A stretch of DNA of 64,000 nt, taken from NCBI GenBank assembly GCA_963846305.1, contig CAWJVK010000002.1:22690-86689 (forward strand), in the 5' to 3' direction. This stretch comes from an uncultured Gammaproteobacteria bacterium. Lineage in GTDB: Bacteria; Pseudomonadota; Gammaproteobacteria; Steroidobacterales; Steroidobacteraceae. Under the pieces are notes generated by a model. That model searched no databases and was not told where the DNA came from. It saw nothing but the letters and a program-made list of their open reading frames with translations. The position numbers were made by a program, and so were the translations under genes. Position 1 is the first letter of the stretch. Each line of letters opens with the position of its first letter. Below are positions 1-64,000 of this stretch, one piece after another.

Positions 1-6
1 TGGCCC

Positions 7-1035
7 ATGGGGCGTGCTTGCCTCGTTCGGGGTGGCGACATTGTCGATAGTCGCGCTAGGTTAAACTGCGCCGGGGATCACGCAATGCCCATGACCGATC
101 CGGCAGATTGCCGGATGGCGGTTCGCACCCGCATAAACCGAATTTTGATGCCAGCAACGCTCTCTGACCTGCCCGAGTCCCTCAAGCGCCCGCTGCGCAG
201 CGGCTACGACGCCTGCGCGGCCCTGGTCAGCCAGGGGCGGCGTGCGCTTGGACTGGCTCCGTGGCAGCACCTGCTGGTCTGCGGCTTCCCTCGCAGCGGC
301 ACGTCGCTGGTCTACAACATGTTGAGCGCGACGCTGCCCGGCTTCCGTTTCCTGGAGTTCGAGCAGGGCGCGGCCCACTGGATCGGCCGCCCCGGGTTCG
401 TGGCCTCCAAGGCTCCGCTGGACGTGCTCGACGTGAGTCGCATCCTGTCGCGCAACCGCTTCGGCAAGGAACTGCTGGTGCTGGTGCCGCTGCGCGATGT
501 TCGCGACGTGGTGACCTCCATTCACCCCAAGCTGCCGGACCGCTATTTCATCGGCTATGACCACAGCTGGTGGCCGCAGAAGGGCGGCTGGACGGAGTGG
601 AAATACGATGCTGCCGGGGTGGGCCAGATCGCCGAAGCAATCCGCGGACTGGACGGCATTCCGGGCGCTCGGGTGATGAAGCTGCGCTACGAGGACCTGC
701 TCGCGAACCCGGACGAGGGCCAGGCGCGCATCGCCGCTGCGTTCGGCCTCGAGTTCCAGGGAAAGTTCGCCGATTACCATCGCTCGGCTGACAAGCTGCC
801 ATATCGATACCAGGGATCGCATGCGGCCCGTGATCCAGGGCTGGTGCGGGAGGACAAGCCCGTGGATCTCTCGCGCGCGGGCAAGTGGCGCAAGCCCGAG
901 CACCGGGCACGCATCGTCGAGCAGTTCACACGGTTCCCGCAGCTGTTCGATCTCCTGGTCGAGCACGGCTATGAGCCGGACCGAAGCTGGTACGAGTCGC
1001 TGGTCGCCGGCGAAGGTCGCGCGGCCGCGCAATGA
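7..1035 (+). CDS. sulfotransferase-family protein (5' end uncertain, may continue upstream of the window)
   Basis: 342-aa ORF. PAPS-binding-loop-like GFPRSGTSLVYN and 3'-PB-like LRDVRDVVTS. No in-frame stop between nt 1 and 7; alternative ATGs at 85 and 91. Stop overlaps the next start (ATGA at 1032-1035). Confidence 0.6.
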   Translation: MGRACLVRGGDIVDSRARLNCAGDHAMPMTDPADCRMAVRTRINRILMPATLSDLPESLKRPLRSGYDACAALVSQGRRALGLAPWQHLLVCGFPRSGTSLVYNMLSATLPGFRFLEFEQGAAHWIGRPGFVASKAPLDVLDVSRILSRNRFGKELLVLVPLRDVRDVVTSIHPKLPDRYFIGYDHSWWPQKGGWTEWKYDAAGVGQIAEAIRGLDGIPGARVMKLRYEDLLANPDEGQARIAAAFGLEFQGKFADYHRSADKLPYRYQGSHAARDPGLVREDKPVDLSRAGKWRKPEHRARIVEQFTRFPQLFDLLVEHGYEPDRSWYESLVAGEGRAAAQ

Positions 1036-2123
1036 ACCCGATCCGCATCGAGGTCCAGGACGAAGCACGGTTTCTCGCGATGCGCGAGGAGTGGTCCGAG
1101 CTGCTCGCGCGCTCCGACGCCGACCCGCTGTTCGGGTCCTGGGACTGGCTCGCCACCTGGTGGCGCCATCATCGCGACGACTTCAAGCTCGAAGCACGAC
1201 TGCTGCTGGCGCATGACGGCGAGCGGCTGGTCGGCATCGCGCCGCTGCTGCTGCATCGCGTCGTGCACCGCGGCTTGATCCCGGCGCGGCGCTGCGAGCT
1301 GATCGGAAACCTGTGGCGCACCAATTCCGCGGTGATGTCGGAGCGCACCGGGTTCATCGTCGATTCGTCCCGGCCCGATGTTCATCACCTGCTGGCCCGC
1401 GAAGTGCTGGCCACCCAGGGCTGGAGCGATTTCATGCTGGTTTACGCGGACGTCGCGGGCCCGACCAACGGCGCGTTACTGTCGGCCGCAAACCATGCGG
1501 GTGCGTTTTCGCGGGTCGTGGACCCGCTGACCGCATACCACATCAGCCTCGACGGCGGATTCGAGGCACTGCTGTCCCGGCTGTCGTCGCGCGCGCGCCG
1601 ACGGTTGTTCAACGAGCGTCGGAAGCTCGACCAGCTTGGCGGCGCGTCGTGGGAGGCCGCTTGCGCGGCGACCGCGGACGAGTTCTGGACGGACCTCGAC
1701 CGGGTGCACTCGGTGCGCTGGGGCTGGAGGGCCACGGCGGGGCGCCGCGGCCGGATGTACCGCGATTTCTGCGACTCTCGCTGGGCTGCCGGCAGTCCCG
1801 TGTTGCGCCGGCTGCGGGTGGGTGGACGCACGATCGCGGCGATGCACGGCTATCGCATCGGAGATCGCATCTACGAGATCCAGAACGCAATAGAGTCCGG
1901 CTTCAGCAAGTCGATATCGCCGGGCTACCTGCAGGCCGGCTACCTGCTGGAGGAGGCGGCTGCCAGTGGCGTTTCGGTCGTGGACCTGCTGGGCGGCCAG
2001 GGCCGCTCCACCGACTACAAGGCACAGCTGGGCTCGGCGGAGACACAACTCGGCTGTCTGCAGGTGGTGCGCGCGCCGTGGCTCAAGCTGTTCTACAAGG
2101 GCTATTCGCTGGTCAAGGGTTGA
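1032..2123 (+). CDS. CelD/FemAB-related GNAT-fold acyltransferase (BioF2-like acetyltransferase family)
   Basis: 363-aa ORF. The N-terminal pattern DPLFGSWDWLATWW and overall layout are typical of CelD-like proteins in EPS loci. Translationally coupled to the sulfotransferase. Confidence 0.6.
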   Translation: MNPIRIEVQDEARFLAMREEWSELLARSDADPLFGSWDWLATWWRHHRDDFKLEARLLLAHDGERLVGIAPLLLHRVVHRGLIPARRCELIGNLWRTNSAVMSERTGFIVDSSRPDVHHLLAREVLATQGWSDFMLVYADVAGPTNGALLSAANHAGAFSRVVDPLTAYHISLDGGFEALLSRLSSRARRRLFNERRKLDQLGGASWEAACAATADEFWTDLDRVHSVRWGWRATAGRRGRMYRDFCDSRWAAGSPVLRRLRVGGRTIAAMHGYRIGDRIYEIQNAIESGFSKSISPGYLQAGYLLEEAAASGVSVVDLLGGQGRSTDYKAQLGSAETQLGCLQVVRAPWLKLFYKGYSLVKG

Positions 2124-2182
2124 GCAGAGGCTCAGCGCGCCCGCGACGGCAGGTGCGCACAACGGGGCGCAGCTCGCTCCCC

Positions 2183-3247
2183 TCACCAGGGCAGCGAGGG
2201 GCTGACCAGCGGGCCGAGGCGATTGGCGACCACGAGCGGCAGCCGGCGCCAGGTGCCGGTCAGCAGGCGCCGCGAGCGGCCGCCGACGTCCGGGTCCGCT
2301 CCCAGGGCGGGTTCCTTCAGCGCGGACGATGACCAGGTAGCCCAGTGCAGCGGCACCGGCCGCGCACCCCACTGCAGCTTGAACCGGTACGGTCCGCTGT
2401 CCACCGTCGAGCGTCCGAAGTCGAAGCGCGTGTGGCTGCTCTCGATCGCGTGGCGCAGCACTTCCCAATAGAGCGCCATGTTGATCGACTTCGACTTCAC
2501 GGCCGACAGCGTCGCCGCCCACGGGATCTCCAGCGTGCCGCGGTGGCTCACCAGGAAGGCGCCGGCGACCGGTGATCCGCCGAGATCGAGCAGCAGCACC
2601 CGGCACTGGTCGCCACAATCTTCGAACAAGGTCTCGAAAAACCGGCGCGGGTATACGGGCGTGCCGAGGTCTCGCATCACCTCGGCAAACACCCGGTAGA
2701 AATCCGGCACCAGTTCCGCGCCGCCGGTTCGTGCCAGCGGTTGCTCGCGCTGGGCGCGCTTCACCTGCGAGCGCAGCTTGGAGCCGACGGCCTTGCCGAG
2801 AGCCTCGACACTGGGCGGCAGGTCGAGCAGCAGCGTCGCCTTGTCGCGGCGCATGGGCCAGTCGACGGGCGGGGCGTCGACCTCGCGGACCTCGAGGTGC
2901 CTGGCACCTGTTTCCCGGGCGAGGGTCCTGGCCTGGTCGAACAGGGCCGCATGGATCGCCGGCGCGTCGGCCAGCGCGCCGCCATGGTTGAAATACGGCA
3001 GCGACGTCAGCCGGTTGCCGAAAATCAGACTGCGTTGGGCCACCAGCGGAAGCACCCCAGCCAGCGAGCCGTCGGGATGCCGCGCGGTGACGAAATGGGC
3101 CTGCTGCCCAAACAGCCGGGCAACGGCCAGCGGCCAGCGCGAGGCGTGATAGGCGGATGCCTGTGCGTGCGCGGCCACGTAGTCGTCCCAGCCGTCTGGC
3201 GGTCGTTGGTGGTGCGTCTCAATCGCAATTGCAGTCGCAATCGACAT
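2183..3247 (-). CDS. FemAB-family protein of the PEP-CTERM/exosortase-locus-associated type
   Basis: ORF 2183..3484 trimmed to the internal ATG at 3247 (MSIATAIAIETHH...). Contains YHASRWPLAVARLFG...LPLV...LTSLPYFNHGG, which resembles the FemAB-related PEP-CTERM-associated family. Divergent from the AsnB-like gene. Confidence 0.65.
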   Translation of the reverse strand: MSIATAIAIETHHQRPPDGWDDYVAAHAQASAYHASRWPLAVARLFGQQAHFVTARHPDGSLAGVLPLVAQRSLIFGNRLTSLPYFNHGGALADAPAIHAALFDQARTLARETGARHLEVREVDAPPVDWPMRRDKATLLLDLPPSVEALGKAVGSKLRSQVKRAQREQPLARTGGAELVPDFYRVFAEVMRDLGTPVYPRRFFETLFEDCGDQCRVLLLDLGGSPVAGAFLVSHRGTLEIPWAATLSAVKSKSINMALYWEVLRHAIESSHTRFDFGRSTVDSGPYRFKLQWGARPVPLHWATWSSSALKEPALGADPDVGGRSRRLLTGTWRRLPLVVANRLGPLVSPSLPW

Positions 3248-3307
3248 CTGTGCTGTGGGTCTCGCGTGGCTACGCGCGGATTCTACGCGATACGCTATTC
3301 TGGCCCG

Positions 3308-5083
3308 ATGGCTGCGTTCCTTGTCATTACCGGTGCCGACGATGCGCGGCGCGTGCTGGACGATGCGCACCGCGACGCGGTGATTCGCGCAATGCACGAG
3401 CGCAGCAGCGGTGCGGTCACCGAACTCGCGGTGCCCGGGGCCGCGGGCTGGCACTGTGGTCGCGACGGCACGCTGGCGGTGCACGACGGCGTGCTGCTGG
3501 CCGTGGACGGCGTTCCCAGCATCATCGCCTCACGCACTGCGAACGGTATCCCGCCCCGGTTCGCGCCGGCCGACTGGGGCAGCCTGGGCAAGGACCTGCT
3601 GCCGACGCTCGATGGCGGGTTCGCGCTGGCCACATACGACCCGGCGAGCAGGGAACTGGTGCTGGCCCGCGATCGCTACGGCGTGCGGCCACTGTTCTGG
3701 GCTAGAAAGGACGGACTGACCTACGCGGCGTCCGAGGTCAAGATCCTCGCGGCTGCCGGCATCGACTTGCGGGTATCGGCCGAGGCGCTGCAGGAGGCGC
3801 TCGCCTGCCGCTGGCTGGTGCGCGACCGCTCGCTGTTCGACCCGGTGCGACAGGTGCCCGCCGCCTCGTGCCTGGTGTCCGGTCCGGGCGGCGAGCCGTC
3901 GGTGCGCCGCTACTGGCAGCTGCAGTTTTCGCCGGAGCCCGTGGCACCCGATTCGCTGCAGCACTACCGGGACCAGGCCAGGGACGCGATGCGTTCGTCG
4001 ATCCTGGAGATCACGGGCGAGCGGCAGGTGGTCGGCGTGCTGTTGAGCGGAGGCGTCGACTCTTCCGTCATCGCGGGCGCGGCGCGCGAGGTCGTGGACA
4101 GGGTGGTCGGCTTCGCCGGCCGGTTGCCCGACGACTCGAACCAGGAACTGGACCGGGCAGCGATCGTCGCACGGCACCTCGGCATCGAATGCCGGGTTGT
4201 GGACATCGCGTTGCCGGATTTCGACGGCGACCTGCGGACGCTGGCCCGGCGCATGGAAGAGCCGCCGCGGCACCCGAACAATTTCCTGCTGCAGCAGTTG
4301 TTCCGGCGCGCGGCAGGCGAGGTCGACCTGGTGCTGGAAGGCGACGGGGCCGAGATGCTGTTCGGGCTCGCGGACGTGGGTCGGGTGGACAAGTTCCGCG
4401 CCAAGCACGAGGTCGTCCGGCACCTGCCGCAGTCCTGGCGCGTGGCGGGGGCGAGGGCCTTGCGCAGTTTCGACGGCGGCTGGGCGACCCGGCTTTCGAA
4501 GGTGCTGACCTGGGACCCGATTACTTACGCAGCGATGCTCGACGCGGTGGGTTACTCGCGCGCCGTGCGGCGCACGCTCGATGCGGTGACTGCTGGCACC
4601 GCGCCCGGGTACATGCCGCTCGAATACTTCTCGCGTTCGGAGGATTTCTCGGACGCGCTGCAGGCTTACCAGCTCTACACCTTCGCTGCCGTGTCGCTGG
4701 TGCGCCACGACCGGCTGGCGCAGCCTTTCGGTTTGAGTTCCGAATCGCCGTTCCTGCGCGCACCGATCATCGACCTGGCCTGCCGCATGCCGCGTGAACT
4801 GCGCTACCTGGACGGATCGAAGCCGGTCCTGAAGGCGCTCTGTGACCTCTACCTGCCGGCCGAGGTGTCGCGCTGGCCGAAACTGGGGTTCCCGGTGCCC
4901 TGGCAGGCGTGGATGCGTGCTGCGCTGCCGGACGGTGTCGCGCCCACCGAGATCCTGGACAAGGTGCTGCCGCCGGGTTGGCTCGCTGCCGCGAATGCGT
5001 CGTACGACGCGGAGGCGCTGTGGACGGCGCTCACGCTGCAGGCGGCCATCGCAGAGATGGGTGCCGTCCCGACGCCGACCTGA
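3308..5083 (+). CDS. asparagine synthetase B-like amidotransferase lacking the N-terminal catalytic cysteine
   Basis: ORF 2741..5083 trimmed to ATG 3308 (MAAFLVITG...). Contains LARDRYGVRPLFW and the PP-loop VGVLLSGGVDSS. The N-terminus is MAAF rather than the MCG of glutamine-hydrolysing AsnB. Confidence 0.75.
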   Translation: MAAFLVITGADDARRVLDDAHRDAVIRAMHERSSGAVTELAVPGAAGWHCGRDGTLAVHDGVLLAVDGVPSIIASRTANGIPPRFAPADWGSLGKDLLPTLDGGFALATYDPASRELVLARDRYGVRPLFWARKDGLTYAASEVKILAAAGIDLRVSAEALQEALACRWLVRDRSLFDPVRQVPAASCLVSGPGGEPSVRRYWQLQFSPEPVAPDSLQHYRDQARDAMRSSILEITGERQVVGVLLSGGVDSSVIAGAAREVVDRVVGFAGRLPDDSNQELDRAAIVARHLGIECRVVDIALPDFDGDLRTLARRMEEPPRHPNNFLLQQLFRRAAGEVDLVLEGDGAEMLFGLADVGRVDKFRAKHEVVRHLPQSWRVAGARALRSFDGGWATRLSKVLTWDPITYAAMLDAVGYSRAVRRTLDAVTAGTAPGYMPLEYFSRSEDFSDALQAYQLYTFAAVSLVRHDRLAQPFGLSSESPFLRAPIIDLACRMPRELRYLDGSKPVLKALCDLYLPAEVSRWPKLGFPVPWQAWMRAALPDGVAPTEILDKVLPPGWLAAANASYDAEALWTALTLQAAIAEMGAVPTPT

Positions 5084-5127
5084 GCGTCGCTGGTCGACGA
5101 TGCGCCCCAAGCTGGGCCCCCAAATAG

Positions 5128-5158
5128 AAAACGCCCGCAGCTTGCGCTGCGGGCGTTT
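5128..5158. terminator. bidirectional intrinsic terminator between convergent genes
   Basis: AAAACGCCCGCAGC-TTGC-GCTGCGGGCGTTTC. Perfect 11-bp GC-rich stem with an A-run on the left and a T-run on the right. Lies between stops at 5083 (+) and 5209 (-). Confidence 0.6.
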
Positions 5159-5208
5159 CATCGGTTGCTTACTTCCGTGTGGCTAAGCCGATTGGTTCGC
5201 GAGTCCGA

Positions 5209-5895
5209 TCAGTTCGCGCGGCGGCGCTTGGCCAGGCCGAGGCCCAGCAGGCCGAGGCCGAGCAGAGCCAGCGAAGCCGGCTCCGGGACCTCGGTGACCA
5301 GGTCCTGCTTGTCGGGCGTACCAAGGTTCGAGAGCAGGCGCAGGTTCGCCATCGGGCCCTGGCCGTCAAGCAGGGCAAGCCAGGCAGCGGCCTGGGTCAC
5401 GGCGGCATACGTGGCGGCTGTGCCGGGCGCCTGGAAGTTGCCGGCCGACAGGTCGATCACGTTGTCCACGGCCAGTTCCCACAGGGCGATCTGGAAGGCG
5501 GCTGCTTCGACGGACGTGTCGACCGAGGAGTAGAAGCGGCCCCACAGCTCGCGGACGTCCATGTCGGAGATGATCGACACGGCGTAGCCGGCCCTGTCGA
5601 ACGCGAGCAGCGGCAGCTCCGGCTCGATGCAGAAGGCCAGGAAGCGGGTCCAGTTGCCCGTGGAACCAGTGTTCCGGTAGACGAGGTCGAACACGCCCAT
5701 GTCGTGATTTACCTGTTCGCCGTACACGTTCACGGCACCGCGCAGGTACAGGTTGGTCGGTCCGAAGACGCCACCCGAACCCTGGCCCACGTTCACGACG
5801 TCGCCACTGTTGAGGGAGTTGGCCGAGGCCGAGGCGGCGGTGAAAAGACCGCAGACCGCGGCAGCGCTGGCAATCCATTTTGTAGTCTTGAGCAT
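5209..5895 (-). CDS. PEP-CTERM sorting-domain secreted protein
   Basis: ORF 5209..5943 trimmed to ATG 5895 (MLKTTKWIASAAAVCGLFTAASASA signal peptide). C-terminus VPEPASLALLGLGLLGLGLAKRRRAN matches the PEP motif + TM helix + Arg cluster. Confidence 0.85.
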   Translation of the reverse strand: MLKTTKWIASAAAVCGLFTAASASANSLNSGDVVNVGQGSGGVFGPTNLYLRGAVNVYGEQVNHDMGVFDLVYRNTGSTGNWTRFLAFCIEPELPLLAFDRAGYAVSIISDMDVRELWGRFYSSVDTSVEAAAFQIALWELAVDNVIDLSAGNFQAPGTAATYAAVTQAAAWLALLDGQGPMANLRLLSNLGTPDKQDLVTEVPEPASLALLGLGLLGLGLAKRRRAN

Positions 5896-5964
5896 TTCGG
5901 TGGTCCCTGAGTTGCTAAACCGTTTCAAGTGCAAGGCCAACATGGCCTGTGACGGGTGAAGATA

Positions 5965-5980
5965 TGCAGGACCCGTGCCA
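5965..5980 (-). promoter_or_regulatory. sigma-54 (-24/-12) promoter of PEP-CTERM gene 5209..5895
   Basis: The minus strand reads TGGCACGGGTCCTGCA. GG and GC have the canonical spacing of the consensus TGGCACG-N4-TTGCW. About 70 nt upstream of the ATG. Confidence 0.6.
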
Positions 5981-6010
5981 ACTTTGGCTTTTCGCAGGAA
6001 TTTATTTTAA

Positions 6011-6023
6011 AAACAACGCGTTA
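6011..6023. promoter_or_regulatory. IHF-like site between the putative UAS and the sigma-54 promoter
   Basis: AAACAACGCGTTA versus WATCAANNNNTTR (one mismatch). Embedded in an unusually AT-rich tract (ggaatttattttaaaaacaa). Confidence 0.3.
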
Positions 6024-6065
6024 CGGAATTTACGTATCGCCATTCAGTGCGGCGAATTTGCCGAC

Positions 6066-6083
6066 TGTAAGAAATTCCGACAG
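6066..6083. promoter_or_regulatory. putative enhancer (UAS) motif TGTAAG-N6-CGACAG
   Basis: TGTAAGAAATTCCGACAG preceded by GCCGAC. The same gapped 12-nt motif, in the same orientation, occurs at 10313..10330 upstream of the second sigma-54 promoter. TGT-N11-ACA dyad. Confidence 0.4.
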
Positions 6084-6106
6084 CCCGGCGGCAATCCGGG
6101 CGGCAT

Positions 6107-7360
6107 TCACGGCCGCTCGGGCTGGGGGTGCCATGCCGTGATGCCGCCGCGGATGCGCTCGGACAACCGCACCGTGCCGGACGCATGGGCACTGTATACG
6201 ACGAACCGGTCGTCCGGGTCGAGCGCGATGATGGACCAGCGCTCTAGCAGCCGGCGCGCCGCAGGGTGAACGGGATCCAACACGAGGTGACGCATTCCGT
6301 AGCGTGTCTCCTCCCGGTCGAGTTCGGCGTTCCACTTCATCTTGTATTGGAAGACGCCGTCTTCGAGGTACGGCGGCGTGCCGCCCATCTGTACACGTCG
6401 CAGCCCGAGTTCGCGTGCGCGCTGGATCGCGAACCAGTACAGCGCCGACAGCGCGCCTTGCTTCACCAGCGCGGGATCGCCGTGCAGCCAGCCCAGGCGT
6501 CCCATCCGGTAACCACCCGGATGCGGCTCGCAAGTCATCGCTGCGATGCAACGCTCGCCCTGTTTCACCAGCAGAAATTCCCAACCGTCGTGTTTGACGG
6601 ACTTGGCGATCTCCCGGGCGGTCGCGACGAAGCCTTCGCTGCCGTGCCGCCCAGTGATGCTGATCATGTGGTAGTTGTGGACGAATTCGCCGGCCCAACC
6701 GGCGTCGCTGTGGTGCTCCGAGTAAAGCCCGTTCTTGCGGATCCGTCGCAGGTCGGAATGCACGGAATCACCGGAGAAACTGCTGAGAAATGCGTCTTCG
6801 GACTCACCGATATCGACCGTCATCGCGACGAATCGCGGCACGCGCAGCGCGATCGGCTTGAGACGCGCTGGCAACGGCACGCCGGCGATCACGACCAGGC
6901 CGTGGCGGCGTGCCATGCGCAGCGCGAGCGACGAGAAATCCGCGCGGTTGACGCCGCGACGACTGCGCAGCTTCGTCGGTGAGTCGAGATGGACGCGCGT
7001 GAAGTGCTCGATCGGTTCGGGGTTGCCGATGGCGCAGAAGGCGGCGGCGCTGTCGCCGCCTGGATGGCCTGTGTGGTCGCCGGTGATCACCGCGTGCGAG
7101 TGCGCTCGCCACCAGCGCCTGAGCTTGCGGCGATTGCCCGCAGGAAGGATGCGCTTGAAGTAGGAGAGCAGTCGACTCACTGACAGCCTTCCGGAAACCG
7201 GCGGGCGTGGTGGTGCGATGAGAAGCGGGGATATCTCGGCATGGCTCGCGGACGGCGCTGCGCTAGGAGGTTGTCGTTTCCGGAAGAGTAATCGATTCAA
7301 GCGAGGTAGCGACTCGCGTTGTGTGACTGGGGTCGAATCCTGGAGCGTTCGCGCGAGCAA
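6107..7360 (-). CDS. FemAB/GNAT-like acyltransferase-fold protein (start uncertain)
   Basis: 417-aa ORF. The C-terminal half (LLVKQGERCIAAM...GALSALYWFAIQRARELGLRRVQMGGTPPYLEDGVFQYKMKWNAE) looks like a FemAB/Acetyltransf_6 fold. The only upstream ATG is at 7360. Confidence 0.5.
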   Translation of the reverse strand: MLARTLQDSTPVTQRESLPRLNRLLFRKRQPPSAAPSASHAEISPLLIAPPRPPVSGRLSVSRLLSYFKRILPAGNRRKLRRWWRAHSHAVITGDHTGHPGGDSAAAFCAIGNPEPIEHFTRVHLDSPTKLRSRRGVNRADFSSLALRMARRHGLVVIAGVPLPARLKPIALRVPRFVAMTVDIGESEDAFLSSFSGDSVHSDLRRIRKNGLYSEHHSDAGWAGEFVHNYHMISITGRHGSEGFVATAREIAKSVKHDGWEFLLVKQGERCIAAMTCEPHPGGYRMGRLGWLHGDPALVKQGALSALYWFAIQRARELGLRRVQMGGTPPYLEDGVFQYKMKWNAELDREETRYGMRHLVLDPVHPAARRLLERWSIIALDPDDRFVVYSAHASGTVRLSERIRGGITAWHPQPERP

Positions 7361-7515
7361 TGCCGTCGGCCGCCGTCGGCCGCGTCGTCGCCAAGTGGAC
7401 CTGTGTCGCGCGGTGTATGAAGATGCGCTGGGCGCGGTCGCTCGGTCAGCGTGCCACGAGGCTGGTCAAATTGTATCCATTCGTACTGCCCGTAACGAAG
7501 TTCCGCGGCCGAGCC

Positions 7516-8229
7516 ATGTGCGGTGCGCGTGCGCTCGCCGGATCGGCAGGGGCAGTGGTCGAGGTTATTCATCGTCGTCGCGCGCACGGTGGCCTGTTGC
7601 TGATGCTCGCCGCGGTCGGTGCGGTAGGCTGCGGTCACGCCGGCGCTGATTCGGCAGCGTCCGTAGGCGCGAGCAACCCCAAGCCAAGGAACGCCCCCGG
7701 GCCCAGTTCAATTCTCCGTAACTGGGACGCCGACAAGGACGGCACGATCAGTGCGACCGAGGCAGCTGCAATGAACGAGGCATTGGCTGCAAAGCCCGAT
7801 CGCCCGTTGGCGGCGCTCGACAGCGACGGCGATGGCAAACTGGGTGCGCAGGAGATTGCGGCGCTCAATGTCCGCCTCGCGGAGTACGCGGTAAAGAAAT
7901 CCGCTGCGCCGAAGAAGGCTGGTAATCGCGCGCCAAAGACCCCGGCCATCGATTGCGCCGCGGGCACTGGCACTGCGACGGTCACCTGGCAGCGACCGTC
8001 GGAGAACGTGGACGATACGCCGCTAAAGGACCTCGCGGGCTTCGTGATCCGTTACGGAACGAGTCCGCAATCACTGCCGTGCCGTGCTGCCGTCAAGGAT
8101 GCGGCTGCGACGAAGTACGTGGTCGAGCGCCTTGGCGTCGGGACTTGGTATTTCTCGGTAGTCGCCGTCAATCGCGACGGTGTCGAAAGCCCGGCCAGCG
8201 ACCTCGCCTCCAAGACCATCGATAAATAG
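7516..8229 (+). CDS. secreted (lipobox-like) protein with two EF-hand-like Ca-binding loops and a C-terminal FN3 domain
   Basis: ORF 7360..8229. ATG at 7516, or GTG at 7555 giving VVEVIHRRRAHGGLLLMLAAVGAVGC. Loops DADKDGTISATE and DSDGDGKLGAQE. FN3-like tail ATVTWQRP...GTWYFSVVAV. The stop TAG lies inside a REP. Confidence 0.65.
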   Translation: MCGARALAGSAGAVVEVIHRRRAHGGLLLMLAAVGAVGCGHAGADSAASVGASNPKPRNAPGPSSILRNWDADKDGTISATEAAAMNEALAAKPDRPLAALDSDGDGKLGAQEIAALNVRLAEYAVKKSAAPKKAGNRAPKTPAIDCAAGTGTATVTWQRPSENVDDTPLKDLAGFVIRYGTSPQSLPCRAAVKDAAATKYVVERLGVGTWYFSVVAVNRDGVESPASDLASKTIDK

Positions 8230-8274
8230 GTGCCTGGCACCGAATTATAAATAGGTGCCTGGCACCTATTTATT
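8222..8274. repeat. REP locus A: doublet of the GGTGCCWGGCACC palindrome
   Basis: ATAAATAGGTGCCTGGCACCGAATT followed by TATAAATAGGTGCCTGGCACCTATTTATT. Sits between convergent stops at 8229 and 8282. Confidence 0.9.
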
Positions 8275-8281
8275 GGCGCTG

Positions 8282-8956
8282 TCACGGGATCGTCTTCGAG
8301 GCCATCGCGGACGGTTCGCTCTCGACGCCGGTGTTGGTGTAGGAGGTGACGTTGAAATACCACGTGCCGCGCGTCAGTCCGCCTACCGTCGACTGCGTGA
8401 CATTTGGACGGCTCACCTGGATGAGCCTGTCCAACGAGTTCCTGTTGGTCCCGTAACGGACCTTGTAGCCGGCAAGGTTGGTGAGCGCGCTACCGTCGGC
8501 GTTACGTGTCGGCGCAACCCAGCGGACCGTCGCCGACCCAGTACTGCTTGCGGCGGCCCGCACATCGATCCTGAACGAGCGGAGATAGGTGGAGGCCTTG
8601 CCGTCGGAGGCTGCGATCCTGATGTTCTTGTAGGTGCCGATGTTCGCTGCGGTCGGCCTGCCGTACAGGCGGCCGGTCCTGTTGTCGAATCTCGCCCACG
8701 ACGGCTTGTTCGAGATGGCGAATGAAATTTTCTGGCCGTCCGCATCAGACGCCTTGGGACGGAATGAGTAAGCCTTGCCGACGACGACGGTCGCTGGAGG
8801 CGTACCCGTGATCGACGGTCTGCGGTTGGCGGTTGTCGCCGAACTGCCAAGGTTCACCGGGTTGCCAATATCTGCGGCGTCGCTTGCGGTGAACACGAGC
8901 AACAGGGTCGCCATCACGACGAATGGTCGAATCCTTGAGGGCTGGGGTATGTGCAT
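8282..8956 (-). CDS. secreted protein with an Ig-like (putative-Ig/cadherin-like) domain and a C-terminal FN3 domain
   Basis: 224-aa ORF with a signal-like N-terminus. ITGTPPATVVVGKAYSFRPKASDADGQKISFAISNKPSWARFDNRTGRLYGRP is typical of 'putative Ig' repeats. The FN3 tail ATVRWVAPT...GTWYFNVTSY is paralogous to the tail of 7516..8229. Confidence 0.7.
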   Translation of the reverse strand: MHIPQPSRIRPFVVMATLLLVFTASDAADIGNPVNLGSSATTANRRPSITGTPPATVVVGKAYSFRPKASDADGQKISFAISNKPSWARFDNRTGRLYGRPTAANIGTYKNIRIAASDGKASTYLRSFRIDVRAAASSTGSATVRWVAPTRNADGSALTNLAGYKVRYGTNRNSLDRLIQVSRPNVTQSTVGGLTRGTWYFNVTSYTNTGVESEPSAMASKTIP

Positions 8957-9432
8957 TTTTCAGTCCTGTCGAACTGGCAGCCCCGCTATCCATCGCACGT
9001 GAGTGCGCTTGGACCGGAGGCTTTGCGTCCCCGCATTTCGGCGGGTATGCAGTCTCGGAGACGAGCCAGAAAATGAAACGGCGGCCAGGTCCAGCCGCGG
9101 GTCACAGGCAACTGGCGAGCGCTTGCGCTCGGTTCAGTGCGGTGGCCGGGACCGGACCCAGGGTGCCTCGGGGGCCACTACCATGGGCGGGGGCGGATTA
9201 TGGGAAATGACGCGTCGCAACACAATATGTAGTGTGCAGAAATATTCGAATCTGGCGCGAGGAGGCGCCTTGTGCGTGGCGAGCGGCCCAGGGGGCGGCC
9301 CAGGGAGCGGCCCGGCCCGAGTGTGGCGGCGTTCCCGGTCCTTTTGGCGTTATTTGCCTTTATGTTCAGCAAGTTATGGCGCGGCGAGGACCACCCCGGA
9401 AAACCGGGATGTCCCCGCCCGCCCGCGGATCG

Positions 9433-9451
9433 AAAAAGGGGAATGTTCCCC
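9433..9451 (-). terminator. intrinsic terminator after PEP-CTERM gene 9457..10170
   Basis: The minus strand reads GGGGAACATTCCCC followed by TTTTT, 6 nt after the stop codon. Confidence 0.45.
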
Positions 9452-9456
9452 CGGGA

Positions 9457-10170
9457 TCAGGCCCTGGTCCGACGGCGCGCAAAACCCAGCCCGGCGAGGC
9501 CGAGCCCGAGCAGCGCCAGCGAGGCCGGTTCCGGCACCTCGGTCCTGTCGAAGGCTAGGTTGTCGAATTCGAACGCGTACTGGCTGGACGTCGCAACGAT
9601 GCGGTTGAAGGCCAGGTCGGACAGGATGTTGACGTACAGCGTGCCGTTCACGCCCTGGTCTCCGTTCGGGCTGCCGACCACGCTGCTGCCGGTGAGCGAG
9701 CCGACCAGCGTTGCGTCGTTGTAGAACGACAGCGTGTTGTAGTTGTCAACGGAGCCCCAGAGCAGGCCGAAGTACTGGTGGCCGGCGCCCGGCAGCAGGA
9801 TTTCGACAGACGCATTCGAGAACGCGCCGGTGGAACCGGTCGTTGCGTAGTGGGTCGTGTCCACGCCGTTCGCCTGGTTGGGGCTGCCAAAGCCTGTGCC
9901 GTTGCCGCCCGAGAGGAACGGCGCAGCGTACTGGCCGCTGACCGCGCCGGTCACGGTCTGGCCGTTGCCGTAGAAATTGACGTTGATTCCGCTCTGCGGC
10001 GATACGCCGCCGGTCGAGCCCAGGCTGAGCCAGTCGAGGTTGTCCTGCACCGAGCCAGCGGATGCACCGCCAACCGAGCCGCTGACAGTAAGCGTGGCGT
10101 GTGCGGGGAAGCTTGCCGCCAGCGTCGCCAGCACAGCGGTGGCCAAGGCCAGTCGAGTCTTGATGGTCAT
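9457..10170 (-). CDS. PEP-CTERM sorting-domain secreted protein
   Basis: 237 aa. Signal peptide MTIKTRLALATAVLATLAASFPAHA. C-terminus VPEPASLALLGLGLAGLGFARRRTRA. Confidence 0.9.
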   Translation of the reverse strand: MTIKTRLALATAVLATLAASFPAHATLTVSGSVGGASAGSVQDNLDWLSLGSTGGVSPQSGINVNFYGNGQTVTGAVSGQYAAPFLSGGNGTGFGSPNQANGVDTTHYATTGSTGAFSNASVEILLPGAGHQYFGLLWGSVDNYNTLSFYNDATLVGSLTGSSVVGSPNGDQGVNGTLYVNILSDLAFNRIVATSSQYAFEFDNLAFDRTEVPEPASLALLGLGLAGLGFARRRTRA

Positions 10171-10221
10171 GGTTTACCTTAATCTTTCGCAGCAATAGCG
10201 CGAGCTTGCGCACGGTAGTTA

Positions 10222-10238
10222 ATGCAGTTTGCGTGCCA
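10222..10238 (-). promoter_or_regulatory. sigma-54 (-24/-12) promoter of PEP-CTERM gene 9457..10170
   Basis: The minus strand reads TGGCACGCAAACTGCAT with canonical GG/GC spacing. About 50 nt upstream of the ATG. Same TGGCACG-N4-CTGCA form as at 5965..5980. Confidence 0.6.
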
Positions 10239-10244
10239 GCTGCG

Positions 10245-10257
10245 TAAGTGCTTGATT
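10245..10257 (-). promoter_or_regulatory. IHF-consensus site just upstream of the sigma-54 promoter
   Basis: The minus strand reads AATCAAGCACTTA, which fits WATCAANNNNTTR at every fixed position. Confidence 0.35.
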
Positions 10258-10312
10258 AGGTACCGTGCGCCGGAAACCCGCGCCGTCGATGGGCCGTGCC
10301 GCCGCCCGCCGA

Positions 10313-10330
10313 TGTAAGGGCGCGCGACAG
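10313..10330. promoter_or_regulatory. putative enhancer (UAS) motif TGTAAG-N6-CGACAG
   Basis: TGTAAGGGCGCGCGACAG preceded by GCCGA. Counterpart of 6066..6083. Centre lies about 85 bp upstream of the -24 element. Confidence 0.4.
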
Positions 10331-10361
10331 TCGACTGGTTCACACTTTCTAAGAAGCCCGG

Positions 10362-10414
10362 TAAATCGGTGCCTGGCACCGAATTAATAAATAGGTGCCT
10401 GGCACCTATTTATT
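10362..10414. repeat. REP locus B: doublet (variant-arm unit + canonical unit)
   Basis: TAAATCGGTGCCTGGCACCGAATTA followed by AATAAATAGGTGCCTGGCACCTATTTATT. The canonical unit contains the TAA stop of the regulator gene (10410-10412). Confidence 0.9.
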
Positions 10415-11669
10415 TGAATTCTTCGGGTTCGACGCCGTGGCGCGACAGTAGCTTGTAGAAGTCCGTGCGGTTGCGCTTGGCGAGCCGTGCTGCCTGGCTG
10501 ACGTTGCCCTGCGTGACCTGCAGCAGCTGCACCAGGTAGCTACGCGTGAACTCGTCACGCGCTTCGTCGAAGCTCGGCAGCTGTGTCAACTGGCCCTGTG
10601 CCTCCTGCACCTGGTCGGCGGTAATCACCGCGCCTGCGCCGGTCGCGGCAGCCTGGCGCACGACCATGCGCAACTGCCGCACATTGCCCGGCCAGCGCGC
10701 GGAGGCCAGCAGTTCCATCGCCTCCGGCGAGCAGCTGCGCTTCGCCTGCGATGCTTCGGCGGCCACGTCGTCCAGGCACTGCTGGACCAGCAGCGGGATG
10801 TCCTCGCGCCGCTTGCTGAGCGGCGGCAGCTCGATGTGCACCGCACCGAGCTGGTCGATGAGATCCCGTGAATCCCGATCGTCGCCGGCCAGGTCGTCGG
10901 GCCCGCGGTCACTGCTGGCAACGACGCGCGCCTGCCGGCGGTCGAGCAGTCGCGCGAGGCATGGCCGCAGCGCCGTCGGCAGTTCGTCAACGTCGATCAG
11001 GAACAGCGTGCCTGCGCCTGCACTGGAAACCGCCGCGGTGATCTCTGCCTCGCCGGTTGCAGGGTCCAGCTGCCCGCAGTCGAGCGACACGAACGCCGCT
11101 TCGTTGCGGGCACTCGCCCGGTGGATGGCCTTGGCGAGCAGTTCCTTGCCGGTGCCCGGCTCGCCGGTGACCAGCACCGCTGCGTCGGTGCCCGCGACCA
11201 TGTGCGCCTTCGCGAGGCGCTCTTCCATCAGCGGGCTGCGGGTCGCGAATTCGGCGCGCCAGTCATCGCCACCGCTGTCGGAAAAGCCCGAGGTCTTCAG
11301 CGCACGCCGGACCTCTTCGAGCAGCTGGTCCTTGTCGACCGGCTTGGTGAGAAATGCAAACGCACCCGACTGAGTGGCCTTCACCGCGTCCGGGATCGTG
11401 CCGTGCGCGGTCAGCATGATGACGTTCAGGCTCGGCCAGCGACGCTGCAGCTCGCGCAGCAGTGCGATGCCGTCCATCTCGGCCATGCGCAGGTCGGTCA
11501 CGACGAGGTCGGGCCGGAAGCGCGACACGGCGGCCAGCGCTTTCGCCGGACCGTCCACGGGCTCGACCACGTAGTTCTGCGAGCGCAGCCGGATGGTGAG
11601 CAGGCGCAGCAGTCCCGGGTCGTCGTCGACGACGAGGATGTGCGGCGCGCGGCGGGCAGGGCGGGACAT
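10410..11669 (-). CDS. GlrR/QseF-like NtrC-family response regulator with a degenerate AAA+ core (no GAFTGA)
   Basis: ORF 10410..12152 trimmed to ATG 11669 (MSRPARRAPHILVVDDDPGLLRLL...). Receiver domain, Walker A GEPGTGKE, and a Fis-type HTH tail GNVSQAARLAKRNRTDFYKLLSRHGVEPEEFK that is very close to my recollection of E. coli GlrR. The ELFGH..GAFTGA segment is absent. Confidence 0.8.
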   Translation of the reverse strand: MSRPARRAPHILVVDDDPGLLRLLTIRLRSQNYVVEPVDGPAKALAAVSRFRPDLVVTDLRMAEMDGIALLRELQRRWPSLNVIMLTAHGTIPDAVKATQSGAFAFLTKPVDKDQLLEEVRRALKTSGFSDSGGDDWRAEFATRSPLMEERLAKAHMVAGTDAAVLVTGEPGTGKELLAKAIHRASARNEAAFVSLDCGQLDPATGEAEITAAVSSAGAGTLFLIDVDELPTALRPCLARLLDRRQARVVASSDRGPDDLAGDDRDSRDLIDQLGAVHIELPPLSKRREDIPLLVQQCLDDVAAEASQAKRSCSPEAMELLASARWPGNVRQLRMVVRQAAATGAGAVITADQVQEAQGQLTQLPSFDEARDEFTRSYLVQLLQVTQGNVSQAARLAKRNRTDFYKLLSRHGVEPEEFK

Positions 11670-11855
11670 GGATGGTGGGGCGAGAAGAAATGGGGCGATC
11701 GGGGTGGAAATTGTGAATGAAGCCGGGGTGGCAATGTGGAGAATGCGTTTCGCGTGTCGATCCCAGCATCGATCGACGCCGTATCGCAATGTCGCGTTGA
11801 TCCACGGAGGTGTATGATAATGCCAACCTATACACATCGTTCCGGAGCCGATCCC

Positions 11856-12047
11856 ATGCGCACCAACATCGTCATCGACGACCGATTGATCGCCGAGGCC
11901 ATGCGGCTTTCGGGGGCCGCTACCAAGAGGCAGGTCGTCGAGGACAGCCTGCGGCTGATGGTCAAGCTGAAGCGCCAGGAGCAGGTGCGGGAGTCGCGCG
12001 GCAAGCTGCGTTGGACGGGTGACCTGGACGCGATGAGGCGCGACTGA
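11856..12047 (+). CDS. vapB: type II antitoxin, VapB-like
   Basis: 63 aa, MRTNIVIDDRLIAEAMRLSGAATKRQVVEDSLRLMV... GGAG lies 7 nt upstream of the ATG. Immediately followed by a PIN toxin gene. Confidence 0.8.
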   Translation: MRTNIVIDDRLIAEAMRLSGAATKRQVVEDSLRLMVKLKRQEQVRESRGKLRWTGDLDAMRRD

Positions 12048-12059
12048 CGCGGCGCGACC

Positions 12060-12455
12060 GTGATCGTCGTTGATACCTCGGTCTGGATCGATCACTTCAA
12101 CGGTGAGGACACGCCGCAGGTGTCGCGACTTGCCGCGCTGCTGGGCCAGCAAATGCTAGCCGTCGGCGACCTGGTGCTGGCCGAACTCCTGCAGGGCTTC
12201 TCGACCGAGGCGGACGCCAGGGCCGCGCTGGCCTACCTCGCGCGTTTCGACCTGGTGGCAATGGCGGGGCCGGAGATTGCGATCGAATCCGCTGCCAACT
12301 TCCGTCGCTTGCGACGCCGCGGAGTGACCATCCGCAAGACCATGGACATGCTCATCGGCACGTACTGCCTGGTGAACAATCACGAACTGCTGCACGATGA
12401 CCGCGATTTCGACCTGCTCGCGGAACACCTCGGACTCAGGGCGCTGCGCGCCTAG
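12060..12455 (+). CDS. vapC: type II toxin, VapC (PIN-domain ribonuclease)
   Basis: GTG start. MIVVDTSVWIDHF..., with acidic PIN residues (D5, E in LAELLQG, D in DDRDFD). Confidence 0.85.
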   Translation: MIVVDTSVWIDHFNGEDTPQVSRLAALLGQQMLAVGDLVLAELLQGFSTEADARAALAYLARFDLVAMAGPEIAIESAANFRRLRRRGVTIRKTMDMLIGTYCLVNNHELLHDDRDFDLLAEHLGLRALRA

Positions 12456-12468
12456 CAGCGGGCGGGAT

Positions 12469-13125
12469 TCACGGCCGCGGCGGCGCCGCGTCGGGCACTG
12501 GCTCCGGCGCCTGGTCCTGCTCTTGTTCCTGCAGCGATCGCTCCATCTCGGCGACTGCCTCGAGCTTGCGGTTGGCTTCCGCGAGCTGCTTCTTCAGTCG
12601 CGCGTTGTCGGTCGCCAGTGCGTCGGCCCGCTTCAACGCGCCGCTGTCACTGGCCTTGAGTTTCTGCTCGGAATCCTCGCGTTGCCGCGCGAGTTCGGCG
12701 TAGAGCGCGACGCGCGCGTCGAACTCACGCAGGAAAGAGTTGGCGAGTTCGAGCTCCTGCGCACCGAGGTCGTTCGGCTCGGCCAGCAGGGTTGCCAGCA
12801 GTCGCTTCGCCTCGACCGGATTGCTGTCCTTGTGGCCGGCCGCGCCCAGCGCGAGCGCGTAACGAAGCTTGTTGGCCGCTGTCGGCGCCTGCCTTGCGGC
12901 AGCGAGCGCGGCGGCGAGCTCGGACTGCTGCCGGGCCGGGTCGCCGGGGGCCATGTCGGCGAGCGTTTCGAGGTATGGCGCCAGGCTCTCCGGGGCCGGG
13001 GCCAGCGCGGCAGGGGGCGGTTGCGGAGGCGGGGTCGCGGACCGTGGCCCCAGCCCGGCGCAGGCGCCCAGCAGTGCGAACGACGTCATCAGTGAGAGTG
13101 CGGTGGCTGCGCGTTGGGCTGTCAT
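12469..13125 (-). CDS. QseG/YfhG-like coiled-coil lipoprotein (middle gene of the three-component system)
   Basis: ORF 12469..14091 trimmed to ATG 13125 (MTAQRAATALSLMTSFALLGAC lipobox). Pro-rich linker, then a heptad-like acidic/Lys-rich C-terminus. The start overlaps the kinase stop (ATGA at 13122-13125). Confidence 0.6.
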   Translation of the reverse strand: MTAQRAATALSLMTSFALLGACAGLGPRSATPPPQPPPAALAPAPESLAPYLETLADMAPGDPARQQSELAAALAAARQAPTAANKLRYALALGAAGHKDSNPVEAKRLLATLLAEPNDLGAQELELANSFLREFDARVALYAELARQREDSEQKLKASDSGALKRADALATDNARLKKQLAEANRKLEAVAEMERSLQEQEQDQAPEPVPDAAPPRP

Positions 13126-14705
13126 GGCGTGGCGGCTTGTTGCTGGGGGGGGCTGTTCGATTGGCTGGCGGGGGCGGTGAATGGTAGTGGCCCGGCCGAC
13201 TGCCCGGCCACCTGCAGTTGCACGCGGAAGTGCGCGCCGGGGAAGTCGCCGTCCACCATCTCGATCGTGCCGCCGTGGGCCTGCACGAATTCCTGGACGA
13301 CCGAGAGCCCGATGCCGGTGCCGCGCACCAGCCCGCCTTGCGGCGTCCGGCCCTGGTAGAAGGCTTCGAAAACGCGCGACCTTTCGTCGGCTGGGATGCC
13401 GGGCCCGGTGTCGGCGACGTCGATCGCGAGCCTCCCGCCGTCGAGTTGCGCGCGTACGGTGATGGTGCCGCCGTCGGGCGTGAACTTGACCGCGTTCGAC
13501 ACCAGGTTGTCCAGCACCAGTCGCAGCTTGGCACGGTCGGCCTTGATCTCGACGTCGTCGATCGCCAGGTCGAGCCCGAGCCGCCGCGCGCCCAACTGCA
13601 GGCGGTAGGGCTCGATTGCCGAGTCGACGAACGGCGCGAGCCTGAACGCACTCACGTCGAGACCGCCGCGCCTGGCCTGCCATTCGCTGTAGGAGAGCAG
13701 GTTCTCGATCAGGCGCTGCAGGCGCAGGCTGTTGTCGCGCAGGATGTCGGCGACCTCTCGCTGCCCGTCGTTCAGGTCGCCGACCGCGCCCTCGAGCATC
13801 AGCTCCGACCCTTCGCGGATGTTGGCGAGCGGCGTCTTCAGTTCGTGCGACATGTGGCGCAGGAAGCGATTGCGCTCCTCGGAGATTTCGCCGAGCCTCA
13901 GGCGCAGCCACTCGAGCTGGCGGGCGAGCGCCCGCAGGTCGGTCGGGCCCTGCTCGGTGACCGGCACGTCGAGGCGACCCTGGCCGATGCGCCCGATCGC
14001 CTCGTCGATGCGGCGGATCGGCCGCGCCAGGAACAGCGTGAACAGCAGCATCAGCCCGATCGTGACCGGGATCAGCGCCGCGCTCTGCCATAGGATGCGT
14101 CGCCGCGCGCCTTCGGTCTCGGCGCGCAGTGCCTTCAGCTCGCGATCGGTCTGGCGTCCGGCGAGTCGCGACAGCTCACCGGCGGCGCGCGAGAGCTGCG
14201 TGAACTGCCGCAGCGCCTCGTTGACGTCCGCCGCCTGCTGTGCCTCGAGGCCCTGCTCGATCGTCGTGAGCATGGTCCGCATGTGGCTGGTCACGCTGGC
14301 GCGGTCCGGGTCGCCGGGCAATTCCTCGAGTCCGCCGAGCGTCGTGTCGAGCAGCACGCGGTTTTCCTTGAAGATCGCCAGCAGCCCAGGCCGGCGCAGG
14401 ATCTGGTAGAGGCGGGCGGTGCGTTCCAGTGACGCAACCTGCCGCACGATCGACTGCGTGTATTGAGTGGCCGCGACGCCGTTGGCCACCAGTCGTTCGC
14501 TGGACTGGGCGAGGTCGCGCATCTCGACCGCTGCGCCCAGCGTGCCGAGCAGCAGCGGCAGCGCCACCGCTGCGAAGCCGAGCAGGATCAGTCCGCTCAG
14601 CGAGCGTGGGCGCCAGGAGGGAAAACCGATGGGGCGGCTGCGATTCACGCGCGCATTGTGACGCGTTCGGCGCGTATATTCCTCCGGTGCCTTCGCAAGC
14701 GTCAC
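13122..14705 (-). CDS. GlrK/QseE-like HAMP sensor histidine kinase
   Basis: Two TM segments, HAMP, H-box RNRFLRHMSHELKTPLANIREGSELM, HATPase (DTGPGIP, GTGIGLSVV). Collinear with my recollection of E. coli GlrK. The start may instead be GTG at 14648. Confidence 0.8.
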   Translation of the reverse strand: MTLAKAPEEYTRRTRHNARVNRSRPIGFPSWRPRSLSGLILLGFAAVALPLLLGTLGAAVEMRDLAQSSERLVANGVAATQYTQSIVRQVASLERTARLYQILRRPGLLAIFKENRVLLDTTLGGLEELPGDPDRASVTSHMRTMLTTIEQGLEAQQAADVNEALRQFTQLSRAAGELSRLAGRQTDRELKALRAETEGARRRILWQSAALIPVTIGLMLLFTLFLARPIRRIDEAIGRIGQGRLDVPVTEQGPTDLRALARQLEWLRLRLGEISEERNRFLRHMSHELKTPLANIREGSELMLEGAVGDLNDGQREVADILRDNSLRLQRLIENLLSYSEWQARRGGLDVSAFRLAPFVDSAIEPYRLQLGARRLGLDLAIDDVEIKADRAKLRLVLDNLVSNAVKFTPDGGTITVRAQLDGGRLAIDVADTGPGIPADERSRVFEAFYQGRTPQGGLVRGTGIGLSVVQEFVQAHGGTIEMVDGDFPGAHFRVQLQVAGQSAGPLPFTAPASQSNSPPQQQAATP

Positions 14706-15667
14706 GCGCCACCCCGCACCCGTATTCCACGTTGACGCCGGACGTCGTGATCGACGCCGTCGAGGCGATCGGCCACCGCTGCGACGGCCGCGTGCTGGCG
14801 TTGAACAGCTACGAGAATCGCGTGTACCAGGTCGGGCGCGAGGATGACGCGCCGGTGGTCGTCAAGTTCTACCGGCCCGGGCGCTGGACCACGCCCGCGA
14901 TCCTCGAGGAGCACGCGTTCGCGCTCGAGCTCGCGGCGGCCGAGGTGCCGGTGATCGCGCCGCAGGTCCGCGAGGGTGAGTCGCTGCACGAGTCGCACGG
15001 GTTCCGCTATGCCGTCTATCCGCGGCAGGGCGGGCACTGGCCGGAACTCGGGACGCGCGACGAGCGGCAGTGGATGGGCCGCTTCCTCGCGCGCATCCAC
15101 GCCATCGGTCGTACGCGGCAGTTCCGTCACCGCGCGGAACTCGACTGGCGGGTGCTGGGCGGTGAGACCATGGGTTACCTGCTCGAGGAAGGCTGGATCC
15201 CTGCGCACATCGAGCTTGCCTACGAGACGGTGGCGCGCGACGCGCTGATGCTCGTCGAGCAGCGCTTCGACGAGGCCTCGCCCTACCACACGCTGCGGCT
15301 GCACGGGGACTGCCACCCCGGCAACGTGCTGTGGACCGACGCCGGGCCGCACTTCGTCGACCTCGACGACTGCATGACCGGGCCGGCGGTGCAGGACCTG
15401 TGGATGCTGCTGTCGGGCCGCCCCGAGGAGATCCAGTCCCAGCTCGACGACCTGCTGGAGGGTTACGCGCAATTCGCCGACTTCGACTGTCACGAGACGC
15501 GACTGATCGAGCCGCTGCGGACGCTCCGGATCATGCACTACGCGGGCTGGCTCGCCCGGCGCTGGGAAGACCCGGCGTTTCCGCGGGCCTTCCCGTGGTT
15601 CGAGGAGCCCAAGTACTGGGAGCAGCACGTCCTGGACCTGCGCGAGCAGATCTCCGCGATGGAATAA
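14687..15667 (+). CDS. srkA: stress-response Ser/Thr kinase SrkA (YihE/RdoA family)
   Basis: LTPDVVIDAVEAIGHRCDGRVLALNSYENRVYQVGREDDAPVVVKFYRPGRWT and LHGDCHPGNVLW...FVDLDD. No ATG at an appropriate position, so GTG 14687 was chosen (about 326 aa, matching the family length). Confidence 0.8.
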   Translation: MPSQASRATPHPYSTLTPDVVIDAVEAIGHRCDGRVLALNSYENRVYQVGREDDAPVVVKFYRPGRWTTPAILEEHAFALELAAAEVPVIAPQVREGESLHESHGFRYAVYPRQGGHWPELGTRDERQWMGRFLARIHAIGRTRQFRHRAELDWRVLGGETMGYLLEEGWIPAHIELAYETVARDALMLVEQRFDEASPYHTLRLHGDCHPGNVLWTDAGPHFVDLDDCMTGPAVQDLWMLLSGRPEEIQSQLDDLLEGYAQFADFDCHETRLIEPLRTLRIMHYAGWLARRWEDPAFPRAFPWFEEPKYWEQHVLDLREQISAME

Positions 15668-15717
15668 ATAGGTGCCAGGCACCGATTTAATTAATCGGTG
15701 CCTGGCACCTATTTATT
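15663..15717. repeat. REP locus C: inverted doublet (REPIN-like 55-bp composite palindrome)
   Basis: AATAAATAGGTGCCAGGCACCGATTTAA | TTAATCGGTGCCTGGCACCTATTTATT. The halves are reverse complements apart from a 1-nt indel. Contains the TAA stop of srkA. Confidence 0.9.
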
Positions 15718-15763
15718 GCGCCCATTCACGGAATTGTTTCCTGTTTCGCTTAGCATTGGCGTG

Positions 15764-16762
15764 ATGTCCACGATTCTTGTCACCGGCGGAGCCGGCTACA
15801 TCGGCAGCCACGTCGTTCGCCAGCTCATCGAGCGCGGCGAGCGAGTGGTGGTACTCGACAACCTCTCGAGCGGCTTTCGCAGCGCGGTGCTCGGTGCGCC
15901 GCTGGTCGTGGGCGACACGGCCGACCGCGAGGTGGTCGCGCGCCTGCTCGCCGAGCATTCGGTCGCGACGGTGATGCACTTCGCGGCGCACACGATCGTG
16001 CCGGAATCGGTGTCGAACCCGCTCAAGTACTACGGCAACAACACCAGCGCCACGCGGAACCTGCTCGAGTGTTGCGACCGTGCCGGCGTCGCGCACTTTG
16101 TCTTTTCGTCGACCGCCGCGGTCTACGGGATCCCTGCCGAAGGCCTCGCGCGCGAGGATTCGCCGACTGCGCCGATCAACCCGTACGGCCTGTCGAAGCT
16201 GATGAGCGAATGGATGCTGCGCGACCTTGCCGCGGCGTCCACGCTGCGCTACGTGGCGCTGCGCTACTTCAACGTCGCGGGCAGCGACCCGGGCGGGCGC
16301 ATCGGCCACACCGCTCCGAACGCGACGCTGCTGGTCAAGGTGGCCTGCCAACAGGCGGCGGGCGTGCGCCCCGGGATTTCGGTCTTCGGCACCGACTACC
16401 CGACTCCCGACGGCACCGGCGTGCGTGACTACATCCACGTCGAGGACCTGGCGGCCGCGCACCTCAAGTCGCTCGATTACCTGCGTGCCGGCGGTGCCTC
16501 GACGACACTGAACTGCGGCTATGGGCACGGTTACAGCGTTCGCGAGGTGCTCAGCACGGTGGAGCACGTGAACGGCAAGCCGCTCAGGGTGAACGAGGGA
16601 CCGCGCCGCGCCGGCGACCCGCCCTCGCTGGTGGCCCATGCCGCGCGGATCCGCGAGCTGCTCGGCTGGCAGCCGCAGTTCGACGACATTGCGACCATCG
16701 TTCGGTCGCAGCTCGAGTGGGAGTTCAGGTTGCTGCGGGAACCAGAGCTGCAAAGGAACTGA
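15764..16762 (+). CDS. galE: UDP-glucose 4-epimerase
   Basis: MSTILVTGGAGYIGSHVVRQL..., YGLSKLMSE (YxxxK), RYFNVAG. Confidence 0.9.
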   Translation: MSTILVTGGAGYIGSHVVRQLIERGERVVVLDNLSSGFRSAVLGAPLVVGDTADREVVARLLAEHSVATVMHFAAHTIVPESVSNPLKYYGNNTSATRNLLECCDRAGVAHFVFSSTAAVYGIPAEGLAREDSPTAPINPYGLSKLMSEWMLRDLAAASTLRYVALRYFNVAGSDPGGRIGHTAPNATLLVKVACQQAAGVRPGISVFGTDYPTPDGTGVRDYIHVEDLAAAHLKSLDYLRAGGASTTLNCGYGHGYSVREVLSTVEHVNGKPLRVNEGPRRAGDPPSLVAHAARIRELLGWQPQFDDIATIVRSQLEWEFRLLREPELQRN

Positions 16763-16812
16763 GCGGAACTGGCCGGCGGCCGAATGTAGCCTTAATTATC
16801 CGTGGTAATCAT

Positions 16813-18528
16813 TTGAAATCATTGATATATCGTGCGTCTATCCTGGCGTCGGTGCTCGCCCTGTCGGCCTGTGGAGGCAGCGGCGGCGGTGGCGATGGTG
16901 GGGGCGGCAGCGGCCCGCCGCCTGCCACTGTCGCCGTCGGCGGCCGAATTACCTTCGACCGCGTCCCGTTCTCGGCGACGCCCGGGCAGGGACTCGATTA
17001 CGCCCAGACCTTCGAGGCCCCGGCGCGCCGCATCGTGGTCGAGGCGCTGCGTGACAACGGCAACGTGCTTGCGACCACGGTCACCGACGACGCCGGCACC
17101 TACAGCGTGCAGGTGCCGGCGAGCACCAGTGTCCGTATCCGCGCCCGGGCGCAAAGCGTGGTCGCCGCGACGGCGGGCGCCCCTGCCTCCTGGAGTGTGT
17201 CGGTACGCAACAACACCGGCGGCGACGCGCTCTACGTGCTCGACAGCCCCGCGTTCAATTCAGGATCCGCCGCACAGACCCGCGACCTGCGGGCCGCCTC
17301 GGGCTGGGGTGGCAATTCGTACACGTCCACCCGGGCAGCTGCACCGTTCGCGCTGCTCGACACCGTGTATGCGTCGATTCGCTTCGTCGTGGACCAGGGT
17401 GGCTACACGGGCGCATTTCCGTCGCTCGACCTGTACTGGAGCCCGCAGAACATGTCCTCGTCGGACTTCTCCAGGACCAACGGGCGCATCGTGACGACCG
17501 GCTATTTCACCTTCGACGGCGGGGTCGGCGACGGGATGTACGTGCTGGGCAACGCCGCGCTGGGCGCGGCATCCGACACCGACGAATACGACCAGCACGT
17601 GCTGGCCCACGAGTTCCAGCACTACATCGAGGACAAGCTCAGCCGGTCCGACAGCATCGGCGGGGCACACTCGATCAGCGATCGACTCGACCTGCGAGTG
17701 GCGTTCAGCGAGGGATTTGCCGACGCGTTCTCCGGCATGGTGCTCGGCGATCCCTTGTACCGCGATTCGTATGGCGCGGGCCAGTCCGCGGACGTGCACG
17801 CCGACATGGAGGCAGACCCGGTCAACGTCCGCGGCTGGTTCGGCGAAGCCTCGGTCGCGTCCATTGCCTGGGACTTGTTCGATACGGCCCCGGACGGCGT
17901 TGACGCGGGATCGGTCGGCTACGCGCCGATGCTCTCGGTGTTCCGTAGCGAATTGCGGACCGGGGTGCCGTTCGACAGCGTCTTCGCCTTTGCAGCGGCG
18001 CTGAAGCAGCGAGCCGGGGTGGACACCGCCCTGGTCAACGCGGTCGTGTCCCGCGAGCAGATCGTGGCGGCTTCGATCAACCCCTATGCGAACGGCGAGA
18101 CGCACGATGGCGGCTTGCCGGACACGCTGCCGGTCTATGCTCAACTGACGCTCAACGGGCCAACCGCCGAGGTGTGCGGCACGGCGGACGCGGGCTCCTA
18201 CAACAAGCTGGGCAATCGTCGACTGCTGCGTTTCAACGTGCCAAGCGCGCGGCCCGTCGACATCTTCGTGACGTCGCAGGACCTACAGGTGCCGATATCG
18301 CCGGATCCGGACATCTACCTATGGAATGCCGGCTACTTCGATTCCTCGGAATGCGCTGGGCCAGGATCGGGCATCGGTTGCACGCTGCCGCAGAATTCGG
18401 AGCGCTACACCGGCGTGTTGCCGGCGGGGGACTACGTGCTCGAGGTTTTCGAGTACAGTCACGTTGATCCGGACCCGGGCGCCACACGCCGTGGCCGGAC
18501 CTGCATGTTGGTAACGATCACCGGTTGA
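16813..18528 (+). CDS. lipoprotein zinc metalloprotease (HExxH) with a C-terminal pre-peptidase-like domain
   Basis: A TTG start at 16813 gives MKSLIYRASILASVLALSAC (perfect lipobox) plus a Gly-rich linker. HVLAHEFQHY matches the HExxH motif. C-terminal GDYVLEVFEY is PPC-like. Confidence 0.6.
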   Translation: MKSLIYRASILASVLALSACGGSGGGGDGGGGSGPPPATVAVGGRITFDRVPFSATPGQGLDYAQTFEAPARRIVVEALRDNGNVLATTVTDDAGTYSVQVPASTSVRIRARAQSVVAATAGAPASWSVSVRNNTGGDALYVLDSPAFNSGSAAQTRDLRAASGWGGNSYTSTRAAAPFALLDTVYASIRFVVDQGGYTGAFPSLDLYWSPQNMSSSDFSRTNGRIVTTGYFTFDGGVGDGMYVLGNAALGAASDTDEYDQHVLAHEFQHYIEDKLSRSDSIGGAHSISDRLDLRVAFSEGFADAFSGMVLGDPLYRDSYGAGQSADVHADMEADPVNVRGWFGEASVASIAWDLFDTAPDGVDAGSVGYAPMLSVFRSELRTGVPFDSVFAFAAALKQRAGVDTALVNAVVSREQIVAASINPYANGETHDGGLPDTLPVYAQLTLNGPTAEVCGTADAGSYNKLGNRRLLRFNVPSARPVDIFVTSQDLQVPISPDPDIYLWNAGYFDSSECAGPGSGIGCTLPQNSERYTGVLPAGDYVLEVFEYSHVDPDPGATRRGRTCMLVTITG

Positions 18529-18541
18529 GGTTTTACCTGTC

Positions 18542-19180
18542 ATGAAGCATCGAATTCGCGCGGGACACTTCGCCATGGGCCTTGCGTTGGCGCTGGCGGC
18601 GGCACTTGCGGCGGGCTGCGGCGGCAAGTCGGACGGCGATGCGGTCAGCAAGGCGGCAAATGGCGCCGACAAGGCACCTGCCACGCCGGCCCAGGAGCAG
18701 GTCAAGGCTGCGCAGCCGGAGGCGGAAAAACTGGCCAATGCGGTGGCGACCGGCAAGAGCTCGGCGCCGGTGGACCTCAAGTACGACATCCTGGCGAAGC
18801 CGGCCGTCGGTGAGCCTTTCGAGGTCGAGTTGACGCTGCTGCCGCGCCTTGCGGTGGATTCGCTGGACGTGGAGATCTCCGCGGTCGAGGGCCTGACACT
18901 CGTCGGCAGCGATCCGATCAGGTTCGAGAACGTGCAGGCCGGCGAGCGTTACACCGCGAAGGTCCTGGCCCAGTCGCAGGTGGCGGGCATGTACTACATC
19001 GGGGTCTCGGCGAAGATGACGACCAGTACGCAGAGCGAAGTCCGCGGCTTCTCGGTGCCGATCGTCGTCGGCGTCATTGCGGCTGCCGAGAAGCCCGAGC
19101 CTGCGCGCGATGCCAGAGGCGAGGCGGTGGAGTCGATGCCGGCGGCGTCGCCAGGCGACCAGGCCCAGCAAAATAAATAG
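18542..19180 (+). CDS. hypothetical lipoprotein
   Basis: MKHRIRAGHFAMGLALALAAALAAGCGG. No recognisable domain. The stop TAG lies inside a REP. Confidence 0.6.
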   Translation: MKHRIRAGHFAMGLALALAAALAAGCGGKSDGDAVSKAANGADKAPATPAQEQVKAAQPEAEKLANAVATGKSSAPVDLKYDILAKPAVGEPFEVELTLLPRLAVDSLDVEISAVEGLTLVGSDPIRFENVQAGERYTAKVLAQSQVAGMYYIGVSAKMTTSTQSEVRGFSVPIVVGVIAAAEKPEPARDARGEAVESMPAASPGDQAQQNK

Positions 19181-19214
19181 GTGCCAATAAATAGGTGCCA
19201 GGCACCTATTTATT
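19172..19214. repeat. REP locus D: half unit + full unit
   Basis: AATAAATAGGTGCC immediately repeated as AATAAATAGGTGCCAGGCACCTATTTATT. Confidence 0.9.
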
Positions 19215-19326
19215 GCCGGCCATAGGGCATCCGCCGATTCGGGGGTAGGAGACATTCTCCATTTGCAGGGAGAATGTCCGCGGTTTCCCCGGTATACTCC
19301 GCGCCCTTTTCCCCGGGCGCCCCAAC

Positions 19327-21159
19327 GTGACCGTCGACCCCACCAGACACCTTCGTAACATCGCGATCATCGCGCACGTCGACCACGGCAAGACCACCCT
19401 GGTTGACCAGCTCCTCAAGCAGTCCGGGACGTTCGCGGCCCGCACGGTCGTGCCGGATCGCGTCATGGATTCCAACGCGCTCGAGCGCGAACGCGGCATC
19501 ACGATCCTCGCGAAGAACACCGCGATCCGCTGGAACGACTACCGGATCAACATCGTCGATACGCCGGGGCACGCCGATTTCGGCGGTGAGGTCGAGCGCG
19601 TGCTCTCGATGGTCGATTCGGTGCTGCTGCTGGTCGACGCGGTGGACGGCCCGATGCCGCAGACGCGCTTCGTCACGCAGAAGGCTTTTGCGCACGGCCT
19701 GCGCCCGATCGTGGTCATCAACAAGATCGACCGCCACGAGGCGCGCCCGAACTGGGTGCTGGACCAGACATTCGACCTGTTCGATCGCCTCGGCGCGACC
19801 GAGGAGCAGCTCGACTTCCCGGTGATCTACACCTCGGCGATCCAGGGCTTCGCGACCCACGATCCGGGCCATCGCGGCGGCGACATGACCACGCTGTTCG
19901 AGACCATCGTGAAGCATTGCCCGCCGCCGGACGTTGACCTCGACGGGCCGTTGCAGCTGCAGGTCTCGCAGCTCGACTACTCCAGCTACGTCGGCGCGAT
20001 CGGCATCGGTCGCATCAAGCGCGGCACGCTGAAGAAGGGCATGCAGGTCACGGTGGTTGACCGGCAGGGGCGCGCCCGAAACGAGCGCGTGATGCAGGTG
20101 CTCGGCTTTCACGGCCTCGACCGCATCGAAGTCGATTCGGTGGATGCGGGAGACATCGTCGCCTTCGCGGGCATCGAGACCCCGGCCATTTCCGACACCT
20201 TGTGCGATCCGTCGAAGCCCGAGGCGCTGCCGCCGCTGGTCGTGGACGAGCCGACCATCGGCATGACGTTCGAGGTCAACACCTCGCCATTCGCGGGCAA
20301 GGAGGGCAAGTACCTCACCAGCCGCCAGATCCGCGAGCGACTGCTGCGCGAGGCGCTGACCAACGTGGCGCTGAGGGTCGAGGAGACCGAGGATCCCGAC
20401 AAGTTCCAGGTTTATGGTCGCGGTGAACTGCACCTGGGCGTGCTGCTGGAGAACATGCGCCGCGAGGGTTACGAGATTGCGGTTTCGCGGCCGCGCGTGG
20501 TGATCAAGGAAATCGACGGCGTGCAGAACGAGCCGTACGAGATCCTGGCGGTGGACATCGAGGATTCGAGCCAGGGCGGCGTGATGACGGCGCTCGGCAG
20601 CCGCGGCGGACAGCTGCAGGCCATGCACCCCGACGGCAAGGGCCGCGTGCGTCTCGACTACGTGATCCCGGCACGCGGCCTGATCGGCTTCCAGACCGAG
20701 TTCCGTACGCTGACCTCGGGACTGGGCCTGCTGTTCCACGTGTTCGACCACTACGCGCCCGTGCTCGACAAGCCGATCGCGGCGCGCCAGAACGGCGTGA
20801 TGATCTCCAACGGCCAGGGCATGGTGCTCGGGTATTCGCTGTTCAACCTGCAGGAGCGCGGACGGCTGATGGTCGGCCACGGCGACGAGGTCTACGAGGG
20901 CCAGCTCGTCGGCATCCACAGCCGCGACAGCGACCTGGTCGTGAATCCGCTGAAGGGCAAGAAGCTGACCAACGTGCGGGCCTCGGGCCGCGACGAGAAC
21001 ATCGTGCTCACGCCGCCGATCCGTTACACGCTCGAGCAGGCGATGGAGTTCATCGAGGACGACGAACTGGTGGAGATCACGCCGGCGTCGATTCGCCTGC
21101 GCAAGCGCGCGCTGAAGGAGCACGACCGCAAGCGTGCCGGACGCGCCGACGACGCATAA
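19327..21159 (+). CDS. typA: translational GTPase TypA/BipA
   Basis: GTG start. [39 protein letters not shown]. 610 aa. Confidence 0.95.
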
Positions 21160-21210
21160 ATAGGTGCCAGGCACCTATTTATTTAATTCGGTGCCAGGCA
21201 CCTGTTTTTT
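21156..21210. repeat. REP locus E: canonical unit + variant unit with T-run
   Basis: ATAAATAGGTGCCAGGCACCTATTTATTT followed by AATTCGGTGCCAGGCACCTGTTTTTT. Contains the typA TAA stop and encodes the last 11 codons of the RAYT gene on the other strand. Confidence 0.9.
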
Positions 21211-21861
21211 GGGGCGGCCCCTGGGGCGTTTCGGACACGCGAAGTATCCGGGGTTCGACGACGTCTCCTCGATCCATCGCGGGTCCCCGAACGGGCGCTG
21301 GCGATTCACGCAGTCACGCAGTCCCTCAAGTTCGTCGGGCGACTGAGGCTCGTTGACCAGTTCAATCCAGTGGCCAGGCAGGTCCACTGGCGGGTCGGCA
21401 AGGCGGTTGGCGGGGTCGTCCACCAGGCGCAATGCAAGGCTGCCCCACGGCCAGTGCTCAGCCTTTTGCGCGAGCCCTGCGCGCAACGCATTGCGTTCCA
21501 CGTAACGCATGACCGTCAGCAGGTGCGCGTCGTTCTTGATCGCGAAAGCGCGGAATCTTCCCTGCCACACGCTGCCCGAGGTACCGTAGATGAGGTGATG
21601 GCGATGCGTGTGCGTGGTCGTCAGCCAGTGCATCCAGCGGCTGATGTCATGCGGGCCGTCGGGCGACACCACCAGGTGGAAGTGGTTGGGCATCAGGCAG
21701 TAGGCCAGCACGCTGAGTGGCAGGCGTTCCTGGGCCCGGTCGATCAAGGCCAGGAATGACTTGAAGTCGGCGGACCGGCGAAAGACCACGGCCTTGTTGT
21801 TACCGCGGTTGATCAGGTGGTAACAGCCGCCGGCAACCAGCATTCGGGGACGTCTCGGCAT
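21175..21861 (-). CDS. REP-associated tyrosine transposase (RAYT, IS200/IS605-like Y1 HUH enzyme)
   Basis: 228 aa. YHLINRGNN, HUH motif AYCLMPNHFHLVV, WQGRFRAF, and the catalytic-Tyr helix MRYVERNALRAGLAQKAEHWPWGS. Confidence 0.85.
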   Translation of the reverse strand: MPRRPRMLVAGGCYHLINRGNNKAVVFRRSADFKSFLALIDRAQERLPLSVLAYCLMPNHFHLVVSPDGPHDISRWMHWLTTTHTHRHHLIYGTSGSVWQGRFRAFAIKNDAHLLTVMRYVERNALRAGLAQKAEHWPWGSLALRLVDDPANRLADPPVDLPGHWIELVNEPQSPDELEGLRDCVNRQRPFGDPRWIEETSSNPGYFACPKRPRGRPKKQVPGTELNK

Positions 21862-21919
21862 CGGCCGAGCATGGGCCGTGCCGGCAGGCGGCGCTCTCGC
21901 TCAATCTTGCGGAATCGCC

Positions 21920-21948
21920 AATAAATAGGTGCCTGGCACCTATTTATT
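21920..21948. repeat. REP locus F: single canonical unit
   Basis: AATAAATAGGTGCCTGGCACCTATTTATT. Contains the TAA stop of purU (21944-21946). Confidence 0.9.
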
Positions 21949-22804
21949 CGAAGACGACGGTGCGATTGCCGTAGGCCAGGACGCGGTGCTGAAGGTGTGC
22001 ATGCACGGCGCGCGCGAGCACGATTTTCTCCAGGTCGCGGCCCTTGCGGACCATGTCCTCCACGGAGTCCTTGTGACTCACGGCAACGACGTCCTGGGCG
22101 ATGATCGGGCCCGCATCCAGTTCCGCGGTGACGTAGTGACTGGTCGCGCCGATCACTTTCACCCCGCGCGCATGGGCCGCGTGATATGGCTGCCCGCCCG
22201 CGAAGGCCGGAAGGAACGAGTGATGGATGTTGATGATGCGGTCGGGCAGCGTGTCGATGAAGCGCGGCGAGACGATCTGCATGTAGCGCGCGAGCACCAC
22301 GAGGTCGATCCCTTCCTCATGCAGTAACGCGAGCTGCCGGTCCTCGGCCGCGTCCTTCGTGTCCCGCGTAACCGGCACGTGTTCGAAGCGGATTCCATGG
22401 CGCGCCGCGACCGGCGCCAGGTCCAGGTGATTGCTGACGATCAGCGGGATGTCCGCGGACCATTCACCGGATTCCCAGCGCGACAGCAGGTCGTGCAGGC
22501 AATGCCCGTAGCGCGAGACGAACAGGGCGATGCGCTGGCGGCGATCCGCGCGCTCCAGCCGCCAGGTCATCGAGCAGGGCGCCGCGACCTCGTCGGCGAA
22601 GACGGTTTCGAAGCGCTCGCCGGCAGTCGGGTCGTCGGCCGGTGGTGTCCACTCGACGCGCATGAAGAACACCTGGCGCTGGGTGTCGACGTGCTGGTCC
22701 AGGTCGACGATGTTGCCACGGACCCTGCGGATGAGCGTGGTCACCGACGCCACGAGCCCTTCGCGGTCCGGGCAATGGATCAGCAGGATCAGGTTGGTTT
22801 TCAT
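21944..22804 (-). CDS. purU: formyltetrahydrofolate deformylase
   Basis: ACT-like N-terminus MKTNLILLIHCPDREGLVA. IINIHHSFLPAFAGGQPYHAAHARGVKVIGATSHYVTAELDAGPII. Confidence 0.95.
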   Translation of the reverse strand: MKTNLILLIHCPDREGLVASVTTLIRRVRGNIVDLDQHVDTQRQVFFMRVEWTPPADDPTAGERFETVFADEVAAPCSMTWRLERADRRQRIALFVSRYGHCLHDLLSRWESGEWSADIPLIVSNHLDLAPVAARHGIRFEHVPVTRDTKDAAEDRQLALLHEEGIDLVVLARYMQIVSPRFIDTLPDRIINIHHSFLPAFAGGQPYHAAHARGVKVIGATSHYVTAELDAGPIIAQDVVAVSHKDSVEDMVRKGRDLEKIVLARAVHAHLQHRVLAYGNRTVVFE

Positions 22805-22907
22805 CGCATCGGTCGCCCGGCGCAGCGGAAGCGGGACATTGTCTGTTTTTCCACCGGTTTTCGCACCAGTCGCTGGCTCGGGTCACCGGGCCGGGGGACC
22901 CGGGATC

Positions 22908-22936
22908 GAAAATAGGTGCCTGGCACCTATTATTTC
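22908..22936. repeat. REP locus G: degenerate single unit
   Basis: GAAAATAGGTGCCTGGCACCTATTATTTC. Its right end overlaps the first two bases of the TGA stop (22935-22937, minus strand) of the GGDEF-EAL gene. Confidence 0.8.
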
Positions 22937-25900
22937 AGGCGGTCAGGCGGACGGTCGACGAGTCCTCGGCCAGCAGCGTGGCCAGCGACTCGACCGGCAG
23001 CGGTGGCCCGATGTAGTTGCCTTGCGCGTACTGGATGCCGATGTCCGCGAGCCGCGCGAGCACGCGGGCGCTGTCCACGCGCTCGGCGATGGTGCTGATG
23101 CCCATCGTATCGCCGATCTGCACGATTGCCTCGACCATGCTGCGGTCGATGCGGTCGTGGTTCACGTTGTGCATGAACTGGCCGTCGATCTTCAGGTAAT
23201 CCACCGGCAGGCTCTTCAGGAACATGAACGACGAGAGGCCGCTGCCGAAGTCGTCGAGCGCGAAGCTGCAGCCGCGCCGGCGCAACTCGTCGATGAAGTG
23301 GGTCGCGGCGGCCAGGCTGGTCATGGCGCCGGCCTCGGTGAGCTCAAAGCACAGCGCCCCCGGGCTCAGGTCGGCCGCGGCGATCTCGTTGATCACGTAG
23401 TCCAGGAACTGCTCGTCGTTCAGCGTAGTGCCCGAGATGTTGATGCTGAGCGTGAACGGCGTCCGGTTCGCCGCGTCGTTGCGGCGGTGCGCAAGCCGGC
23501 TGCAGGCCTGTCGCACGACCCAGCGGTCGACCACTGGCATGAGGTTGAAGCGCTCGGCAGCCGGTATGAACTCGGCGGGCTGCACCAGCGTTCCGTGCTC
23601 GTCGCGCATGCGCAGCAGCAGTTCGAACCTGCGCTGCTTGTCCACGCCGGTGCGGATCGGCACGATGGGCTGGCACATCAGCACCATCAGGTCCTCGTCG
23701 CAGGCGCGGTTGATGCGCGACACCCACTGCATTTCGCGGTGCCGTTCCGGGGCCCGTCCCTGCTCGTAGGTCTGCACGCGGTTGCGGCCGGAGTCCTTGG
23801 CGGAGTAGCAGGCCACGTCGGCCGCGCTCATCACCGAGCCTGCGGTCTCCGAGTCGCCGGTGATCTCCGAGATGCCGATCGAGACGCCGATCTTCAGCAC
23901 GCGCTCCTGCCAGATGAAGCGGTAGTCGCGAATTGCCTGGCGCAGCCCCTCGGCGATGCGGTGGGCGGTGTCGAGCGTGCAGTCGTGCAGCAGCACGCCG
24001 AATTCGTCGCCGCCGAGTCGTGCCAGCGTGTCGCTGGTGCGGATACGTGTCTGGACCACGCTGGTGACCTGCTTCAGCAGCCGGTCGCCGGCCTCGTGAC
24101 CGCAGGTGTCATTGACCACCTTGAACTGGTCGAGGTCCAGGTACAGCAGCACGTGGCGCAGGCGGTCGGAGTCACGCGCTCCCTGCAGTGCGTCGCCCAG
24201 TCGCACCTCGAATTCACGGCGATTGATCAGCCCGGTCAGCGCGTCGTGTGTTGCCTGGTAGGTGAGGGCGCGCTGCAGGCGCCGCTCCTGGCTCACGTCG
24301 TGGAACACCATCACGGCGCCGATCAGCCGGCCGGTCCGGTCGCGAATCGGTGCCGCGGAATCCTGCACCGAGATCTCCTGGCCGCGGCGGTTGACCAGCA
24401 GCGCCGGCTCGGGCAGTTCCACGACACGGTCTTCGCGCAGGCAGCGCAGGATCGGGCTGTCGACCGGAACGCGGGTGACCTCGTTCAGCACCTGGAAGAC
24501 CTGCGAGACCGGGCGGCCCGCGGCTTCTCCAGCGGTCCAGCCGGTGAGCTGCTCGGCCACCGGGTTCAGGTACTCGACCAGCCCGCCGGCGTCGGCGGTC
24601 AGGACGGCGTCGCCAATCGACTGCAGCGTGACCTGCGCCTTCTCCTTTTCCTCGGCGAGCTGTATCTCGGCGAGCTTGCGGGTGCTGATGTCGGCCAGCG
24701 TGCCTTCGTAGCCGGCAATTTCGCCGTCCAGCCCGCGCAGGACCCGCGCATTCTCCAGCACGGTGATCACGCGGCCGTCGCGGCAACGCAGCTGGTACTC
24801 GGCGCTCTGCACCCGCCCGTCGCGCCGCAGGGTATCCACCACTCGCTCCCGGTCGGCGGGGTCCACGTACAGCACCGACGTTGAAGGCAGCGTGAGCAGG
24901 TCCTCGTCGCGCTCGTAGCCCAGCATCGCCACCAGCGCAGGGTTGACCGACTCCAGCTGGCCGGACACGTCGGCCCGGTACACGCCCTCGATCACGTTCT
25001 CGAACAGGCCGCGATAGCGCGCCTCGCTGCTGCGCAGGGCCTCCTCGGACTGCCTGCGCTCGATCGCAATGCCGGCGAGCGCGGTGAGGCGGCCCATCAG
25101 TTCGAAGTCTCGCTTCAGCGGGCTGCGCGGCGTGCGGAAATACAGCGCGACCGTGCCGATCATGGGGCCGTCCGACGAGCGGATCGGGGTGGACCAGCAC
25201 GCGCGCAGGCCGGCGGACAGCGCCGGCTCGCGCAGGTGCTCCCACAGCGCGTCGCGCGCGATGTCGGCCACCACGACCTGCCGTTGCAGGAACGTGGCGG
25301 CGGCGCAGGAACCGTTCCTCGGCCCGACCTCGACACGCTTCAGCGTGGCGAGGAACGGGGCCGCAATGCGTTGCCCGGCGACCACCCGAAGCACGTTCGG
25401 CACGGCTTCGTACAGGCTGACGGTGCACAGGGCATCGGGCGTGACGTGCTCCGCGGTCTCCGCGATCGCCTCGAGCGTCGCCGGCAGGCTCGCGTTGGCG
25501 GTGATGCGCTCGAGCACCAGCCGTTCGCCGGCGGCAAGGAATTCGCTGCGCTTGCGCTCGGTGATGTCGGTGATGCTGCCGCGGACCAGGCGTCGCTCGG
25601 AGGACGGCAGGCGGACCAGCCTGACCTCGCAGGGAATGACGTGCCCGTGCGCGTCGCGATGCAGCCACTCGAAGCAGGGCGCCTCGCCCTCGAGTGCGCG
25701 ATCGAGGTAGCCGCGCGACACGCCGGCGGAAGGGGTGCCGTCGGCCTGGGTCTCCGGGCTGATATGCGCCGGTCCAACCGCAAGCAGTTCCTCGCGCGTC
25801 ATCTTGAAGAAGCGCACTGCGTTCTCGTTGCACTCGACGAAGCGTCCGAGGTCGATGTCGAAGACCACCAGCACTTCCGGGGCGTTCTCGACCAGCGTGC

Positions 25901-26426
25901 GGTAGCGCGCCTCGCTCTCGCGGATGGCCGCCTCGGCAAGCTTGCGATCGGTGGTGTCGCGCAGGCACGCGATATAGATGCAGCGGTCGTCGAGCCGGAC
26001 CTTGCTCACGCCCAGTTCGGCATCGAACAGGGTCCCGTCCTGCCTGCGCCCGCGCGTCTCGCGGGGCGCGAGGTCGATCTGCGTGTTTTCGAGGTACTCG
26101 GACAGTTCGTCCAGCGCCTCGGTGAGCACGGTGTTGCGGGCGAGCGACGGGATCAGCAGGTCCAGCCGCCGGCCGCGTGCCGCATCTTCCGAATAGCCGA
26201 AGATTCGTTCCGCGGTGCTGTTCAGCGTCTCGACCAGGCCCGAGGCGTCGACGGTCAGGATCGCGTCCTTGACGTGGTCCAGGATCGCCTGCAGCTGGCC
26301 CGTGGTGTCCGCGCAGCCTGCGGGTCCGGCGCGGGCGACGGGCGCATCGAGCTTCCCGGGCAGGCCTGGTTCCTGTCCCGGGCGCTCCACTGCGCCGTCC
26401 TTGCTGCGATCCCTGTGCCGAGTCAT
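22935..26426 (-). CDS. multi-PAS/GAF diguanylate cyclase-phosphodiesterase (GGDEF-EAL) signalling protein
   Basis: ORF 22935..27302 trimmed to ATG 26426 ([11 protein letters not shown]...). Four PAS-like segments, one GAF-like segment, [11 protein letters not shown], and an EAL domain (FELTE..., [25 protein letters not shown]). Confidence 0.85.
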   Translation of the reverse strand: [1163 protein letters not shown]

Positions 26427-26594
26427 CGATGCCACACCAAGCCTGGCGCCCCGCAAACGGGGCAGGCGGTACCGGATACTAGGCGCCGCGTGCCGACCAC
26501 CGATGTGACCCGGGTCGCAATCGGGCCGGCCGCTGCGGACTGCGGGTGCTGTGCCATCCGGTACAATTCCCGCGGTCGCTGCAGCAGGCTCCCA

Positions 26595-27440
26595 ATGTCC
26601 CCAGACCCCACAGAGCGCACAGGCCACGCCGACCACGTTCCAGGCAGGCTGTCGCTGATCGGGCGTGACGACCCGCCACCCTTCGTGGTGCTCCACGAGC
26701 ACGGCGCGGCGCCGGCGCTGGTGGTCTGCGACCACGCGAGCCGCGCCTTCCCCGGGGCGATGCAGCGGCTCGGGTTGCCGCCGCTGCAGACCTGGGAGCA
26801 CGTCGCCTGGGACATCGGCGCGGGCGAGATTGCGCGAGGCATATCCAACGCGCTCGACGCGCCGGCCGTGCTGGCCGGCTACTCGCGCCTCATCGTGGAC
26901 TGCAATCGACCTCCGTACCACGAGGAGTCGATCCGCGCCGAGAGCGATGGATGGGTCGTCCCGGGCAACCAGGCGCTCGACGAACTGGAGCAGCGCACAC
27001 GGCTCGCCTGCTTCTTCGATCCCTACCACGAGGCGATCGCCGCGATGCTCGGCGGCTTCCGCGCACGCGGCGTGGCGCCGTTGGTGGTGTCGGTGCACAC
27101 GTTCACGCCGCTGATGGCCGGCAAGCTGCGGCCCTGGCACGTTGGCGTCCTCTGGGACCGCGACGAGATTTCCGCGCGCTACATGATCGAGGGGCTCGGT
27201 GCGATCGCCGGTGTCCTGGTCGGAGACAACGAGCCCTACAGCGGCCGGCACCCGGCCGACTACACCGTCGATCATCACGCCGAGGGCGGTGGGCTGCGGC
27301 ACGTCTGCGTCGAGATCAGGCAGGACCAGATCGAATCGCCCGCGGGCGTGGAGCGCTGGGTGCGCATCATGGCGCGCCTGCTGCGCGGCCTGATGTCGGA
27401 TATCGCCGGCGCGGGGCCGGGCCCGCAGGGCGGGGCGTGA
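26595..27440 (+). CDS. N-formylglutamate amidohydrolase-family protein
   Basis: ORF trimmed to ATG 26595. VVCDHASRAFP, AWDIGAGEIA, SRLIVDCNRP, VSVHTFTP, CVEIRQD. Confidence 0.75.
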   Translation: MSPDPTERTGHADHVPGRLSLIGRDDPPPFVVLHEHGAAPALVVCDHASRAFPGAMQRLGLPPLQTWEHVAWDIGAGEIARGISNALDAPAVLAGYSRLIVDCNRPPYHEESIRAESDGWVVPGNQALDELEQRTRLACFFDPYHEAIAAMLGGFRARGVAPLVVSVHTFTPLMAGKLRPWHVGVLWDRDEISARYMIEGLGAIAGVLVGDNEPYSGRHPADYTVDHHAEGGGLRHVCVEIRQDQIESPAGVERWVRIMARLLRGLMSDIAGAGPGPQGGA

Positions 27441-27442
27441 GC

Positions 27443-28411
27443 ATGGACCGGCGGATATCGGTTGCGCCGATGATGGACTACACGGACCGCCACTGCCGCT
27501 ACCTGCATCGGCTGTTGAGCCCCGGTGCGCTGCTCTACACCGAGATGGTGACCGCGCAGGCGCTGGCGCACGGTCACGTCGAGCGATTGCTCGGTTACGA
27601 CCGGGCCGAGTCGCCGGTTGCGCTGCAGGTCGGCGGGTCCGATCCGCCGCTGCTCGCGCTGGCCGCCAGGTTCGGTGAGCAGTACGGTTACCGCGAAATC
27701 AACCTGAACGTGGGCTGTCCCAGCGACCGCGTGCAGGAGGGCAATTTCGGCGCGTGCCTGATGGCGGAGCCACAGCTCGTTTCCGACTGCCTGGTCGCGA
27801 TGCGCGAGGCGGTCAGCGTGCCGGTGACGGTGAAGTGCCGCATCGGCATCGACGAGCTGGACGACTACGGGTTCTTCGACCACTTCGTGCAACTGGTGCG
27901 CCGCTCCGGCGTGACGGTGTTCGTGGTCCACGCCCGCAAGGCGATCCTGCAGGGACTGACGCCGAAGGAGAATCGGGAGATCCCGCCGCTGCGCTACGAG
28001 ATGGTCGCGCGCCTGAAGCGCGAGAACCCGGACCTCACGGTGATCCTCAACGGCGGGCTGAAGACGATCGCGCAGGTGCGCGAATGGTGGAGCCAGTGCG
28101 ACGGCGTGATGCTCGGGCGCCAGGTGTACCAGGAGCCGTACCTGCTTGCGGAACTGCACCGCGAGTTCGTCGATCGCGACTGGACGCCGCCCTCGCGCGA
28201 CGCTGTCGTGGAACAGTACGCGGAATACGTCGAGCGCATGCTGGGCGAGGGCCACAAGCTCGGACTGATGCTGAGGCCGTTGCACGGCCTGTATGCGGGG
28301 TTCCCGGGAGCCCGTTCGTGGCGGCGATACCTGGCCGAGCAGGGCAATGTCCCGGGCGCCGGCGCGGGTGTCCTCCGGGAGTCGCTGCGCGTGTTCCAGC
28401 GCGCGGCATGA
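27443..28411 (+). CDS. dusA: tRNA-dihydrouridine(20/20a) synthase
   Basis: MDRRISVAPMMDYTDRHCRYLHRLLS..., INLNVGCPSDRVQEGNFGACLM, VHARKAILQGLTPKENREIPPL. Confidence 0.95.
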   Translation: MDRRISVAPMMDYTDRHCRYLHRLLSPGALLYTEMVTAQALAHGHVERLLGYDRAESPVALQVGGSDPPLLALAARFGEQYGYREINLNVGCPSDRVQEGNFGACLMAEPQLVSDCLVAMREAVSVPVTVKCRIGIDELDDYGFFDHFVQLVRRSGVTVFVVHARKAILQGLTPKENREIPPLRYEMVARLKRENPDLTVILNGGLKTIAQVREWWSQCDGVMLGRQVYQEPYLLAELHREFVDRDWTPPSRDAVVEQYAEYVERMLGEGHKLGLMLRPLHGLYAGFPGARSWRRYLAEQGNVPGAGAGVLRESLRVFQRAA

Positions 28412-28495
28412 GGACGGGCGCGCGTGCCCCTGTATAATCTCCCGACGGCCGCCCCTGGCCGATCGAGTCATGCAGGGAATCGTCTCCTGGCGAAG

Positions 28496-29398
28496 ATGAG
28501 CAACGAGACCGAGGTTGCCGTCCTGTTCGCGGACGTCGTGGGCAGCACGCGCCTCTACGAGGTGCTCGGCGACCTCAAGGCGCGCGACATGGTCGTCGCG
28601 TGCGTGGACATCATGCGCGCCGCGACAGAGCGCAACCGCGGCTCGGTGATCAAGACCATTGGCGACGAGATCCTGGCCATCTTCCCCACGGCGGACGACG
28701 CGGTGAACGCGGCGGGCGAAATGCAGCAGGACATCGGTGCCCGGCCGGAGTTGTCGGTGCAGGGGCAGCACGTCGCGATGCGCATCGGTTGCCACTTCGG
28801 GCCGGTGGTGCTCGAGAACCGAGATATCTTCGGCGCTTCGGTGCACACGGCGAACAGGATGACCAGCCAGGCCAAGGCCGGGCAGATCATCCTCACTGCG
28901 GAAACGGTCGGGCGCCTGTCGATGGAGTGGCGTGTGCTGACGCGGCAGATCGACGTTGCGCCGGTGCGCGGCCGCGCGGACGAGATGGAACTCTTCGAAG
29001 TGCTCTGGCAGCAGGAGGATGCGACCAGCATGCTGCCGTCGATCGAGATCGACGCGCGCACCGGGCACCGGCCGCAGCGTGTCCGGCTGCGCTACCGTGG
29101 CCGCGACATGCTGCTGGGCGACCGCCGCGAGAGCCTGACGATGGGACGCGCCGAGGAAAACGACGTCGTCGCGCAAGGGCCGCTGATCTCACGCATTCAC
29201 GCGCGCATCGAGATCGCGCGCAACAAGGTGCTGCTGGTGGACCAGAGCACGAACGGTACATTCGTCGTCACCCAGGACGGCAAGGAGTCGTTCATCCGCC
29301 GCGACTCGCACCCGCTGGCGGGGCAGGGCACCATCGGCCTCGGCAAGCTGCCCGACCCGGCGGCGCCCGACGCCATCAAGTACCAGGTCGAGGACTAG
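28496..29398 (+). CDS. class III adenylate/guanylate cyclase fused to a C-terminal FHA domain
   Basis: ATG 28496. VAVLFADVVGSTRL, IKTIGDEILAIF and ANRMTSQAK are cyclase catalytic motifs. C-terminal LTMGRAEENDVV...SRIHARIE...LVDQSTNGTFV is FHA. Confidence 0.8.
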   Translation: MSNETEVAVLFADVVGSTRLYEVLGDLKARDMVVACVDIMRAATERNRGSVIKTIGDEILAIFPTADDAVNAAGEMQQDIGARPELSVQGQHVAMRIGCHFGPVVLENRDIFGASVHTANRMTSQAKAGQIILTAETVGRLSMEWRVLTRQIDVAPVRGRADEMELFEVLWQQEDATSMLPSIEIDARTGHRPQRVRLRYRGRDMLLGDRRESLTMGRAEENDVVAQGPLISRIHARIEIARNKVLLVDQSTNGTFVVTQDGKESFIRRDSHPLAGQGTIGLGKLPDPAAPDAIKYQVED

Positions 29399-29401
29399 CC
29401 A

Positions 29402-29429
29402 AATAAATAGGTGCCAGGCACCTATTTAT
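29402..29429. repeat. REP locus H: single canonical unit
   Basis: AATAAATAGGTGCCAGGCACCTATTTAT, between the convergent stops of the cyclase-FHA gene (29398) and pckG (29429). Confidence 0.9.
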
Positions 29430-31171
29430 CAGCCCAGCGCTTTCTTGACCCGCTGGCACTGCTCGAGCAGGGCCGGAGGTGTCCGCTCGCCGAACTCGCC
29501 GAGGTAGGCGCCGATCTCTTCGATCTCGCGGTGCCAGGCGTCGCGGTCCAGGTCGAGCAACTGCTGCAGCGCGCCGTCGGCGAGCTTGACGCCGTCGAGG
29601 TCGAGGTCTACCTGGTGCGGCAGGAAACCAATGGGAGTGTCCTGCGCCTTCGCACGTCCTTCGCAGCGGTCGATGACCCACGAAAGCACGCGCAGGTTGT
29701 CGCCGAAGCCCGGCCACAGGAACTTGCCGTCCTTGTCCTGCCGGAACCAGTTGACGTGGAACACCCTGGGCAATTGCTTGACGCGGCCCTCGAACGACAG
29801 CCAGTGCGCCCAGTAGTCGGCGAAGTTGTAGCCGCAGAATGGTTTCATCGCCATCGAGTCGCGGCGCACCACACCGACCTTGCCGACCGCTGCCGCGGTG
29901 GTCTCCGAGGCCATGCCTGCGCCGACCATCACGCCGTGCGCCCAGTCGCGGGCCTCGTACACCAGCGGTGCGAGCTCTCGGCGGCGCCCGCCGAACAGGA
30001 TCGCGGAGATCGGCACGCCTTCGGGGTGCTCCATCAGGTGGTTGTACGCGGGATTCTGCTTGGCCGAGACCGTGAAGCGTGAATTCGGGTGCGCCGCCGG
30101 CCCGTTCGCCTTGTCGTAGGGGCGTCCCTGCCAGTCGGTCACCGGCGTGCCGCTGCTGCGGCCTTCCCACCACGGCTGGTTGTCGGCGGTGAGCGCGACG
30201 TTGGTGAAGATCGTGTCGTGGTGGATCATCTCGTAGGCGTTGCGATTGGTCTTCGGGCTGGTGCCCGGGACCACGCCGAAGAACCCGGCCTCGGGATTGA
30301 TCGCGCGCAGGCGACCGTCCTTGCCCACGTGCAGCCAGGCGATGTCCTCGCCGATGGTCCAGACCTTCCAGCCGGGCATGTTGTCCGGCGGGATCAGCAT
30401 GCCGAGGTTGGTCTTGCCGCAGGCCGACGGGAACGCGGCGGCGACGTAGTGGACCTCGCCTCGCGGATTCTCGAGCCCGACGACCAGCATGTGCTCGGCC
30501 AGCCAGCCCTCGGTGCGCGCCTGCCAGCTCGCGATGCGCAGTGCGTGGCATTTCTTGCCGAGCAGCGCGTTGCCGCCGTAGCCGGAGCCGATGCTCTTGA
30601 TCGACAACTCCTCGGGGAAGTGCATGATGAAGCGGCGGTCAGGGTCGAGGTCGCCGACCGAGTGCAGGCCCTTCACGAAGCTGCCGTCCTTCTCGATCCG
30701 CGCCAGCGCCGCCGCGCCCATGCGAGTCATGATCCGCATGTTCAGCACGACGTACGGGCTGTCGGTGATCTCGACGCCGCAGCGGGCGTAGGGCGAGTTG
30801 ATCGGGCCCATGCAATAGGGCACGACGTACAACGTCCGGCCCTTCATGCAGCCGTCGAACAATGCATCGATCTTGCGGTGGCCCTCTGCGGGGTCCATCC
30901 AGTTGTTGTTCGGTCCCGCGTCCTCGCGGTTGCTGGTGCAGATGAAGGTCAGGTGCTCCACGCGCGCCACGTCGGACGGGTTCGAGCGGTGCAGGTGGCA
31001 GTTGGGAAAGTTGTCCGCGTCCAGCTCGAGCAGGTCGCCGCTTGCGAGCATCAGGCGCGTCAGTTCGTCGCGCTCGACATCGGATCCGCTGCACCAGTGG
31101 ATACGGTCGGGTTGCGTGAGCTTGGCGGTCTCGGCCACCCAGGTGGCAAGCGTGGAATTGGTCGTGGTCAT
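29429..31171 (-). CDS. pckG: phosphoenolpyruvate carboxykinase (GTP)
   Basis: NNNWMDP, YVVPYCMGP, GSGYGGNALLGKKC, FPSACGKTN, NWFR. Confidence 0.95.
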   Translation of the reverse strand: MTTTNSTLATWVAETAKLTQPDRIHWCSGSDVERDELTRLMLASGDLLELDADNFPNCHLHRSNPSDVARVEHLTFICTSNREDAGPNNNWMDPAEGHRKIDALFDGCMKGRTLYVVPYCMGPINSPYARCGVEITDSPYVVLNMRIMTRMGAAALARIEKDGSFVKGLHSVGDLDPDRRFIMHFPEELSIKSIGSGYGGNALLGKKCHALRIASWQARTEGWLAEHMLVVGLENPRGEVHYVAAAFPSACGKTNLGMLIPPDNMPGWKVWTIGEDIAWLHVGKDGRLRAINPEAGFFGVVPGTSPKTNRNAYEMIHHDTIFTNVALTADNQPWWEGRSSGTPVTDWQGRPYDKANGPAAHPNSRFTVSAKQNPAYNHLMEHPEGVPISAILFGGRRRELAPLVYEARDWAHGVMVGAGMASETTAAAVGKVGVVRRDSMAMKPFCGYNFADYWAHWLSFEGRVKQLPRVFHVNWFRQDKDGKFLWPGFGDNLRVLSWVIDRCEGRAKAQDTPIGFLPHQVDLDLDGVKLADGALQQLLDLDRDAWHREIEEIGAYLGEFGERTPPALLEQCQRVKKALG

Positions 31172-31317
31172 CGGCTGCGTATCCTCTTCCGCCGGTCGCC
31201 GCAGAAGAAGCCGCAGCCCGGGTTGGTGTTGATCCTCTTGCGCGGATTATAGCCTTGCAGCGGCCCGGTCCCGAAGCCGCAATCGGCGCGAAGTGACAAA
31301 TGTCAGGAAAAAAAGCC

Positions 31318-31344
31318 AAAAAAAGCGCCCTCCGAGGAGGGCGC
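31318..31344 (-). terminator. intrinsic terminator of the phasin gene
   Basis: The minus strand reads GCGCCCTCC-TC-GGAGGGCGC followed by TTTTTTT. Confidence 0.65.
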
Positions 31345-31391
31345 AATCAGGGGGAGATCGTTGTGAGTTCTGTTGGCGACCGTTATGTCGC

Positions 31392-31949
31392 TCAGGCGGC
31401 CCGGGCAGTCTTGCGCGCGCGGGTCGTCTTGGTCTTGGCCTTGCGCACCACGCGCTTCGCCTTGCGCTGTGCAGTCTTGGCGACCGGGGCGGCCTTCTGC
31501 TCCGCCGTGTCGACGATGCGCTCGTAGACGTGCGTCGCGACGCCCTTCAGGTCACGGCCGGCGACCTTGAAGATCTGCACGGCGCGCTGCGCGTCCTCGA
31601 CGACGCGGCCGCGAGTGGCGTGGGCCAGCTCGAACTGGTCGCGGACCAGGTCGACGATGCCGTCGGCGCGGGCGGCGCGCTCGAGGCGCAGCGCAACGTC
31701 CGACAGCGCAGAGGTCACGACGTCCGACTGCAGCTCGATGAGGCTGGCAACGGCTGTCTGCGACACGCTGGTCAGCTTGACGCCCGAGCGGGCGATCACG
31801 CGCACCGGCGACTTCAACGACTTGATGTTCTCGGCGGAATCGACGGCGGCTTCACGCACGGTGGCGGTGGATTCCTTGCGAATCTTCTTGACCTGGGTCG
31901 TGATGGCGGCGGTGCTCTCGCTCACGAATTCCTGAATCTGCTCGATCAT
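31392..31949 (-). CDS. phasin-family (PHA-granule-associated) protein with a basic Ala/Lys/Arg tail
   Basis: ATG 31949 (MIEQIQEFVSES...). All-helical, phasin_2-like. C-terminus AAPVAKTAQRKAKRVVRKAKTKTTRARKTARAA. Confidence 0.6.
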   Translation of the reverse strand: MIEQIQEFVSESTAAITTQVKKIRKESTATVREAAVDSAENIKSLKSPVRVIARSGVKLTSVSQTAVASLIELQSDVVTSALSDVALRLERAARADGIVDLVRDQFELAHATRGRVVEDAQRAVQIFKVAGRDLKGVATHVYERIVDTAEQKAAPVAKTAQRKAKRVVRKAKTKTTRARKTARAA

Positions 31950-32104
31950 GGCTGTGCTCCTGGTTGTGCGGCTGCTGCTGCGATGCAGCAATTGCTGCAG
32001 TGCACAATAACTCCGCGGCGCCCCGCTGTCAAATTCGGCAAACCCTGATAGGCGCCACCCAGGCGGCTTGCCTGTCGCGGCGCCCTCGCGCAGAGTCCGG
32101 CCCC

Positions 32105-32623
32105 ATGCGCGCTCGCCCGATAAAAACGACGATTTTGCCCTGCATGTGCTGGCTTTTCCCGGCCGCGCTGGCTTTGGTTGCGCCTGTCCCCTGGGTCCTG
32201 GCGGATGCCGGGCCTGCGGCGGTGCCGGTGGTGCTGGCCACGGGCGATGGGCCGCTGGAGACCCGCATCGAGGTGCAGAAGCTGGTGACGCGGGAGGCGC
32301 CGGGCGGCGGCGTGGTCCGGGAGTTCGTGGAGGCGCGGCGCCTGAAGGCCGGCGAACAGCTCTATTACACGGTCCGCCTGACGAACCCCGGGCGGCGTCC
32401 GGTCAACGACGTGACGGTCACCAAGCAACTGCCGTACGGCGTCGATTATGTGCCCGGCTCGGCCGTGGGGCCCGGCTGCAGGATCGAACTGTCGCTGGAC
32501 GGCGGCGTCGCGTTCGAACGGGCGGGTGGCAAGGGCGCGTATACGCACGTGCGATGGATTCTCGAGCATCCGCTGGCGCCTGGAGCGACGGCGCTGCTGC
32601 GATTCCGCGCGGTGTTCCTCTGA
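32105..32623 (+). CDS. secreted hypothetical protein (DUF11-like beta-sandwich)
   Basis: ATG 32105 followed by a signal peptide. YYTVRLTNPGRRPVNDVTVTKQLPYGVDYVPGS resembles DUF11 repeats. Confidence 0.5.
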   Translation: MRARPIKTTILPCMCWLFPAALALVAPVPWVLADAGPAAVPVVLATGDGPLETRIEVQKLVTREAPGGGVVREFVEARRLKAGEQLYYTVRLTNPGRRPVNDVTVTKQLPYGVDYVPGSAVGPGCRIELSLDGGVAFERAGGKGAYTHVRWILEHPLAPGATALLRFRAVFL

Positions 32624-32624
32624 C

Positions 32625-34580
32625 ATGACCTCCGAGCTCGACGGACTGTTTGGCGAGGACGGTCCGCTGGCGCGGGCACTGCCTGGATACAGGATGCGCG
32701 ACGGGCAGCTGGCAATGGCCGGGCAGGTGTCGGCCGCCATGGCGGGCCACGAGACACTGGTCGTCGAAGCGGGCACCGGGACCGGCAAGACCTTCGCCTA
32801 CCTGGTGCCGGCGCTGGTCTCGGGCCGGCGCGTGATCATCTCGACCGGCACCCGCGCGCTCCAGGACCAGCTCTATCATCGTGATCTGCCGGCGGTGTGC
32901 GGCGCGCTGGGGCGGCCGGTGCGGGTGGCGTTGTTGAAGGGGCGGGCGAACTACCTGTGCCGTCATCGCCTCGACCTCGCGGAGCAGCAGGCGTACTCGC
33001 GCGGCCTGCGCCGCGAGGTGGCGACCGCGATCCCGAAGGTGCGCGCCTGGTCGCACACGACCCGCAGCGGCGACATCGGCGAGCTGTCGAGGTTCGGGGA
33101 GCAGGACCCCGTCTGGCCGTGGGTCACCTCGACGCGGGAGAACTGCGTCGGCACCGAGTGCCCGAAGTACGAGGACTGCTTCGTGCTGGCTGCGCGTCGC
33201 GAGGCCCAGGCGGCCGACATCGTGGTGGTCAATCACTACCTGCTGATGGCCGACCTGGTGCTGAAGGAGGAAGGCTTCGGCGACCTGCTGCCGGGCGCGG
33301 ACGCGATCGTGATCGACGAGGCGCACCAGTTGCCGGACGTAGCCGCGCAGTTCCTGGGCTACAGCGTCAGCACGCGGCAGCTCGCCGCAATCGCCAAGGA
33401 CGTGGCCGGTGAGTTGATGCTCGCGCAGCAGATGGGAACCGGCGTGGACACGGCGCTGACCGGTTTCGACGCCCAGGTTGGCGAGGTGGTCACGGCTGCC
33501 GGCGGCATGGACGCGCGGCTCGAACATTCGCAATGGCCGGAACGCATGGTCGAGGCGCTCGGCGGCCTCGCGACCCGCGCGGCGGAACTGTGCGAGGCGC
33601 TGGCGCCGCTCGCGTCCGACGGCCAGGGTGCGATCGAGCGCCTGCGCGAGCGGCTGTCGGAGAGCGCCGAGCGACTCGAGTCATTCACGCGCGAGGAGGC
33701 GGACGGTGGCGTGCGCTGGGCCGAGACCAATGCCCGCAGCGTCAGCTGCCACTACGCGCCGGTGGACGTCGCCACGCAGCTCGCGGCGCTGATGCAGGCG
33801 CAGGCCGGCGCCTGGATCCTGGCCTCGGCGACACTGGCAGTGGGCGACGATTTCTCGCACTTCAAGCGGCGCTCCGGCCTCTCGCACGCGGAGTGCGTTC
33901 GATTCGAGAGCCCGTTCGACTTCAGCGGCCAGGCGTTGCTCTACCTGCCGAAAGGCCTCGAGGAGGCCGGTTCGCCGGGCCACACGCGCAGCGTGATCGC
34001 AGCGGCGCTGCCGGTGCTCGATGCGAGTGGCGGGCGGGCGTTCCTGCTGTTCACCAGCCACCGCGCGTTGCGCGAGGGCGCAGAGGAACTGCGCCGGGCC
34101 TGGGGAGATTCGCCGCCGGTGCCGGTGTTCGTGCAGGGCGAAGGTTCGCGCGACCAGTTGCTGCGCATGTTTCGCGAGGCTGGCAACGCGGTGCTGTTGG
34201 GCACGGGCAGCTTCTGGGAGGGCGTGGACGTCAAGGGCACGGCGCTGTCGGTGGTCGTGATCGACAAGCTGCCGTTTGCGGCGCCGGACGATCCGCTGCT
34301 CAAGGCCCGGCTCGAGGAAATCCGCGCGCGGGGCGGCAACCCGTTTTTCGAGGAACAGGTCCCGCAGGCCGTGATCGCGCTGAAGCAGGGCGCGGGCCGG
34401 CTGATTCGCGACGAGGCGGACTTCGGCGTGGTGATGATCTGCGACACGCGCCTGGTGACCAAGGGCTACGGGCGCGCATTCATCACCAGCCTGCCGCCGA
34501 TGAGGCGCACGCGCGAATTGCAGGAAGTGCGGCAGTTCCTGACGGAGCGGCTCGGGGCAGCAGTCCTCGAAAGCACCTGA
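32625..34580 (+). CDS. yoaA: DinG-family Fe-S ATP-dependent DNA helicase, YoaA-like
   Basis: VVEAGTGTGKTFAYLVPAL, four Cys (CRHR...CVGTECPKYEDCF), VVNHYLL, DEAHQLPD. Collinear with my recollection of E. coli YoaA. Confidence 0.85.
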   Translation: MTSELDGLFGEDGPLARALPGYRMRDGQLAMAGQVSAAMAGHETLVVEAGTGTGKTFAYLVPALVSGRRVIISTGTRALQDQLYHRDLPAVCGALGRPVRVALLKGRANYLCRHRLDLAEQQAYSRGLRREVATAIPKVRAWSHTTRSGDIGELSRFGEQDPVWPWVTSTRENCVGTECPKYEDCFVLAARREAQAADIVVVNHYLLMADLVLKEEGFGDLLPGADAIVIDEAHQLPDVAAQFLGYSVSTRQLAAIAKDVAGELMLAQQMGTGVDTALTGFDAQVGEVVTAAGGMDARLEHSQWPERMVEALGGLATRAAELCEALAPLASDGQGAIERLRERLSESAERLESFTREEADGGVRWAETNARSVSCHYAPVDVATQLAALMQAQAGAWILASATLAVGDDFSHFKRRSGLSHAECVRFESPFDFSGQALLYLPKGLEEAGSPGHTRSVIAAALPVLDASGGRAFLLFTSHRALREGAEELRRAWGDSPPVPVFVQGEGSRDQLLRMFREAGNAVLLGTGSFWEGVDVKGTALSVVVIDKLPFAAPDDPLLKARLEEIRARGGNPFFEEQVPQAVIALKQGAGRLIRDEADFGVVMICDTRLVTKGYGRAFITSLPPMRRTRELQEVRQFLTERLGAAVLEST

Positions 34581-34680
34581 CCAGCGGCCGCGCTGCCGGC
34601 CTGCGCCTGGGTCGTTCGTCCGGCGGCGTGTTCGAGCATCGCCACTTTCAGCCTGCCTGCTTCTGCCGTACGCTCGCCGG

Positions 34681-35400
34681 ATGCGGCTACTCGCCCTGGA
34701 CACCTCTACCGAAGCCTGCTCCGCGGCGCTGATGCTCGATGACGCGATCCTGTTGCGTTTCGAGATCACCGAGCGCAGCCACGCCGAGCTGATCCTGCCG
34801 ATGGTAGATTCGCTGCTCGCGGAGGCGGGCATTGAACTTGCGAGCCTCGACGGACTCGCGTTCGGTCGCGGGCCCGGCGGCTTCACGGGCCTGCGCATCG
34901 CGGCCGGTGTCGTGCAGGGGCTCGCGTTCGGTGTCGGGCTGCCGGTGGCGCCGGTGTCGAGTCTCGCGGCGGTGGCCGAGCAGGTACCGGCGGGCGAGGG
35001 CGAGCGCATCCTGGCCTGCAACGACGCCCGCATGGGTGAAATCTACTGGGCCGTGTACGCGCGGCATGGCGTTGCCGGCGTCGGGCGGGCCGGGGAAGCC
35101 AGCCTCGGCTCGCTGGGCGCGGAACACGTGTCGCCACCCCGACGCGTGGCGGACGGAATCGGCGACCTGCATCACGCAGCCGGCAACGGGATCGGGCGGT
35201 ATCCAGAGCTGCGCGCAAGGCTCGAGGCAGCCGGGATTCACGTCCACCAGGACCTGTACCCCCGGGCGGACGCGATCGCTCGGCTCGGTGCCATCGAGCT
35301 TGCGGCCGGCCGCGGCGTGGACGCCGCGCTCGCGTTACCGATTTATGTCCGCGATGACGTCGCGCGGCCCGCGGCTGGGCCCGTAACCGTAGTGTCATAA
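34681..35400 (+). CDS. tsaB: tRNA t6A37 biosynthesis protein TsaB (YeaZ)
   Basis: MRLLALDTSTEACSAAL..., GPGGFTGLRIAAGVVQGLAFG. Confidence 0.9.
   Translation: MRLLALDTSTEACSAALMLDDAILLRFEITERSHAELILPMVDSLLAEAGIELASLDGLAFGRGPGGFTGLRIAAGVVQGLAFGVGLPVAPVSSLAAVAEQVPAGEGERILACNDARMGEIYWAVYARHGVAGVGRAGEASLGSLGAEHVSPPRRVADGIGDLHHAAGNGIGRYPELRARLEAAGIHVHQDLYPRADAIARLGAIELAAGRGVDAALALPIYVRDDVARPAAGPVTVVS
35381..35398 (+). promoter_or_regulatory. Pho box upstream of phoB (inside the tsaB 3' end)
   Basis: CCGTAAC-CGTA-GTGTCAT, then 10 nt, then CCTAAT as a -10 candidate. Two mismatches to CTGTMAY-N4-CTGTMAY. Confidence 0.45.
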
Positions 35401-35445
35401 TCGACGGGCCTAATCCGGGCGTTTCCCCATGGTGGCCGAGGCGAG

Positions 35446-36141
<696 letters not shown>

Positions 36142-36161
36142 CGCTGGCGCGGCGACGTATC

Positions 36162-37460
36162 GTGTCACGGCCCGCCATTCGACACGTCGTTGGAATCCTG
36201 CTGCTGCTGCTGCTGGCAGCCGTCGTCGGCTCGCTGTCCGGCCACGCGGCAGCGCTGCTCGCGCTCGCACTGCTGGCCCTGCTCGCGTTCGAGATTCGCA
36301 ACCTGCTCCGGTTCGAGCGCTGGCTGCGCCGCAAGGACGTCGACTCGCCGCCCGACATCACCGGCCTGTGGGGCGAGGTGGTCGCCACGACCAGCCGCCT
36401 GCATCGGCGCAAGCTGTTCCACGAGCAGCGGGTGACGTCGCTGCTGCGCGAGTTCCGCCGCATGGCATCCGCCATTCCGGAGGGCGTGGTGCTGCTGACC
36501 CGCTCGCGCGAGATCAGCTGGGCGAACGCCGCCGCCGGCCACTGGCTGGGGCTGAACCGCAAGGTCGATCGCGGCATGCGGGTCGAGAACCTCGTTCGCC
36601 ACCCGGTGGTCGTCGCCTACCTCGAGGACCCGGATGGCCGGCCGCCGCCGCGGGTCCAGATGCCGGGGCTGGACGAGCGCTGGCTCGAGTTCCACCTGGT
36701 GCGCAACCCGGCGGGGGAGCAGCAACTGCTGCTGGTGCGCGACGTGACCAGCGAGGCTCGGCTCGATGCGATGCGCAAGGACTTCGTGGCCAACGCCTCG
36801 CACGAGCTTCGCTCGCCGCTCACGGTGATCGGCGGCTACCTCGACGCGATGGAGGACGATGCGTCGCTCGATGCGGGCTGGCGGGAACCCGTGAAGGAGA
36901 TGCGCCGGCAATCTGACCGTATGCGCGGCATCGTCGAGGACCTGCTCGAACTCTCGAAACTCGAGGCCCGTGGCGGTCCTGCCGAGAAAAGCCCGGTGGA
37001 CCTGGCCGGCCTGCTGGCGGCGTTGCGCAAGGAGGTGCTCGCCCAGCCGGATCCCGCGCCAAGCATCGAGATTGCTGCGCAGGCCGACGCGTGCCTGCTC
37101 GGCTCCGAGGAGGAACTGCACTCGATCGCGTCCAACCTGGTCATGAACGCGGTCAAGTACACGCCGCCGTCGGGCAGCATCGTGGTCCGGTGGTGGGTGG
37201 ACGCGCGCGGCGGCCACCTGAGCGTCAAGGACACCGGGATCGGTATCCCGGCCGAGCACCTGCCAAGGCTGACAGAACGCTTTTATCGGGTGGACGCCGG
37301 ACGCTCACGCAAGCTCGGCGGCTCGGGGCTAGGCCTGTCGATCGTCAAGCACGCGCTGCAGCGACACGACGGACGGCTCGAGGTGGAGAGCGTGGACGGC
37401 AAGGGCAGTACCTTCACCTGCCACTTCCCGTCGGCAAGGGTCGGCCGCATCACGCACTGA
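36162..37460 (+). CDS. phoR: phosphate regulon sensor kinase PhoR
   Basis: GTG start. Two N-terminal TM segments, PAS, DFVANASHELRSPLTVI, GSGLGLSIVKH. Confidence 0.9.
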   Translation: MSRPAIRHVVGILLLLLLAAVVGSLSGHAAALLALALLALLAFEIRNLLRFERWLRRKDVDSPPDITGLWGEVVATTSRLHRRKLFHEQRVTSLLREFRRMASAIPEGVVLLTRSREISWANAAAGHWLGLNRKVDRGMRVENLVRHPVVVAYLEDPDGRPPPRVQMPGLDERWLEFHLVRNPAGEQQLLLVRDVTSEARLDAMRKDFVANASHELRSPLTVIGGYLDAMEDDASLDAGWREPVKEMRRQSDRMRGIVEDLLELSKLEARGGPAEKSPVDLAGLLAALRKEVLAQPDPAPSIEIAAQADACLLGSEEELHSIASNLVMNAVKYTPPSGSIVVRWWVDARGGHLSVKDTGIGIPAEHLPRLTERFYRVDAGRSRKLGGSGLGLSIVKHALQRHDGRLEVESVDGKGSTFTCHFPSARVGRITH

Positions 37461-37534
37461 GCAACGCGCTGGTTTGCGTCCAGCGCGCCCGGCTGCCTGT
37501 CCGTCAACAAGTCGTGGCATTCCAGCCACAAGCG

Positions 37535-37552
37535 CTGACACGTCTCTGTAAC
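37535..37552 (+). promoter_or_regulatory. Pho box + -10 element upstream of the porin gene
   Basis: CTGACAC-GTCT-CTGTAAC, then 10 nt, then TATAAA (37563-37568). Confidence 0.55.
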
Positions 37553-37655
37553 ACAGCGCGCCTATAAAGACGCCCATCGAATCCGCTCGTGTGCGTCAGT
37601 TGCGTTGCGGGTCGTAGTCATGTCGTTCAGTTACCACTACCGTGAGGGGACCACC

Positions 37656-39116
37656 GTGAGAAATACCCTGCTTGCCGCGGCCGTTGCCGCGACACTCGCC
37701 ATGGCTTCAGCCGACGCTTCGGCAGCCGCCAGCGGCAACGCGACCAAGGCGGAAATCCAGGCCATGCAGGCGCAGATGCAGGCGCTCGCCGACCGCCTGA
37801 ACAAGCTCGAGGCCGCAAACAGCGCGCTGCAGAACGAGAACTCGCAGCTCAAGGCGGTCACCGAGCAGCGAGACTCCGAGATCGACTACCTGAAGGAGCA
37901 GACCAAGACGCTGCGCCAGGAGTCGGCCGAGGCGTCCGGCGAACTCAGCAAGGTCAAGGGCGCCGATTGGGCCAGCCGCATCAAGTTCAAGGGCGACTTC
38001 CGCATGCGCGAGGAATACATCGCCAAGCAGCGTGTCACGGGCAGCGCGCCCACGGAAACCGCGCCCTCCACGCTGTCGGTTGAGGATGCGGCCAACCAGT
38101 GGCGCACGCGGTTCCGATTCCGGCTGGGTGCCGAGGCCAAGGTCACTGATAACTCCAAGGTCGTATTCCAGATCGCGTCCGGCGACGGCGACCCGCGCTC
38201 CACGAACCAGACCTTCACGCAGGAGTCGTCGCAGAAGGGCATCTATATCACCCAGGCGTATGCCGACTGGAAGTTCATGGATGACGCGAACCTGCTGCTG
38301 GGCAAGCAGCCGCTTCCGTTCTGGCGGCCCGGGCAGAGCCTCTTCTGGGACGGTGACGTCAATCCTGAGGCGCTTGCGGCCACGTTCACCCGCGGCATGT
38401 TTTTCGGCAGCGGCTACGCCTGGATGGTGCAGGAGAACTCCAACAGCAATCCGAGCTACGTCAACGTCGACCCCACGATCTTCGGCACCCAGCTAGGTCT
38501 CGTGTTCCCGCTGTTCGGCGGCGAGACCAGGGTCGCGGCACAGTACTACAACCTGACCAATGGCAAGGGCAATGCGCCGTTCTACAACGGCAATGCGTTC
38601 GGCAACACGACATACAAGCGCAACCTGAACGGCTCCAGCACTGCCACGAACGTGCTGCTGTACGATTACGAGATCCTGCAGCTTTCCGGGCAGATGGGCA
38701 TGACGGTGGCAAGCCTGCCATTCAGCGTCTGGGGAGACTACGCGCGCAACATGGCGTCCAACGTCAAGTACGACACCGCCTGGTCACTGGGCGCTACGCT
38801 GGGCAAAGCGTCGAACGCCAAGACCTGGGAAGCCGGCGTGCTGTACGAGTCGATGGATAACGACGCGATGTTTGCGCAGTTCATCGACTCCGACTTTGCC
38901 GGCGGCGTCACCGGCGTGGACGGCTGGGCATTCAAGGCTGGCTACGCGCCGGTCAAGAACGTCACGCTGAACGCGACGTACTTCCTGAACACCACCAACA
39001 TCAATACCGCGGCAGTCAGCGGCAACGTCGCCAACGGACCGTACGCGGGCCCGTACGCGGTTGGCAAGGACATGAATTACGACCGGTTGCAGCTCGACAT
39101 CAACTACAAGTTCTAG
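37656..39116 (+). CDS. outer-membrane porin with an N-terminal coiled coil (probable Pho-regulated anion/phosphate porin)
   Basis: GTG 37656 preceded by GAGGGGA. Signal peptide VRNTLLAAAVAATLAMASADASA, about 90 aa of heptad-like sequence, then alternating beta-strand pattern ending in ...LQLDINYKF (OMP C-terminal Phe). Confidence 0.7.
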   Translation: MRNTLLAAAVAATLAMASADASAAASGNATKAEIQAMQAQMQALADRLNKLEAANSALQNENSQLKAVTEQRDSEIDYLKEQTKTLRQESAEASGELSKVKGADWASRIKFKGDFRMREEYIAKQRVTGSAPTETAPSTLSVEDAANQWRTRFRFRLGAEAKVTDNSKVVFQIASGDGDPRSTNQTFTQESSQKGIYITQAYADWKFMDDANLLLGKQPLPFWRPGQSLFWDGDVNPEALAATFTRGMFFGSGYAWMVQENSNSNPSYVNVDPTIFGTQLGLVFPLFGGETRVAAQYYNLTNGKGNAPFYNGNAFGNTTYKRNLNGSSTATNVLLYDYEILQLSGQMGMTVASLPFSVWGDYARNMASNVKYDTAWSLGATLGKASNAKTWEAGVLYESMDNDAMFAQFIDSDFAGGVTGVDGWAFKAGYAPVKNVTLNATYFLNTTNINTAAVSGNVANGPYAGPYAVGKDMNYDRLQLDINYKF

Positions 39117-39133
39117 GGACCTGGCAGTCCACT

Positions 39134-39167
39134 GCGGCCCCGGTGCATTTTTCCGCGCCGGGGCCGC
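39134..39167 (+). terminator. GC-rich hairpin after the porin gene (no U-tract)
   Basis: GCGGCCCCGG-N14-CCGGGGCCGC. Confidence 0.35.
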
Positions 39168-39253
39168 AATGCTGTGCAGAACCGGCAGCGAGGGCATACC
39201 GCTTGCCCCTTGCAACGGGCTGATGTATACGATCGCATCCTCTGGAGGCCCGC

Positions 39254-39997
39254 ATGGAAACGTCCGACCTCTCGCATCACATCATGAGCCGCTTCAATGC
39301 GGACCTGGAGGGTGTGCGCTCCTCGGTCCTGCAGATGGGCGGCCTGGTCGAGCAGCAGTTGCTGGACGGGGTCAAGGCGCTGTACACGGGCGACAGCAGG
39401 CTCGGCGAGGAAGTGGTGCGCCTCGACCACCGGGTCAACTCCATGGAAGTGGCGATCGACGAGGACTGCAGCCGCATACTGGCAACCCGCAGCCCGACCG
39501 CGTCGGACCTGCGGCTGATCGTCGCAGTCATCAAGACCATCACCGACCTCGAGCGTATCGGCGACGAAGCGGAAAAGCTCGGCCGCGTCGCGTCCCGCAT
39601 GGCAACGCTCGAGCGGCCGACCGACCGCTATCGCGAGATCAAGCACATCGGCGACCTGGTTGCAGACATGCTGCACGGCGCGCTCGACGCGGTGGCACGC
39701 ATGGACACCGACGCGGCGCTCGCGGTGGCGCGCAAGGACCGCACCGTGGACGAGGAGTACGAGGCGGTGCAGCGGCAATGCATCACCTTCATGATGGAAG
39801 ACCCGCGCTCGATCCGTCGCGCGCTGGACGTGCTGTTCGTCGCGCGGGCGCTGGAACGCATTGGCGACCACGCCAAGAACATCTGCGAGTACGTGATCTA
39901 CATGGTGTTCGCGAAGGACATCCGCCACCTGTCCATCGAAGATGTCGAGACGCAGCTTGGTGCCGCGCGCGGTGCCCGGACCGGCGGTGCGGGCTGA
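39254..39997 (+). CDS. phoU: PhoU-family phosphate signalling protein (copy 1)
   Basis: HIMSRFNADLE..., ASDLRLIVAVIKTITDLERIGDEAEK, ARALERIGDHAKNICE. Confidence 0.9.
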   Translation: METSDLSHHIMSRFNADLEGVRSSVLQMGGLVEQQLLDGVKALYTGDSRLGEEVVRLDHRVNSMEVAIDEDCSRILATRSPTASDLRLIVAVIKTITDLERIGDEAEKLGRVASRMATLERPTDRYREIKHIGDLVADMLHGALDAVARMDTDAALAVARKDRTVDEEYEAVQRQCITFMMEDPRSIRRALDVLFVARALERIGDHAKNICEYVIYMVFAKDIRHLSIEDVETQLGAARGARTGGAG

Positions 39998-40014
39998 TGC
40001 TGGAGGGAACCGCG

Positions 40015-40524
40015 ATGATGCCCGCATGGTTGAACCGTCGCACCGGTAACCTGCTCGGGTTCCTGGCCTGCGTGGGACTGATGTCCTATGCGCTGTTCGT
40101 GCAGTACGTGCTGCGCCTCGATCCCTGCCCACTGTGCATACTGCAGCGCATCTCGGTGATCGCGGCCGGCCTGCTGTTCCTCGCGGCGTTCCTCCACGAT
40201 CCGGGCGACCGGTGGGCCCGGGTCTACGGCGTGCTGATCGACGTGGCGGCGCTCGGCGGCATCCTGGTAGCATCGCGCCACATCTGGATCATCGCCCAGC
40301 CGCCCGGGTCGGTCGCCGAGTGCGGCGCCAGCCTCGATTACATGATGGACGTGCTGCCCATGCACGAGGTGCTGGGCAAGGTGCTGTCCGGTTCGGGCGA
40401 GTGCGCGAAGATCGACTGGAGTTTCCTCGGCCTCAACATGCCGACCTGGGTGCTGATGTGCCTGGTGGGCGTGGGGCTGTGGGGCGTGCTGGTCAACTGG
40501 TTCGTGCCTGCGGCGAGGGCGTGA
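40015..40524 (+). CDS. dsbB: disulfide bond formation protein B
   Basis: ATG 40015 follows GGAGGGA (an alternative ATG at 39997 overlaps the phoU stop). CPLCILQR, and a second Cys pair ECGAS...GECAKI. Confidence 0.85.
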   Translation: MMPAWLNRRTGNLLGFLACVGLMSYALFVQYVLRLDPCPLCILQRISVIAAGLLFLAAFLHDPGDRWARVYGVLIDVAALGGILVASRHIWIIAQPPGSVAECGASLDYMMDVLPMHEVLGKVLSGSGECAKIDWSFLGLNMPTWVLMCLVGVGLWGVLVNWFVPAARA

Positions 40525-40555
40525 TCGTCGTTCATCGCCCGCTGGTCACGCGGCA

Positions 40556-41825
<1,270 letters not shown>

Positions 41826-41898
41826 ACGTTGCCCGCACACTCCGCGCATCGATTGATCAGGCATCTACGGCACCCCAACGTTGCAGAGGGTTAACTCC

Positions 41899-42903
41899 AT
41901 GAAGTTGTGGCATAAATTTGCGGTTCCGGCGCTGTTCGCCGGTCTCGTTGCGGTCGGCGTTCCCGGGCATGCAATGGCCCAGGCCGCGTCGATCAAGATC
42001 GACGGTTCCAGCACCGTGTTCCCGATCTCGGAGGCGCTGGCCGAGGAATTCCAGATCTCGAAGCGTGGCAAGGTCCACGTGACCGTCGGCATTGCCGGCT
42101 CGGGTGGCGGCTTCAAGAAATTCTGCCGCGGCGAGACCGACATTTCGAATGCGTCGCGCCCGATCCTGACCGAGGAAATGGAAGCCTGCCGCAAGGCCGG
42201 CATCACCTACATGGAACTGCCGATCGCGTTCGACGCGCTGACGGTGGTGATCAACCCGGCCAATACCTGGGTCAAGTCGATGACGGTCGCGGAACTGAGG
42301 AAGATCTGGGAACCGGCCGCCCAGGGCCGCATCATGAACTGGAACCAGGTGCGCTCCGGTTTCCCGTCCGAAAAGCTCGCGCTGTTCGGGCCGGGCACCG
42401 ACTCGGGCACCTTCGACTATTTCACCGAGGCGATCAACGGCAAGGCGAAGGCGAGCCGCGCCGACTACACGGCCAGCGAAGACGACAACACGCTGGTGCA
42501 GGGCGTGGTGAACAGCAAGGGCGGGCTCGGCTACTTCGGCTTCGCGTACTACGCGGCGCACAAGGACAAGCTGACGGCGGTGCCGATCGACGGCGGCAAG
42601 GGGCCGGTCGAGCCGAGTGCCGAGAATGTCATCAACGGCACCTACCAGCCGCTGTCGCGACCGCTGTTCATGTACGTGAAGGTCTCGGCCGCGTCGCGTC
42701 CGGAGGTCCAGGAGTTCATCAAGTTCTGCCTGACCAAGGGCGCGGGGCTCGTGACGGAAGTGGGCTACGTGCCGCTGCCGGCGTCTGCCTACACCACGGT
42801 GATGCAGCACTTCGACGAGCGCAAGACCGGCACGGTGTTCGGCGGCGTGCCCAAGGTGGGCCTCACCATCGAGCAGCTGCTGACGATGGAACGCAAGCAG
42901 TAA
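41899..42903 (+). CDS. pstS: phosphate ABC transporter substrate-binding protein
   Basis: ATG 41899 follows GAGGG. Signal peptide, then [29 protein letters not shown]. Confidence 0.9.
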
Positions 42904-43051
42904 ACGGCCGCCCGGCGGCGTGTTTCGCAGCGGGGAGGCGCCGGCGACGGCCCTCCCCGCAATTTCGCCCACCGGGGTCGCGCGCATCGCCGGGTGCGGC
43001 TAGACTTTCGCCCGCCGGGGCACGAACAAGAGTGGGAAGGGTGGTTCGGTC

Positions 43052-43978
43052 ATGAGCCGTTCACAAGCGCTGGATTCACGGGGCGCGTTCGCGTCGCTTG
43101 CGTACCGCAAGGCCCGTGACCGGGTCATCGAGTTCGTGCTGATGCTCGCCGGCCTGGTGGCGGTGTTCACGACCGTCGGCATCGTGTTCATCCTGCTGAA
43201 GGAATCGGCCGCGTTCTTCGAACACGTGTCGCTCCGCGAGTTCCTCACCGGCACGGCCTGGACCCCGCTGTTCGCGGACGCGCACTACGGCATCATGCCG
43301 CTGGTGGCCGGGACGCTGACCGTTACCGGGGTCGCGCTCGCCGTCGCGATCCCGCTCGGTACCGTCATCGCCATCTACCTGTCCGAGTTCGCGCCGCACC
43401 GGCTGCGCGAGACCGTGAAACCCATCCTCGAACTGCTGGGTGCCGTGCCGACGGTGGTGTACGGCTATTTCGCGCTGCTGATCGTCACACCGCTGCTGCA
43501 GAAGCTGATGCCGGACCTGCCGGGATTCAACATGCTGAGCCCGGGACTGGTGATCGGCGTGATGATCGTGCCGTACGTCGCGTCGCTCAGCGAGGACGCG
43601 ATGCGGGCCGTGCCGCGCTACATGCGCGAGGGGTCCTACGCGATGGGCGCCACCAAGTACCAGACCGCGCTCGGAGTGGTGGTGCCGGGAGCATTCTCCG
43701 GGATCGCCGCCGCCTACATCCTCGGGATCTCGCGCGCGATCGGCGAGACCATGGTGGTGGCGATCGCCGCGGGCATGCAACCCAACCTGTCGTTCAACCC
43801 GACCGAGCCCTCCCAGACCATCACTGCCTACATCGTGCAGGTGAGCCTCGGTGACCTGCCGCACGGCAGCATCGGCTACCAGAGCATCTTCGCGGCCGGG
43901 CTGGTGCTGATGCTGATGACGCTGGTGTTCAACGTGCTGGGCTTTTTCCTCACCCGCAAGTTCCGCGAGGCGTACTGA
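43052..43978 (+). CDS. pstC: phosphate ABC transporter permease PstC
   Basis: 308 aa, multi-TM. EAA-like loop [10 protein letters not shown]. Confidence 0.9.
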
Positions 43979-44910
43979 TGGTCGCAGACGCGCAGTTGAC
44001 GCTCGAGCAGATCCGCCGCGGCCTGGGCTGGCGCAAGCAGGTCGACAAGCTGTTCGTGATCGTCGGGCTGCTGATCATGATCGGCTGCCTCGGCATCCTC
44101 GCCTACCTGTTCCTGGACCTGGTGCGCGACGGCGCGCCGCGATTCGGCTGGAAGTTCTTCGAGAATTTCCCGTCGCGCAAGGCCGAGAATGCCGGCATCC
44201 TCTCGCCGGCCGTCGGCACGGCGCTGATCATGGTCGTGACGGCGCTGGTCTCGCTGCCGGTGGGCGTTGCCGCTGCGATCTACCTCGAGGAATATGCGCC
44301 GAAGAACTGGTTCACCGGCATCATCGAGGTCAACGTCACCAACCTCGCCGGCGTGCCCTCGATCGTCTACGGCCTGCTGGCGCTCGGCCTGTTCGTCTAC
44401 CAGTTCGGGCTCGGGCAGAGCATCCTCACGGCCGGGCTCACGCTGGCGCTGCTGATCCTTCCGATCGTGATCGTCGCCACGCGCGAATCGCTGCGCGCGG
44501 TGCCGAAGGCCATTCGCGAGGCGGCCTATGGGCTCGGCGCGACGCGCTGGGAAGTCACCAAGGACCACGTGCTGCCGTACTCGACTGGAGGCATCCTCAC
44601 TGGCCTGATCCTCGGCCTGTCGCGGGCCATCGGCGAGACCGCGCCGATCATCACCATCGGCGCGCTGGCATTCATCGCGTTCCTGCCCCCGTCGCCGGTC
44701 ACCGGCACCTTCCCGTTCCTCAGTTTCGAGTGGCTGAGGAGCGAATTCACGGCGATGCCCATCCAGATGTTCAACTGGGTCTCGCGGCCCGACCAGGCCT
44801 TCCAGTCGAACGCGGCGGCGGCAGGCGCGGTCCTGCTCGGCATGACGCTGCTGATGAACACGATCGCGATCGTAATCCGCTACCGCTTCCGCAAGCGCAT
44901 CAACTGGTGA
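43978..44910 (+). CDS. pstA: phosphate ABC transporter permease PstA
   Basis: 310 aa. [15 protein letters not shown]. The start overlaps the pstC stop (TGATG). Confidence 0.9.
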
Positions 44911-44915
44911 TCGAC

Positions 44916-45812
44916 ATGGAAACGTCCGTGGCCACGCGATCCGTACCCCGCCCCAATGAGGCAGCATCAATGCAAGGCGACACCGATGCCCGGCAGTCCG
45001 GGACTCCCGCGGTTTCCATCACCATGGAAAGCCGCCAGCCGCTCCGCGCGAACCCGCCCAAGGCGTCCGCCGAGAAGTTGGATTTCTGGTACGGCACGAA
45101 CCAGGCGCTGAAGAACATCAACATCTCGATACCGGAAAACCAGGTCACCGCGCTGATCGGGCCGTCGGGTTGCGGCAAGAGCACCTTCCTGCGCTGCTTC
45201 AACCGCATGCACGACCTGCAGCCGGACACGAAGTACTCGGGCGCCATCACGCTGCGGCCGGACAACGTCAACCTGGTCGGCCCGGAGACGGACCCGATCG
45301 AGGTCCGCATGCGCATCGGCATGGTGTTCCAGAAGCCGAACCCGTTTCCGAAGACCGTGTTCGAGAACGTCGCCTACGGGCTGCGCCTGCGCGGCGTGCG
45401 CAACCGGTCCGACCTCGGCGAGCGGGTCGAGAAGGCGCTGCGTGGCGCCGCGATCTGGGACGAGGTCAAGGACCGGCTCGACGACTCGGCGCTGGCGCTC
45501 TCGGGCGGCCAGATGCAGCGGCTGTGCATCGCGCGTGCGCTCGCGACCGAGCCTGAGATCCTGCTTTTCGACGAGCCGACCTCGGCGCTCGACCCGATCG
45601 CGACGGCCAAGATCGAGGAACTGATCACGGAGCTGCGGCAACGGGTCACGGTGCTGATCGTCACGCACAACATGCAGCAGGCAGCGCGGGTATCCGATTT
45701 CACGGCCTTCATGTACCTCGGCGAGCTCGTCGAAGTGGACGTCACGTCCAGGATCTTCACCAACCCGGCGAAGAAGGCCACCGAGGATTACATCACCGGC
45801 CGTTACGGCTGA
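44916..45812 (+). CDS. pstB: phosphate ABC transporter ATP-binding protein PstB (start uncertain)
   Basis: [42 protein letters not shown]. The unusually long N-terminal leader suggests a later ATG may be used. Confidence 0.9.
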
Positions 45813-45822
45813 CGGAAGGACC

Positions 45823-46589
45823 ATGCAGGTCGACGATCAGCTCGAGGCAGCATCGGACAACGGGCCGTTGGGGGCGCGCGAGACCCCGGGCGGCGACCCG
45901 GTCGAGGGCCACACCTCGAAGACGGTGGAGCAGACGCTGATCGGCCTGCGGATGCACGCGGTCGAGATGGGCGGGTTGGTCATCGACCAGGTCGGCGCGG
46001 CGGTGAAGGCGCTGCTCGAGCGCGACGCGCACCTGGCCGAACTGGTCCTGTCCCGCGAGCCGATGGTCAACGACTACGACAACAGGCTCGATCGCGACAG
46101 CCTGATGTACATCGCCCTGCAGCAGCCGGTGGCGAACGACCTGCGGATGGCGCGCGCGGTGGCGCGCATCGGCCTCGAGCTGGAGCGGGTCGGCGACGAA
46201 TCGAAGAAGATCGCGCGATTCGCGCTGCAGCACGGCGCCGCCTCGGCGGGCGACCCGGTCGTGGCGGTGGCGCGTTACCTGCGGCACATGGCGGACCTTT
46301 CGATGGGCATGCTGCGCAGCGCCGTGCGCGCGCTCGACGAGAGCCGTCCGGAACTGGCAAGCGAAGTGCTGGCAAGGGACCGGGAGCTCGACCGGGAGTA
46401 CGCGACCGCGCTGCGTCAGCTGATGTCCTACGTGATGCAGGATCACCAGTTCCTGAAGCCCACCATCGACACCATGTTCGCGTTGAAGGGCCTGGAGCGC
46501 GTCGGCGACCACGCGAAGAACGTCGCCGAGCAGGTGATCTACATGATGGAAGGGGAGAAGCCGGCCCGGCCGAACGCCGGCCAGGGATC

Positions 46590-46593
<4 letters not shown>
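45823..46593 (+). CDS. phoU: PhoU-family phosphate signalling protein (copy 2, pst-operon-linked)
   Basis: [49 protein letters not shown] lies upstream of the ATG. Confidence 0.9.
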
Positions 46594-47416
<823 letters not shown>

Positions 47417-47420
<4 letters not shown>

Positions 47421-50137
47421 GCGGGTCCCATCCTGGTCGCGTTCGGCACGTCGAGCGCCACGTGCAGCTGTTCCTCGAGGCGCAGCCGCGCGTCCTCGGC
47501 CAGCGGTTGTCCCTGTTCGTCGGACACGTAGAACACGTCCTCGGCCCGCTCGCCGATGGTCATGATGCGCGCCGTGACGATGTCCACGCGCTCGGCGAGC
47601 AACACCTTGCCGACTTCCGAGAGCAGTCCCGGGCGGTCGCCGGCGATCAGCTCGATGATCGTGCGCTGCCGGTCCGGATCGTCGGCGAACGTGATCTGCG
47701 TCGGCGTGGAGAACATGCGCACCTGCCGGGGCGCCCGGCGCGTGACCTCCGGCCAGTCCCCTTCGGGCCGCTGCAGCGCGCGCCACAGCTGGCGCTCGAT
47801 CTCGTGGGCGCGCTGCCGGTCGGTGATCGGGGCACCGGTGTCCTCGAGCACCAGGTAGGTGTCGAGGCTCAGGCCGCCCTCCAGCGGCGTGATGCGCGCG
47901 TCGAGGATGTTGAGTCCCATCTGATCGAGCAGCGCGGTGGTGCGGGCGAAGTTCTGCTGCGTGTGCGGCATGAACGTCAGCACCGGGTTGCCGCCGCGCT
48001 CGGGCGCGTCGCGCACCGCCACCAGCGGCGAGGTGTCGCCGGGCTCGCGATCGACGATCAGCTTCGAGTGCCAGGCGATCTCGGGCGGCGTGTGCTTGAG
48101 GAAATACTCGTCGCCCAGCCTCGACCAGGCGAGTTCGGCGCGCTCCGGGTCGACGCCGTCGCGCGCCAGCAGCTCGCGGGCCGCGGCGCGCGTCTCGGCG
48201 ACCAGTTCGTCCCTGTCCACCGGCGCCTCCAGCCCGCGGCGCAGCGCGCGCTTGGTGCGCTCGTAGAAGTCGTGGAACAGCGAGGAGCGCCAGGAATTCC
48301 ACAGCTTCGGGTTGGTGCCGCGCACGTCGGCCACGGTGAGCACGTAGAGATAGTCGAGGTGTTTGCGATCGCCGACCAGTTGCGCGAAGTCGCGGATCAC
48401 GTTGGGGTCGGAAATGTCCTTTTTCTGCGCGGTGACCGAAAACACCAGGTGGTTGCGCACCAGCCAGGCGACCAGCCGCGCGTCGTAGCGGGACAGGCCC
48501 TGCTCGAGGCAGAAGGCCTCCGCGTCCACGGCGCCGAGCTCGGAGTGGTCGCCGCCGCGCCCCTTGGCGATGTCGTGGAACAGCGCCGCGAGCAGCACGA
48601 TCTCCGGCCGCGGCAGCGACTGCATCAGCCGCGACAGGTCGGGGAATTCCTTCTCGAACTGCGGCAGCATCAGTCGCCGCAGGTTGCGCACCACGAACAG
48701 CGTGTGCGCGTCCACGGTGTAGGCGTGGAACAGGTCGTACTGCATGCGCCCGACGATGCGGCCGAAGGCGGGGATGTAGCGGCCGAGCACGCCGTAGAGG
48801 TTCATGCGCCGAAGTTCGTGCGTCACCCCGACCGGCGCGCGCAGCAGGTCCAGGAACAGGCGGTGGTTGCGCGGGTGCTGGCGGAACTCCTCGTCGATCA
48901 GCCACAGGTGCCGCCCCAGCGAGCGGATGGTCGCCGCGCGCACGCCGCGCAACTGCGGGTGGTCCTGCATCAGCCGGAACAGCTCCAGGATCGCCGACGG
49001 CTGCCGCGCGAAGACGTCGTCCGAGGTCACTTCGAGGTAGTCGCCGCGCATCTGGAAGCGCGAGTCGAGCGGCACCACCGGCGTCGCCGGGTCGGCGAGG
49101 ATCGCCTCGCGGAACAGCTGCAGCAGCATCTCGTTCAGCAGGCTCACGTCCATGACCGTGCGGTAGTAGCGCTGCATGAACTGCTCGACCGCCAGCGTGT
49201 AGGCCGCGTCCTCGTAGCCGAACATCCGGGCGATGCGCGCCTGGTGGTCGAACAGCAGGCGGTCCTCGCGCCGTCCGGTCAGCGAGTGCAGCGCGAAGCG
49301 CACCTTCCACAGGAAGGCCTGCGCGGTGCGCAGCTTGCGCAGCTCGCCGGCGGTCAGGAAGCCGTGCTCGACCAGTTCGTCGAAGGTGCCCGCGCCGAAG
49401 TGGCGCTTGGCGACCCAGCCGATGGTCTGGATGTCGCGCAGCCCGCCCGGGCTGGTCTTGACGTTCGGCTCGAGGTTGTAGGCCGTGTCGTGGTGGCGGT
49501 GGTGGCGCACCTGCTGCTCGGCGACCTTGGCCTCGAAGAACGCCTGCGAAGACCAGATGCTGTCCTGCCCGAGCGCGCGGCGCATCGCCTGGAACAGGTG
49601 CTCGGGCCCGGCGAGCAGTCGCGCCTCGATCAGCGTCGTCGCGACGCTCACGTCCGCGGCGCTCTCGCGCTGGCAGTCGTCGATGGTGCGGACGCTGTGG
49701 CCGACCTCGAGGCCGATGTCCCAGAGGAAGGTGAGGAACCGCTCGATGCCCGCGTGGCTCTCCTCGGCGCCCGACTTGGGCAGCAGGATCAGCACGTCGA
49801 TGTCGGAGCACGGGTGCAGCTCGCCGCGGCCGAACCCGCCGACGGCCACCAGGTCGACGTCCTTCGCCTCCGGCCCCGTGTGCAGGGCCCAGGCCGCGCG
49901 CAGCACCACGTCCACCATCCGGGCGCGGTCGCGCACCAGCGCTTCGACGGGCTCGTCGTCCTGGAAGCGTTGCTCCAGGTTTGCCGCGCCGTCCTCGAGC
50001 GCCACGCGGAACGCGGCGGTGCGGTCGTCGCCCGAATCGAGCGCCTCCGGCAATGTGCCGAGAAACGGCCAGCTGGGCAGCGCGATACGGCCGGCCGCCG
50101 CCTCGAAGTCCTCGATCTGCTCCGGGGGTGCGTTCAA
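47417..50137 (-). CDS. glnD: bifunctional [protein-PII] uridylyltransferase/uridylyl-removing enzyme
   Basis: A TTG start at 50137 overlaps the map stop (TTGA). [20 protein letters not shown], an HD domain ([18 protein letters not shown]), and two C-terminal ACT domains. About 906 aa. Confidence 0.9.
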
Positions 50138-50955
50138 GCCGGCGGCCGCTCGCCGGCGCCGAGTGTGAGCACCTCGCAGCCGGACTCGGTGACCAGGATC
50201 GTGTGCTCCCATTGCGCCGACAGCGTGTGATCCCGCGTGACGACGGTCCATCCGTCCGGCAGCAGCCGCACTTCGCGGCGGCCGGCGTTCACCATCGGCT
50301 CGATGGTAAAGGTCATGCCAGGCACGAACGTCATGCCGGTGCCGGCCGTGCCGTAGTGGACCACCTGCGGATCCTCGTGGAAGCCGCGGCCGATGCCGTG
50401 GCCGCAGTACTCGCGCACCACGGAGTAGTGGTTGGCCTCGACGAATGCCTGGATGGCCGCGCCGATGTCGCCGAGCTTCGAGCCGGCGCGCACGGTTTGA
50501 ATGCCACGCCACATCGACTCGTAGGTCACGTCCACCAGTCGCTGCACGTGTGGCGGGACGCGCCCCACGCAGAACATGCGGCTGGAGTCGCCGTGGAAGC
50601 CGTCCTTGATGACGGTGACGTCCACGTTGACGATGTCGCCGTGCTTCAGTCGCCGGTCGCCCGGGATTCCGTGGCAGACGACATGGTTCACCGAGGTGCA
50701 GATCGACTTCGGGAAGCCCCGGTAGTCGAGCGGGGCGGGCACGGCCCGTTGCACGTTGACGATGTAGTCGTGGCAGATGCGGTCGAGTTCGTCGGTCGAG
50801 ACGCCCGGGACCACGTGCGGCCCGATCATGTCGAGCACCTCCGCCGTGAGGCGCCCGGCGAGCCGCATCGCGTCCTGCTCGGCGGCCGTCTTGACGGAAA
50901 CGCGCCCAGCGCTGTCGGGCTGCCCGTGGGTGGTCGCCGTCTCGGGGTGTTGCAT
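50134..50955 (-). CDS. map: type I methionine aminopeptidase
   Basis: [44 protein letters not shown]. Confidence 0.95.
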
Positions 50956-51005
50956 GTCGGGAAGGTGGTTCCGGCGCCAGGGCAGGGCCCCGGGCGCGCA
51001 AGTGT

Positions 51006-51033
51006 TTGAACAAACGGAAACTTATGGTATAAA
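51006..51033 (+). promoter_or_regulatory. sigma-70-type promoter of rpsB-tsf
   Basis: TTGAAC-16 nt-TATAAA, about 130 nt upstream of the rpsB ATG. Followed by a leader in which TGGGGT...ACCCCA pairs right next to the AAGGAG SD. Confidence 0.5.
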
Positions 51034-51163
51034 GCGCGGCCTTTTTTCACAACCAAAACCGCACACGTACCGGCACATGTGGCTGGGTGCCTGCCAGGCC
51101 GAGAGGCCTCGCGGGTTGCCACATGGGGTGCGTGGAGGCTCAACCCCACAAGGAGTTTTCGAT

Positions 51164-52186
51164 ATGAGCAGCATGTCCATGCGGCAGATGCTTGAGGCTG
51201 GCGTCCATTTCGGGCACCAGACCCGCTTCTGGAACCCGAAGATGGAGCCCTTCATCTTCGGCGAGCGCAACCGGATCCACATCATCAATCTCGAGAAGAC
51301 GCTGCCCCTCTACATCGAGGCGGCCGGCTTCGTGAAGCACGTGGTCGCCGAGGGCGGGCGCGTGCTGTTCGTCGGCACCAAGCGCTCTGCACGCGACGCG
51401 ATTGCGCGCGAGGCTGCGCGCTGCGGCATGCCCTGGGTGAGCCATCGCTGGCTCGGCGGCATGCTCACCAACTTCAAGACCATCCGGCAGTCGATCAAGC
51501 GGCTGGCCGAGATCGACGATCTTGCAGAGAGCGGCATGCTCGACCAGCGCAGCAAGCGCGAGGCGCAGATGGTGCGCCGCGAGCGCGAGAAGCTCGAGCG
51601 CAGCCTGGGCGGCATCAAGGAAATGGAAGGCCTGCCGGACGTGATGTTCGTGGTCGACGTCGGCCACGAGAACATCGCCATCCACGAGGCCCGCAAGCTC
51701 GGTATCCCGGTGGTCGCGGTGGTCGACACCAACTGCTCGCCGGAAGGCATCAGCTACGTGATTCCCGGCAACGACGATGCGATGCGCGCCATCGAGCTGT
51801 ACGCCGGCGGCATCGCCGACGCGGTGCTCGAGGGCCGTTCCACGCTGCCCGAGGTCGCGGTGGGCGAGGACGAGTTCGTCGAGCTCGACGAGGAAGGCAA
51901 GCCGCGCGCCAAGGCCGGTCCGAAGCGCCGCGCGGCGCCGGCCCGCAGGAAGACGCCCGCGCGCCGCAAGCCCGCGGCGCCCGACGGCGAAGCCGCGCAC
52001 GACGCGGTTGCGGAACTTGCCGAGGCCGATCCCGAGGAGAGCCCCGAGGCGTTCATGGCGCGCCGCGAGGCCGCCCGCAAGAAGGGACCGGCGGCTGCGC
52101 CGGTGGCTCCCGCGGCCGATGCGGTGGCTGCCGAAGCTCCGGCGGCTGCGGCGGAGGCCGCGGCACCGGCTGCCGAGGGAGAGTGA
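51164..52186 (+). CDS. rpsB: 30S ribosomal protein S2 with a long low-complexity C-terminal extension
   Basis: [30 protein letters not shown]..., then about 100 extra Ala/Pro/Glu/Lys/Arg-rich residues at the C-terminus. Confidence 0.95.
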
Positions 52187-52188
52187 GC

Positions 52189-53079
52189 ATGGCAGTCACG
52201 GCTGAATCGGTGAAGACGCTGCGCGAGCGCACCGGCGCCGGCATGATGGAGTGCAAGAAGGCGCTGGTCGAGGCGGGCGGCGACATCGAGGTCGCGGCCG
52301 AGGCCATGCGCAAGTCCGGTCTCGCCAAGGCGGACAAGAAGGCGGGGCGCATCGCCGCGGAGGGCGTGGTCGCGATCGATCGCGCCGCGGACGGCAAGGC
52401 GGTGGCGCTGGTCGAGGTGAACTCGGAGACGGATTTCGTCGCGCGCGAGAAGGACTTCCAGGCCTTTGCGACCGCGGTTGCCCGCGCCGCGCTCGAGTCG
52501 AGGCCGGCCGACCTCGAGGGGTTGCTCGCCGCGCGGATGGCGTCCGGGCAGACGGTCGAGGAGACGCGCAGGGCGCTGATCGCGCGCATCGGCGAGAACA
52601 TCAGCGTGCGCCGCTTCGAGGTGGTCACCTCCGGCGCGCCGCTCGCCTCGTACCTGCACGGCAGCCGGATCGGCACCGTGGTCGTGCTGGAGGGCGGCGA
52701 CGAGGCGCTCGGCCACGACCTGGCCATGCACGTCGCGGCGATCAACCCGCGCTACCTGTCGGCCGATGACGTCCCGGCCGACCAGGTCGAGAAGGAACGG
52801 GAGATCATCGTCGCGCAGGCGGCGGCCGATCCGAAGCTGCAGGGCAAGCCGCAGGAGGTGCTGGTCAAGGCCTCCGAGGGCAAGTTGCGCAAGTTCCTGG
52901 GCGAGATCACGCTGCTGGGCCAGCCGTTCGTGAAGGACGACAAGCAGGTCGTGGGCGACGTGCTGAAGCGGGCCAATGCGAGGATCCTGCGCTTCGTTCG
53001 TTACGAGGTCGGTGCTGGCATCGAGAAGAAGCAGGAAGACTTTGCCGCCGAAGTGATGGCCCAGGTCCGGGGAGCTTGA
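52189..53079 (+). CDS. tsf: elongation factor Ts
   Basis: [34 protein letters not shown]... Confidence 0.95.
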
Positions 53080-53106
53080 ATCCCGACCGGTCCCGGCGAA
53101 ACAACA

Positions 53107-53134
53107 GGAACCCCGCGCGAGCGGGGTTCCTTAT
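53107..53134 (+). terminator. intrinsic terminator after tsf
   Basis: GGAACCCCGC-GCGA-GCGGGGTTCC followed by TTATAAT. Confidence 0.55.
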
Positions 53135-53164
53135 AATGGCCCCCCGTCGGAGGTGACAGACTGC

Positions 53165-53896
53165 ATGCCTGAACCAGCAGACGGAAAACCGGCGCATCGG
53201 CGCATCCTTGTGAAGCTGTCCGGCGAGGCCCTGATGGGCAACGCCGACTACGGCATCGATGCCGTGTTCCTGAAACGCCTCGCCTCGGAAATCGCCACCG
53301 TGCGCGAACGTGGCGTGCAGGTCGCGGTGGTGATCGGCGGCGGAAACCTGTTTCGCGGCGCCGGCCTGGCGCGGGCCGGCATGGACCGCGTGACCGGCGA
53401 CCACATGGGGATGCTCGCCACGGTGATGAACTCGCTGGCGCTGCAGGACTCGCTCGAGTCGTTCGGGGTGTATGCCAGGGTGCTTTCGGCGATACGCATC
53501 AACGAGGTCTGCGAGGACTACATCCGTCGTCGCGCCATCCGCCACCTCGAAAAGGGGCGGGTGACGATTTTCGCGGCCGGCACCGGCAACCCGTTCTTCA
53601 CGACCGATACCGCCGCCAGCCTGCGCGCCATCGAGATCGGCGCGGACCTGCTGCTGAAGGCAACCAAGGTCGACGGCATCTACGACGCTGACCCGGTCGG
53701 GAATCCCGCCGCGCGGCGCTACGACCGGCTCACCTACGACCAGGTGCTCGACGGGCGCCTGAACGTCATGGATGCGACGGCAATCGTGCTGTGCCGGGAC
53801 CACAACCTGCCGCTTCGCGTGTTCGACCTCAACGACGCGGGCGCGCTGGTGCGTGTTGCGTGCGGCGAGGACGTCGGAACACTCGTCACGAACTGA
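53165..53896 (+). CDS. pyrH: UMP kinase
   Basis: [41 protein letters not shown] at 53153 is an alternative start. Confidence 0.95.
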
Positions 53897-53926
53897 GGCG
53901 GCCGCTGCCGCCGCTGGAGACTGCCC

Positions 53927-54484
53927 ATGCTCGAGGACATCAAGAAAGACGCTGCGGACCGCATGGCGAAGTGCGTGGTCGCGCTCAGGAATGAACTGAA
54001 GAAGCTGCGCACCGGCCGGGCGAGCACCAGCGTGCTCGAGCACGTGCGTGTGGACTACTACGGCAGCGAGGTGCCGCTCACGCAGGTCGCGAACGTGGCG
54101 GTCGAGGACTCGCGCACGCTCACGGTGGTGCCGTGGGAGAAGCAGATGGTGCCGGCGATCGAGAAGGCGATCATGAAGTCCGACCTGGGGCTCAATCCGG
54201 CCACCGCCGGCACGGTGATCCGCGTGCCGCTGCCGTCGCTCACCGAGGATCGGCGCCGCGAGCTGACCAGGGTCGTGCGCCACGAGGGCGAAGTGGCTCG
54301 CGTCGCGATCCGCAACGTGCGCCGCGACGTGATGCAGGAACTCAAGGAGATGCTGAAGGAAAAGCTGATCTCCGAGGACGTGGACCGCAAGGCGCACGAA
54401 GAGGTGCAGACGCTCACCGACAAGTACGTCGCCGAGGTGGACCAGGTGATCGTGGAGAAGGAAAAAGACCTGATGCAGGTCTGA
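53927..54484 (+). CDS. frr: ribosome recycling factor
   Basis: 185 aa. [38 protein letters not shown]. Confidence 0.95.
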
Positions 54485-54487
54485 GCA

Positions 54488-55232
54488 GTGGCCGAGACGC
54501 ACTCCCGCGAGCCGGGAACGCCGCGCCACGTTGCCGTCATCATGGACGGCAACGGGCGCTGGGCTGCGAAGCGCGCGCTGCCGCGCCATCTCGGGCATCG
54601 CGCCGGCGTGAAGTCGGTGCGGGCCACGGTCGAAGGCTGCGCGCGGCGCGGCGTCGAAGCGCTCACGCTGTTCGCGTTCTCGAGCGAGAATTGGGGCAGG
54701 CCGGCGGAGGAGGTCTCACGGCTGATGCAGCTGTTCGTCGAGGCGATCGAACGCGAGGTCGACGAGCTCGTCCGCAACGGGATCCGGCTCAGGTTCATCG
54801 GCGACCTCTCGACGCTGCGGCCGCACCTGCGCGACGGCGTCGCCCAGGCCGAGGCGCGCACGGCTGGCAACACCCGCATGACCGTCTACGTGGCCGTGTC
54901 CTACGGCGGCCGCTGGGACATCGTCGGCGCGGCGCGCAAGCTCGCTGCCGCGGTTGCCGCGGGCACGCTTCCGCCGGACGGCATCGACGAGGCGGTGTTC
55001 GCCCACGAACTCGCGCTCGGCGACGCGCCGGACCCGGACCTGTTCATCCGCACCGGCGGGGAGCAGCGCATCAGCAATTTCCTGCTCTGGAACCTGGCCT
55101 ACAGTCGAGCTCTATTTCTGCGACTGCCTCTGGCCGGACTTCGATGACGCCGAGCTCGAGCGCGCGTTCCGTCACTTCGCGGGGCGGCAACGTCGCTTCG
55201 GCCTGACATCGCCGCAGGTTGCCGGTGGCTAG
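54488..55232 (+). pseudogene. uppS: undecaprenyl-diphosphate synthase (uppS) interrupted by a 1-nt frameshift near 55106
   Basis: The frame from GTG 54488 gives [13 protein letters not shown]...[13 protein letters not shown], then runs into unrelated sequence and a stop at 55147. The conserved C-terminus [32 protein letters not shown] is in the +1 frame and ends at 55232. Confidence 0.8.
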
Positions 55233-56037
55233 CGGACTCAGGCAGCGCATCGCGACCGCCCTGCTGCTTGCCGGGGTGGTCGTCGCGGTGCTGTTCGTGA
55301 TGCCGCCGGCTGCGGCAGTGGCCGTGGTGGCGGTCGCGGTGCTGGCGGGCGCGTGGGAATGGGCGGGTTTCGCCGGGCTGCTGCGCAACGCGGCGCGCCT
55401 CGGCTACGTGGCCGCGATCGGCATCGCGGTGTTCGCCGCGTGGCGGCTGACCGCCGACGCCGCGGGGCTTGCGACGTTCCTGCGGGCGACTGCGCTGTGG
55501 TGGCTGGCGGCGTTCCTGTGGGTGGTCTTCGCGCCGGCGCGTGGCGGGCGACTGGCCGCGGCGCTGGCGGGCTTCGCGGTGCTGGTGCCGGCGGCAATCG
55601 GACTGTCTCGACTGGCGCTGGTCGAGCCCCACGGCCGCATGCTGTTCTTCTACCTGATCGTGCTGATCGCAGCGGCGGACGTCGGCGCCTATTTCGGCGG
55701 CCGCAGCCTCGGCAGGCACAAGCTCGCGCCGCTGGTGAGCCCGGGCAAGACCTGGGAGGGATTCGCGGCCGGGATGCTGGGCGCAGCGGTGGCAGCGGTG
55801 TCCGGCGCAGTGCTGTTCGGCCAGCCGGTGGCGGCCTGGCTTGCCGCATGCGCGCCCGTTGCCTTGCTGTCGGTGGTCGGCGACCTGGTCGAGAGCATGT
55901 TCAAGCGACGCGCCGGCCTCAAGGACAGCGGCGACCTGTTGCCCGGCCATGGCGGCGTACTCGACAGGGTCGATGGCCTGACGGCGGCGGGCCCCGCGTT
56001 CCTGCTCGCGCTGCAGATGATCGGGGTGGCGGCATGA
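55219..56037 (+). CDS. cdsA: phosphatidate cytidylyltransferase
   Basis: TTG 55219 or GTG 55225. [41 protein letters not shown]. Confidence 0.9.
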
Positions 56038-57224
56038 TGCGGGTCGCGGTCCTCGGCAGCACCGGCAGCATCGGCGTGAGCACGCTGGACGTGCTGGGGC
56101 GCCATCGCGACCGGTACGAGGTCGCGGTGCTTGCGGCGGCATCGAACCATGCGCGGCTGCTGGAGCAATGCCTGGAGCACCGGCCGAGGGTCGCAGTGCT
56201 GACGGACCCTGCCGCGGCCCGACGGCTGGAGTGCGGGCTGCGCGCCGCGGGGCTGGCGACCGAAGTGGCCTGCGGCGCTGCAGCGCTCGTGGACGTCGCG
56301 TCGGCGCCCGATGTCGATGCCGTGATGGCGGCAATCGTCGGTGCCGCGGGCCTGCCGTCCACGCTGGCGGCGGCGCGCGCCGGAAAGCGTGTGCTGCTGG
56401 CAAACAAGGAGTCGCTGGTGGTCGGCGGCGAGCTGCTGCTGGATGCCGCGCGCAGCGGCGGCGCCACGTTGATCCCGATCGACAGCGAGCACAACGCGAT
56501 CTTCCAGTGCCTTCCGGGCGGGCTCGAGCCGGGACGCGCGGTGTGCGGAGTGCGCCGTGTCCTGCTCACCGCTTCGGGCGGGCCGTTCCTGCGCGCCTCG
56601 CAAGCCGAGCTCGCGCGCGTGACCCCGGAGCAGGCCTGCGCGCACCCGCGCTGGAAGATGGGCCGCAAGATCTCGGTCGATTCGGCCACGCTGATGAACA
56701 AGGGCCTTGAACTCATCGAGGCCTGCATGCTGTTCGGCATGGAACCCGCGCGAGTGGAGGTGGTCGTACACCCTCAGAGCATCGTGCATTCGCTGGTGGA
56801 GTACGTGGACGGCTCGATCCTGGCCCAGCTTGGGAACCCCGACATGCGCATTCCTATCGCGCACGCATTCGGCTGGCCGGAAAGAATTGCCTCCGGTGTA
56901 GAATCGCTGGACCTGGTGGCCGCGGCGCGCCTCGACTTCGAGGCCCCGGACCTCAGGAGGTTCCCGGCGCTCCGGTTGGCCCGCGAGGCGGCCGAGTCCG
57001 GCGGCACCAGCCCGGCAGTCTTGAACGCTGCCAACGAGGTGGCGGTCGCGGCATTTCTTGCTGGAACGCTTGGTTTTTCGCGGATCCCGGAGCTCGTCGA
57101 GTCGGTGCTCGGCTGGCACGACCGGGTGGCGGTGACAGGCCTGGAGGTCGTGCTCGAGGCGGACCGCCGGGCGCGTATGTTTGCGGAGTCCCTGCTCGTC
57201 GGGGCGGCGAGGTCTAGGGCATGA
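56034..57224 (+). CDS. dxr: 1-deoxy-D-xylulose-5-phosphate reductoisomerase
   Basis: [63 protein letters not shown]. Confidence 0.95.
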
Positions 57225-58582
57225 CGATTCTGGGTTACCTGCTGGCATTCCTGGTTGCGATCGGCATCCTCGTCGCGGTGCACGAGTACGGGCACTTCTG
57301 GATGGCGCGACGGGTCGGCATCCGGGTGATCCGTTTCTCGATAGGCTTCGGCCGGCCGCTCTGGAAACGCCTCGATTCCAAGGGTACGGAATTCGCAATT
57401 TCTGCAATTCCATTAGGTGGTTACGTCAAGCTCCTTGACGAGCGTGAAGGTCCGGTCCCCGATGCCGAACTCTCGTCAGCCTACAACCGCAAGCCGGTCT
57501 GGCAGCGCATCCTCGTGCTGCTCGCCGGTCCTTTCGCCAACTTCCTGTTTGCGGTCGTCGCCTACTGGGTGCTGTTCGTGGCCGGGGTGCCAGCCCTGAA
57601 GCCGGTGCTCGGCGAGGTGACTCCGGACTCGGTGGCGGCCCGCGCCGGGCTGGTCGCAAATGACCAGATACTCGCGGTCAGCGGACACGCCACCGATGGA
57701 CGCGAGGCCGTAATGCTCGCGATCCTCGAGCGCCTGATGGACGGCGGGCCGATCGAGCTCGAAGTCCGCTCGCCCGACGGTGGCACGCGCACCGCCCGCC
57801 TGCCGGTCGAGGGCAACACGCTGGCGCTGACCGAACCCGGGGCGCTGCTGCCCGGGCTGGGATTCGAGTTCTGGTTCCCGGAGGTGCCGGCACGCGTCGG
57901 GACCCTCATCGAAGGCAGCCCGGCGGAGCGCGCCGGCCTGCAGGTCGGCGACCTGGTCACCGCGGTCGACGGGGCGCCGGTCGCGGACTTCCTGGCGCTG
58001 GTGAAGCTGGTGCAACCCGCGGCGGGGAAGACACTGCTGCTCACGGTGCAGCGCGCGGGAGAGCAACTGGTGCTGCCGGTCGAGGTGCAGGCCGAGCGTG
58101 ACGGCGCGCAGCTGATCGGCCGGATCGGCGTACAGCCGGCGGCCCCGGCGCCGGTGCCCGAGGACATGCGCACCCGCGAGCGCTACGGCGTGTTCGCCTC
58201 GGTCGGCAAGGCGGTCGGCAAGACCTGGGACATGTCTGCGCTCACCGTGCGCCTGCTGTGGAACGTGGCGGCCGGAGACGTGTCTGCCAAGAACCTCAGC
58301 GGCCCGATCAACATCGCGGAATACGCCGGTTTCTCGGCGCGACAGGGCATACTTGCGTTCCTGTCCTTCCTGGCCGTCGTTAGCGTGAGCCTTTTCGTGC
58401 TGAACCTGCTGCCCATTCCCATCCTCGACGGTGGCCAGGTCGTCTACCAGCTCGCCGAGCTGGCCAGCGGCCGGCCGCTGTCGGAACGCGCGCAGGCGCT
58501 GGGCCAGCAGGTCGGGATCGCGCTGCTGCTGCTGCTGATGAGTTTCGCCTTCTACAACGACATCTCGCGCTTGTTCAGCTGA
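57221..58582 (+). CDS. rseP: RIP zinc metalloprotease RseP
   Basis: [12 protein letters not shown] matches HExxH. Two PDZ-like segments. [11 protein letters not shown]. Confidence 0.95.
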
Positions 58583-58592
58583 GCCGCCCGCC

Positions 58593-61004
58593 ATGCGATT
58601 CAAATACATGGCCGCGTTGCCGGTCCTGCTCGCCGTACCCGCCGTGTACGCCCAGGCCAACATGGGCGACTTCACCGTCGGCGAGATCAAGGTCCAGGGC
58701 CTGCAGCGCATCAGCGAAGGCACCGTCTTCAACTACCTGCCGGTCAACATCGGCGACCGGATGGACGCGCAACGCGTCGAGGAATCGCTGCGCGCGCTGT
58801 ACGCGACGGGCTTCTTCAAGGACGTCGAGTTGCGCCGCGACGGCGGGACGCTGATCGTCGTGGTCAAGGAACGGCCCTCGATCGAGAGCTTCACCATCAC
58901 CGGCAACAAGGACATCAAGACGCCGGACCTGGAGAAGTCGCTGCGCAACGTCGGCCTCGCCAAGGGCAAGGTGTTCAACCAGTCCACGCTCGACGAGGTG
59001 GACCGCTTCCTGACCGACCAGTACTACTCGCGCGGCAAGTACGGCGTGAAGGTCGACACCAAAGTCACCGAGATGCCGAACAACCAGGTCAGCATCGCGA
59101 TCGACGTCAAGGAAGGCAAGCGCTCGCGGATCCAGCAGATCAACATCGTCGGCAACGAGGCATTCAGCGAGGACGTGCTTCGCGAGCAGTTCAAGCTCAA
59201 TACGCCGAACTGGCTGTCCTGGTACCGGCAGGACGACAAGTACTCCCGCGAGGAACTGGGCGGCGACATCGAGAGCCTGAAGTCGTACTACCTCGACCGC
59301 GGCTATGCAGACTTCGACGTCGAGACCTCGCAGGTGGCCATCGCGCCCGACAAGGACGACATCTTCATCACGCTGAACGTCCGCGAGGGCGAGGTCTATC
59401 GCGTCTCGGACGTGAAGGTCGCCGGCGACCTGGTGGTGCCGGAGCAGGACCTGATGGCGCTGGTGCAGGTGCGCCGCGGGGACATCTACTCGCGCAAGTA
59501 CATCACCGCGACCACCGAGCTGATGGCGCTGCGGCTTGGCCAGGACGGTTATGCGTTCGCCAAGATCGACCCGGTGCCGCAGGAGAACCCCGAGACCAAG
59601 GAAATCGCGATCACCTTCCTGGTGCAGCCGGGCAGTCGCGCCTACGTCCGGCACATCAACTTCGAGGGTACGACCGGCATCAACGACGACGTGCTGCGCC
59701 GGGAAATGCGCCAGATGGAGGGCGGCTACCTGTCGAATGCGGCGATCGAGCGCTCCAAGCAGCGCCTGCAACGGCTGCCATTCATCGAGAAGGTCGATGT
59801 CGAGACGACACCGGTGCCCGGCACGCCGGACCTGGTGGACGTCGATTTCCAGGTCAAGGAGGGGCTGCCGGGGCAGTTCAGCGGCGGCATCGGCTACTCG
59901 CAGTCGCAGTCGGTGATGCTGAACGGCAGCTTCGTGCACAGCAACTTCCTCGGCACCGGGAACCGCGTCGCGGCGGAACTGAACGCCGGCCAGTACAGCC
60001 AGGTGTACAGCATCTCGCACACCGATCCCTACGTGACGGTGGACGGAGTGTCGCGCACGGTCTCGGTCAGCTACCGGAAGTACAGCCAGTTCACCAGTTC
60101 CTCGTCGCAGTTCGACACCTCGACCGGGGCGATCGGCGTGGATTACGGCTGGCCGCTGTCGGAGTTCCAGTCGATGCGCGCGGGTGTCGCCGCCCAGCGC
60201 TCCGACCTGTTCACCGACCCGAACCAGAGCGCGCTGCAGTCGCTGCAGTGGGTGCGCAACAACGGCAACCCCTACACGCGCAGGTCCAACGTCGGTATCC
60301 CGCCGATCGAGTACACGTACTTCGGGACCAAGTTCGACACCTTCCCGCTGTCGGTCGGCTGGGGGTACGATTCGCGAAACCGGGCCATCTTCGCCAATCG
60401 CGGCGCGCGCCACCTGCTCAACGCCACCTACGCCGTTCCCGGCAGCGACGTTGAGTTCTATGCGTTGACCTACGACTACCTGCAGTTCCTGCCGCTGACC
60501 CGCTGGTTCACGCTGATGAACAATTTCGAGGCGGGGTATGCGGCGCCGCTCGGATCGACCACCGCGATCCCGCCGTACCGCAATTACTTCGCCGGCGGCG
60601 CCGAGAGCGTGCGTGGCTACCGGGCCAGCACGCTCGGGCCACGGGACACCTTCGGCAACCCCTACGGCGGCAACATCAAGCTGACGAACCAGTTCGAGCT
60701 GCTGTTGCCGATGCCAGAGAAGTTCACCGGGTCGGCCCGCGCCAGCCTGTTCTTCGACGGTGGCTACGTGTTTTCCAACGACGACGTGCCGTTCTTTGCC
60801 CCGGACAACATCACTCCGGTGGAATACAAGTTCAGTTTTGATAAACTGCGCTATTCGACCGGCGTGGCCGTCCAGTGGCTGGCTCCGATGGGCGTGTTCC
60901 GTTTCAGCTACGCCTTCGCGTTGAACGCCCAGAAGCAGATCTACAATGAGCAGTACAAGGACGAGACCGAAGGTTTCCAGTTTTCCATCGGACAGGCTTT
61001 TTGA
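58593..61004 (+). CDS. bamA: outer-membrane protein assembly factor BamA
   Basis: 803 aa. POTRA repeats (IKVQGLQRISEGTVFNYL...) and a C-terminal barrel ending in FQFSIGQAF. Confidence 0.95.
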   Translation: MRFKYMAALPVLLAVPAVYAQANMGDFTVGEIKVQGLQRISEGTVFNYLPVNIGDRMDAQRVEESLRALYATGFFKDVELRRDGGTLIVVVKERPSIESFTITGNKDIKTPDLEKSLRNVGLAKGKVFNQSTLDEVDRFLTDQYYSRGKYGVKVDTKVTEMPNNQVSIAIDVKEGKRSRIQQINIVGNEAFSEDVLREQFKLNTPNWLSWYRQDDKYSREELGGDIESLKSYYLDRGYADFDVETSQVAIAPDKDDIFITLNVREGEVYRVSDVKVAGDLVVPEQDLMALVQVRRGDIYSRKYITATTELMALRLGQDGYAFAKIDPVPQENPETKEIAITFLVQPGSRAYVRHINFEGTTGINDDVLRREMRQMEGGYLSNAAIERSKQRLQRLPFIEKVDVETTPVPGTPDLVDVDFQVKEGLPGQFSGGIGYSQSQSVMLNGSFVHSNFLGTGNRVAAELNAGQYSQVYSISHTDPYVTVDGVSRTVSVSYRKYSQFTSSSSQFDTSTGAIGVDYGWPLSEFQSMRAGVAAQRSDLFTDPNQSALQSLQWVRNNGNPYTRRSNVGIPPIEYTYFGTKFDTFPLSVGWGYDSRNRAIFANRGARHLLNATYAVPGSDVEFYALTYDYLQFLPLTRWFTLMNNFEAGYAAPLGSTTAIPPYRNYFAGGAESVRGYRASTLGPRDTFGNPYGGNIKLTNQFELLLPMPEKFTGSARASLFFDGGYVFSNDDVPFFAPDNITPVEYKFSFDKLRYSTGVAVQWLAPMGVFRFSYAFALNAQKQIYNEQYKDETEGFQFSIGQAF

Positions 61005-61017
61005 GGTTCACGGCTCC

Positions 61018-61545
61018 ATGACAATCAAGACAGCGACCCTTGCCCTGGTAATGATCGCCGCAAGCGCCGCGCCCTTCGGGGCCGCCATGGCGGAGACCAA
61101 GGTGGGGGTGGTCAACGTGACGCGGCTCCTGCAGGAGTCGCCCCAGGCGCAGGCTGCCTCGCAGGCGCTGGAAACCGAGTTCGCCGGCCGGCGCCGTGAA
61201 CTCGAGAGCGCACAGAAAGACCTGAAGGCGAAGGAAGACAAGCTGCAGAAGGACGGCGCCGTGATGGCGGCCAACGAGCGCGCCAACGCCGAGAAGACGC
61301 TGCGCGACGGGCAGCGCGAGCTTGCGCGCAAGCAGAACGAATTCATGGAAGACCTGAACGTGCGCCGCAACGAGGCGCTCGGGCAGCTGCAGCGCAGCGT
61401 GCTGCAGGAAGTCCAGGCCTACGCGAAGACGGCCGGACTCGACGTGGTCGTCGCCGATGCACTGTACGCGAGCCCCTCGGTGGACATCACCAACCAGGTG
61501 CTTGCCGCGCTGCAGGCGCGCAAGGGCGCCCCGGGCAAGCCCTGA
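61018..61545 (+). CDS. skp: periplasmic chaperone Skp (OmpH)
   Basis: Signal peptide followed by KVGVVNVTRLLQESPQAQAA... coiled-coil arms. Confidence 0.9.
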   Translation: MTIKTATLALVMIAASAAPFGAAMAETKVGVVNVTRLLQESPQAQAASQALETEFAGRRRELESAQKDLKAKEDKLQKDGAVMAANERANAEKTLRDGQRELARKQNEFMEDLNVRRNEALGQLQRSVLQEVQAYAKTAGLDVVVADALYASPSVDITNQVLAALQARKGAPGKP

Positions 61546-61567
61546 GGCCGGAGCAGGGGGCGCGGGC

Positions 61568-62608
61568 ATGCCAGCGCGGCTCGCCGACCTGGCAGTCCGC
61601 TTCGGCTGCGAGCTGCGCGGCGACCCCGATGCCCTCGTAGAGCGCGTCGCGCCGCTGCAGGACGCTGGTCCCGGCTCGATCTCGTTCCTCGCCAACCCGC
61701 GCTACCGCCGCCACCTCGCGCACACGCGGGCGACTGCGGTCGTCATCGACGCCGCGTCCGCGGCGGAGTGTCCGGGCAACGTGCTGGTGGCGAAGAACCC
61801 GTACGCCGCCTACGCCCGCATTGCCCAGCTGCTGTATCCCGAGCAGGCCGTCGAGGGCGGGCGCCATCCGACTGCCATCGTCGAACCGGGTGCCGAGGTC
61901 GACGAAACCGCCCGGGTCGGTCCCAACGCGTACATCGCACGCGGCGCGCGCGTGGGCCGGCGCGTGGACGTGGGCCCGGGGTCGGTCGTGCTCGGGGGCG
62001 TCGAGATCGGCGATGATTCCCGGCTGGTGGCGCGTGTCACGCTGTGCAGGGACGTGCGCATCGGGGAACGCTGCATACTGCAGCCAGGCTGCGTGATCGG
62101 CGCGGACGGGTTCGGCCACGCCCGGGACAGCGGCGGCTACGTCAAGGTGCCCCAGGTCGGCGCCGTGATCATCGGCAACGACGTCGAGGTGGGGAGCAAT
62201 TCCACGATCGACTGCGGCGCGATCGGAAACACGGTGATCGAGGACGGTGTCAAGATCGACAACCTGGTGCAGGTCGGCCACAACGTCCGGATCGGCGCGC
62301 ACACCGTGATCGCGGCCTGTGTCGGCATCTCGGGCAGCACCACGATCGGGCAGCGGTGCATGCTCGGCGGCATGGTCGGCGTCGCGGGCCACCTCGATAT
62401 CTGCGACGATGTGGCGTTCACCGGCCGCACGACGGTGTTCAAGTCGATCAGCAAGCCCGGCGTGTATTCCAGTTCCTTGTGGGCCGACGAGGCGAAGCGC
62501 TTTCACCGCAACGCGTTGCGGTTCGGCAGGCTCGAGGAACTCGCGCGCCGGGTGCGCCGCCTCGAGGGCGGCAATGACGCCAGCACGGGGGACGACGAGC
62601 ATGACTGA
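61568..62608 (+). CDS. lpxD: UDP-3-O-acylglucosamine N-acyltransferase
   Basis: MPARLADLAVRFG..., followed by extended hexapeptide repeats. Confidence 0.95.
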   Translation: MPARLADLAVRFGCELRGDPDALVERVAPLQDAGPGSISFLANPRYRRHLAHTRATAVVIDAASAAECPGNVLVAKNPYAAYARIAQLLYPEQAVEGGRHPTAIVEPGAEVDETARVGPNAYIARGARVGRRVDVGPGSVVLGGVEIGDDSRLVARVTLCRDVRIGERCILQPGCVIGADGFGHARDSGGYVKVPQVGAVIIGNDVEVGSNSTIDCGAIGNTVIEDGVKIDNLVQVGHNVRIGAHTVIAACVGISGSTTIGQRCMLGGMVGVAGHLDICDDVAFTGRTTVFKSISKPGVYSSSLWADEAKRFHRNALRFGRLEELARRVRRLEGGNDASTGDDEHD

Positions 62609-63047
62609 GACCAGCGGATTCGGCCTCGACGAAGTGATGCGGCGCCTGCCGCACCGTTATCCGTTCCTGCTGGTGGACCGGGTCCTGGAATGCGTGTCCG
62701 GCGAGCGGATCGTCGCGTTGAAGAACGTCACGATGAACGAGGAGTTCTTCGTCGGGCATTTCCCGGGGCGCCCGGTGATGCCCGGCGTGCTGATCCTCGA
62801 GGCGATGGCGCAGGCGGCCGGCATCCTCACGTTCTTCACGGCCGGCGTATACCCGGACGAGTCCATCCATTTCTATTTCGCGGGCATCGACAAGGCCCGG
62901 TTCCGGCGGCCCGTGGTCCCCGGCGACCAGGTGATGCTGACCGCGATCCTGGAGCGCAAGATCCGCGCGATCTGGAAATACTCGACGTCGGCCACGGTGG
63001 ACGGTGTCGAGGTCGCGCGCGCCGAGATGCTGGTCCACTCGGGCTGA
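62601..63047 (+). CDS. fabZ: 3-hydroxyacyl-ACP dehydratase FabZ
   Basis: LPHRYPFLLVDRV, FFVGHFPGRPVMPGVLILEAMAQ. 8-nt overlap with lpxD. Confidence 0.95.
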   Translation: MTETSGFGLDEVMRRLPHRYPFLLVDRVLECVSGERIVALKNVTMNEEFFVGHFPGRPVMPGVLILEAMAQAAGILTFFTAGVYPDESIHFYFAGIDKARFRRPVVPGDQVMLTAILERKIRAIWKYSTSATVDGVEVARAEMLVHSG

Positions 63048-63053
63048 GCAGCG

Positions 63054-63857
63054 ATGACAGCGAGTGAACTACCGCGAATGACGGCCTCGATTCACCCGAC
63101 GGCGGTGATTGCCGCGGATGCCGAACTCGCGCCCGACGTCGCGGTCGGCGCGTACAGCGTGATCGGCCCGGGCGTCAGCATCGGGCGCGGCACGATCGTA
63201 GGGCCGCACGTCGTGATCGAGGGATCGACCCGCATCGGCGAAGGCAACCACATCTTCCAGTTCGCCTCGGTCGGCGCCGACCCGCAGGACATGAAGTATC
63301 GCGGCGAGGCGACGCGGCTCGAGATCGGCGACCGCAACACGATCCGCGAGTGCGTGACGATCCACCGTGGAACGGCGCAGGACCAGGGCATCACGCGCAT
63401 CGGCGACGACAACCTGTTCATGGCCTGCACCCACGTCGCGCATGACTGCGTCGTCGGCAGCCACTGCGTGCTTGCGAACCACGCGTCGCTGGCAGGCCAC
63501 GTGCACCTCGCGGACTGGGTCATCCTCGGCGGCTTCTCCGGCGTGCACCAGTTCGTCCAGGTCGGCGCGCACGCGTTCATTGCCAACAACGCGGCCGTGA
63601 CGCTCGACGTCCCGCCGTACGTGATGGCGGTCGGGCAGCCGGCGGCTGCGCACAGCGTCAATTCCGAGGGGCTGAAGCGCCGCGGGTTCGGGCCCGGGCA
63701 GGTGCGCAATATCCGTGCCGCGTTCAAGCTGCTGTACCGCTCCGGGCTGAAACTCAGCGAGGCTTCCGAGCGTCTCGCGGCACTGGCCGAGGAGCAGCCG
63801 GAGTTGCGCGCGCTGGCGGAATTCCTGCCGCGGGCCACGCGCGGCATCGTGCGCTGA
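63054..63857 (+). CDS. lpxA: acyl-ACP--UDP-GlcNAc O-acyltransferase
   Basis: IHPTAVI..., hexapeptide repeats, GLKRRGF. Confidence 0.95.
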   Translation: MTASELPRMTASIHPTAVIAADAELAPDVAVGAYSVIGPGVSIGRGTIVGPHVVIEGSTRIGEGNHIFQFASVGADPQDMKYRGEATRLEIGDRNTIRECVTIHRGTAQDQGITRIGDDNLFMACTHVAHDCVVGSHCVLANHASLAGHVHLADWVILGGFSGVHQFVQVGAHAFIANNAAVTLDVPPYVMAVGQPAAAHSVNSEGLKRRGFGPGQVRNIRAAFKLLYRSGLKLSEASERLAALAEEQPELRALAEFLPRATRGIVR

Positions 63858-63873
63858 GCGGGGTCGCCGGCTC

Positions 63874-64000
63874 GTGAATGCGGCGGCACAGGCGGGATCG
63901 TTCGGGCTCGTCGCCGGCGAGGCGTCGGGCGACAATCTCGGCGCGTCCCTGGTGGAGGCGCTCGCTGGTCGGGCGCCGGGCTCGCGGTTCTACGGCATCG
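63874..64000 (+). CDS. lpxB: lipid-A-disaccharide synthase, 5' fragment (runs off the window)
   Basis: GTG 63874. FGLVAGEASGDNLGASLVEAL... is the typical LpxB N-terminus. Confidence 0.8.
   Translation, partial: MNAAAQAGSFGLVAGEASGDNLGASLVEALAGRAPGSRFYGI

Follow-up and report, generated by a model that had tools for sequence, protein, structure and literature searches.

REP palindromes at the stop codons of genes in a 67% GC gammaproteobacterial genome

REP copies and the RAYT gene in the window

The window, by which we mean the whole stretch of 64,000 nucleotides analysed, comes from an uncultured Steroidobacteraceae-like gammaproteobacterium. It carries REP elements, each a 29-nt palindrome (AATAAATAGGTGCCWGGCACCTATTTATT) whose arms are A/T-rich within a 67% GC genome. 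The core GGTGCCWGGCACC has 13 matches in the 64-kb window, where shuffles predict 0.22. None of the copies lies beyond position 29422. Twelve of the 13 are intergenic, and one core-only copy (2896-2908) lies within coding sequence. The intergenic loci and the transposase gene among them are as follows.

8221..8274, no strand: REP doublet between two convergent fn3-domain genes
10360..10414, no strand: REP doublet (variant plus canonical copy) adjoining the GlrR-like sigma-54 activator gene (10410..11669, minus strand)
15663..15717, no strand: inverted REP doublet, a REPIN-like 55-nt near-perfect palindrome
19170..19214, no strand: half REP (19170-19185, AAATAAATAGGTGCC) plus full REP (19186-19214), from reading the sequence
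21155..21210, no strand: REP doublet between typA (plus strand) and the RAYT gene (minus strand)
21175..21861, minus strand: RAYT (REP-associated tyrosine transposase) gene, Pfam Y1_Tnp PF01797, E=3e-13
21920..21948, no strand: single REP between the RAYT start and the purU end
22907..22935, no strand: decayed single REP directly behind the GGDEF-EAL TGA (22935-22937), upstream of purU
29402..29430, no strand: single REP, nearly the entire 30-nt spacer from the cyclase-FHA gene to pckG

The 21-nt REP core occurs in more than 108 genome blocks. In a survey of related MAG blocks, REP positions 4-26 (AAATAGG...CCTATTT) are 91-100% conserved. The ATAG head, conserved to the same degree on both arms, agrees with the GT(A/G)G head at three of four positions, its first base being A and not G. 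The arms hold a TAG at REP positions 7-9 and, in the subfamily of this genome, a TAA at positions 3-5. Of the three frames that can enter an arm on either strand, two are closed within three codons; that two of three frames carry stops on both strands had been stated in a reading made earlier from the sequence alone. Doublets are inverted in 20 of 30 cases and direct in the other 10. Two doublets were inserted as units into resident REPs, and entry at the centre produces the half-plus-full arrangement elsewhere (L004 compared with L037, L032 with L084). The best reading of the window elements is an ordinary REP/REPIN family of singles and mostly inverted doublets.

The RAYT gene has REPs on both sides (21155-21210 and 21920-21948), and its translation shows the HUH motif (HFH) and a YVERNALRAG motif. 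It occupies the same purU-typA position in L052, L109, L110 and L111. Its frame crosses a whole variant REP, in which the TAG is mutated to CAG, and stops in the next REP. The last 5-11 residues, 11 of them in the window, are REP-encoded, and the tail differs in four genomes. The REP copies are presumably mobilised by this single putative RAYT (21175-21861). Known REP/REPIN-RAYT systems (Nunvar 2010, PMC2817692; Bertels & Rainey 2011, PMC3116915) likewise have a single REP-flanked RAYT gene, vertically inherited at a fixed locus, with a REP that overlaps the rayt stop or follows it at once, and with long hairpins from inverted doublets. The enrichment of copies near the rayt gene resembles the Thauera report. 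Unlike in those systems, the window RAYT falls just under the cut-off of NCBIfam NF047646 (73.8 against 80 bits), direct orientation is seen in one third of the doublets, and the C-terminal residues of the RAYT are REP-encoded and genome-variable.

Stop codons at the REP loci

All eight intergenic REP loci touch gene ends, 11 in total, and each of these ends has its stop inside a REP or within 15 nt of one. Seven stops lie in an arm, two overlap a REP end, and two lie 2-7 nt outside. The doublet at 8221..8274 provides the TAG (8227-8229; ATC GAT AAA TAG) of 7360..8229(+), noted before as 7516..8229, and is separated by 7 nt from the TGA of 8282..8956(-). The TAA of the GlrR-like gene (10410-10412) comes from the doublet at 10360..10414, and that of srkA (15665-15667; gene 14732..15667(+)) from the doublet at 15663..15717, which has galE 44 nt downstream. 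The doublet at 21155..21210 provides both the TAA of typA (21157-21159) and the TAG of RAYT (21175-21177), and the REP at 21920..21948 the TAA (21944-21946) of purU (21944..22804(-)). The TGAs of the GGDEF-EAL gene and pckG overlap REP ends by 1-2 nt. At 29402..29430, the end overlap is with the pckG TGA (29429-29431), and the cyclase-FHA TAG (29396-29398) is 2-3 nt outside.

The sequence-only reading had listed eight loci, 11 gene ends and seven stops within arms, and each of its stops is borne out by the sequence. One assignment needs refining. The AAT AAA TAG of 18542..19180(+) is in a REP, but the arm belongs to the truncated half copy (19170-19185) and not to the full copy directly behind it. 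The claim that every REP copy sits at a stop is limited to the eight intergenic loci, since the core-only copy in coding sequence touches none.

With the REPs removed, 4.3% of intergenic positions in the window lie within 7 nt of a stop, and the chance of finding 8/8 loci near stops under random intergenic placement is about 1e-11. A survey of the window and related high-GC MAG blocks covered 111 REP clusters, of which 107 were usable. A stop lies inside the REP or no more than 8 nt away in at least 60 of these 107 clusters, counts here not being independent because the blocks were picked for containing a REP and many loci are orthologous. Among 137 facing gene ends, taken from an in-house GC-frame caller that missed some genes and from MAG assemblies with possible homopolymer errors in A-runs, the stop is inside or abutting a REP in 62, and inside an arm, abutting, or within 8 nt in 87. 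The REP in co-directional spacers has a median gap of 0 nt to the stop against 101 nt to the next start, and is nearer the stop in 30 of 34 (p=6e-6). REPs occupy 45/92 convergent spacers but only 6/83 divergent ones (median divergent spacer 247 nt). The non-REP remainder of the spacer has a median of 10.5 nt in the 44 REP-bearing convergent pairs. TAG makes up 59% of the stops next to REPs and 21% elsewhere. In the window and the surveyed clusters alike, REP-to-stop distances depart from random expectation, which upholds the earlier claim of non-random placement.

To our knowledge, a Steroidobacteraceae-like host was not covered by the 2013 survey of GTAG REPs by Di Nocera and co-workers. Most GTAG REPs are located between ORFs that converge or run in the same direction (Di Nocera, De Gregorio & Rocco 2013, PMC3733652). 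Between convergent ORFs they are less than 20 bp from both ends, and between co-directional ORFs they are near the end of the upstream one, at variable distance from the downstream one (PMC3733652). The window REPs resemble them as short palindromes with a (G/A)TAG head, found as singles and dimers in the same placement. They differ in being perfect palindromes with ATAG on each arm, in having A/T-rich arms in a 67% GC genome, and in a second stop (TAA) in another frame, which closes two frames per strand. Stop-adjoining placement is already documented for GTAG REPs, and the window family is a further example of this known REP habit.

Ancestry of the stops and junctions in relatives

PurU ends in ...VVFE, as in solved PurU structures, and REP-free relatives have ...VVFD. 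Pck ends in ...LG, identical to M. tuberculosis Pck and about 70 metagenomic orthologues, and the ends of TypA and E. coli BipA differ by no more than one residue. A single variable residue has been lost from the end of the GlrR-like protein (EEFK compared with EEFK+S/M/T/P/D), and the tails of RAYT and 18542..19180 differ arbitrarily between genomes. Judged from these alignments, the typA, purU and pckG C-termini are ancestral to within one residue. The proposal that C-termini at REPs are of natural length is supported for PurU, Pck and TypA and not fully borne out for the GlrR-like protein, RAYT and 18542..19180, the last two having arbitrary tails where the conserved proteins keep an ancestral stop.

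The same comparisons bear on a possible artefact, in which open frames in 67% GC DNA run to the first A/T-rich patch and the arms simply end spurious or over-extended ORFs. Long spurious ORFs are indeed numerous in high-GC DNA, and some end in REPs, for example 19210..21174(-). However, the genes behind the 11 ends in the window carry Pfam domains or have conserved orthologues, and C-termini align with the ends of solved homologues and about 70 orthologues. For conserved genes this alignment refutes the artefact, which we find hardly credible as a general account.

At REP-free orthologous sites, the free DNA behind the stop is only about 2-15 nt. The distance from the REP-free GGDEF-EAL stop to the purU ATG is 8 nt in L113 and 52 nt in L112. 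In 16 of 57 metagenomic loci, the convergent spacer between pckG and the cyclase-FHA gene measures 2, 3, 7 or 12-18 nt; longer spacers carry tandem repeats or other palindromes. L196 has convergent genes with a 4-nt overlap. The REP-free GlrR-like end in L195 reads TTC AAA ATG TGA, with a conserved UAS/sigma-54 promoter region about 4 nt behind.

The junctions themselves vary. At purU, the REP-free sequence is TTC GAC TGA, and the REP-bearing ones are TTC GAA TAA ATAGG (window), TTC TGA TAA ATAGG (L052 and L109) and TTC GAA TAA TAGG (L110). The pckG TGA is REP-fused in the window and lies 23 nt off, behind a duplicated arm, in L017. At GGDEF-EAL, the outgroup L110 has TGAcccggAAAATAGG, and gene and REP are fused directly in L052, L109 and the window. 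A former TAG is CAG in L097, and the frame continues to the REP TAG. REP loci are kept between genomes about 90% identical; in one such relative (L045) both convergent fn3 genes end at a REP TAA with identical protein ends (KTIEK*/KTIP*). The arrangement at a single locus varies freely among close relatives as single, doublet or half copies. In the sister genomes L111 and L194, a second palindrome family (GGGGACATTCTCC) adjoins these stops in fused form, at purU, typA, the GGDEF-EAL gene and the GlrR-like gene. In the single clean empty/filled pair (L063), the insertion is in a coding tail, 18 nt inside it and flanked by a duplication of 19-21 nt, and VGEIS* is replaced by EK*. From such sequences, arbitrary REP-encoded tails are evidently tolerated where the C-terminus is dispensable.

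Retention, targeting and function as causes

We think that the stop association is probably, though by no means securely, explained by retention in tiny 3' spacers together with built-in stops and junction remodelling. In a compact 67% GC lineage, the insertion-tolerant stretch behind a stop would be only a few nucleotides. REP copies would persist at gene 3' ends, as REPs generally do, so a surviving copy would have to touch the stop. The arms bring stops of their own, the TAG within ATAG (counterpart of the E. coli GTAG head) and the subfamily TAA. Because the arms close incoming frames in two of three on either strand, insertion into a stop or into the last dispensable codon or codons would cost nothing, and later loss of the native stop would be equally free. 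Small deletions, partial arm duplications and stop-codon turnover may then fuse the gene end with the arm. We infer the order of these events, and retention rather than targeting as the cause. For retention alone to suffice, divergent or promoter spacers would have to lose upwards of about 97% of their insertions. A requirement this strong hints at a real 3'-end bias or positive selection, and the general REP preference for 3' ends could come from insertion bias or from selection for hairpin function.

Precise insertion or strong selection had been proposed instead of random spread, with a TAA/TAG-containing insertion target. The non-randomness stands, but the stop-codon target is not supported. 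In REP-free relatives the purU and GGDEF-EAL stops are TGA and the pckG stop is TGA in most cases, and the stops adjoining REPs are TAG, TGA and TAA. Outside REP positions 1-29 the survey gave no motif, most columns having no base above about 40% (isolated maximum 51%). T at REP position 3, which makes the TAA, is not enriched in gene-facing arms (33/90, against 39/124 in arms facing no gene; p=0.47). Unconserved flanks and mixed stops speak against IS200/IS605-type site-specific insertion 3' of one tetra- or pentanucleotide. By analogy, the RAYT would share with IS608, ISDra2 (IS200/IS605) and E. coli TnpAREP (PMC3479197) an HUH/Y1 enzyme and recognition of a hairpin with its 5' tetranucleotide. 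IS200/IS605 Y1 transposition generally leaves no target-site duplication, and here repeats shared by the two flanks do not exceed the length seen in displaced controls, with the exception of 19 nt in L063. The family is unlike IS200/IS605 in its lack of a conserved flanking target and in the 19-21-nt duplication at that one insertion.

The RAYT, or the REP hairpin as guide, might still send copies to a short sequence that coincides with stops, which we consider unlikely. The E. coli RAYT requires the GTAG head for binding and cleavage and, guided by it, cuts at CT (PMC3479197); by this analogy a CT cleavage site, present in the CTA opposite TAG, would be the pairing partner of the AG in the head. 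Stop offsets do spike sharply at -1, 0, 1, 3 and 7, and eight of 12 stops at offset -1 are TAG followed directly by G-AAAATAGG (hand tally). TAG is about 42% of stops just outside REPs against the 21% baseline (hand tally, partial-arm and second-family stops excluded), an excess that would fit a CT/TAG-related cleavage preference. Doublets enter resident REPs exactly at the centre, so insertion is not random. Against these points stand the unconserved flank, the predominance of TGA as native stop and its occurrence beside REPs, and the missing T3 enrichment. Moreover, the one clean new insertion is in a coding tail, the unrelated GGGGACATTCTCC hairpins sit at the same stops, and the same hairpin in Pirellula MAGs of about 50% GC has no obvious stop attachment by a crude ORF test. 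It is more doubtful still that the stop-rich arms are an adaptation of the REP lineage or a consequence of RAYT targeting, making the element a portable 'stop codon plus bidirectional hairpin' cassette. If this were true, the element would insert into stop codons and replace them with its own, in a genome that leaves hardly any 3' DNA free, and would couple translation termination to transcript 3'-end formation.

Alternatively, the hairpin may be kept by selection as a bidirectional terminator, a 3'-end stabiliser or, within 15 nt of the stop, a translational attenuator, with the spacer dispensable and the stop-bearing arms co-opted. We regard this as possible but not probable. A single REP has a predicted RNA hairpin of -14.7 kcal/mol (z=-5.3; full stem 13 bp), and the inverted doublet at 15663..15717 a predicted fold of -43.9 kcal/mol. 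A GC stem followed by UAUUUAUU is found on both strands, and several copies pass a lax terminator scan, with 21190-21202 followed by TGTTTTTT. However, the GC part is only 5 bp with a 3-nt loop (-6.8 kcal/mol), and the U-tract is interrupted. The far higher occupancy of convergent than divergent spacers and the conservation of loci across genomes about 90% identical suit selection, but many relatives keep the same convergent pair with 2-15 nt and no hairpin, and copy number and arrangement change freely among close relatives. [quoted passage not shown] As summarised in the latter, Liang, Rudd & Deutscher (2015) placed a large share of E. coli REPs 1-20 nt behind the nearest stop, and those within 15 nt stall terminating ribosomes and lower translation. 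The window REPs share this distance of 15 nt or less. They differ from the E. coli elements in that many stops lie inside the stem itself.

REP loci and stop codons in the window

The window (67.5% GC) carries a 29-nt perfect palindrome, AATAAATAGGTGCCWGGCACCTATTTATT, whose 13-nt core is present in 13 copies where 0.22 are expected. All 13 core copies are confined to positions 2896-29422, and 12 of them are grouped in eight intergenic loci. The gene between typA and purU encodes a transposase whose top NCBIfam match is 'REP-associated tyrosine transposase' (RAYT; 73.8 bits, cut-off 80), and REPs lie on either side of it. The repeated palindrome and this Y1/HUH transposase form a REP/REPIN-RAYT system.

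REP copies and associated features of the window
8221-8274, REP doublet
10360-10414, REP doublet
15663-15717, REP doublet
19170-19214, half REP and full REP
21155-21210, REP doublet
21920-21948, single REP
22907-22935, single REP, decayed
29402-29430, single REP
2896-2908, core-only copy GAGGTGCCTGGCACCTGTTT within coding sequence 2741..5083(+), kept in a relative (L045 3611)
21175..21861(-), Y1/HUH transposase (RAYT) gene, PF01797, E=3e-13
10223-10238(-), sigma-54 promoter-like TGGCAC-N5-TGCA, 5' of the PEP-CTERM protein gene 9457..10170(-) and immediately 3' of the gene for the GlrR-like sigma-54 activator

Relative to the RAYT gene, all eight REP loci (8221-29430) fall between -13 kb and +8 kb, and the remaining 34 kb of the window (32000-64000 compared) has no REP locus. 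The cluster around RAYT is common to a relative of about 90% identity (L045) and is therefore old. Close homologues of the proteins near the REPs are named in the sources as Steroidobacteraceae MAGs (metagenome-assembled genomes).

The sequence-only reading had placed eleven gene ends on or within a few nucleotides of the palindromes, and direct reading bears out all eleven. The TAA at REP positions 3-5 is the stop of the GlrR-like gene, srkA, typA, and purU, and the TAG at positions 7-9 is the stop of 7360..8229, 18542..19180, and RAYT. A REP end is overlapped by the TGA of the GGDEF-EAL gene and by that of pckG, and two stops lie outside the REP, the cyclase-FHA TAG by 2-3 nt and the TGA of 8282..8956 by 7 nt. 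The TAG of 18542..19180 sits in the truncated half copy preceding the full REP, and the RAYT frame crosses one whole variant REP, in which TAG is mutated to CAG, and stops in the following REP. The non-random placement also holds. With the REPs removed, 4.3% of the intergenic positions of the window are 7 nt or less from a stop, and all eight loci would fall there by chance with a probability of about 1e-11.

The fn3/He_PIG secreted paralogues (window 7360-8229 and 8282-8956; L041 ~2599-2796; L063 ~1464-1670; L-numbers denote sequence blocks from other genomes, mostly MAGs) have tails ending in ...KTI(D/E/P/K)(K), with a REP on every stop. The two window genes are convergent, and their ends therefore lengthen the palindrome.

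Gene ends in relatives with and without REPs

In families with known ends, the C-termini had also looked of natural length. Orthologue comparison agrees for PurU, Pck, and TypA, but the tails of the GlrR-like protein, SrkA, RAYT, and 18542..19180 have changed. The PurU end ...TVVFE aligns to the final residue of a solved PurU (...TVVFD), and purU ends TTC GAC TGA in the REP-free L112 and L113. The Pck end ...ALG is that of M. tuberculosis Pck and of about 70 metagenomic orthologues, none with an extra or missing residue. TypA ends at most one residue from the E. coli BipA end, at the same position as in the REP-free L113 (...VEE TAG). The stop positions of the conserved proteins are thus ancestral. 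In the GlrR-like protein, one variable terminal residue is gone: the end is EEFK in the REP-bearing clade and EEFK plus S, M, T, P, or D in more distant homologues. SrkA falls about 10 residues short of E. coli YihE. Dispensable tails vary freely. RAYT ends in ...RPKKQVPGTELNK, ...RPRKNRCLAPN, ...RPRKNRCPWHRIK, and ...RPPKKIGA in four genomes, each entering the REPs differently, and 18542..19180 ends in ...QAQQNK in the window versus ...EPAK in three relatives.

REP-free orthologous sites have very little free DNA 3' of the stop. The GGDEF-EAL TGA and the purU ATG are 8 nt apart in L113 and 52 nt apart in L112. Of 57 loci compared, 16 have a pckG/cyclase-FHA spacer of 2, 3, 7, or 12-18 nt, and longer spacers hold tandem repeats or palindromes of other kinds. 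Repeats of many types collect in this spacer, which is a hot spot for them. In the REP-free L195, about 4 nt separate the GlrR-like TGA from the motif TCGACTGTCG and the sigma-54 promoter region beyond it; both are kept in the window, 3' of the REP doublet, with the promoter at 10223-10238. The convergent GlrR-like and zinc alcohol dehydrogenase genes of L196 overlap by 4 nt at CTAG (2760-2763), which puts shared stops on opposite strands and shows how compact the 3' ends of the lineage are. Where about 100 nt separate a REP from the next start in the window, another mobile palindrome makes up much of the gap; for instance, a family-2 REPIN lies between REP and purU in L109, with a remnant in the window at 22833-22844.

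Different repeats also occupy these sites. A palindrome unlike the window REP is fused to the same stops in L111 and L194, and a third family, TAGGGACTGTCCC (L033), stands at a site holding a window-type REP in a sister genome (tails LRKVRR versus LRKRK). Stop attachment is therefore not due to the TAA/TAG arms of this REP alone.

Other repeats at the same gene ends
GGDEF-EAL stop (L111/L194), TGA-GGGGACATTCTCC
purU stop (L111/L194), GAA TAG +6 nt
typA stop (L111/L194), GAA TAG GAA TAG GGGAC
GlrR-like stop (L111/L194), TTT AAA TAG GGGACATTCCCCTATTT
pckG/cyclase-FHA spacer, GGAAGG-type G-rich repeats, L157, L162-L164, L170, L171
pckG/cyclase-FHA spacer, GGGTTAGGGG-type G-rich repeats, L152, L160, L169

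The G-rich tandem repeats (GGAAGG..., GGGGTTAGGGG...) were seen in other metagenomic relatives, where they take the place of palindromes. The second palindrome family, (G)TAGGGGACATTCTCC, has few window copies (19249-19280, 22833-22844, possibly 9438-9452) and is abundant in relatives (L111, L114, L117, L119, L194). Its L194 variant, AAATAGG-GGACATTCC-CCTATTT, shares the arms of the main REP.

The window and its ~90% identical relative are syntenic over 32 kb and have seven of the eight REP loci in common, with unlike junctions. Gene 7360..8229 ends GAT AAA TAG in the window versus GAA AAA TAA in the relative, purU ends GAA TAA versus TGA TAA, and the codon that is the TGA of 8282..8956 in the window is a REP TAA in the relative. 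The pckG TGA, fused to the REP in the window, is 23 nt off in the relative, behind a duplicated arm. At the GGDEF-EAL gene, the outgroup L110 has TGAcccggAAAATAGG whereas the window clade is fused, a difference that fits trimming. A TAG further upstream has changed to CAG in L097, and the frame continues for three more codons, to the REP TAG.

Half copies and partial arm duplications are common, and at least two come from a REP doublet entering the exact centre of a resident REP.

Doublet-in-REP insertions
L004 2986-3067, versus L037 5461-5489
L032 5984-6064, versus L084/L035

At the insertion point, GGTGCC^GGCACC, the loop base is replaced and half REPs are left on both sides; the inserted units are REPIN-like doublets with their own terminal inverted repeats. 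The half-plus-full copy at 19170-19214 looks like a remnant of such an insertion. Empty sites were sought by projecting the left and right flanks separately, as gapped alignment of joined flanks bridges REPs. The sole clean pair is L041 780-1040 (reverse strand), which is empty, and L063 3233-3501, which is filled. In L063, a REP and a half REP lie 18 nt inside the coding tail, with 19-21 nt of the tail directly duplicated on either side; the ending VGEIS is replaced by EK, and the former tail persists behind the REP. Such a direct duplication is unusual for Y1 transposition. Elsewhere, flank-to-flank direct repeats were no longer than displaced controls, L063 (19 nt) being the exception, and the 10-mer repeat flanking window locus 2 (10360-10414) is compatible with chance. 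Locus 4 of the ~90% relative (19170-19214 in the window) was rejected as an empty site, having remnants of other palindromes and a protein with another tail.

REP placement across genomes and its explanation

Genome contigs were scanned once with the 21-nt core, giving at least 108 eight-kb blocks, about 75 of them from related high-GC gammaproteobacterial MAGs. Genes were called with our own GC-frame caller, validated on the window. A strict GC3 filter lost real genes; the GC-frame caller too misses the two fn3 genes, and the survey counts are therefore lower bounds. In these blocks, which were selected for REP content and share many orthologous loci, a REP cluster lies opposite at least 137 gene 3' ends. 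At least 42 of these stops begin within the REP arm (23 at TAG, 14 at TAA; homopolymer errors are possible in A-runs of the long-read MAGs), at least 20 overlap or abut the REP, at least 25 lie 1-8 nt from it, at least 47 lie farther away, and three read through. The leftover non-REP spacer of convergent pairs has a median of 10.5 nt (n=44). In co-directional spacers (n=34), REPs lie at a median of 0 nt from the stop and 101 nt from the next start, the stop being the nearer of the two in 30 of the 34 (p=6e-6). A REP is present in 45 of 92 convergent spacers, in 41 of 361 co-directional ones, and in 6 of 83 divergent ones. Stops adjoining REPs are TAG in 59%, TGA in 21%, and TAA in 19%, versus 21%, 69%, and 10% elsewhere, so the repeats distort stop-codon usage statistics. 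Pirellula and other low-GC MAGs with the same hairpin gave no clear stop association in a weak test with a crude filter (ORFs of at least 100 codons).

Across genomes, conservation is 91-100% at REP positions 4-26 (AAATAGGTGCCWGGCACCTATTT), positions 1-3 are rich in purines and depend on the subfamily, and the alignment has no conserved bases beyond the palindrome. The T at position 3 (T3), which gives TAA, marks the subfamily found in the window genome and in its closest relative. Gene-facing arms show no enrichment of T3 (33/90, versus 39/124 facing no gene, p=0.47), and native stops were rejected as its source. Since T3 is equally frequent with or without a facing gene, the stops are built into the REP, not copied from targets. 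The loop base W shows a 19:11 split in its orientation to the neighbouring gene, which is not significant.

The REP-on-stop pattern is real and non-random, with an ORF-calling artefact excluded for the conserved genes, and it is well explained without a new mechanism. The sequence-only reading had suggested precise insertion at a TAA/TAG-containing target. RAYT-targeted insertion of this kind would agree with the share of TAG among native-looking stops just outside REPs (~42% in a hand tally) and with cleavage by the E. coli RAYT at CT, which is found on the strand opposite TAG. However, nothing is conserved in the REP flanks, and neither the identity of the native stops nor the T3 test supports such a target, which we consider improbable.

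We lean, with modest confidence, toward retention combined with built-in stops and junction trimming. REPs persist at gene 3' ends, where the free space is a few nucleotides, and their arms close two of three frames on both strands. An overlap with the stop or last codon would therefore be neutral. Small indels and stop turnover may complete the fusion of gene end and REP. Retention alone accounts poorly for the 3'-end bias. This bias could also be provided by a selected function of the hairpin as a putative terminator, stabiliser, or translational attenuator. Computed fold energies of -14.7 and -43.9 kcal/mol, U-rich tails, the strong bias to convergent spacers, and E. coli precedents are consistent with such a function, which we hold to be plausible, if less likely.

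Relation to known REP systems

The placement rule and TAG donation have been known since 2013 from other REP families. Convergent REPs are mostly <20 bp from both ORF ends, co-directional REPs are close to the upstream ORF end, and the TAG stop is often donated by GTAG REP termini (Di Nocera et al., 2013; PMC3733652). REPs also lie directly 3' of the rayt stop, with more copies near rayt (Nunvar et al., 2010; PMC2817692). Our literature search gave no usable Stenotrophomonas-specific statement on REP/stop overlap. Particular to the window REP is that, in a high-GC host, its arm is A/T-rich and holds a second stop (TAA). The GTAG head that E. coli TnpAREP needs to bind and cleave (PMC3479197) has as its counterpart in the window REP the ATAG of which the TAG forms part. 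Also particular to this case is the comparative evidence of only a few free 3' nucleotides. It is a clean natural case of a selfish palindrome living alongside a very compact high-GC genome, in which the REP would occupy a gene's few final neutral nucleotides and the stop and last residue(s) would be harmlessly replaceable. Gene calling and annotation in such genomes should allow for stops and junk C-terminal tails encoded by REPs, as in RAYT here.

Distant phyla carry an identical 21-nt hairpin, AATAGGTGCCWGGCACCTATT, whose outer arms differ there (TCAATAGG...CCTATTGA).

Hosts of the hairpin AATAGGTGCCWGGCACCTATT
Pirellula/Planctomycetota MAGs, ~50% GC, L001, L021, L049, L060, L067, L073, L094, L098 and others
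Gammaproteobacterial MAG, 51% GC, L046, L077, L086
Bacillus, L061

In the Pirellula MAGs a Y1-transposase-like gene of ~385 aa follows the hairpin at a distance of ~65 nt. The RAYT flanked by the hairpin in L086 has 205 aa, and its tail likewise reads through the REP (...NRCQAPILGIK). The transposases beside the hairpin in the Pirellula MAGs and L086 have just 25-30% identity to the window RAYT. The shared hairpin may stem from horizontal transfer or from convergence.

Follow-up and report, generated by a model that had tools for sequence, protein, structure and literature searches.

A GlrR/QseF-lineage response regulator of the Steroidobacteraceae without sigma-54 contact loops: a probable atypical enhancer-binding protein

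What is the function of a response regulator from a family of sigma-54 activators, if the parts that contact sigma-54 are missing? The question is raised by a gene on the minus strand (10410..11669) of a 64-kb stretch of DNA from an uncultured member of the Steroidobacteraceae, called the window in the following. A preliminary description had assigned the gene product to the GlrR/QseF-like regulators and pointed out that the sigma-54 contact loop and about 28 residues of the AAA+ core are absent, and that a cognate kinase, a lipoprotein and a sigma-54 promoter are found close by.

The gene encodes a protein of 419 aa, which according to its translation and the Pfam matches is composed of a receiver, an AAA+ and a Fis-type HTH domain. 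The assignment to the GlrR/QseF lineage was confirmed. Within NCBIfam the GlrR model (NF011695) was the top model with 387.1 bits, a score below its equivalog cut-off of 763, and the next model reached 215 bits; E. coli GlrR is 43% identical over the full length (E 6e-111). An identity as PrsR was rejected, as the score of 181.4 bits against TIGR02915 (cut-off 502.6) lies far below the GlrR score. All domains are given on the minus strand. The receiver domain (residues 11-120; 11310..11639; Pfam Response_reg, 7.6e-31) contains D15/D16, the phospho-acceptor D59, T87 and K109, which are invariant across the clade of closely related proteins described below. It is followed by a degenerate AAA+ core (residues 143-285; 10815..11243). 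The profile alignment to Sigma54_activat (PF00158), which had been proposed as a check, passes the gathering threshold of 20.2 with 67.8 bits and covers only the profile positions 3-128 of 168 (residues 143-253), with L1/GAFTGA not intact. The AAA+ lid (AAA_lid_14, PF25601, 2.7e-19; residues 286-357; 10599..10814) carries an invariant sensor-II RRED. The C-terminal Fis-type HTH domain (residues 365-419; 10413..10577) was delimited by alignment to E. coli GlrR and matches Pfam HTH_8 only weakly (E 0.011); its recognition helix RNRTDFYKLLSRH is nearly the same as RNRTEFYKLLSRH of E. coli GlrR.

Two segments are missing from the AAA+ core. In alignments with A. aeolicus NtrC1 and E. coli GlrR, gaps of 8+7 residues extend across ELFGHxxGAFTGA and gaps of 9+4 (or 3+10) residues across the L2/pre-sensor-I insertion, which sum up to 28 residues. 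The alignment with canonical orthologues fixes the deletions as FGHEKGAFTGAIRTH (15 aa) and about 13 aa of QVRPVGSTDAMAV. The scar of the L1 deletion (15 residues, FGHxKGAFTGAxRxH) is located between residues 210 and 211 (11037..11042, minus strand), within residues 201-231, which read LDPATGEAEITAAVSSAGAGTLFLIDVDELP as quoted in the preliminary description, and the scar of the L2/pre-sensor-I deletion (about 13 residues) between residues 245 and 246 (10932..10937, minus strand). That a simple frameshift is no explanation was borne out: a six-frame scan of the gene revealed no frame with a GAFTGA-like or ELFGH motif and thereby rules out a rescue of GAFTGA by frameshift or alternative frame. 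The sole match to the ELFGH pattern, EFFGF on the plus strand at 10416-10430, is spurious.

The degeneration goes beyond what had been claimed and also comprises the catalytic residues. Walker A (GEPGTGKE, residues 169-176; 11142..11165, minus strand) is kept, and its Gly and Lys are conserved in 100 and 99% of 133 clade members, respectively. The remnant of Walker B, TLFLID (residues 221-226; 10992..11009, minus strand), contains LFLID in place of the canonical LFLDE, with the canonical Asp replaced by Ile and the Glu by Asp. In the clade alignment (133 sequences) the Asp position is occupied by Arg in 95% and the Glu position by N, D, E or S; most often the acidic pair is Arg-Asn or Arg-Asp. 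At the first arginine finger of the FREDLYYRL motif most clade members have Ser or Ala; the second, Gln in the window protein, is Arg in only 71% of the 133 sequences. With regard to the features of a sigma-54 activator, GAFTGA in L1 and L2 are absent, and of the catalytic set Walker A is kept, with the Walker B acidic pair and, depending on the sequence, one or the other arginine finger lost. The AF2 model shows a compact AAA+ core (pLDDT 83-93) with an intact beta-alpha-beta order; the fold is kept, the catalytic and the sigma-54 contact elements are gone. Since L1 with GAFTGA and in total about 28 residues are absent, and not due to a frameshift, the regulator should be incapable of remodelling the sigma-54 holoenzyme, as had been predicted. 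The retained Walker A could be structural and not a sign of nucleotide binding.

A survey of orthologues showed that the deletions are clade-wide. Both were present in all of the 133 related sequences compared (NCBI, ENA, JGI and Logan assemblies), in frame and with identical boundaries. More than 130 distinct sequences of the clade, 59-100% identical, have an intact reading frame, and among 65 diverse members D15/D16/D59/T87/K109, GxxGxGK, RRED and most of the HTH are invariant. The regulators of other Steroidobacteraceae keep GAFTGA or GSFTGA and share the flanking genes with the window regulator, which identifies them as positional orthologues. Within the clade, dN/dS amounts to 0.02-0.16 for the receiver, 0-0.08 for the HTH, mostly 0.03-0.24 for the lid and 0.13-0.56 for the AAA+ core. 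For the AAA+ core of canonical orthologues the values are 0.03-0.14; the constraint is thus relaxed four- to five-fold and this part of the protein is drifting. The receiver and the GlrR-type HTH, on the other hand, are under purifying selection as strong as in the canonical orthologues. The regulator is a working, lineage-wide form; it is no artefact, and its gene is no pseudogene.

The genetic neighborhood is that of a GlrR-type system. The sensor histidine kinase gene (13122..14705, minus strand) encodes a GlrK/QseE-like protein with HAMP, HisKA and HATPase domains (Pfam), which is 34% identical to E. coli GlrK over 422 aa (E 5e-72). Its stop codon is overlapped by the start codon of a gene (12469..13125, minus strand) for a QseG/YfhG-like lipoprotein of 218 aa with the lipobox LLGAC. 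The resemblance of the latter is weak (PF13942, 2e-4, and NF007997, 9.6e-5, both below cut-off; BLASTP to E. coli QseG, E 0.019), and its position is conserved across 80 loci. The order SrkA-(epimerase)-kinase-lipoprotein-regulator is kept at 80 of 80 Steroidobacteraceae loci, as far as the contigs extend, and is the same for short and long forms of the regulator. The statement that kinase and lipoprotein genes are retained intact holds true; what had gone unmentioned is a vapB-vapC toxin-antitoxin pair (11856..12455, plus strand; PF09957, 2.2e-13; PF01850, 2e-11) at the junction between lipoprotein and regulator genes. None of the 80 related loci gave a VapB or VapC match, which marks the pair as an insertion unique to the window genome and not a part of the kinase-lipoprotein-regulator system. 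As vapBC separates the regulator gene from the kinase operon, co-expression of both is not assured in this genome.

We consider it probable that the gene is a positional orthologue of glrR/qseF which, in an uncultured lineage of the Steroidobacteraceae (Gammaproteobacteria), turned into a sigma-54-independent, phosphorylation-controlled DNA-binding regulator, i.e., an atypical enhancer-binding protein (EBP). The GlrK-like kinase would still phosphorylate D59, and this phosphorylation would still govern oligomerisation and DNA binding. For oligomerisation, and possibly for nucleotide binding, the dead AAA+ domain might serve as a scaffold. The output would then be achieved without ATP hydrolysis, either by repression or by activation at sigma-70-type promoters, similar to NtrX, VpsR and R. 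capsulatus NtrC. Atypical EBPs without GAFTGA and with a non-consensus Walker B are known to act with sigma-70 or to repress (PMC6158489; bioRxiv 10.1101/2023.06.06.543975), and the class comprises NtrX, VpsR, the NtrC proteins of R. capsulatus and Caulobacter, TyrR, HupR, PhhR and HsfA (PMC6158489). The window protein combines EBP homology in the absence of GAFTGA with non-consensus ATP-hydrolysis motifs and adds a new lineage to this already known class. The anomaly implied by the preliminary description is therefore lessened, as GAFTGA-less EBP homologs have been described before (PMC6158489; bioRxiv 10.1101/2023.06.06.543975).

An alternative we regard as unlikely is that the protein has ceased to regulate transcription by itself and acts as a phosphate sink, which drains the GlrK-like kinase, or as a dominant-negative form, which blocks a canonical EBP via its enhancer sites or in mixed rings. 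Such a role would suit a protein whose receiver is the most conserved part and which no longer has the elements for ATPase activity and sigma-54 contact, and from the mechanics of AAA+ rings a GAFTGA-less subunit would be expected to poison a mixed ring. However, the HTH is as constrained as the receiver and would be unneeded for a pure sink, and a partner to be blocked was not detected: among the best 80 loci none of the short-form MAGs is represented twice, so that, within the limits of MAG completeness, a canonical GlrR paralogue with an identity of about 54% or more was not found in them.

Still less probable is a remaining link to sigma-54, by a non-canonical contact surface or by recruitment of an ATPase-proficient EBP in a HrpR/HrpS-like manner. 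The conservation of Walker A and sensor II and the sigma-54-type promoters in the window would be in agreement with this assumption. Against it, L1 and L2, to our knowledge the only elements that engage region I of sigma-54, are physically excised, and Walker B and the arginine fingers are degenerate and variable within the clade. The promoters, moreover, belong to PEP-CTERM boxes with a predicted PrsR site of their own. The one next to the regulator gene, TGGCACGCAAACTGCA (10223-10238, minus strand), is located 172 nt beyond the regulator stop codon and forms, together with the predicted PrsR site TGTCGCGCGCCCTTACA (10313-10329, minus strand), a PEP-CTERM cis-regulatory region (10223..10329, minus strand), which is mentioned here as context only. 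It shows the two-part architecture described for PrsR-controlled PEP-CTERM genes by Haft et al. 2006 (PMC1569441), and both elements are predicted to serve the PEP-CTERM gene at 9457-10170. A second copy of the Haft-type PrsR box is found at 5965-6082; the only other sigma-54-like site of the window precedes its other PEP-CTERM gene. The paradox that had been seen in the proximity of a sigma-54 promoter is not supported, as the promoter serves the PEP-CTERM gene and its adjacency to the regulator is confined, among the 80 loci, to the window and L001, the closest relative. The EBP acting on this promoter is most likely one of the PrsR type, with its gene located elsewhere. The organism probably possesses sigma-54, which is concluded from promoter motifs, as two PEP-CTERM-box promoters occur in 64 kb and one of them is conserved in L001. 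Within the 80 loci, no sigma-54 promoter beside the operon was conserved (0/80), so that the assumption of a sigma-54 promoter of canonical operons which was lost in the short clade was rejected as well.

Further non-coding elements were compared around the gene. Two copies of the palindrome GGTGCCTGGCACC are positioned just past the regulator stop codon (10368..10406). With 13 copies in the window, compared to 0.22 expected, it is a dispersed REP-like element or terminator and not a locus-specific enhancer; L001, moreover, lacks the pair at this position. The GlrR-type site TGTC-N10-GACA was not found near the locus. It occurs once in the window, at chance level and inside the PEP-CTERM gene 5209-5943, and gave 17 matches in 842 kb of the 80 loci; upstream of the kinase gene a perfect site was present in only three of the 80 loci, without conservation. 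Consensus scans around the gene, which are weak in high-GC DNA for promoters, yielded no recognizable sigma-70-type promoter and nothing useful for terminators, and no Rfam family, GlmY/GlmZ included, was matched near the locus; glmY/glmZ are absent from the window as well.

We regard it as highly improbable that the gene is a decaying relic or nascent pseudogene, retained by chance or polar effects. Some observations would be expected in this case: the AAA+ core is under relaxed constraint, the segment of the L1 scar attains a dN/dS of about 1 in some pairs, the window protein differs from the clade in Walker B (Ile) and in the second arginine finger (Gln), and the gene of the relative L014 looks frameshifted. 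They are opposed by the frame, which is intact in more than 130 sequences, by dN/dS values of 0.10-0.35 for the whole gene and below 0.16 for receiver and HTH, and by the in-frame position and identical boundaries of both deletions. An origin of the missing segments in assembly or sequencing errors, a general possibility for metagenome-derived sequences, is practically negligible, since both deletions recur in frame in 133 independent sequences, which stem from four data sources, and in 18 species-level MAGs.

The loss of GAFTGA is not confined to the short clade. Within 80 species-level loci of the Steroidobacteraceae, G[AS]FTGA is present in 37 and GAFSGA in four. At 21 loci the motif was independently substituted or deleted (GAFAGA, GAFPGA, GAAAGA and deletions of 1 to 18 residues), mostly with Walker B and the arginine fingers retained. 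The clade in which Walker B and one arginine finger were lost as well, and L2 in most cases, accounts for the remaining 18 loci. In a neighbor-joining tree the L1-deleted sequences are one group. Three of them (L015, L017, and L020) have lost L1 and Walker B and carry an L2 that is present and scrambled; they are sister to the doubly deleted group. The loss of L1, Walker B and the first arginine finger is common to the clade as a whole, and the excision of L2 is restricted to a subclade. As the sequences with a retained L2 are sister to those with both deletions, the decay appears to have proceeded stepwise. This repeated decay of GAFTGA throughout the Steroidobacteraceae is the point of greatest interest. 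Tentatively, the glrK-qseG-glrR locus of the family can be read as a natural series of repeated uncoupling from sigma-54 with the short clade as its end state. The form reached there may possibly be an ATPase-dead, phosphorylation-gated regulator which acts with sigma-70 as partner or as a repressor, and in which a conserved Arg has taken the place of the Walker B Asp; this proposal, too, is a cautious one. If true, the GlrR-type regulator of the family has an important sigma-54-independent role, which maintains selection after the loss of GAFTGA.

These findings have consequences for annotation. Automatic annotation as "GlrR" (JGI/KEGG) or as "sigma-54 interaction domain" would be misleading for a whole soil lineage, and proteins of the short clade cannot be counted in sigma-54 regulons. 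The envelope-signalling module QseEGF/GlrKR joins the short list of two-component EBPs that were rewired away from sigma-54; a literature search for GlrR and GAFTGA gave no report of such a loss. In addition, the family supplies unusual intermediates, in which GAFTGA is only substituted, L1 is deleted and L2 scrambled, or both loops are excised. These could reveal the order of events from an AAA+ activator to a conventional transcription factor and the roles of Walker A and the Arg in Walker B.

Among known systems, E. coli GlrR (QseF/YfhA; GlrK-QseG-GlrR is identical to QseEGF) has the same three-domain layout and the same order of kinase, lipoprotein and regulator, apart from the junction between the last two, which is interrupted by vapBC in the window. 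It possesses ELFGHARGAFTGA, LFLDE, L2 and both arginine fingers, each of which is absent or degenerate in the window protein. E. coli GlrR activates the sigma-54 promoter of glmY.

The best PDB match by sequence as well as by fold is NtrX of Brucella abortus (5M7N/5M7O/5M7P), an atypical EBP and repressor (PMC6158489). Like the window protein it is a response regulator of the NtrC family in which L1 is shortened and GAFTGA is absent, but it belongs to another orthologous group (alphaproteobacterial ntrYX) with about 30% identity. NtrX retains 11 residues more in L1 and 12 more in L2, so that the excisions are larger in the window protein. VpsR of Vibrio cholerae, a fold match with about 23% identity, lacks GAFTGA, has Asn-Asp in place of the Walker B Asp-Glu and is a sigma-70 class II-type activator (PMC6158489). 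It thus shares the replaced Walker B pair and the absence of GAFTGA with the clade studied here. VpsR is, however, an orphan under the control of c-di-GMP for which phosphorylation is not needed, whereas the window protein has a canonical receiver and a cognate kinase.

PrsR (TIGR02915) has the same domain layout, and directly downstream of the window regulator there is a PEP-CTERM gene with a box of the PrsR type; unlike the window regulator, PrsR belongs to the canonical activators of sigma-54. The NtrC proteins of R. capsulatus and Caulobacter crescentus are controlled by phosphorylation and act at sigma-70 promoters, and R. capsulatus NtrC requires binding of ATP but not its hydrolysis (bioRxiv 10.1101/2023.06.06.543975). 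As in the lineage of the window, GAFTGA was removed by lineage-specific deletions in L1. These proteins are orthologs of NtrC, whereas the window protein is an ortholog of GlrR, and a deletion of L2 is not reported for them (bioRxiv 10.1101/2023.06.06.543975). Caulobacter NtrC retains and needs its Walker B, and its deletion of 8 residues is smaller than that of the window protein.

The ORF at 10410-11669 (-) translates into a protein of 419 amino acids, for which Pfam returned a receiver domain (residues 11-120, 7.6e-31), an AAA+ lid domain (residues 286-357) and, as a weak match, a Fis-type HTH. The profile alignment to Sigma54_activat (PF00158), suggested as a check in the preliminary description, covered residues 143-253 and only profile positions 3-128 of 168. 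GlrR (NF011695) was by far the top NCBIfam model with 387 bits, far under its cut-off of 763 bits, followed by NtrC (215 bits) and PrsR (181 bits). Together with 43% identity to E. coli K-12 GlrR over the full length (E 6e-111; sequence from the annotated record), this bears out the proposed closeness to GlrR. The HTH recognition helix is nearly the same in both proteins (RNRTDFYKLLSRH in the regulator, RNRTEFYKLLSRH in E. coli).

Upstream lie a sensor kinase gene (13122-14705, -), the product of which shares 34% identity with GlrK over 422 residues, and, between kinase and regulator, a gene for a lipoprotein of 218 amino acids (12469-13125, -; lipobox LLGAC), whose start codon overlaps the stop codon of the kinase gene and whose similarity to YfhG/QseG is weak (E 2e-4, 9.6e-5 and 0.019). 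With a GlrR-like regulator, a GlrK-like kinase and a QseG-like lipoprotein, the locus is a homolog of glrK-qseG-glrR (qseEGF). The qseG-like and glrR-like genes are separated by a vapB-vapC (PIN) toxin-antitoxin pair encoded on the opposite strand (11856-12455, +); since it is absent from all 80 related loci, this pair was inserted recently and interrupts the operon.

In alignments with A. aeolicus NtrC1 and E. coli GlrR the regulator shows a gap of 15 residues over ELFGHxxGAFTGA (loop L1) and one of 13 residues over the pre-sensor-I insertion (L2), 28 residues in total. Compared with canonical, GAFTGA-bearing orthologs of the same family, it lacks FGHEKGAFTGAIRTH and some 13 residues of QVRPVGSTDAMAV. 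Neither an ELFGH motif nor one resembling GAFTGA turned up in a six-frame scan of the gene. Both the loss of about 28 residues and the lack of an alternative frame were thus correctly described before; the degeneration goes further than had been noted, as Walker B reads LFLID in place of LFLDE and the second Arg of the arginine-finger motif FREDLYYRL is replaced by Gln. No such decay affects Walker A (GEPGTGKE) or the RRED motif of sensor II.

A homolog search over about 5.8 billion proteins yielded over 120 clusters 71-100% identical to the regulator, with lengths of 415-436 amino acids throughout, which derived from NCBI, ENA, JGI and Logan assemblies and from Steroidobacteraceae wherever named. 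Comparison with 80 species-level genome loci showed a conserved gene order as far as each contig extends: SrkA-like kinase, (epimerase), sensor kinase, lipoprotein and regulator. The short proteins are therefore positional orthologs of the roughly 448-residue regulators with GAFTGA or GSFTGA. The survey of orthologs revealed both deletions, with identical boundaries, in 133 of 133 short-clade sequences: the loop loss is a lineage trait and not an accident. Within these sequences the conservation of the Walker A Gly and Lys is 99-100%. In Walker B, 95% carry Arg at the Asp position, where the window protein stands out with Ile, and the Glu position holds N, D, E or S. Of the arginine fingers, the first has become Ser or Ala, and no more than 71% of the sequences retain Arg as the second. 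All L1-deleted proteins group together in a neighbor-joining tree, with L015, L017 and L020 as sister branch; in these three, L1, Walker B and the first arginine finger are already gone and a scrambled segment of L2 length is still present, so that L1 was lost first and L2 excised later. Between their kinase and lipoprotein matches, the same three loci, and no others, show a strong motif of sigma-54 type, TGGCAC-N5-TTGCT (L015 4499, L017 4534, L020 334, +). The reading frame of the L014 regulator (6001-7272) appears shifted in the stretch from Walker A to the lid domain, and the L015 kinase (2966-5400) is split across several ORFs, reflecting either MAG errors or real pseudogenization in some clade members.

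Pairwise dN/dS values (Nei-Gojobori) within the short clade were compared with those of canonical orthologs at similar dS. They amounted to 0.02-0.16 versus 0.01-0.11 for the receiver, 0-0.08 versus 0-0.13 for the HTH, 0.03-0.24 (0.51 with the most distant member) versus 0.04-0.25 for the lid and 0.13-0.56 versus 0.03-0.14 for the AAA+ core; in the short clade they went up to about 1 in the 23 residues around the L1 scar. Signaling input and DNA-binding output are constrained as ever; constraint on the core is four- to five-fold looser, with purifying selection persisting. In the AlphaFold2 model (65 clade members) the core is compact, with a pLDDT of 83-93 and normal strand and helix order. 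The best PDB matches by fold and by sequence are three structures of Brucella NtrX, itself an EBP homolog without GAFTGA, followed by NtrC1, LuxO, NtrC4, VpsR and FleQ.

Changes in GAFTGA extend beyond the short clade. Canonical G[AS]FTGA occurs in 37 of the 80 loci and GAFSGA in four; 21 (within L018-L080; regulator at about 6001-7340) encode long forms with a substituted or partly deleted motif, and 18 belong to the L1-deleted clade. The 21 long forms, scattered across the tree, comprise substitutions (GAFAGA, GAFPGA, GSFPGA, GAAAGA, GAVAGA, DAFPNA) and deletions of 1 to 18 residues (L021, L033/L069, L062, L080), and nearly all keep the Walker B DE and FREDLYYRL. The canonical motif is also absent from 43 of the 109 closest full-length representatives of 50%-identity clusters; these and the 80 loci were chosen by similarity to a degenerate query, which biases the proportions upwards. 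The changes apparently arose independently several times, and this repeated uncoupling within one orthologous group suggests a sigma-54-independent role of the regulator.

The position of the regulator beside a sigma-54 promoter had appeared paradoxical; this paradox dissolves, as the promoter belongs to a PEP-CTERM box and the adjacency exists only in the window and its closest relative L001, the only ones among the loci with a PEP-CTERM gene after the regulator. TGGCAC-N5-YTGCW matches twice in the window (0.18 expected), at 10223-10238 (-) and 5965-5980 (-), 53 and 22 nt upstream of the two PEP-CTERM genes (9457-10170 and 5209-5943). The 17-mer TGTCG-N7-TTACA, a post hoc motif derived from these same two sequences, lies 72-83 nt upstream of each promoter (10313-10329 and 6066-6082). 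This arrangement (10223-10329 and 5965-6082, both -; promoter TGGCAC-N5-CTGCA) is the two-part architecture known from proteobacterial PEP-CTERM genes, in which a 17-nt motif with TTTACA at its end is followed, after a spacer of 32-92 nt, by a sigma-54 promoter; it was attributed to the EBP PrsR (Haft et al., 2006; PMC1569441). Both blocks are kept in L001, with diverged DNA between them, and the boxes would imply a PrsR/sigma-54 regulon in the source organism. Across the 80 loci, no conserved sigma-54 promoter adjoins the operon. Two GGTGCCTGGCACC palindromes directly past the regulator stop codon are part of a dispersed family: GGTGCCWGGCACC has 13 copies in the window (0.22 expected; 2896-29422, none beyond the first 30 kb), many of them at gene ends in pairs spaced by 25-27 bp (e.g., 8229/8254, 10368/10394, 15671/15697, 21163/21190), and looks like a REP-like element or bidirectional terminator family. 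Further elements are a c-di-GMP-I riboswitch (RF01051, 8973-9061, -; 63 bits, gathering score 35) directly upstream of a gene (8282-8956, -) for a seemingly secreted protein with He_PIG and fibronectin-III domains, and a t44 RNA (RF00127, 51042-51144, +; 74.6 bits).

Sigma-54 region I is engaged by L1 with GAFTGA, supported by L2, and ATP hydrolysis needs Walker B and the arginine fingers. With a folded core that lacks L1, L2, the Walker B acidic pair and the full arginine-finger set, the regulator should be unable to activate the sigma-54 holoenzyme or to hydrolyze ATP. Every phosphorylation residue of the receiver is invariant, the HTH is of GlrR type, and cognate kinase and lipoprotein are present. 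We consider it probable that the regulator is a phosphorylation-gated, predicted DNA-binding protein acting independently of sigma-54, which would repress, or activate sigma-70-type promoters, and whose dead AAA+ domain would serve as a scaffold for oligomerization and perhaps nucleotide binding. Searches for targets found no GlrR-box, glmY or recognizable promoter near the locus. A phosphate sink or dominant-negative modulator, for which the strongly conserved receiver would speak, is unlikely beside the constrained HTH; residual sigma-54 dependence via a partner, compatible with the retained Walker A and sensor II, is less likely still with both loops missing. A decaying relic, as the relaxed core might suggest, is very improbable under persisting purifying selection, and an artefact has next to no probability with both deletions recurring clade-wide.

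Because the defining sigma-54-activator features (GAFTGA, L2, catalytic residues) are missing or degenerate and the GlrR equivalog cut-off is not reached, the regulator is not to be filed as GlrR in the functional sense. In the paper library searched for GlrR and GAFTGA we found no report of such a loss, only two general Salmonella sigma-54 papers. The Steroidobacteraceae regulators offer a natural series for how an AAA+ activator turns into a conventional transcription factor. Atypical EBPs as such are already known and include TyrR, HupR, HsfA, PhhR, NtrX and VpsR, the last with a likewise non-consensus Walker B (Asn-Asp; PMC6158489), as well as NtrC of R. capsulatus and Caulobacter (bioRxiv 10.1101/2023.06.06.543975). 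The proposed sigma-54-independent mode would match the descriptions of these proteins, and the regulator, a GlrR ortholog by descent, fits this class by its properties and is a further member of it.

Follow-up and report, generated by a model that had tools for sequence, protein, structure and literature searches.

The REP/RAYT systems provide, to our knowledge, the main known example of a transposase that has become domesticated and coexists over the long term with its own short repeats, and nearly all of the work on them that we know of concerns the GTAG-tagged REPs of enterobacteria and pseudomonads. The locus described here, in a 64-kb stretch of gammaproteobacterial DNA (64,000 nucleotides, hereafter the window), raises the question of whether a gene for a Y1 HUH protein and the palindromes that bracket it, which carry no such tag, form a partnership of this kind. 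We consider it highly probable that the locus represents a REPtron-like unit belonging to the RAYT family and, within it, to the TIRYT branch.

A Y1 HUH protein of the TIRYT type

The gene is an intact open reading frame of 228 codons with an ATG start (21175..21861, minus strand), the only Y1 gene within the window. This start was favoured over that of a 222-aa database version because the family consensus likewise begins MPR. The RAYT hallmarks named in the preliminary description were all located: the HUH motif PNHFHLV (aa 58-64; 21670..21690, minus strand), the catalytic tyrosine helix RYVERNALRAGL with Y120 (aa 119-130; 21472..21507, minus strand) and WPWGS (aa 137-141). The protein also has VWQGRF (aa 98-103). 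Among 54 homologues H60, H62 and the residues R119, Y120, V121, E122, R123 and N124 were invariant, and no variation was seen at the HUH, WQ and Tyr residues. The tyrosine motif reads YVERNA in the window protein and YVERNP in some homologues, the Class 2 motif being Y---NP. A Pfam profile search matched PF01797 (Y1_Tnp) over aa 14-124 with 50.4 bits against a cut-off of 23 (E 3e-13), and REP_Tyr_transpos (NF047646) was the sole NCBIfam match, at 73.8 bits against the curated equivalog cut-off of 80. The AF2 model has a pLDDT of 90.2. Its best Foldseek match, and also the best PDB sequence match, is 4er8_A, the E. coli TnpA_REP bound to a REP hairpin (E 1.6e-9); the TnpA proteins of IS608 and ISDra2 rank next by fold, and the matches 4er8, 2a6m, 2xma and 2f4f range from E 1.6e-9 to 2e-5. 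The gene product is predicted to be a Y1 HUH single-strand DNA nuclease/ligase. With dN/dS of 0.15-0.23 against its orthologues and dS of up to 1.2, the gene is under purifying selection.

The original identification as a RAYT stood as far as the Y1 HUH domain and the RAYT family are concerned. It did not stand for a canonical RAYT, since the NCBIfam score falls below the cut-off and the protein is 44-48% identical over its full length to published TIRYTs. The TIRYTs with their TIRtrons (PMC3733652) correspond to TnpA_Y1 subclass 2.1 (PMC6006769) and to Bertels Group 1, and their published examples are Geobacter gbm 2474, Desulforudis dau 2153 and Rhodopirellula rba 2408 (PMC3733652). Identity to these is 44% over 219 aa (E 3e-70), 48% (E 7e-70) and 40% (E 2e-53), respectively, and identity to the E. 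coli RAYT is 23%, in the core only. The key motifs of subclass 2.1 (NH[YF]H or NHVH; W[EQ]; median length 238 aa) are matched by NHFH, WQ and 228 aa. On its sequence we therefore assign the protein to the TIRYT/subclass 2.1 type. It shares with the TIRYTs the length of about 230 aa, the combination NHFH/WQ/YVERNA and a C-terminal extension ending in RGRP[RK]K.

This extension comprises a family-specific helical domain (about aa 150-205; 21247..21414, minus strand) with the pattern LPxxW..VNxPQTxxELxxLRxCVNRQRPFG, which is conserved in homologue alignments and modelled at pLDDT 86-97, whereas E. coli TnpA_REP has no such domain. It is followed by an AT-hook-like motif, PKRPRGRPKK (aa 210-219; 21205..21234, minus strand), in which a GRP core is flanked by Arg/Lys and for which DNA binding is a prediction. 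G215, R216 and P217 are conserved to at least 90% among the 54 homologues. Moreover, 100 of 134 homologues carry a pattern of basic residues and GRP in their last 60 aa; the remaining long homologues mostly retain GRP, which is missing only from the 197-aa forms. Published TIRYT sequences also bear an AT-hook-like motif. The C-terminal part matched neither Pfam AT_hook nor an HTH family at E <= 0.1, and a literature search on AT-hook, HUH and transposase found nothing relevant.

A perfect palindrome at gene ends

The repeat is a perfect palindrome of 29 bp, composed of an A/T-rich foot, GGTGCC, a central W, GGCACC and a second A/T-rich foot. The window contains 13 copies of its 13-nt core GGTGCCWGGCACC, distributed over 9 loci, where 0.22 copies are expected, and the 29-mer with up to 3 mismatches gave 8 matches compared with none in 100 shuffles. 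No copy occurs between 30 and 64 kb; all are confined to the first 30 kb. The hairpin predicted for a single REP as single-stranded DNA has a stem of 13 bp and a loop of 3 nt (-10.8 kcal/mol, z -6.4). The REP feet read ATAGG, ATCGG, TTCGG or TTAGG, and the 5' GT[AG]G tag (GTAG or GTGG) was absent from the hairpin foot of the REP copies inspected. Of 216 copies, 215 have A or T at the centre, and 12 stem bases are invariant at orthologous junctions despite saturated synonymous sites; no REP copies with 1 mismatch were found in 136 kb. Rfam returned no family at any REP of the window, and a text search of the literature for the core or the foot found nothing relevant. Several other readings were dropped: CTGGCAC as a sigma-54 -24 box, in view of there being no TTGC at the correct spacing; the centre as a Dcm/EcoRII CCWGG site, given that equal numbers of A and T would be expected from one element in two orientations; and GGAGAATGTCC as a second abundant family in the window, where it amounts to one pair (19248-19282) and a few relics.

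Coordinates of the palindromes are given without strand. At the 3' end of the RAYT-like gene lies an A-centred doublet. Its outer REP (21155..21183, 1 mismatch, core 21163-21175) contains the TAA stop of typA (21157-21159) in its foot, and the final base of its core overlaps the TAG stop of the RAYT-like gene (21175-21177). The inner REP (21182..21210, core 21190-21202) has the feet AATTC/TGTTT, and the last 9 codons of the gene (QVPGTELNK) are encoded by the doublet. On the 5' side a perfect, T-centred 29-mer (21920..21948) is situated 59 bp upstream of the ATG, with the TAA stop of purU (21944-21946) in its foot. The doublet and the single REP agree with the preliminary description. The inverted orientation that it deduced from them holds for the A and T centres in the window, but depends on a single base that differs among orthologues (T/T in L120, A/A,A in L121). 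The same description placed further copies at seven other loci within 21 kb. Seven were indeed counted by core (at 2896, 8229/8254, 10368/10394, 15671/15697, 19194, 22915 and 29410), but they span 26.5 kb; a count by 29-mer yields six further copies, which are distributed over five loci within 21 kb.

Three of these loci are doublets. One (8221..8274, cores 8229 and 8254) lies between convergent genes and is predicted to form a single long hairpin (-22.6 kcal/mol). In the others a foot provides the TAA stop of a sigma-54 activator gene (10360..10414, cores 10368 and 10394) or of an APH-family gene (15663..15717, cores 15671 and 15697). The latter is a REPIN-like inverted doublet with centres A and T and a 25-bp hairpin (-31.8 kcal/mol, z -11.6). 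Doublets other than this one are direct by their centre base, yet they fold as long hairpins because each REP unit is itself symmetric. At 19170..19214 a half-REP (19170-19185), which gives a TAG stop, precedes a full REP (19186-19214, core 19194). A single REP (22907..22935, core 22915) separates purU from a PAS/GGDEF/EAL gene and is a doublet in a 90%-identical relative, and another (29402..29430, core 29410), between convergent cyclase/FHA and PEPCK genes, has its centre base flipped in the relative. The copy at 2896..2908 consists of the core without A/T feet and is conserved in the relative.

Apart from that at 2896, the loci (8 of 9) lie between genes and overlap only stop or last codons. 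Eleven gene ends fall within 15 nt of a core; at 4 of the stops a TAA stands at a fixed +3 offset, a TAG stop overlaps the core at 2 gene ends, one of them of an ORF without a family match, and a third TAG is that in the half-REP. Single or as doublets, the palindromes are found at the 3' ends of many genes, to which they often donate the TAA or TAG stop.

Linkage of gene and repeat

As about 9 of about 22 junctions in the window carry a REP, the bracketing of the gene could, taken by itself, be a matter of chance. The linkage follows from comparison with other genomes. Six syntenic orthologues, 66-83% identical, occupy the purU-RAYT-typA slot with the core on both sides in all six (among them the loci L063, L118, L119, L120 and L121), and in each of these the last part of the coding sequence extends into the inner repeat and the stop codon is overlapped by the repeat on the 3' side. 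Hence the gene-plus-substrate arrangement first proposed for this locus is supported by its orthologues and not by the window alone. The same slot is kept in seven genomes with proteins 62-83% identical, and the gene is probably inherited vertically in this fixed position, flanked by its cognate repeat. Loci of a paralogous gene in the ppa slot have no core in 78 kb, compared with 6-13 per locus in the purU-slot loci. The palindrome is also not a local duplication, judging from the 90%-identical relative, a sister species in which at least 10 contigs together bear at least 43 cores, in at least 22 separate 8-kb stretches; for this relative the earlier expectation of copies elsewhere in the genome holds.

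In one syntenic orthologue another repeat, GGGGACAYTCTCC, occupies these junctions, and repeats of the GGGGWSAS type stand beside homologues in L113 and L115-117 (GGGGACAT) and in L125 (GGGGACAC). In TIRYT homologues the 3' TIR occupies the position of the inner REP, and their tails (KNR and ENR directly before the stop, and KNRRMSPIS) are also repeat-encoded. Furthermore, TIRYT-like genes of divergent sequence in Planctomycetota, in Bacteroidota and in another gammaproteobacterium were found to have the 13-nt core beside them. The planctomycete relatives of rba 2408 (L122-L124) were rejected as carriers of the same REP, having no GGTGCCWGGCACC; their inverted repeat, AAAAAGGTGTC-N-GGTACC/GACACC-TTTT, is related yet distinct, so the identity of the core across phyla is not explained by the rba 2408 subfamily. 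One or two matches each in Bacillus, Clostridium and Oceanobacillus were treated as possible chance hits, about 4 matches to a 19-mer being expected by our own estimate in 596 Gb.

The positions of the REPs are very stable between species, which points to little recent transposition. The only clear difference in presence concerns the REP at 19194, which the 90% relative lacks at its corresponding position and which L118, L120 and L121 have; the intergenic DNA is too diverged for a clean empty site. This stability leads to a variant of the REPtron-like reading, in which gene and repeats are still cognate partners but the spreading has ceased, and the gene would serve the host at the hairpins, for instance through cruciform or hairpin processing or resolving in replication or through homogenising copies, with positions essentially frozen. 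The cores at shared junctions are perfect in genomes where dS reaches 1.2 and is saturated, the changes seen are centre-base flips, single copies versus doublets and one loss, and the other repeat type at the same junctions of one lineage resembles turnover in place more than random insertion. Against this, copy numbers differ between junctions (singles versus doublets, the half-REP at 19170-19185), which indicates ongoing local dynamics. The identity of the locus would be the same in both cases; we rate the frozen variant as possible, although rather unlikely.

Considerably less probable, in our judgement, is that the palindromes are bidirectional intrinsic terminators of the host, or 3'-end RNA hairpins, kept by selection independently of the Y1 gene, which would simply lie between two such gene ends. 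Every locus but one adjoins a stop codon, the succession of A-run, GC stem and T-run in the feet looks like a bidirectional terminator, several REP copies score as terminator-like, positions are conserved across species, and with about 9 of 22 junctions occupied the chance of double flanking is about 0.17. Such terminators would not account for a gene whose 3' end enters the repeat in every orthologue, with an equivalent inverted repeat at the same place in distant homologues, nor for the Y1 homologues near the pattern in other genomes (present in 11 of 112 pattern-derived 8-kb loci, an enrichment of more than tenfold). Moreover, the 12 invariant stem bases are not expected among independent terminators, and a stem with only 5-6 GC pairs is weak for a terminator; the roles of terminator and of RAYT substrate do not exclude each other. 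A recent insertion between purU and typA of an active IS200/IS605-type element or a mobile TIRtron, with the palindromes as its ends and solo ends, would agree with the Y1_Tnp domain, the inverted copies of one sequence bounding the gene and the next-best folds of IS608 and ISDra2 TnpA, but is very improbable in view of the slot shared by seven genomes at dS of up to 1.2, the one copy in the window, the absence of tnpB, Y---N instead of Y---Q, and left and right ends formed by the same palindrome with no distinct LE/RE hairpins.

Known systems, a possible mechanism and significance

The REPtron-like unit combines features of several described systems. As in the TIRtrons, inverted copies of one sequence flank the gene and the 3' copy lies over the stop codon. 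The TIRYTs, however, have a long TIR with GGGGWSAS, a motif absent from the flanking repeat of the window, which reads GGTGCCWG and, consisting of GGTGCCWGGCACC and A/T feet, is short and perfectly palindromic. The window repeat is also densely dispersed, with 13 cores in 64 kb, unlike TIR families, which are only moderately abundant according to Di Nocera et al. 2013 (PMC3733652); for subclass 2.1, Quentin et al. 2018 found no REP-like sequences (PMC6006769). The E. coli REPtron (yafM/TnpA_REP with REP/BIME; 4er8; subclass 2.2) resembles the locus in its hairpin substrate, which is predicted here, and in a single-copy gene, here by window count, flanked by its own dispersed extragenic palindromes. 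It differs in that the window protein has 60 extra C-terminal residues and the window REP is a perfect palindrome without the 5' GTAG tag and without a bulge. The REPIN-RAYT systems of Pseudomonas and Stenotrophomonas (Bertels & Rainey 2011; Nunvar et al. 2010, 2013) likewise show REP doublets, a syntenic and vertically inherited RAYT, different REP classes beside orthologous RAYTs ('orthogroups') and REP ends that serve as stop codons. Their RAYTs, in contrast, are short (about 150 aa), have DHxH and GTAG-tagged REPs and belong to subclasses 2.2 and 2.5 (Bertels Groups 2 and 3), and most window doublets, being built from a symmetric unit, are not consistently inverted as REPINs are. With IS200/IS605 elements (IS608, ISDra2) the locus shares the Y1 HUH fold, and their hairpin-recognising single-strand chemistry serves as a model for the mechanism proposed here. 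Unlike them, the window gene has no multiple copies in the window, no tnpB among its neighbours and Y---N rather than Y---Q, and the element has identical palindromes at both ends and a fixed chromosomal position, as opposed to distinct LE and RE hairpins.

By analogy with E. coli TnpA_REP, the protein would bind the REP hairpin on single-stranded DNA and could cleave and rejoin beside it, and copies would in this way be dispersed or re-seeded. The C-terminal helical domain and the RGRPKK tail may contact the A/T-rich lower stem, replacing the GTAG read-out of canonical RAYTs. L125, the sole orthologue lineage without the AT-hook (197 aa), has repeats without long A/T feet; this correlation between AT-hook and A/T foot comes from one lineage only, and binding to the minor groove is putative. 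What keeps the copies in place may be a function as 3'-end hairpins or bidirectional terminators. As for the perfect palindrome, it may have been derived from an inverted repeat of the GGGGACAYTCNCC type, such as flanks homologues, and have subsequently replaced that older family at the same junctions. These steps can be joined into one broader proposal, which we put forward tentatively and regard as rather doubtful. The TIRs of TIRYT/subclass 2.1 would be hairpin substrates whose A/T foot is read by the C-terminal AT-hook instead of GTAG; perfection of the palindrome would have yielded a proliferating REP family that displaced the GGGGACAYTCNCC family junction by junction and is now kept at gene ends; and the core shared across phyla would reflect a deeply conserved code of protein-hairpin recognition.

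The TIRYT/subclass 2.1/Group 1 proteins form the largest RAYT-like branch and have been described as REP-less, and the present locus, from uncultured Steroidobacteraceae-like Gammaproteobacteria, is a clean counter-example. It brings together a gene of the TIRYT type that keeps a fixed slot, a non-GTAG repeat that is abundant and perfectly palindromic, and a sister lineage with another repeat at the same junctions, a natural series for asking how repeat specificity shifts with the protein. Further questions are whether an AT-hook reads the foot of the hairpin and whether the repeats are kept as terminators or as donors of stop codons; if none of these holds, the repeat would be merely another REP family. 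The partnership of gene and repeat is a known one, and what is new is an example of it from a branch that was thought to be without such repeats.

The gene and its class

The 228-aa ORF at 21175..21861 (-), which a preliminary description had taken for the RAYT gene of a complete REPtron, carries the HUH and Tyr-helix motifs of this family as claimed (PNHFHLV at aa 58-64, VWQGRF at aa 98-103, RYVERNALRAGL at aa 119-130 and WPWGS at aa 137-141). The protein matched the Pfam Y1_Tnp profile (E 3e-13), while its sole NCBIfam match, REP_Tyr_transpos, reached 73.8 bits, under the cut-off of 80. The sole PDB sequence match was 4er8, the E. coli TnpA_REP. The AlphaFold model, built with 54 homologues, was confident (pLDDT 90.2, pTM 0.85), and its top Foldseek match was again 4er8_A (E 1.6e-9, TM 0.76 on target), followed by the IS608, ISDra2 and IS200 transposases. 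Besides the fold and catalytic residues of a Y1 transposase, the gene has the signature of purifying selection, with dN/dS of 0.15-0.23 and dS of up to 1.2 against its orthologues. The protein family is large (~200-250 aa), and conserved in it are a helical domain outside the catalytic core (~aa 150-205) and an AT-hook-like motif near the C-terminal end, R-x-RGRP-[RK]-K.

Reference sequences of TIRYTs, a RAYT-like branch, came from an alignment that Di Nocera et al. 2013 (PMC3733652) published as a supplement. The window protein aligned over its full length with the TIRYTs gbm 2474 and dau 2153 (44-48% identity, E ~1e-70) and was 40% identical to rba 2408, whereas identity to the E. coli RAYT was only 23% and limited to the core. 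Its length and motifs agree with subclass 2.1 (equivalent to Bertels Group 1), described as being without association to REP-like sequences (Quentin et al. 2018, PMC6006769). The REPtron reading of the locus is supported with the gene type corrected: the gene is of the TIRYT or subclass 2.1 type, and its repeat is a perfect palindrome of non-GTAG type.

The palindrome and its linkage to the gene

The flanking REPs were found as previously reported, two on the 3' side, both with centre base A (21155-21183 and a core at 21190-21202), and one perfect copy with centre base T on the 5' side (21920-21948). With up to three mismatches, the 29-mer occurs 8 times in the window and never in shuffles; 13 copies of its 13-nt core GGTGCCWGGCACC, for which 0.22 would be expected, are spread over 9 loci. 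The copies are confined to 2896-29430; all 13 fall in the first half of the window and none in the second (30000-64000), and neither GC content nor GC skew breaks in a way that matches this absence. As single-stranded DNA the 29-mer folds into a hairpin of 13 bp closed by a 3-nt loop (-10.8 kcal/mol, z -6.4) and the doublets fold as one long hairpin.

The copy at 2896-2908 is a core without A/T feet, conserved together with its flanks in the 90%-identical sister species; it falls within the longest ORF for an asparagine-synthase-like gene but upstream of the first domain match, and may therefore sit in a 5' leader. The region 2741-12152 holds genes typical of a PEP-CTERM/exosortase neighbourhood, including the asparagine-synthase family gene, a PEP-CTERM protein (9457-10170) and a sigma-54-dependent response regulator (10410-12152). 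A c-di-GMP-I riboswitch aptamer at 8973-9061 (-), scoring 63 bits against a gathering score of 35, precedes a small gene with a He_PIG (putative Ig) domain (8282-8956), and Rfam t44 RNA was matched at 51042-51144 (+) (74.6 bits).

Within the first 30 kb of the window, about 9 of 22 junctions bear a REP, so the chance probability of a gene being flanked on both sides is ~0.17. The window alone is hence insufficient to link gene and palindrome, and it is comparison with other genomes that settles the question. The fully syntenic contig CAVSZK010000019.1 of the sister species (~90% identical) has a RAYT orthologue with matching repeats at corresponding positions, and the palindrome appears to recur throughout that genome, being present in at least 22 stretches on at least 10 contigs. 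Differences in REPs between the two are limited to centre-base flips at several sites, the REP at 22915 (single in the window, a doublet in the relative) and the copy at 19194, which the relative lacks. Four further orthologues (L118-L121; 78%, 66%, 67% and 66% identical) share the slot PAS/GGDEF-purU-RAYT-typA, L119 without purU, and have the core on both sides of the gene. In every orthologue the 3' repeat overlaps the gene end and encodes its tail, for example VPGT.., CLAPN and CPWH; in the window the REP doublet itself encodes the last nine codons, a feature missed by the preliminary description, and the last base of the outer REP's core is part of the TAG stop. Distant homologues (56-63% identical), of which the best sampled sit in a pyrF-hemE-ppa slot, have an inverted repeat AAATAGGGGACATTCNCCGNTTT at exactly equivalent positions, encoding the tails KNR*, ENR* or KNRRMSPIS. 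GGTGCC cores were absent from 78 kb of ppa-slot paralogue loci, against 6-13 per purU-slot locus, and a Y1 homologue was present in 11 of 112 eight-kb stretches fetched solely by the REP pattern, far above chance. The linkage of gene and repeat is specific and conserved. The paralogous TIRYTs of different genomes (L113, L114, L115 and L116; 58-63% identical, conserved slot pyrF-hemE-...-ppa-RAYT) have their inverted repeats at the gene flanks only, with no dispersal in the 20-kb loci.

Across orthologous regions the REP feet vary (ATAGG, ATCGG, TTCGG, TTAGG) around 12 invariant stem bases; of 216 copies, 215 have A or T at the centre, and 136 kb of unbiased sequence contained no one-mismatch copy. 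Because perfect cores persist at the same junctions despite saturated synonymous sites, the core is not drifting neutrally but is maintained, by selection or continued re-seeding. The repeats are located at gene ends, and in the window 11 such ends are no more than 15 nt away from a core. A TAA at fixed offset in the REP foot (TAA-ATA-GGTGCC) is the stop of typA, purU, an APH-family gene and a sigma-54 activator; a core-overlapping TAG ends both the RAYT and ORF 7360-8229, which had no family match, and a third TAG stop lies inside the half-REP 19170-19185. GTAG REPs are already known to supply stop codons through their ends.

Repeat families at related genes

The syntenic RAYT orthologue of locus L125 is 62% identical, has 197 aa and lacks the AT-hook tail. 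No GGTGCCWGGCACC or GGTGCC repeats were found in L125:400-16275 (compared with window 15663-29430); present are nested palindromes GGGGACA(C/T)TCTCC, the published GGGGWSAS type, at junctions matching the REP ones (PAS/purU, purU/RAYT, RAYT/typA, typA/next and epimerase/APH). This looks like an in-place succession of repeat families. Relics of the second type occur in the window at 19248-19282 (GGAGACATTCTCC-ATTTGCAG-GGAGAATGTCC, adjoining the REP upstream of typA) and at 9438-9452 (region 9407-9452; a GGGGAATGTTCCCC hairpin, then a T-run), with similar gene-less pairs in L120 (13543-13586) and L121 (604-651). Because orthologous RAYTs flanked by different REP classes are known in pseudomonads and stenotrophomonads, a switch as such is not new, though replacement junction by junction is notable. 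Planctomycete relatives of rba 2408 have a related repeat, AAAAAGGTGTC-N-GGTACC-TTTT, which suggests a common ancestral design of A-rich foot, GGKG....CACC and T-rich foot.

The core was also seen beside other Y1 genes. Six loci of Pirellula/Planctomycetaceae MAGs (L029:1558-2783, L023, L054, L060, L081, L088) encode a conserved 386-aa Y1-like protein (NH[LM]H, FWEGRF, YVDLNP) whose best matches are TIRYTs; in all six its start is preceded by TCAATAGGTGCCWGGCACCTATTGA at a distance of 50-90 bp, and the core is also scattered in those genomes, thus recurring in another phylum beside a very divergent relative. In a 52% GC gammaproteobacterial MAG (L105:2695-3380; L057, L093), a 205-aa Y1 gene has the core on both sides, set in the arms TTATCCACAGAATA..TATTCTGTGGATAA; TTATCCACA is the DnaA-box consensus. 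In a Saprospiraceae MAG (L014:2480-3213, L011, L018, L072) the core caps a 45-nt hairpin, GCCTTGCATCTATAGGTGCCWGGCACCTATAGATGCAAGGC, which recurs on four contigs; one copy immediately precedes a 210-aa NHFH/YIHRNP Y1 gene. The REP flanks of L034, a 1064-bp contig binned as Synechococcales and probably mis-binned, are near-identical to those of Pirellula contigs (e.g. L027).

Proposed mode of action

By analogy with TnpA_REP and IS608 TnpA, the RAYT would bind the REP hairpin on single-stranded DNA and cleave and rejoin beside it. The C-terminal domain and AT-hook may read the A/T-rich lower stem in place of the GTAG tag; the sole lineage without the AT-hook, a single case, has repeats without long A/T feet. 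Copies would persist owing to a role as terminators or 3' hairpins. A variant of this reading, in which the protein has a maintenance-only role, is rather unlikely. A simple scan for terminators accepted several copies; that the palindromes are pure terminators unrelated to the gene is nonetheless improbable given their conserved association with it. An active insertion sequence, for which the transposase fold might speak, conflicts with the fixed slot and the saturation of dS and can be considered highly improbable. As a probable REPtron with a TIRYT-type gene, the locus is of interest as a bridge between 'TIRtrons' and REPtrons, and it provides testable ideas on the AT-hook and on the succession of repeat families.
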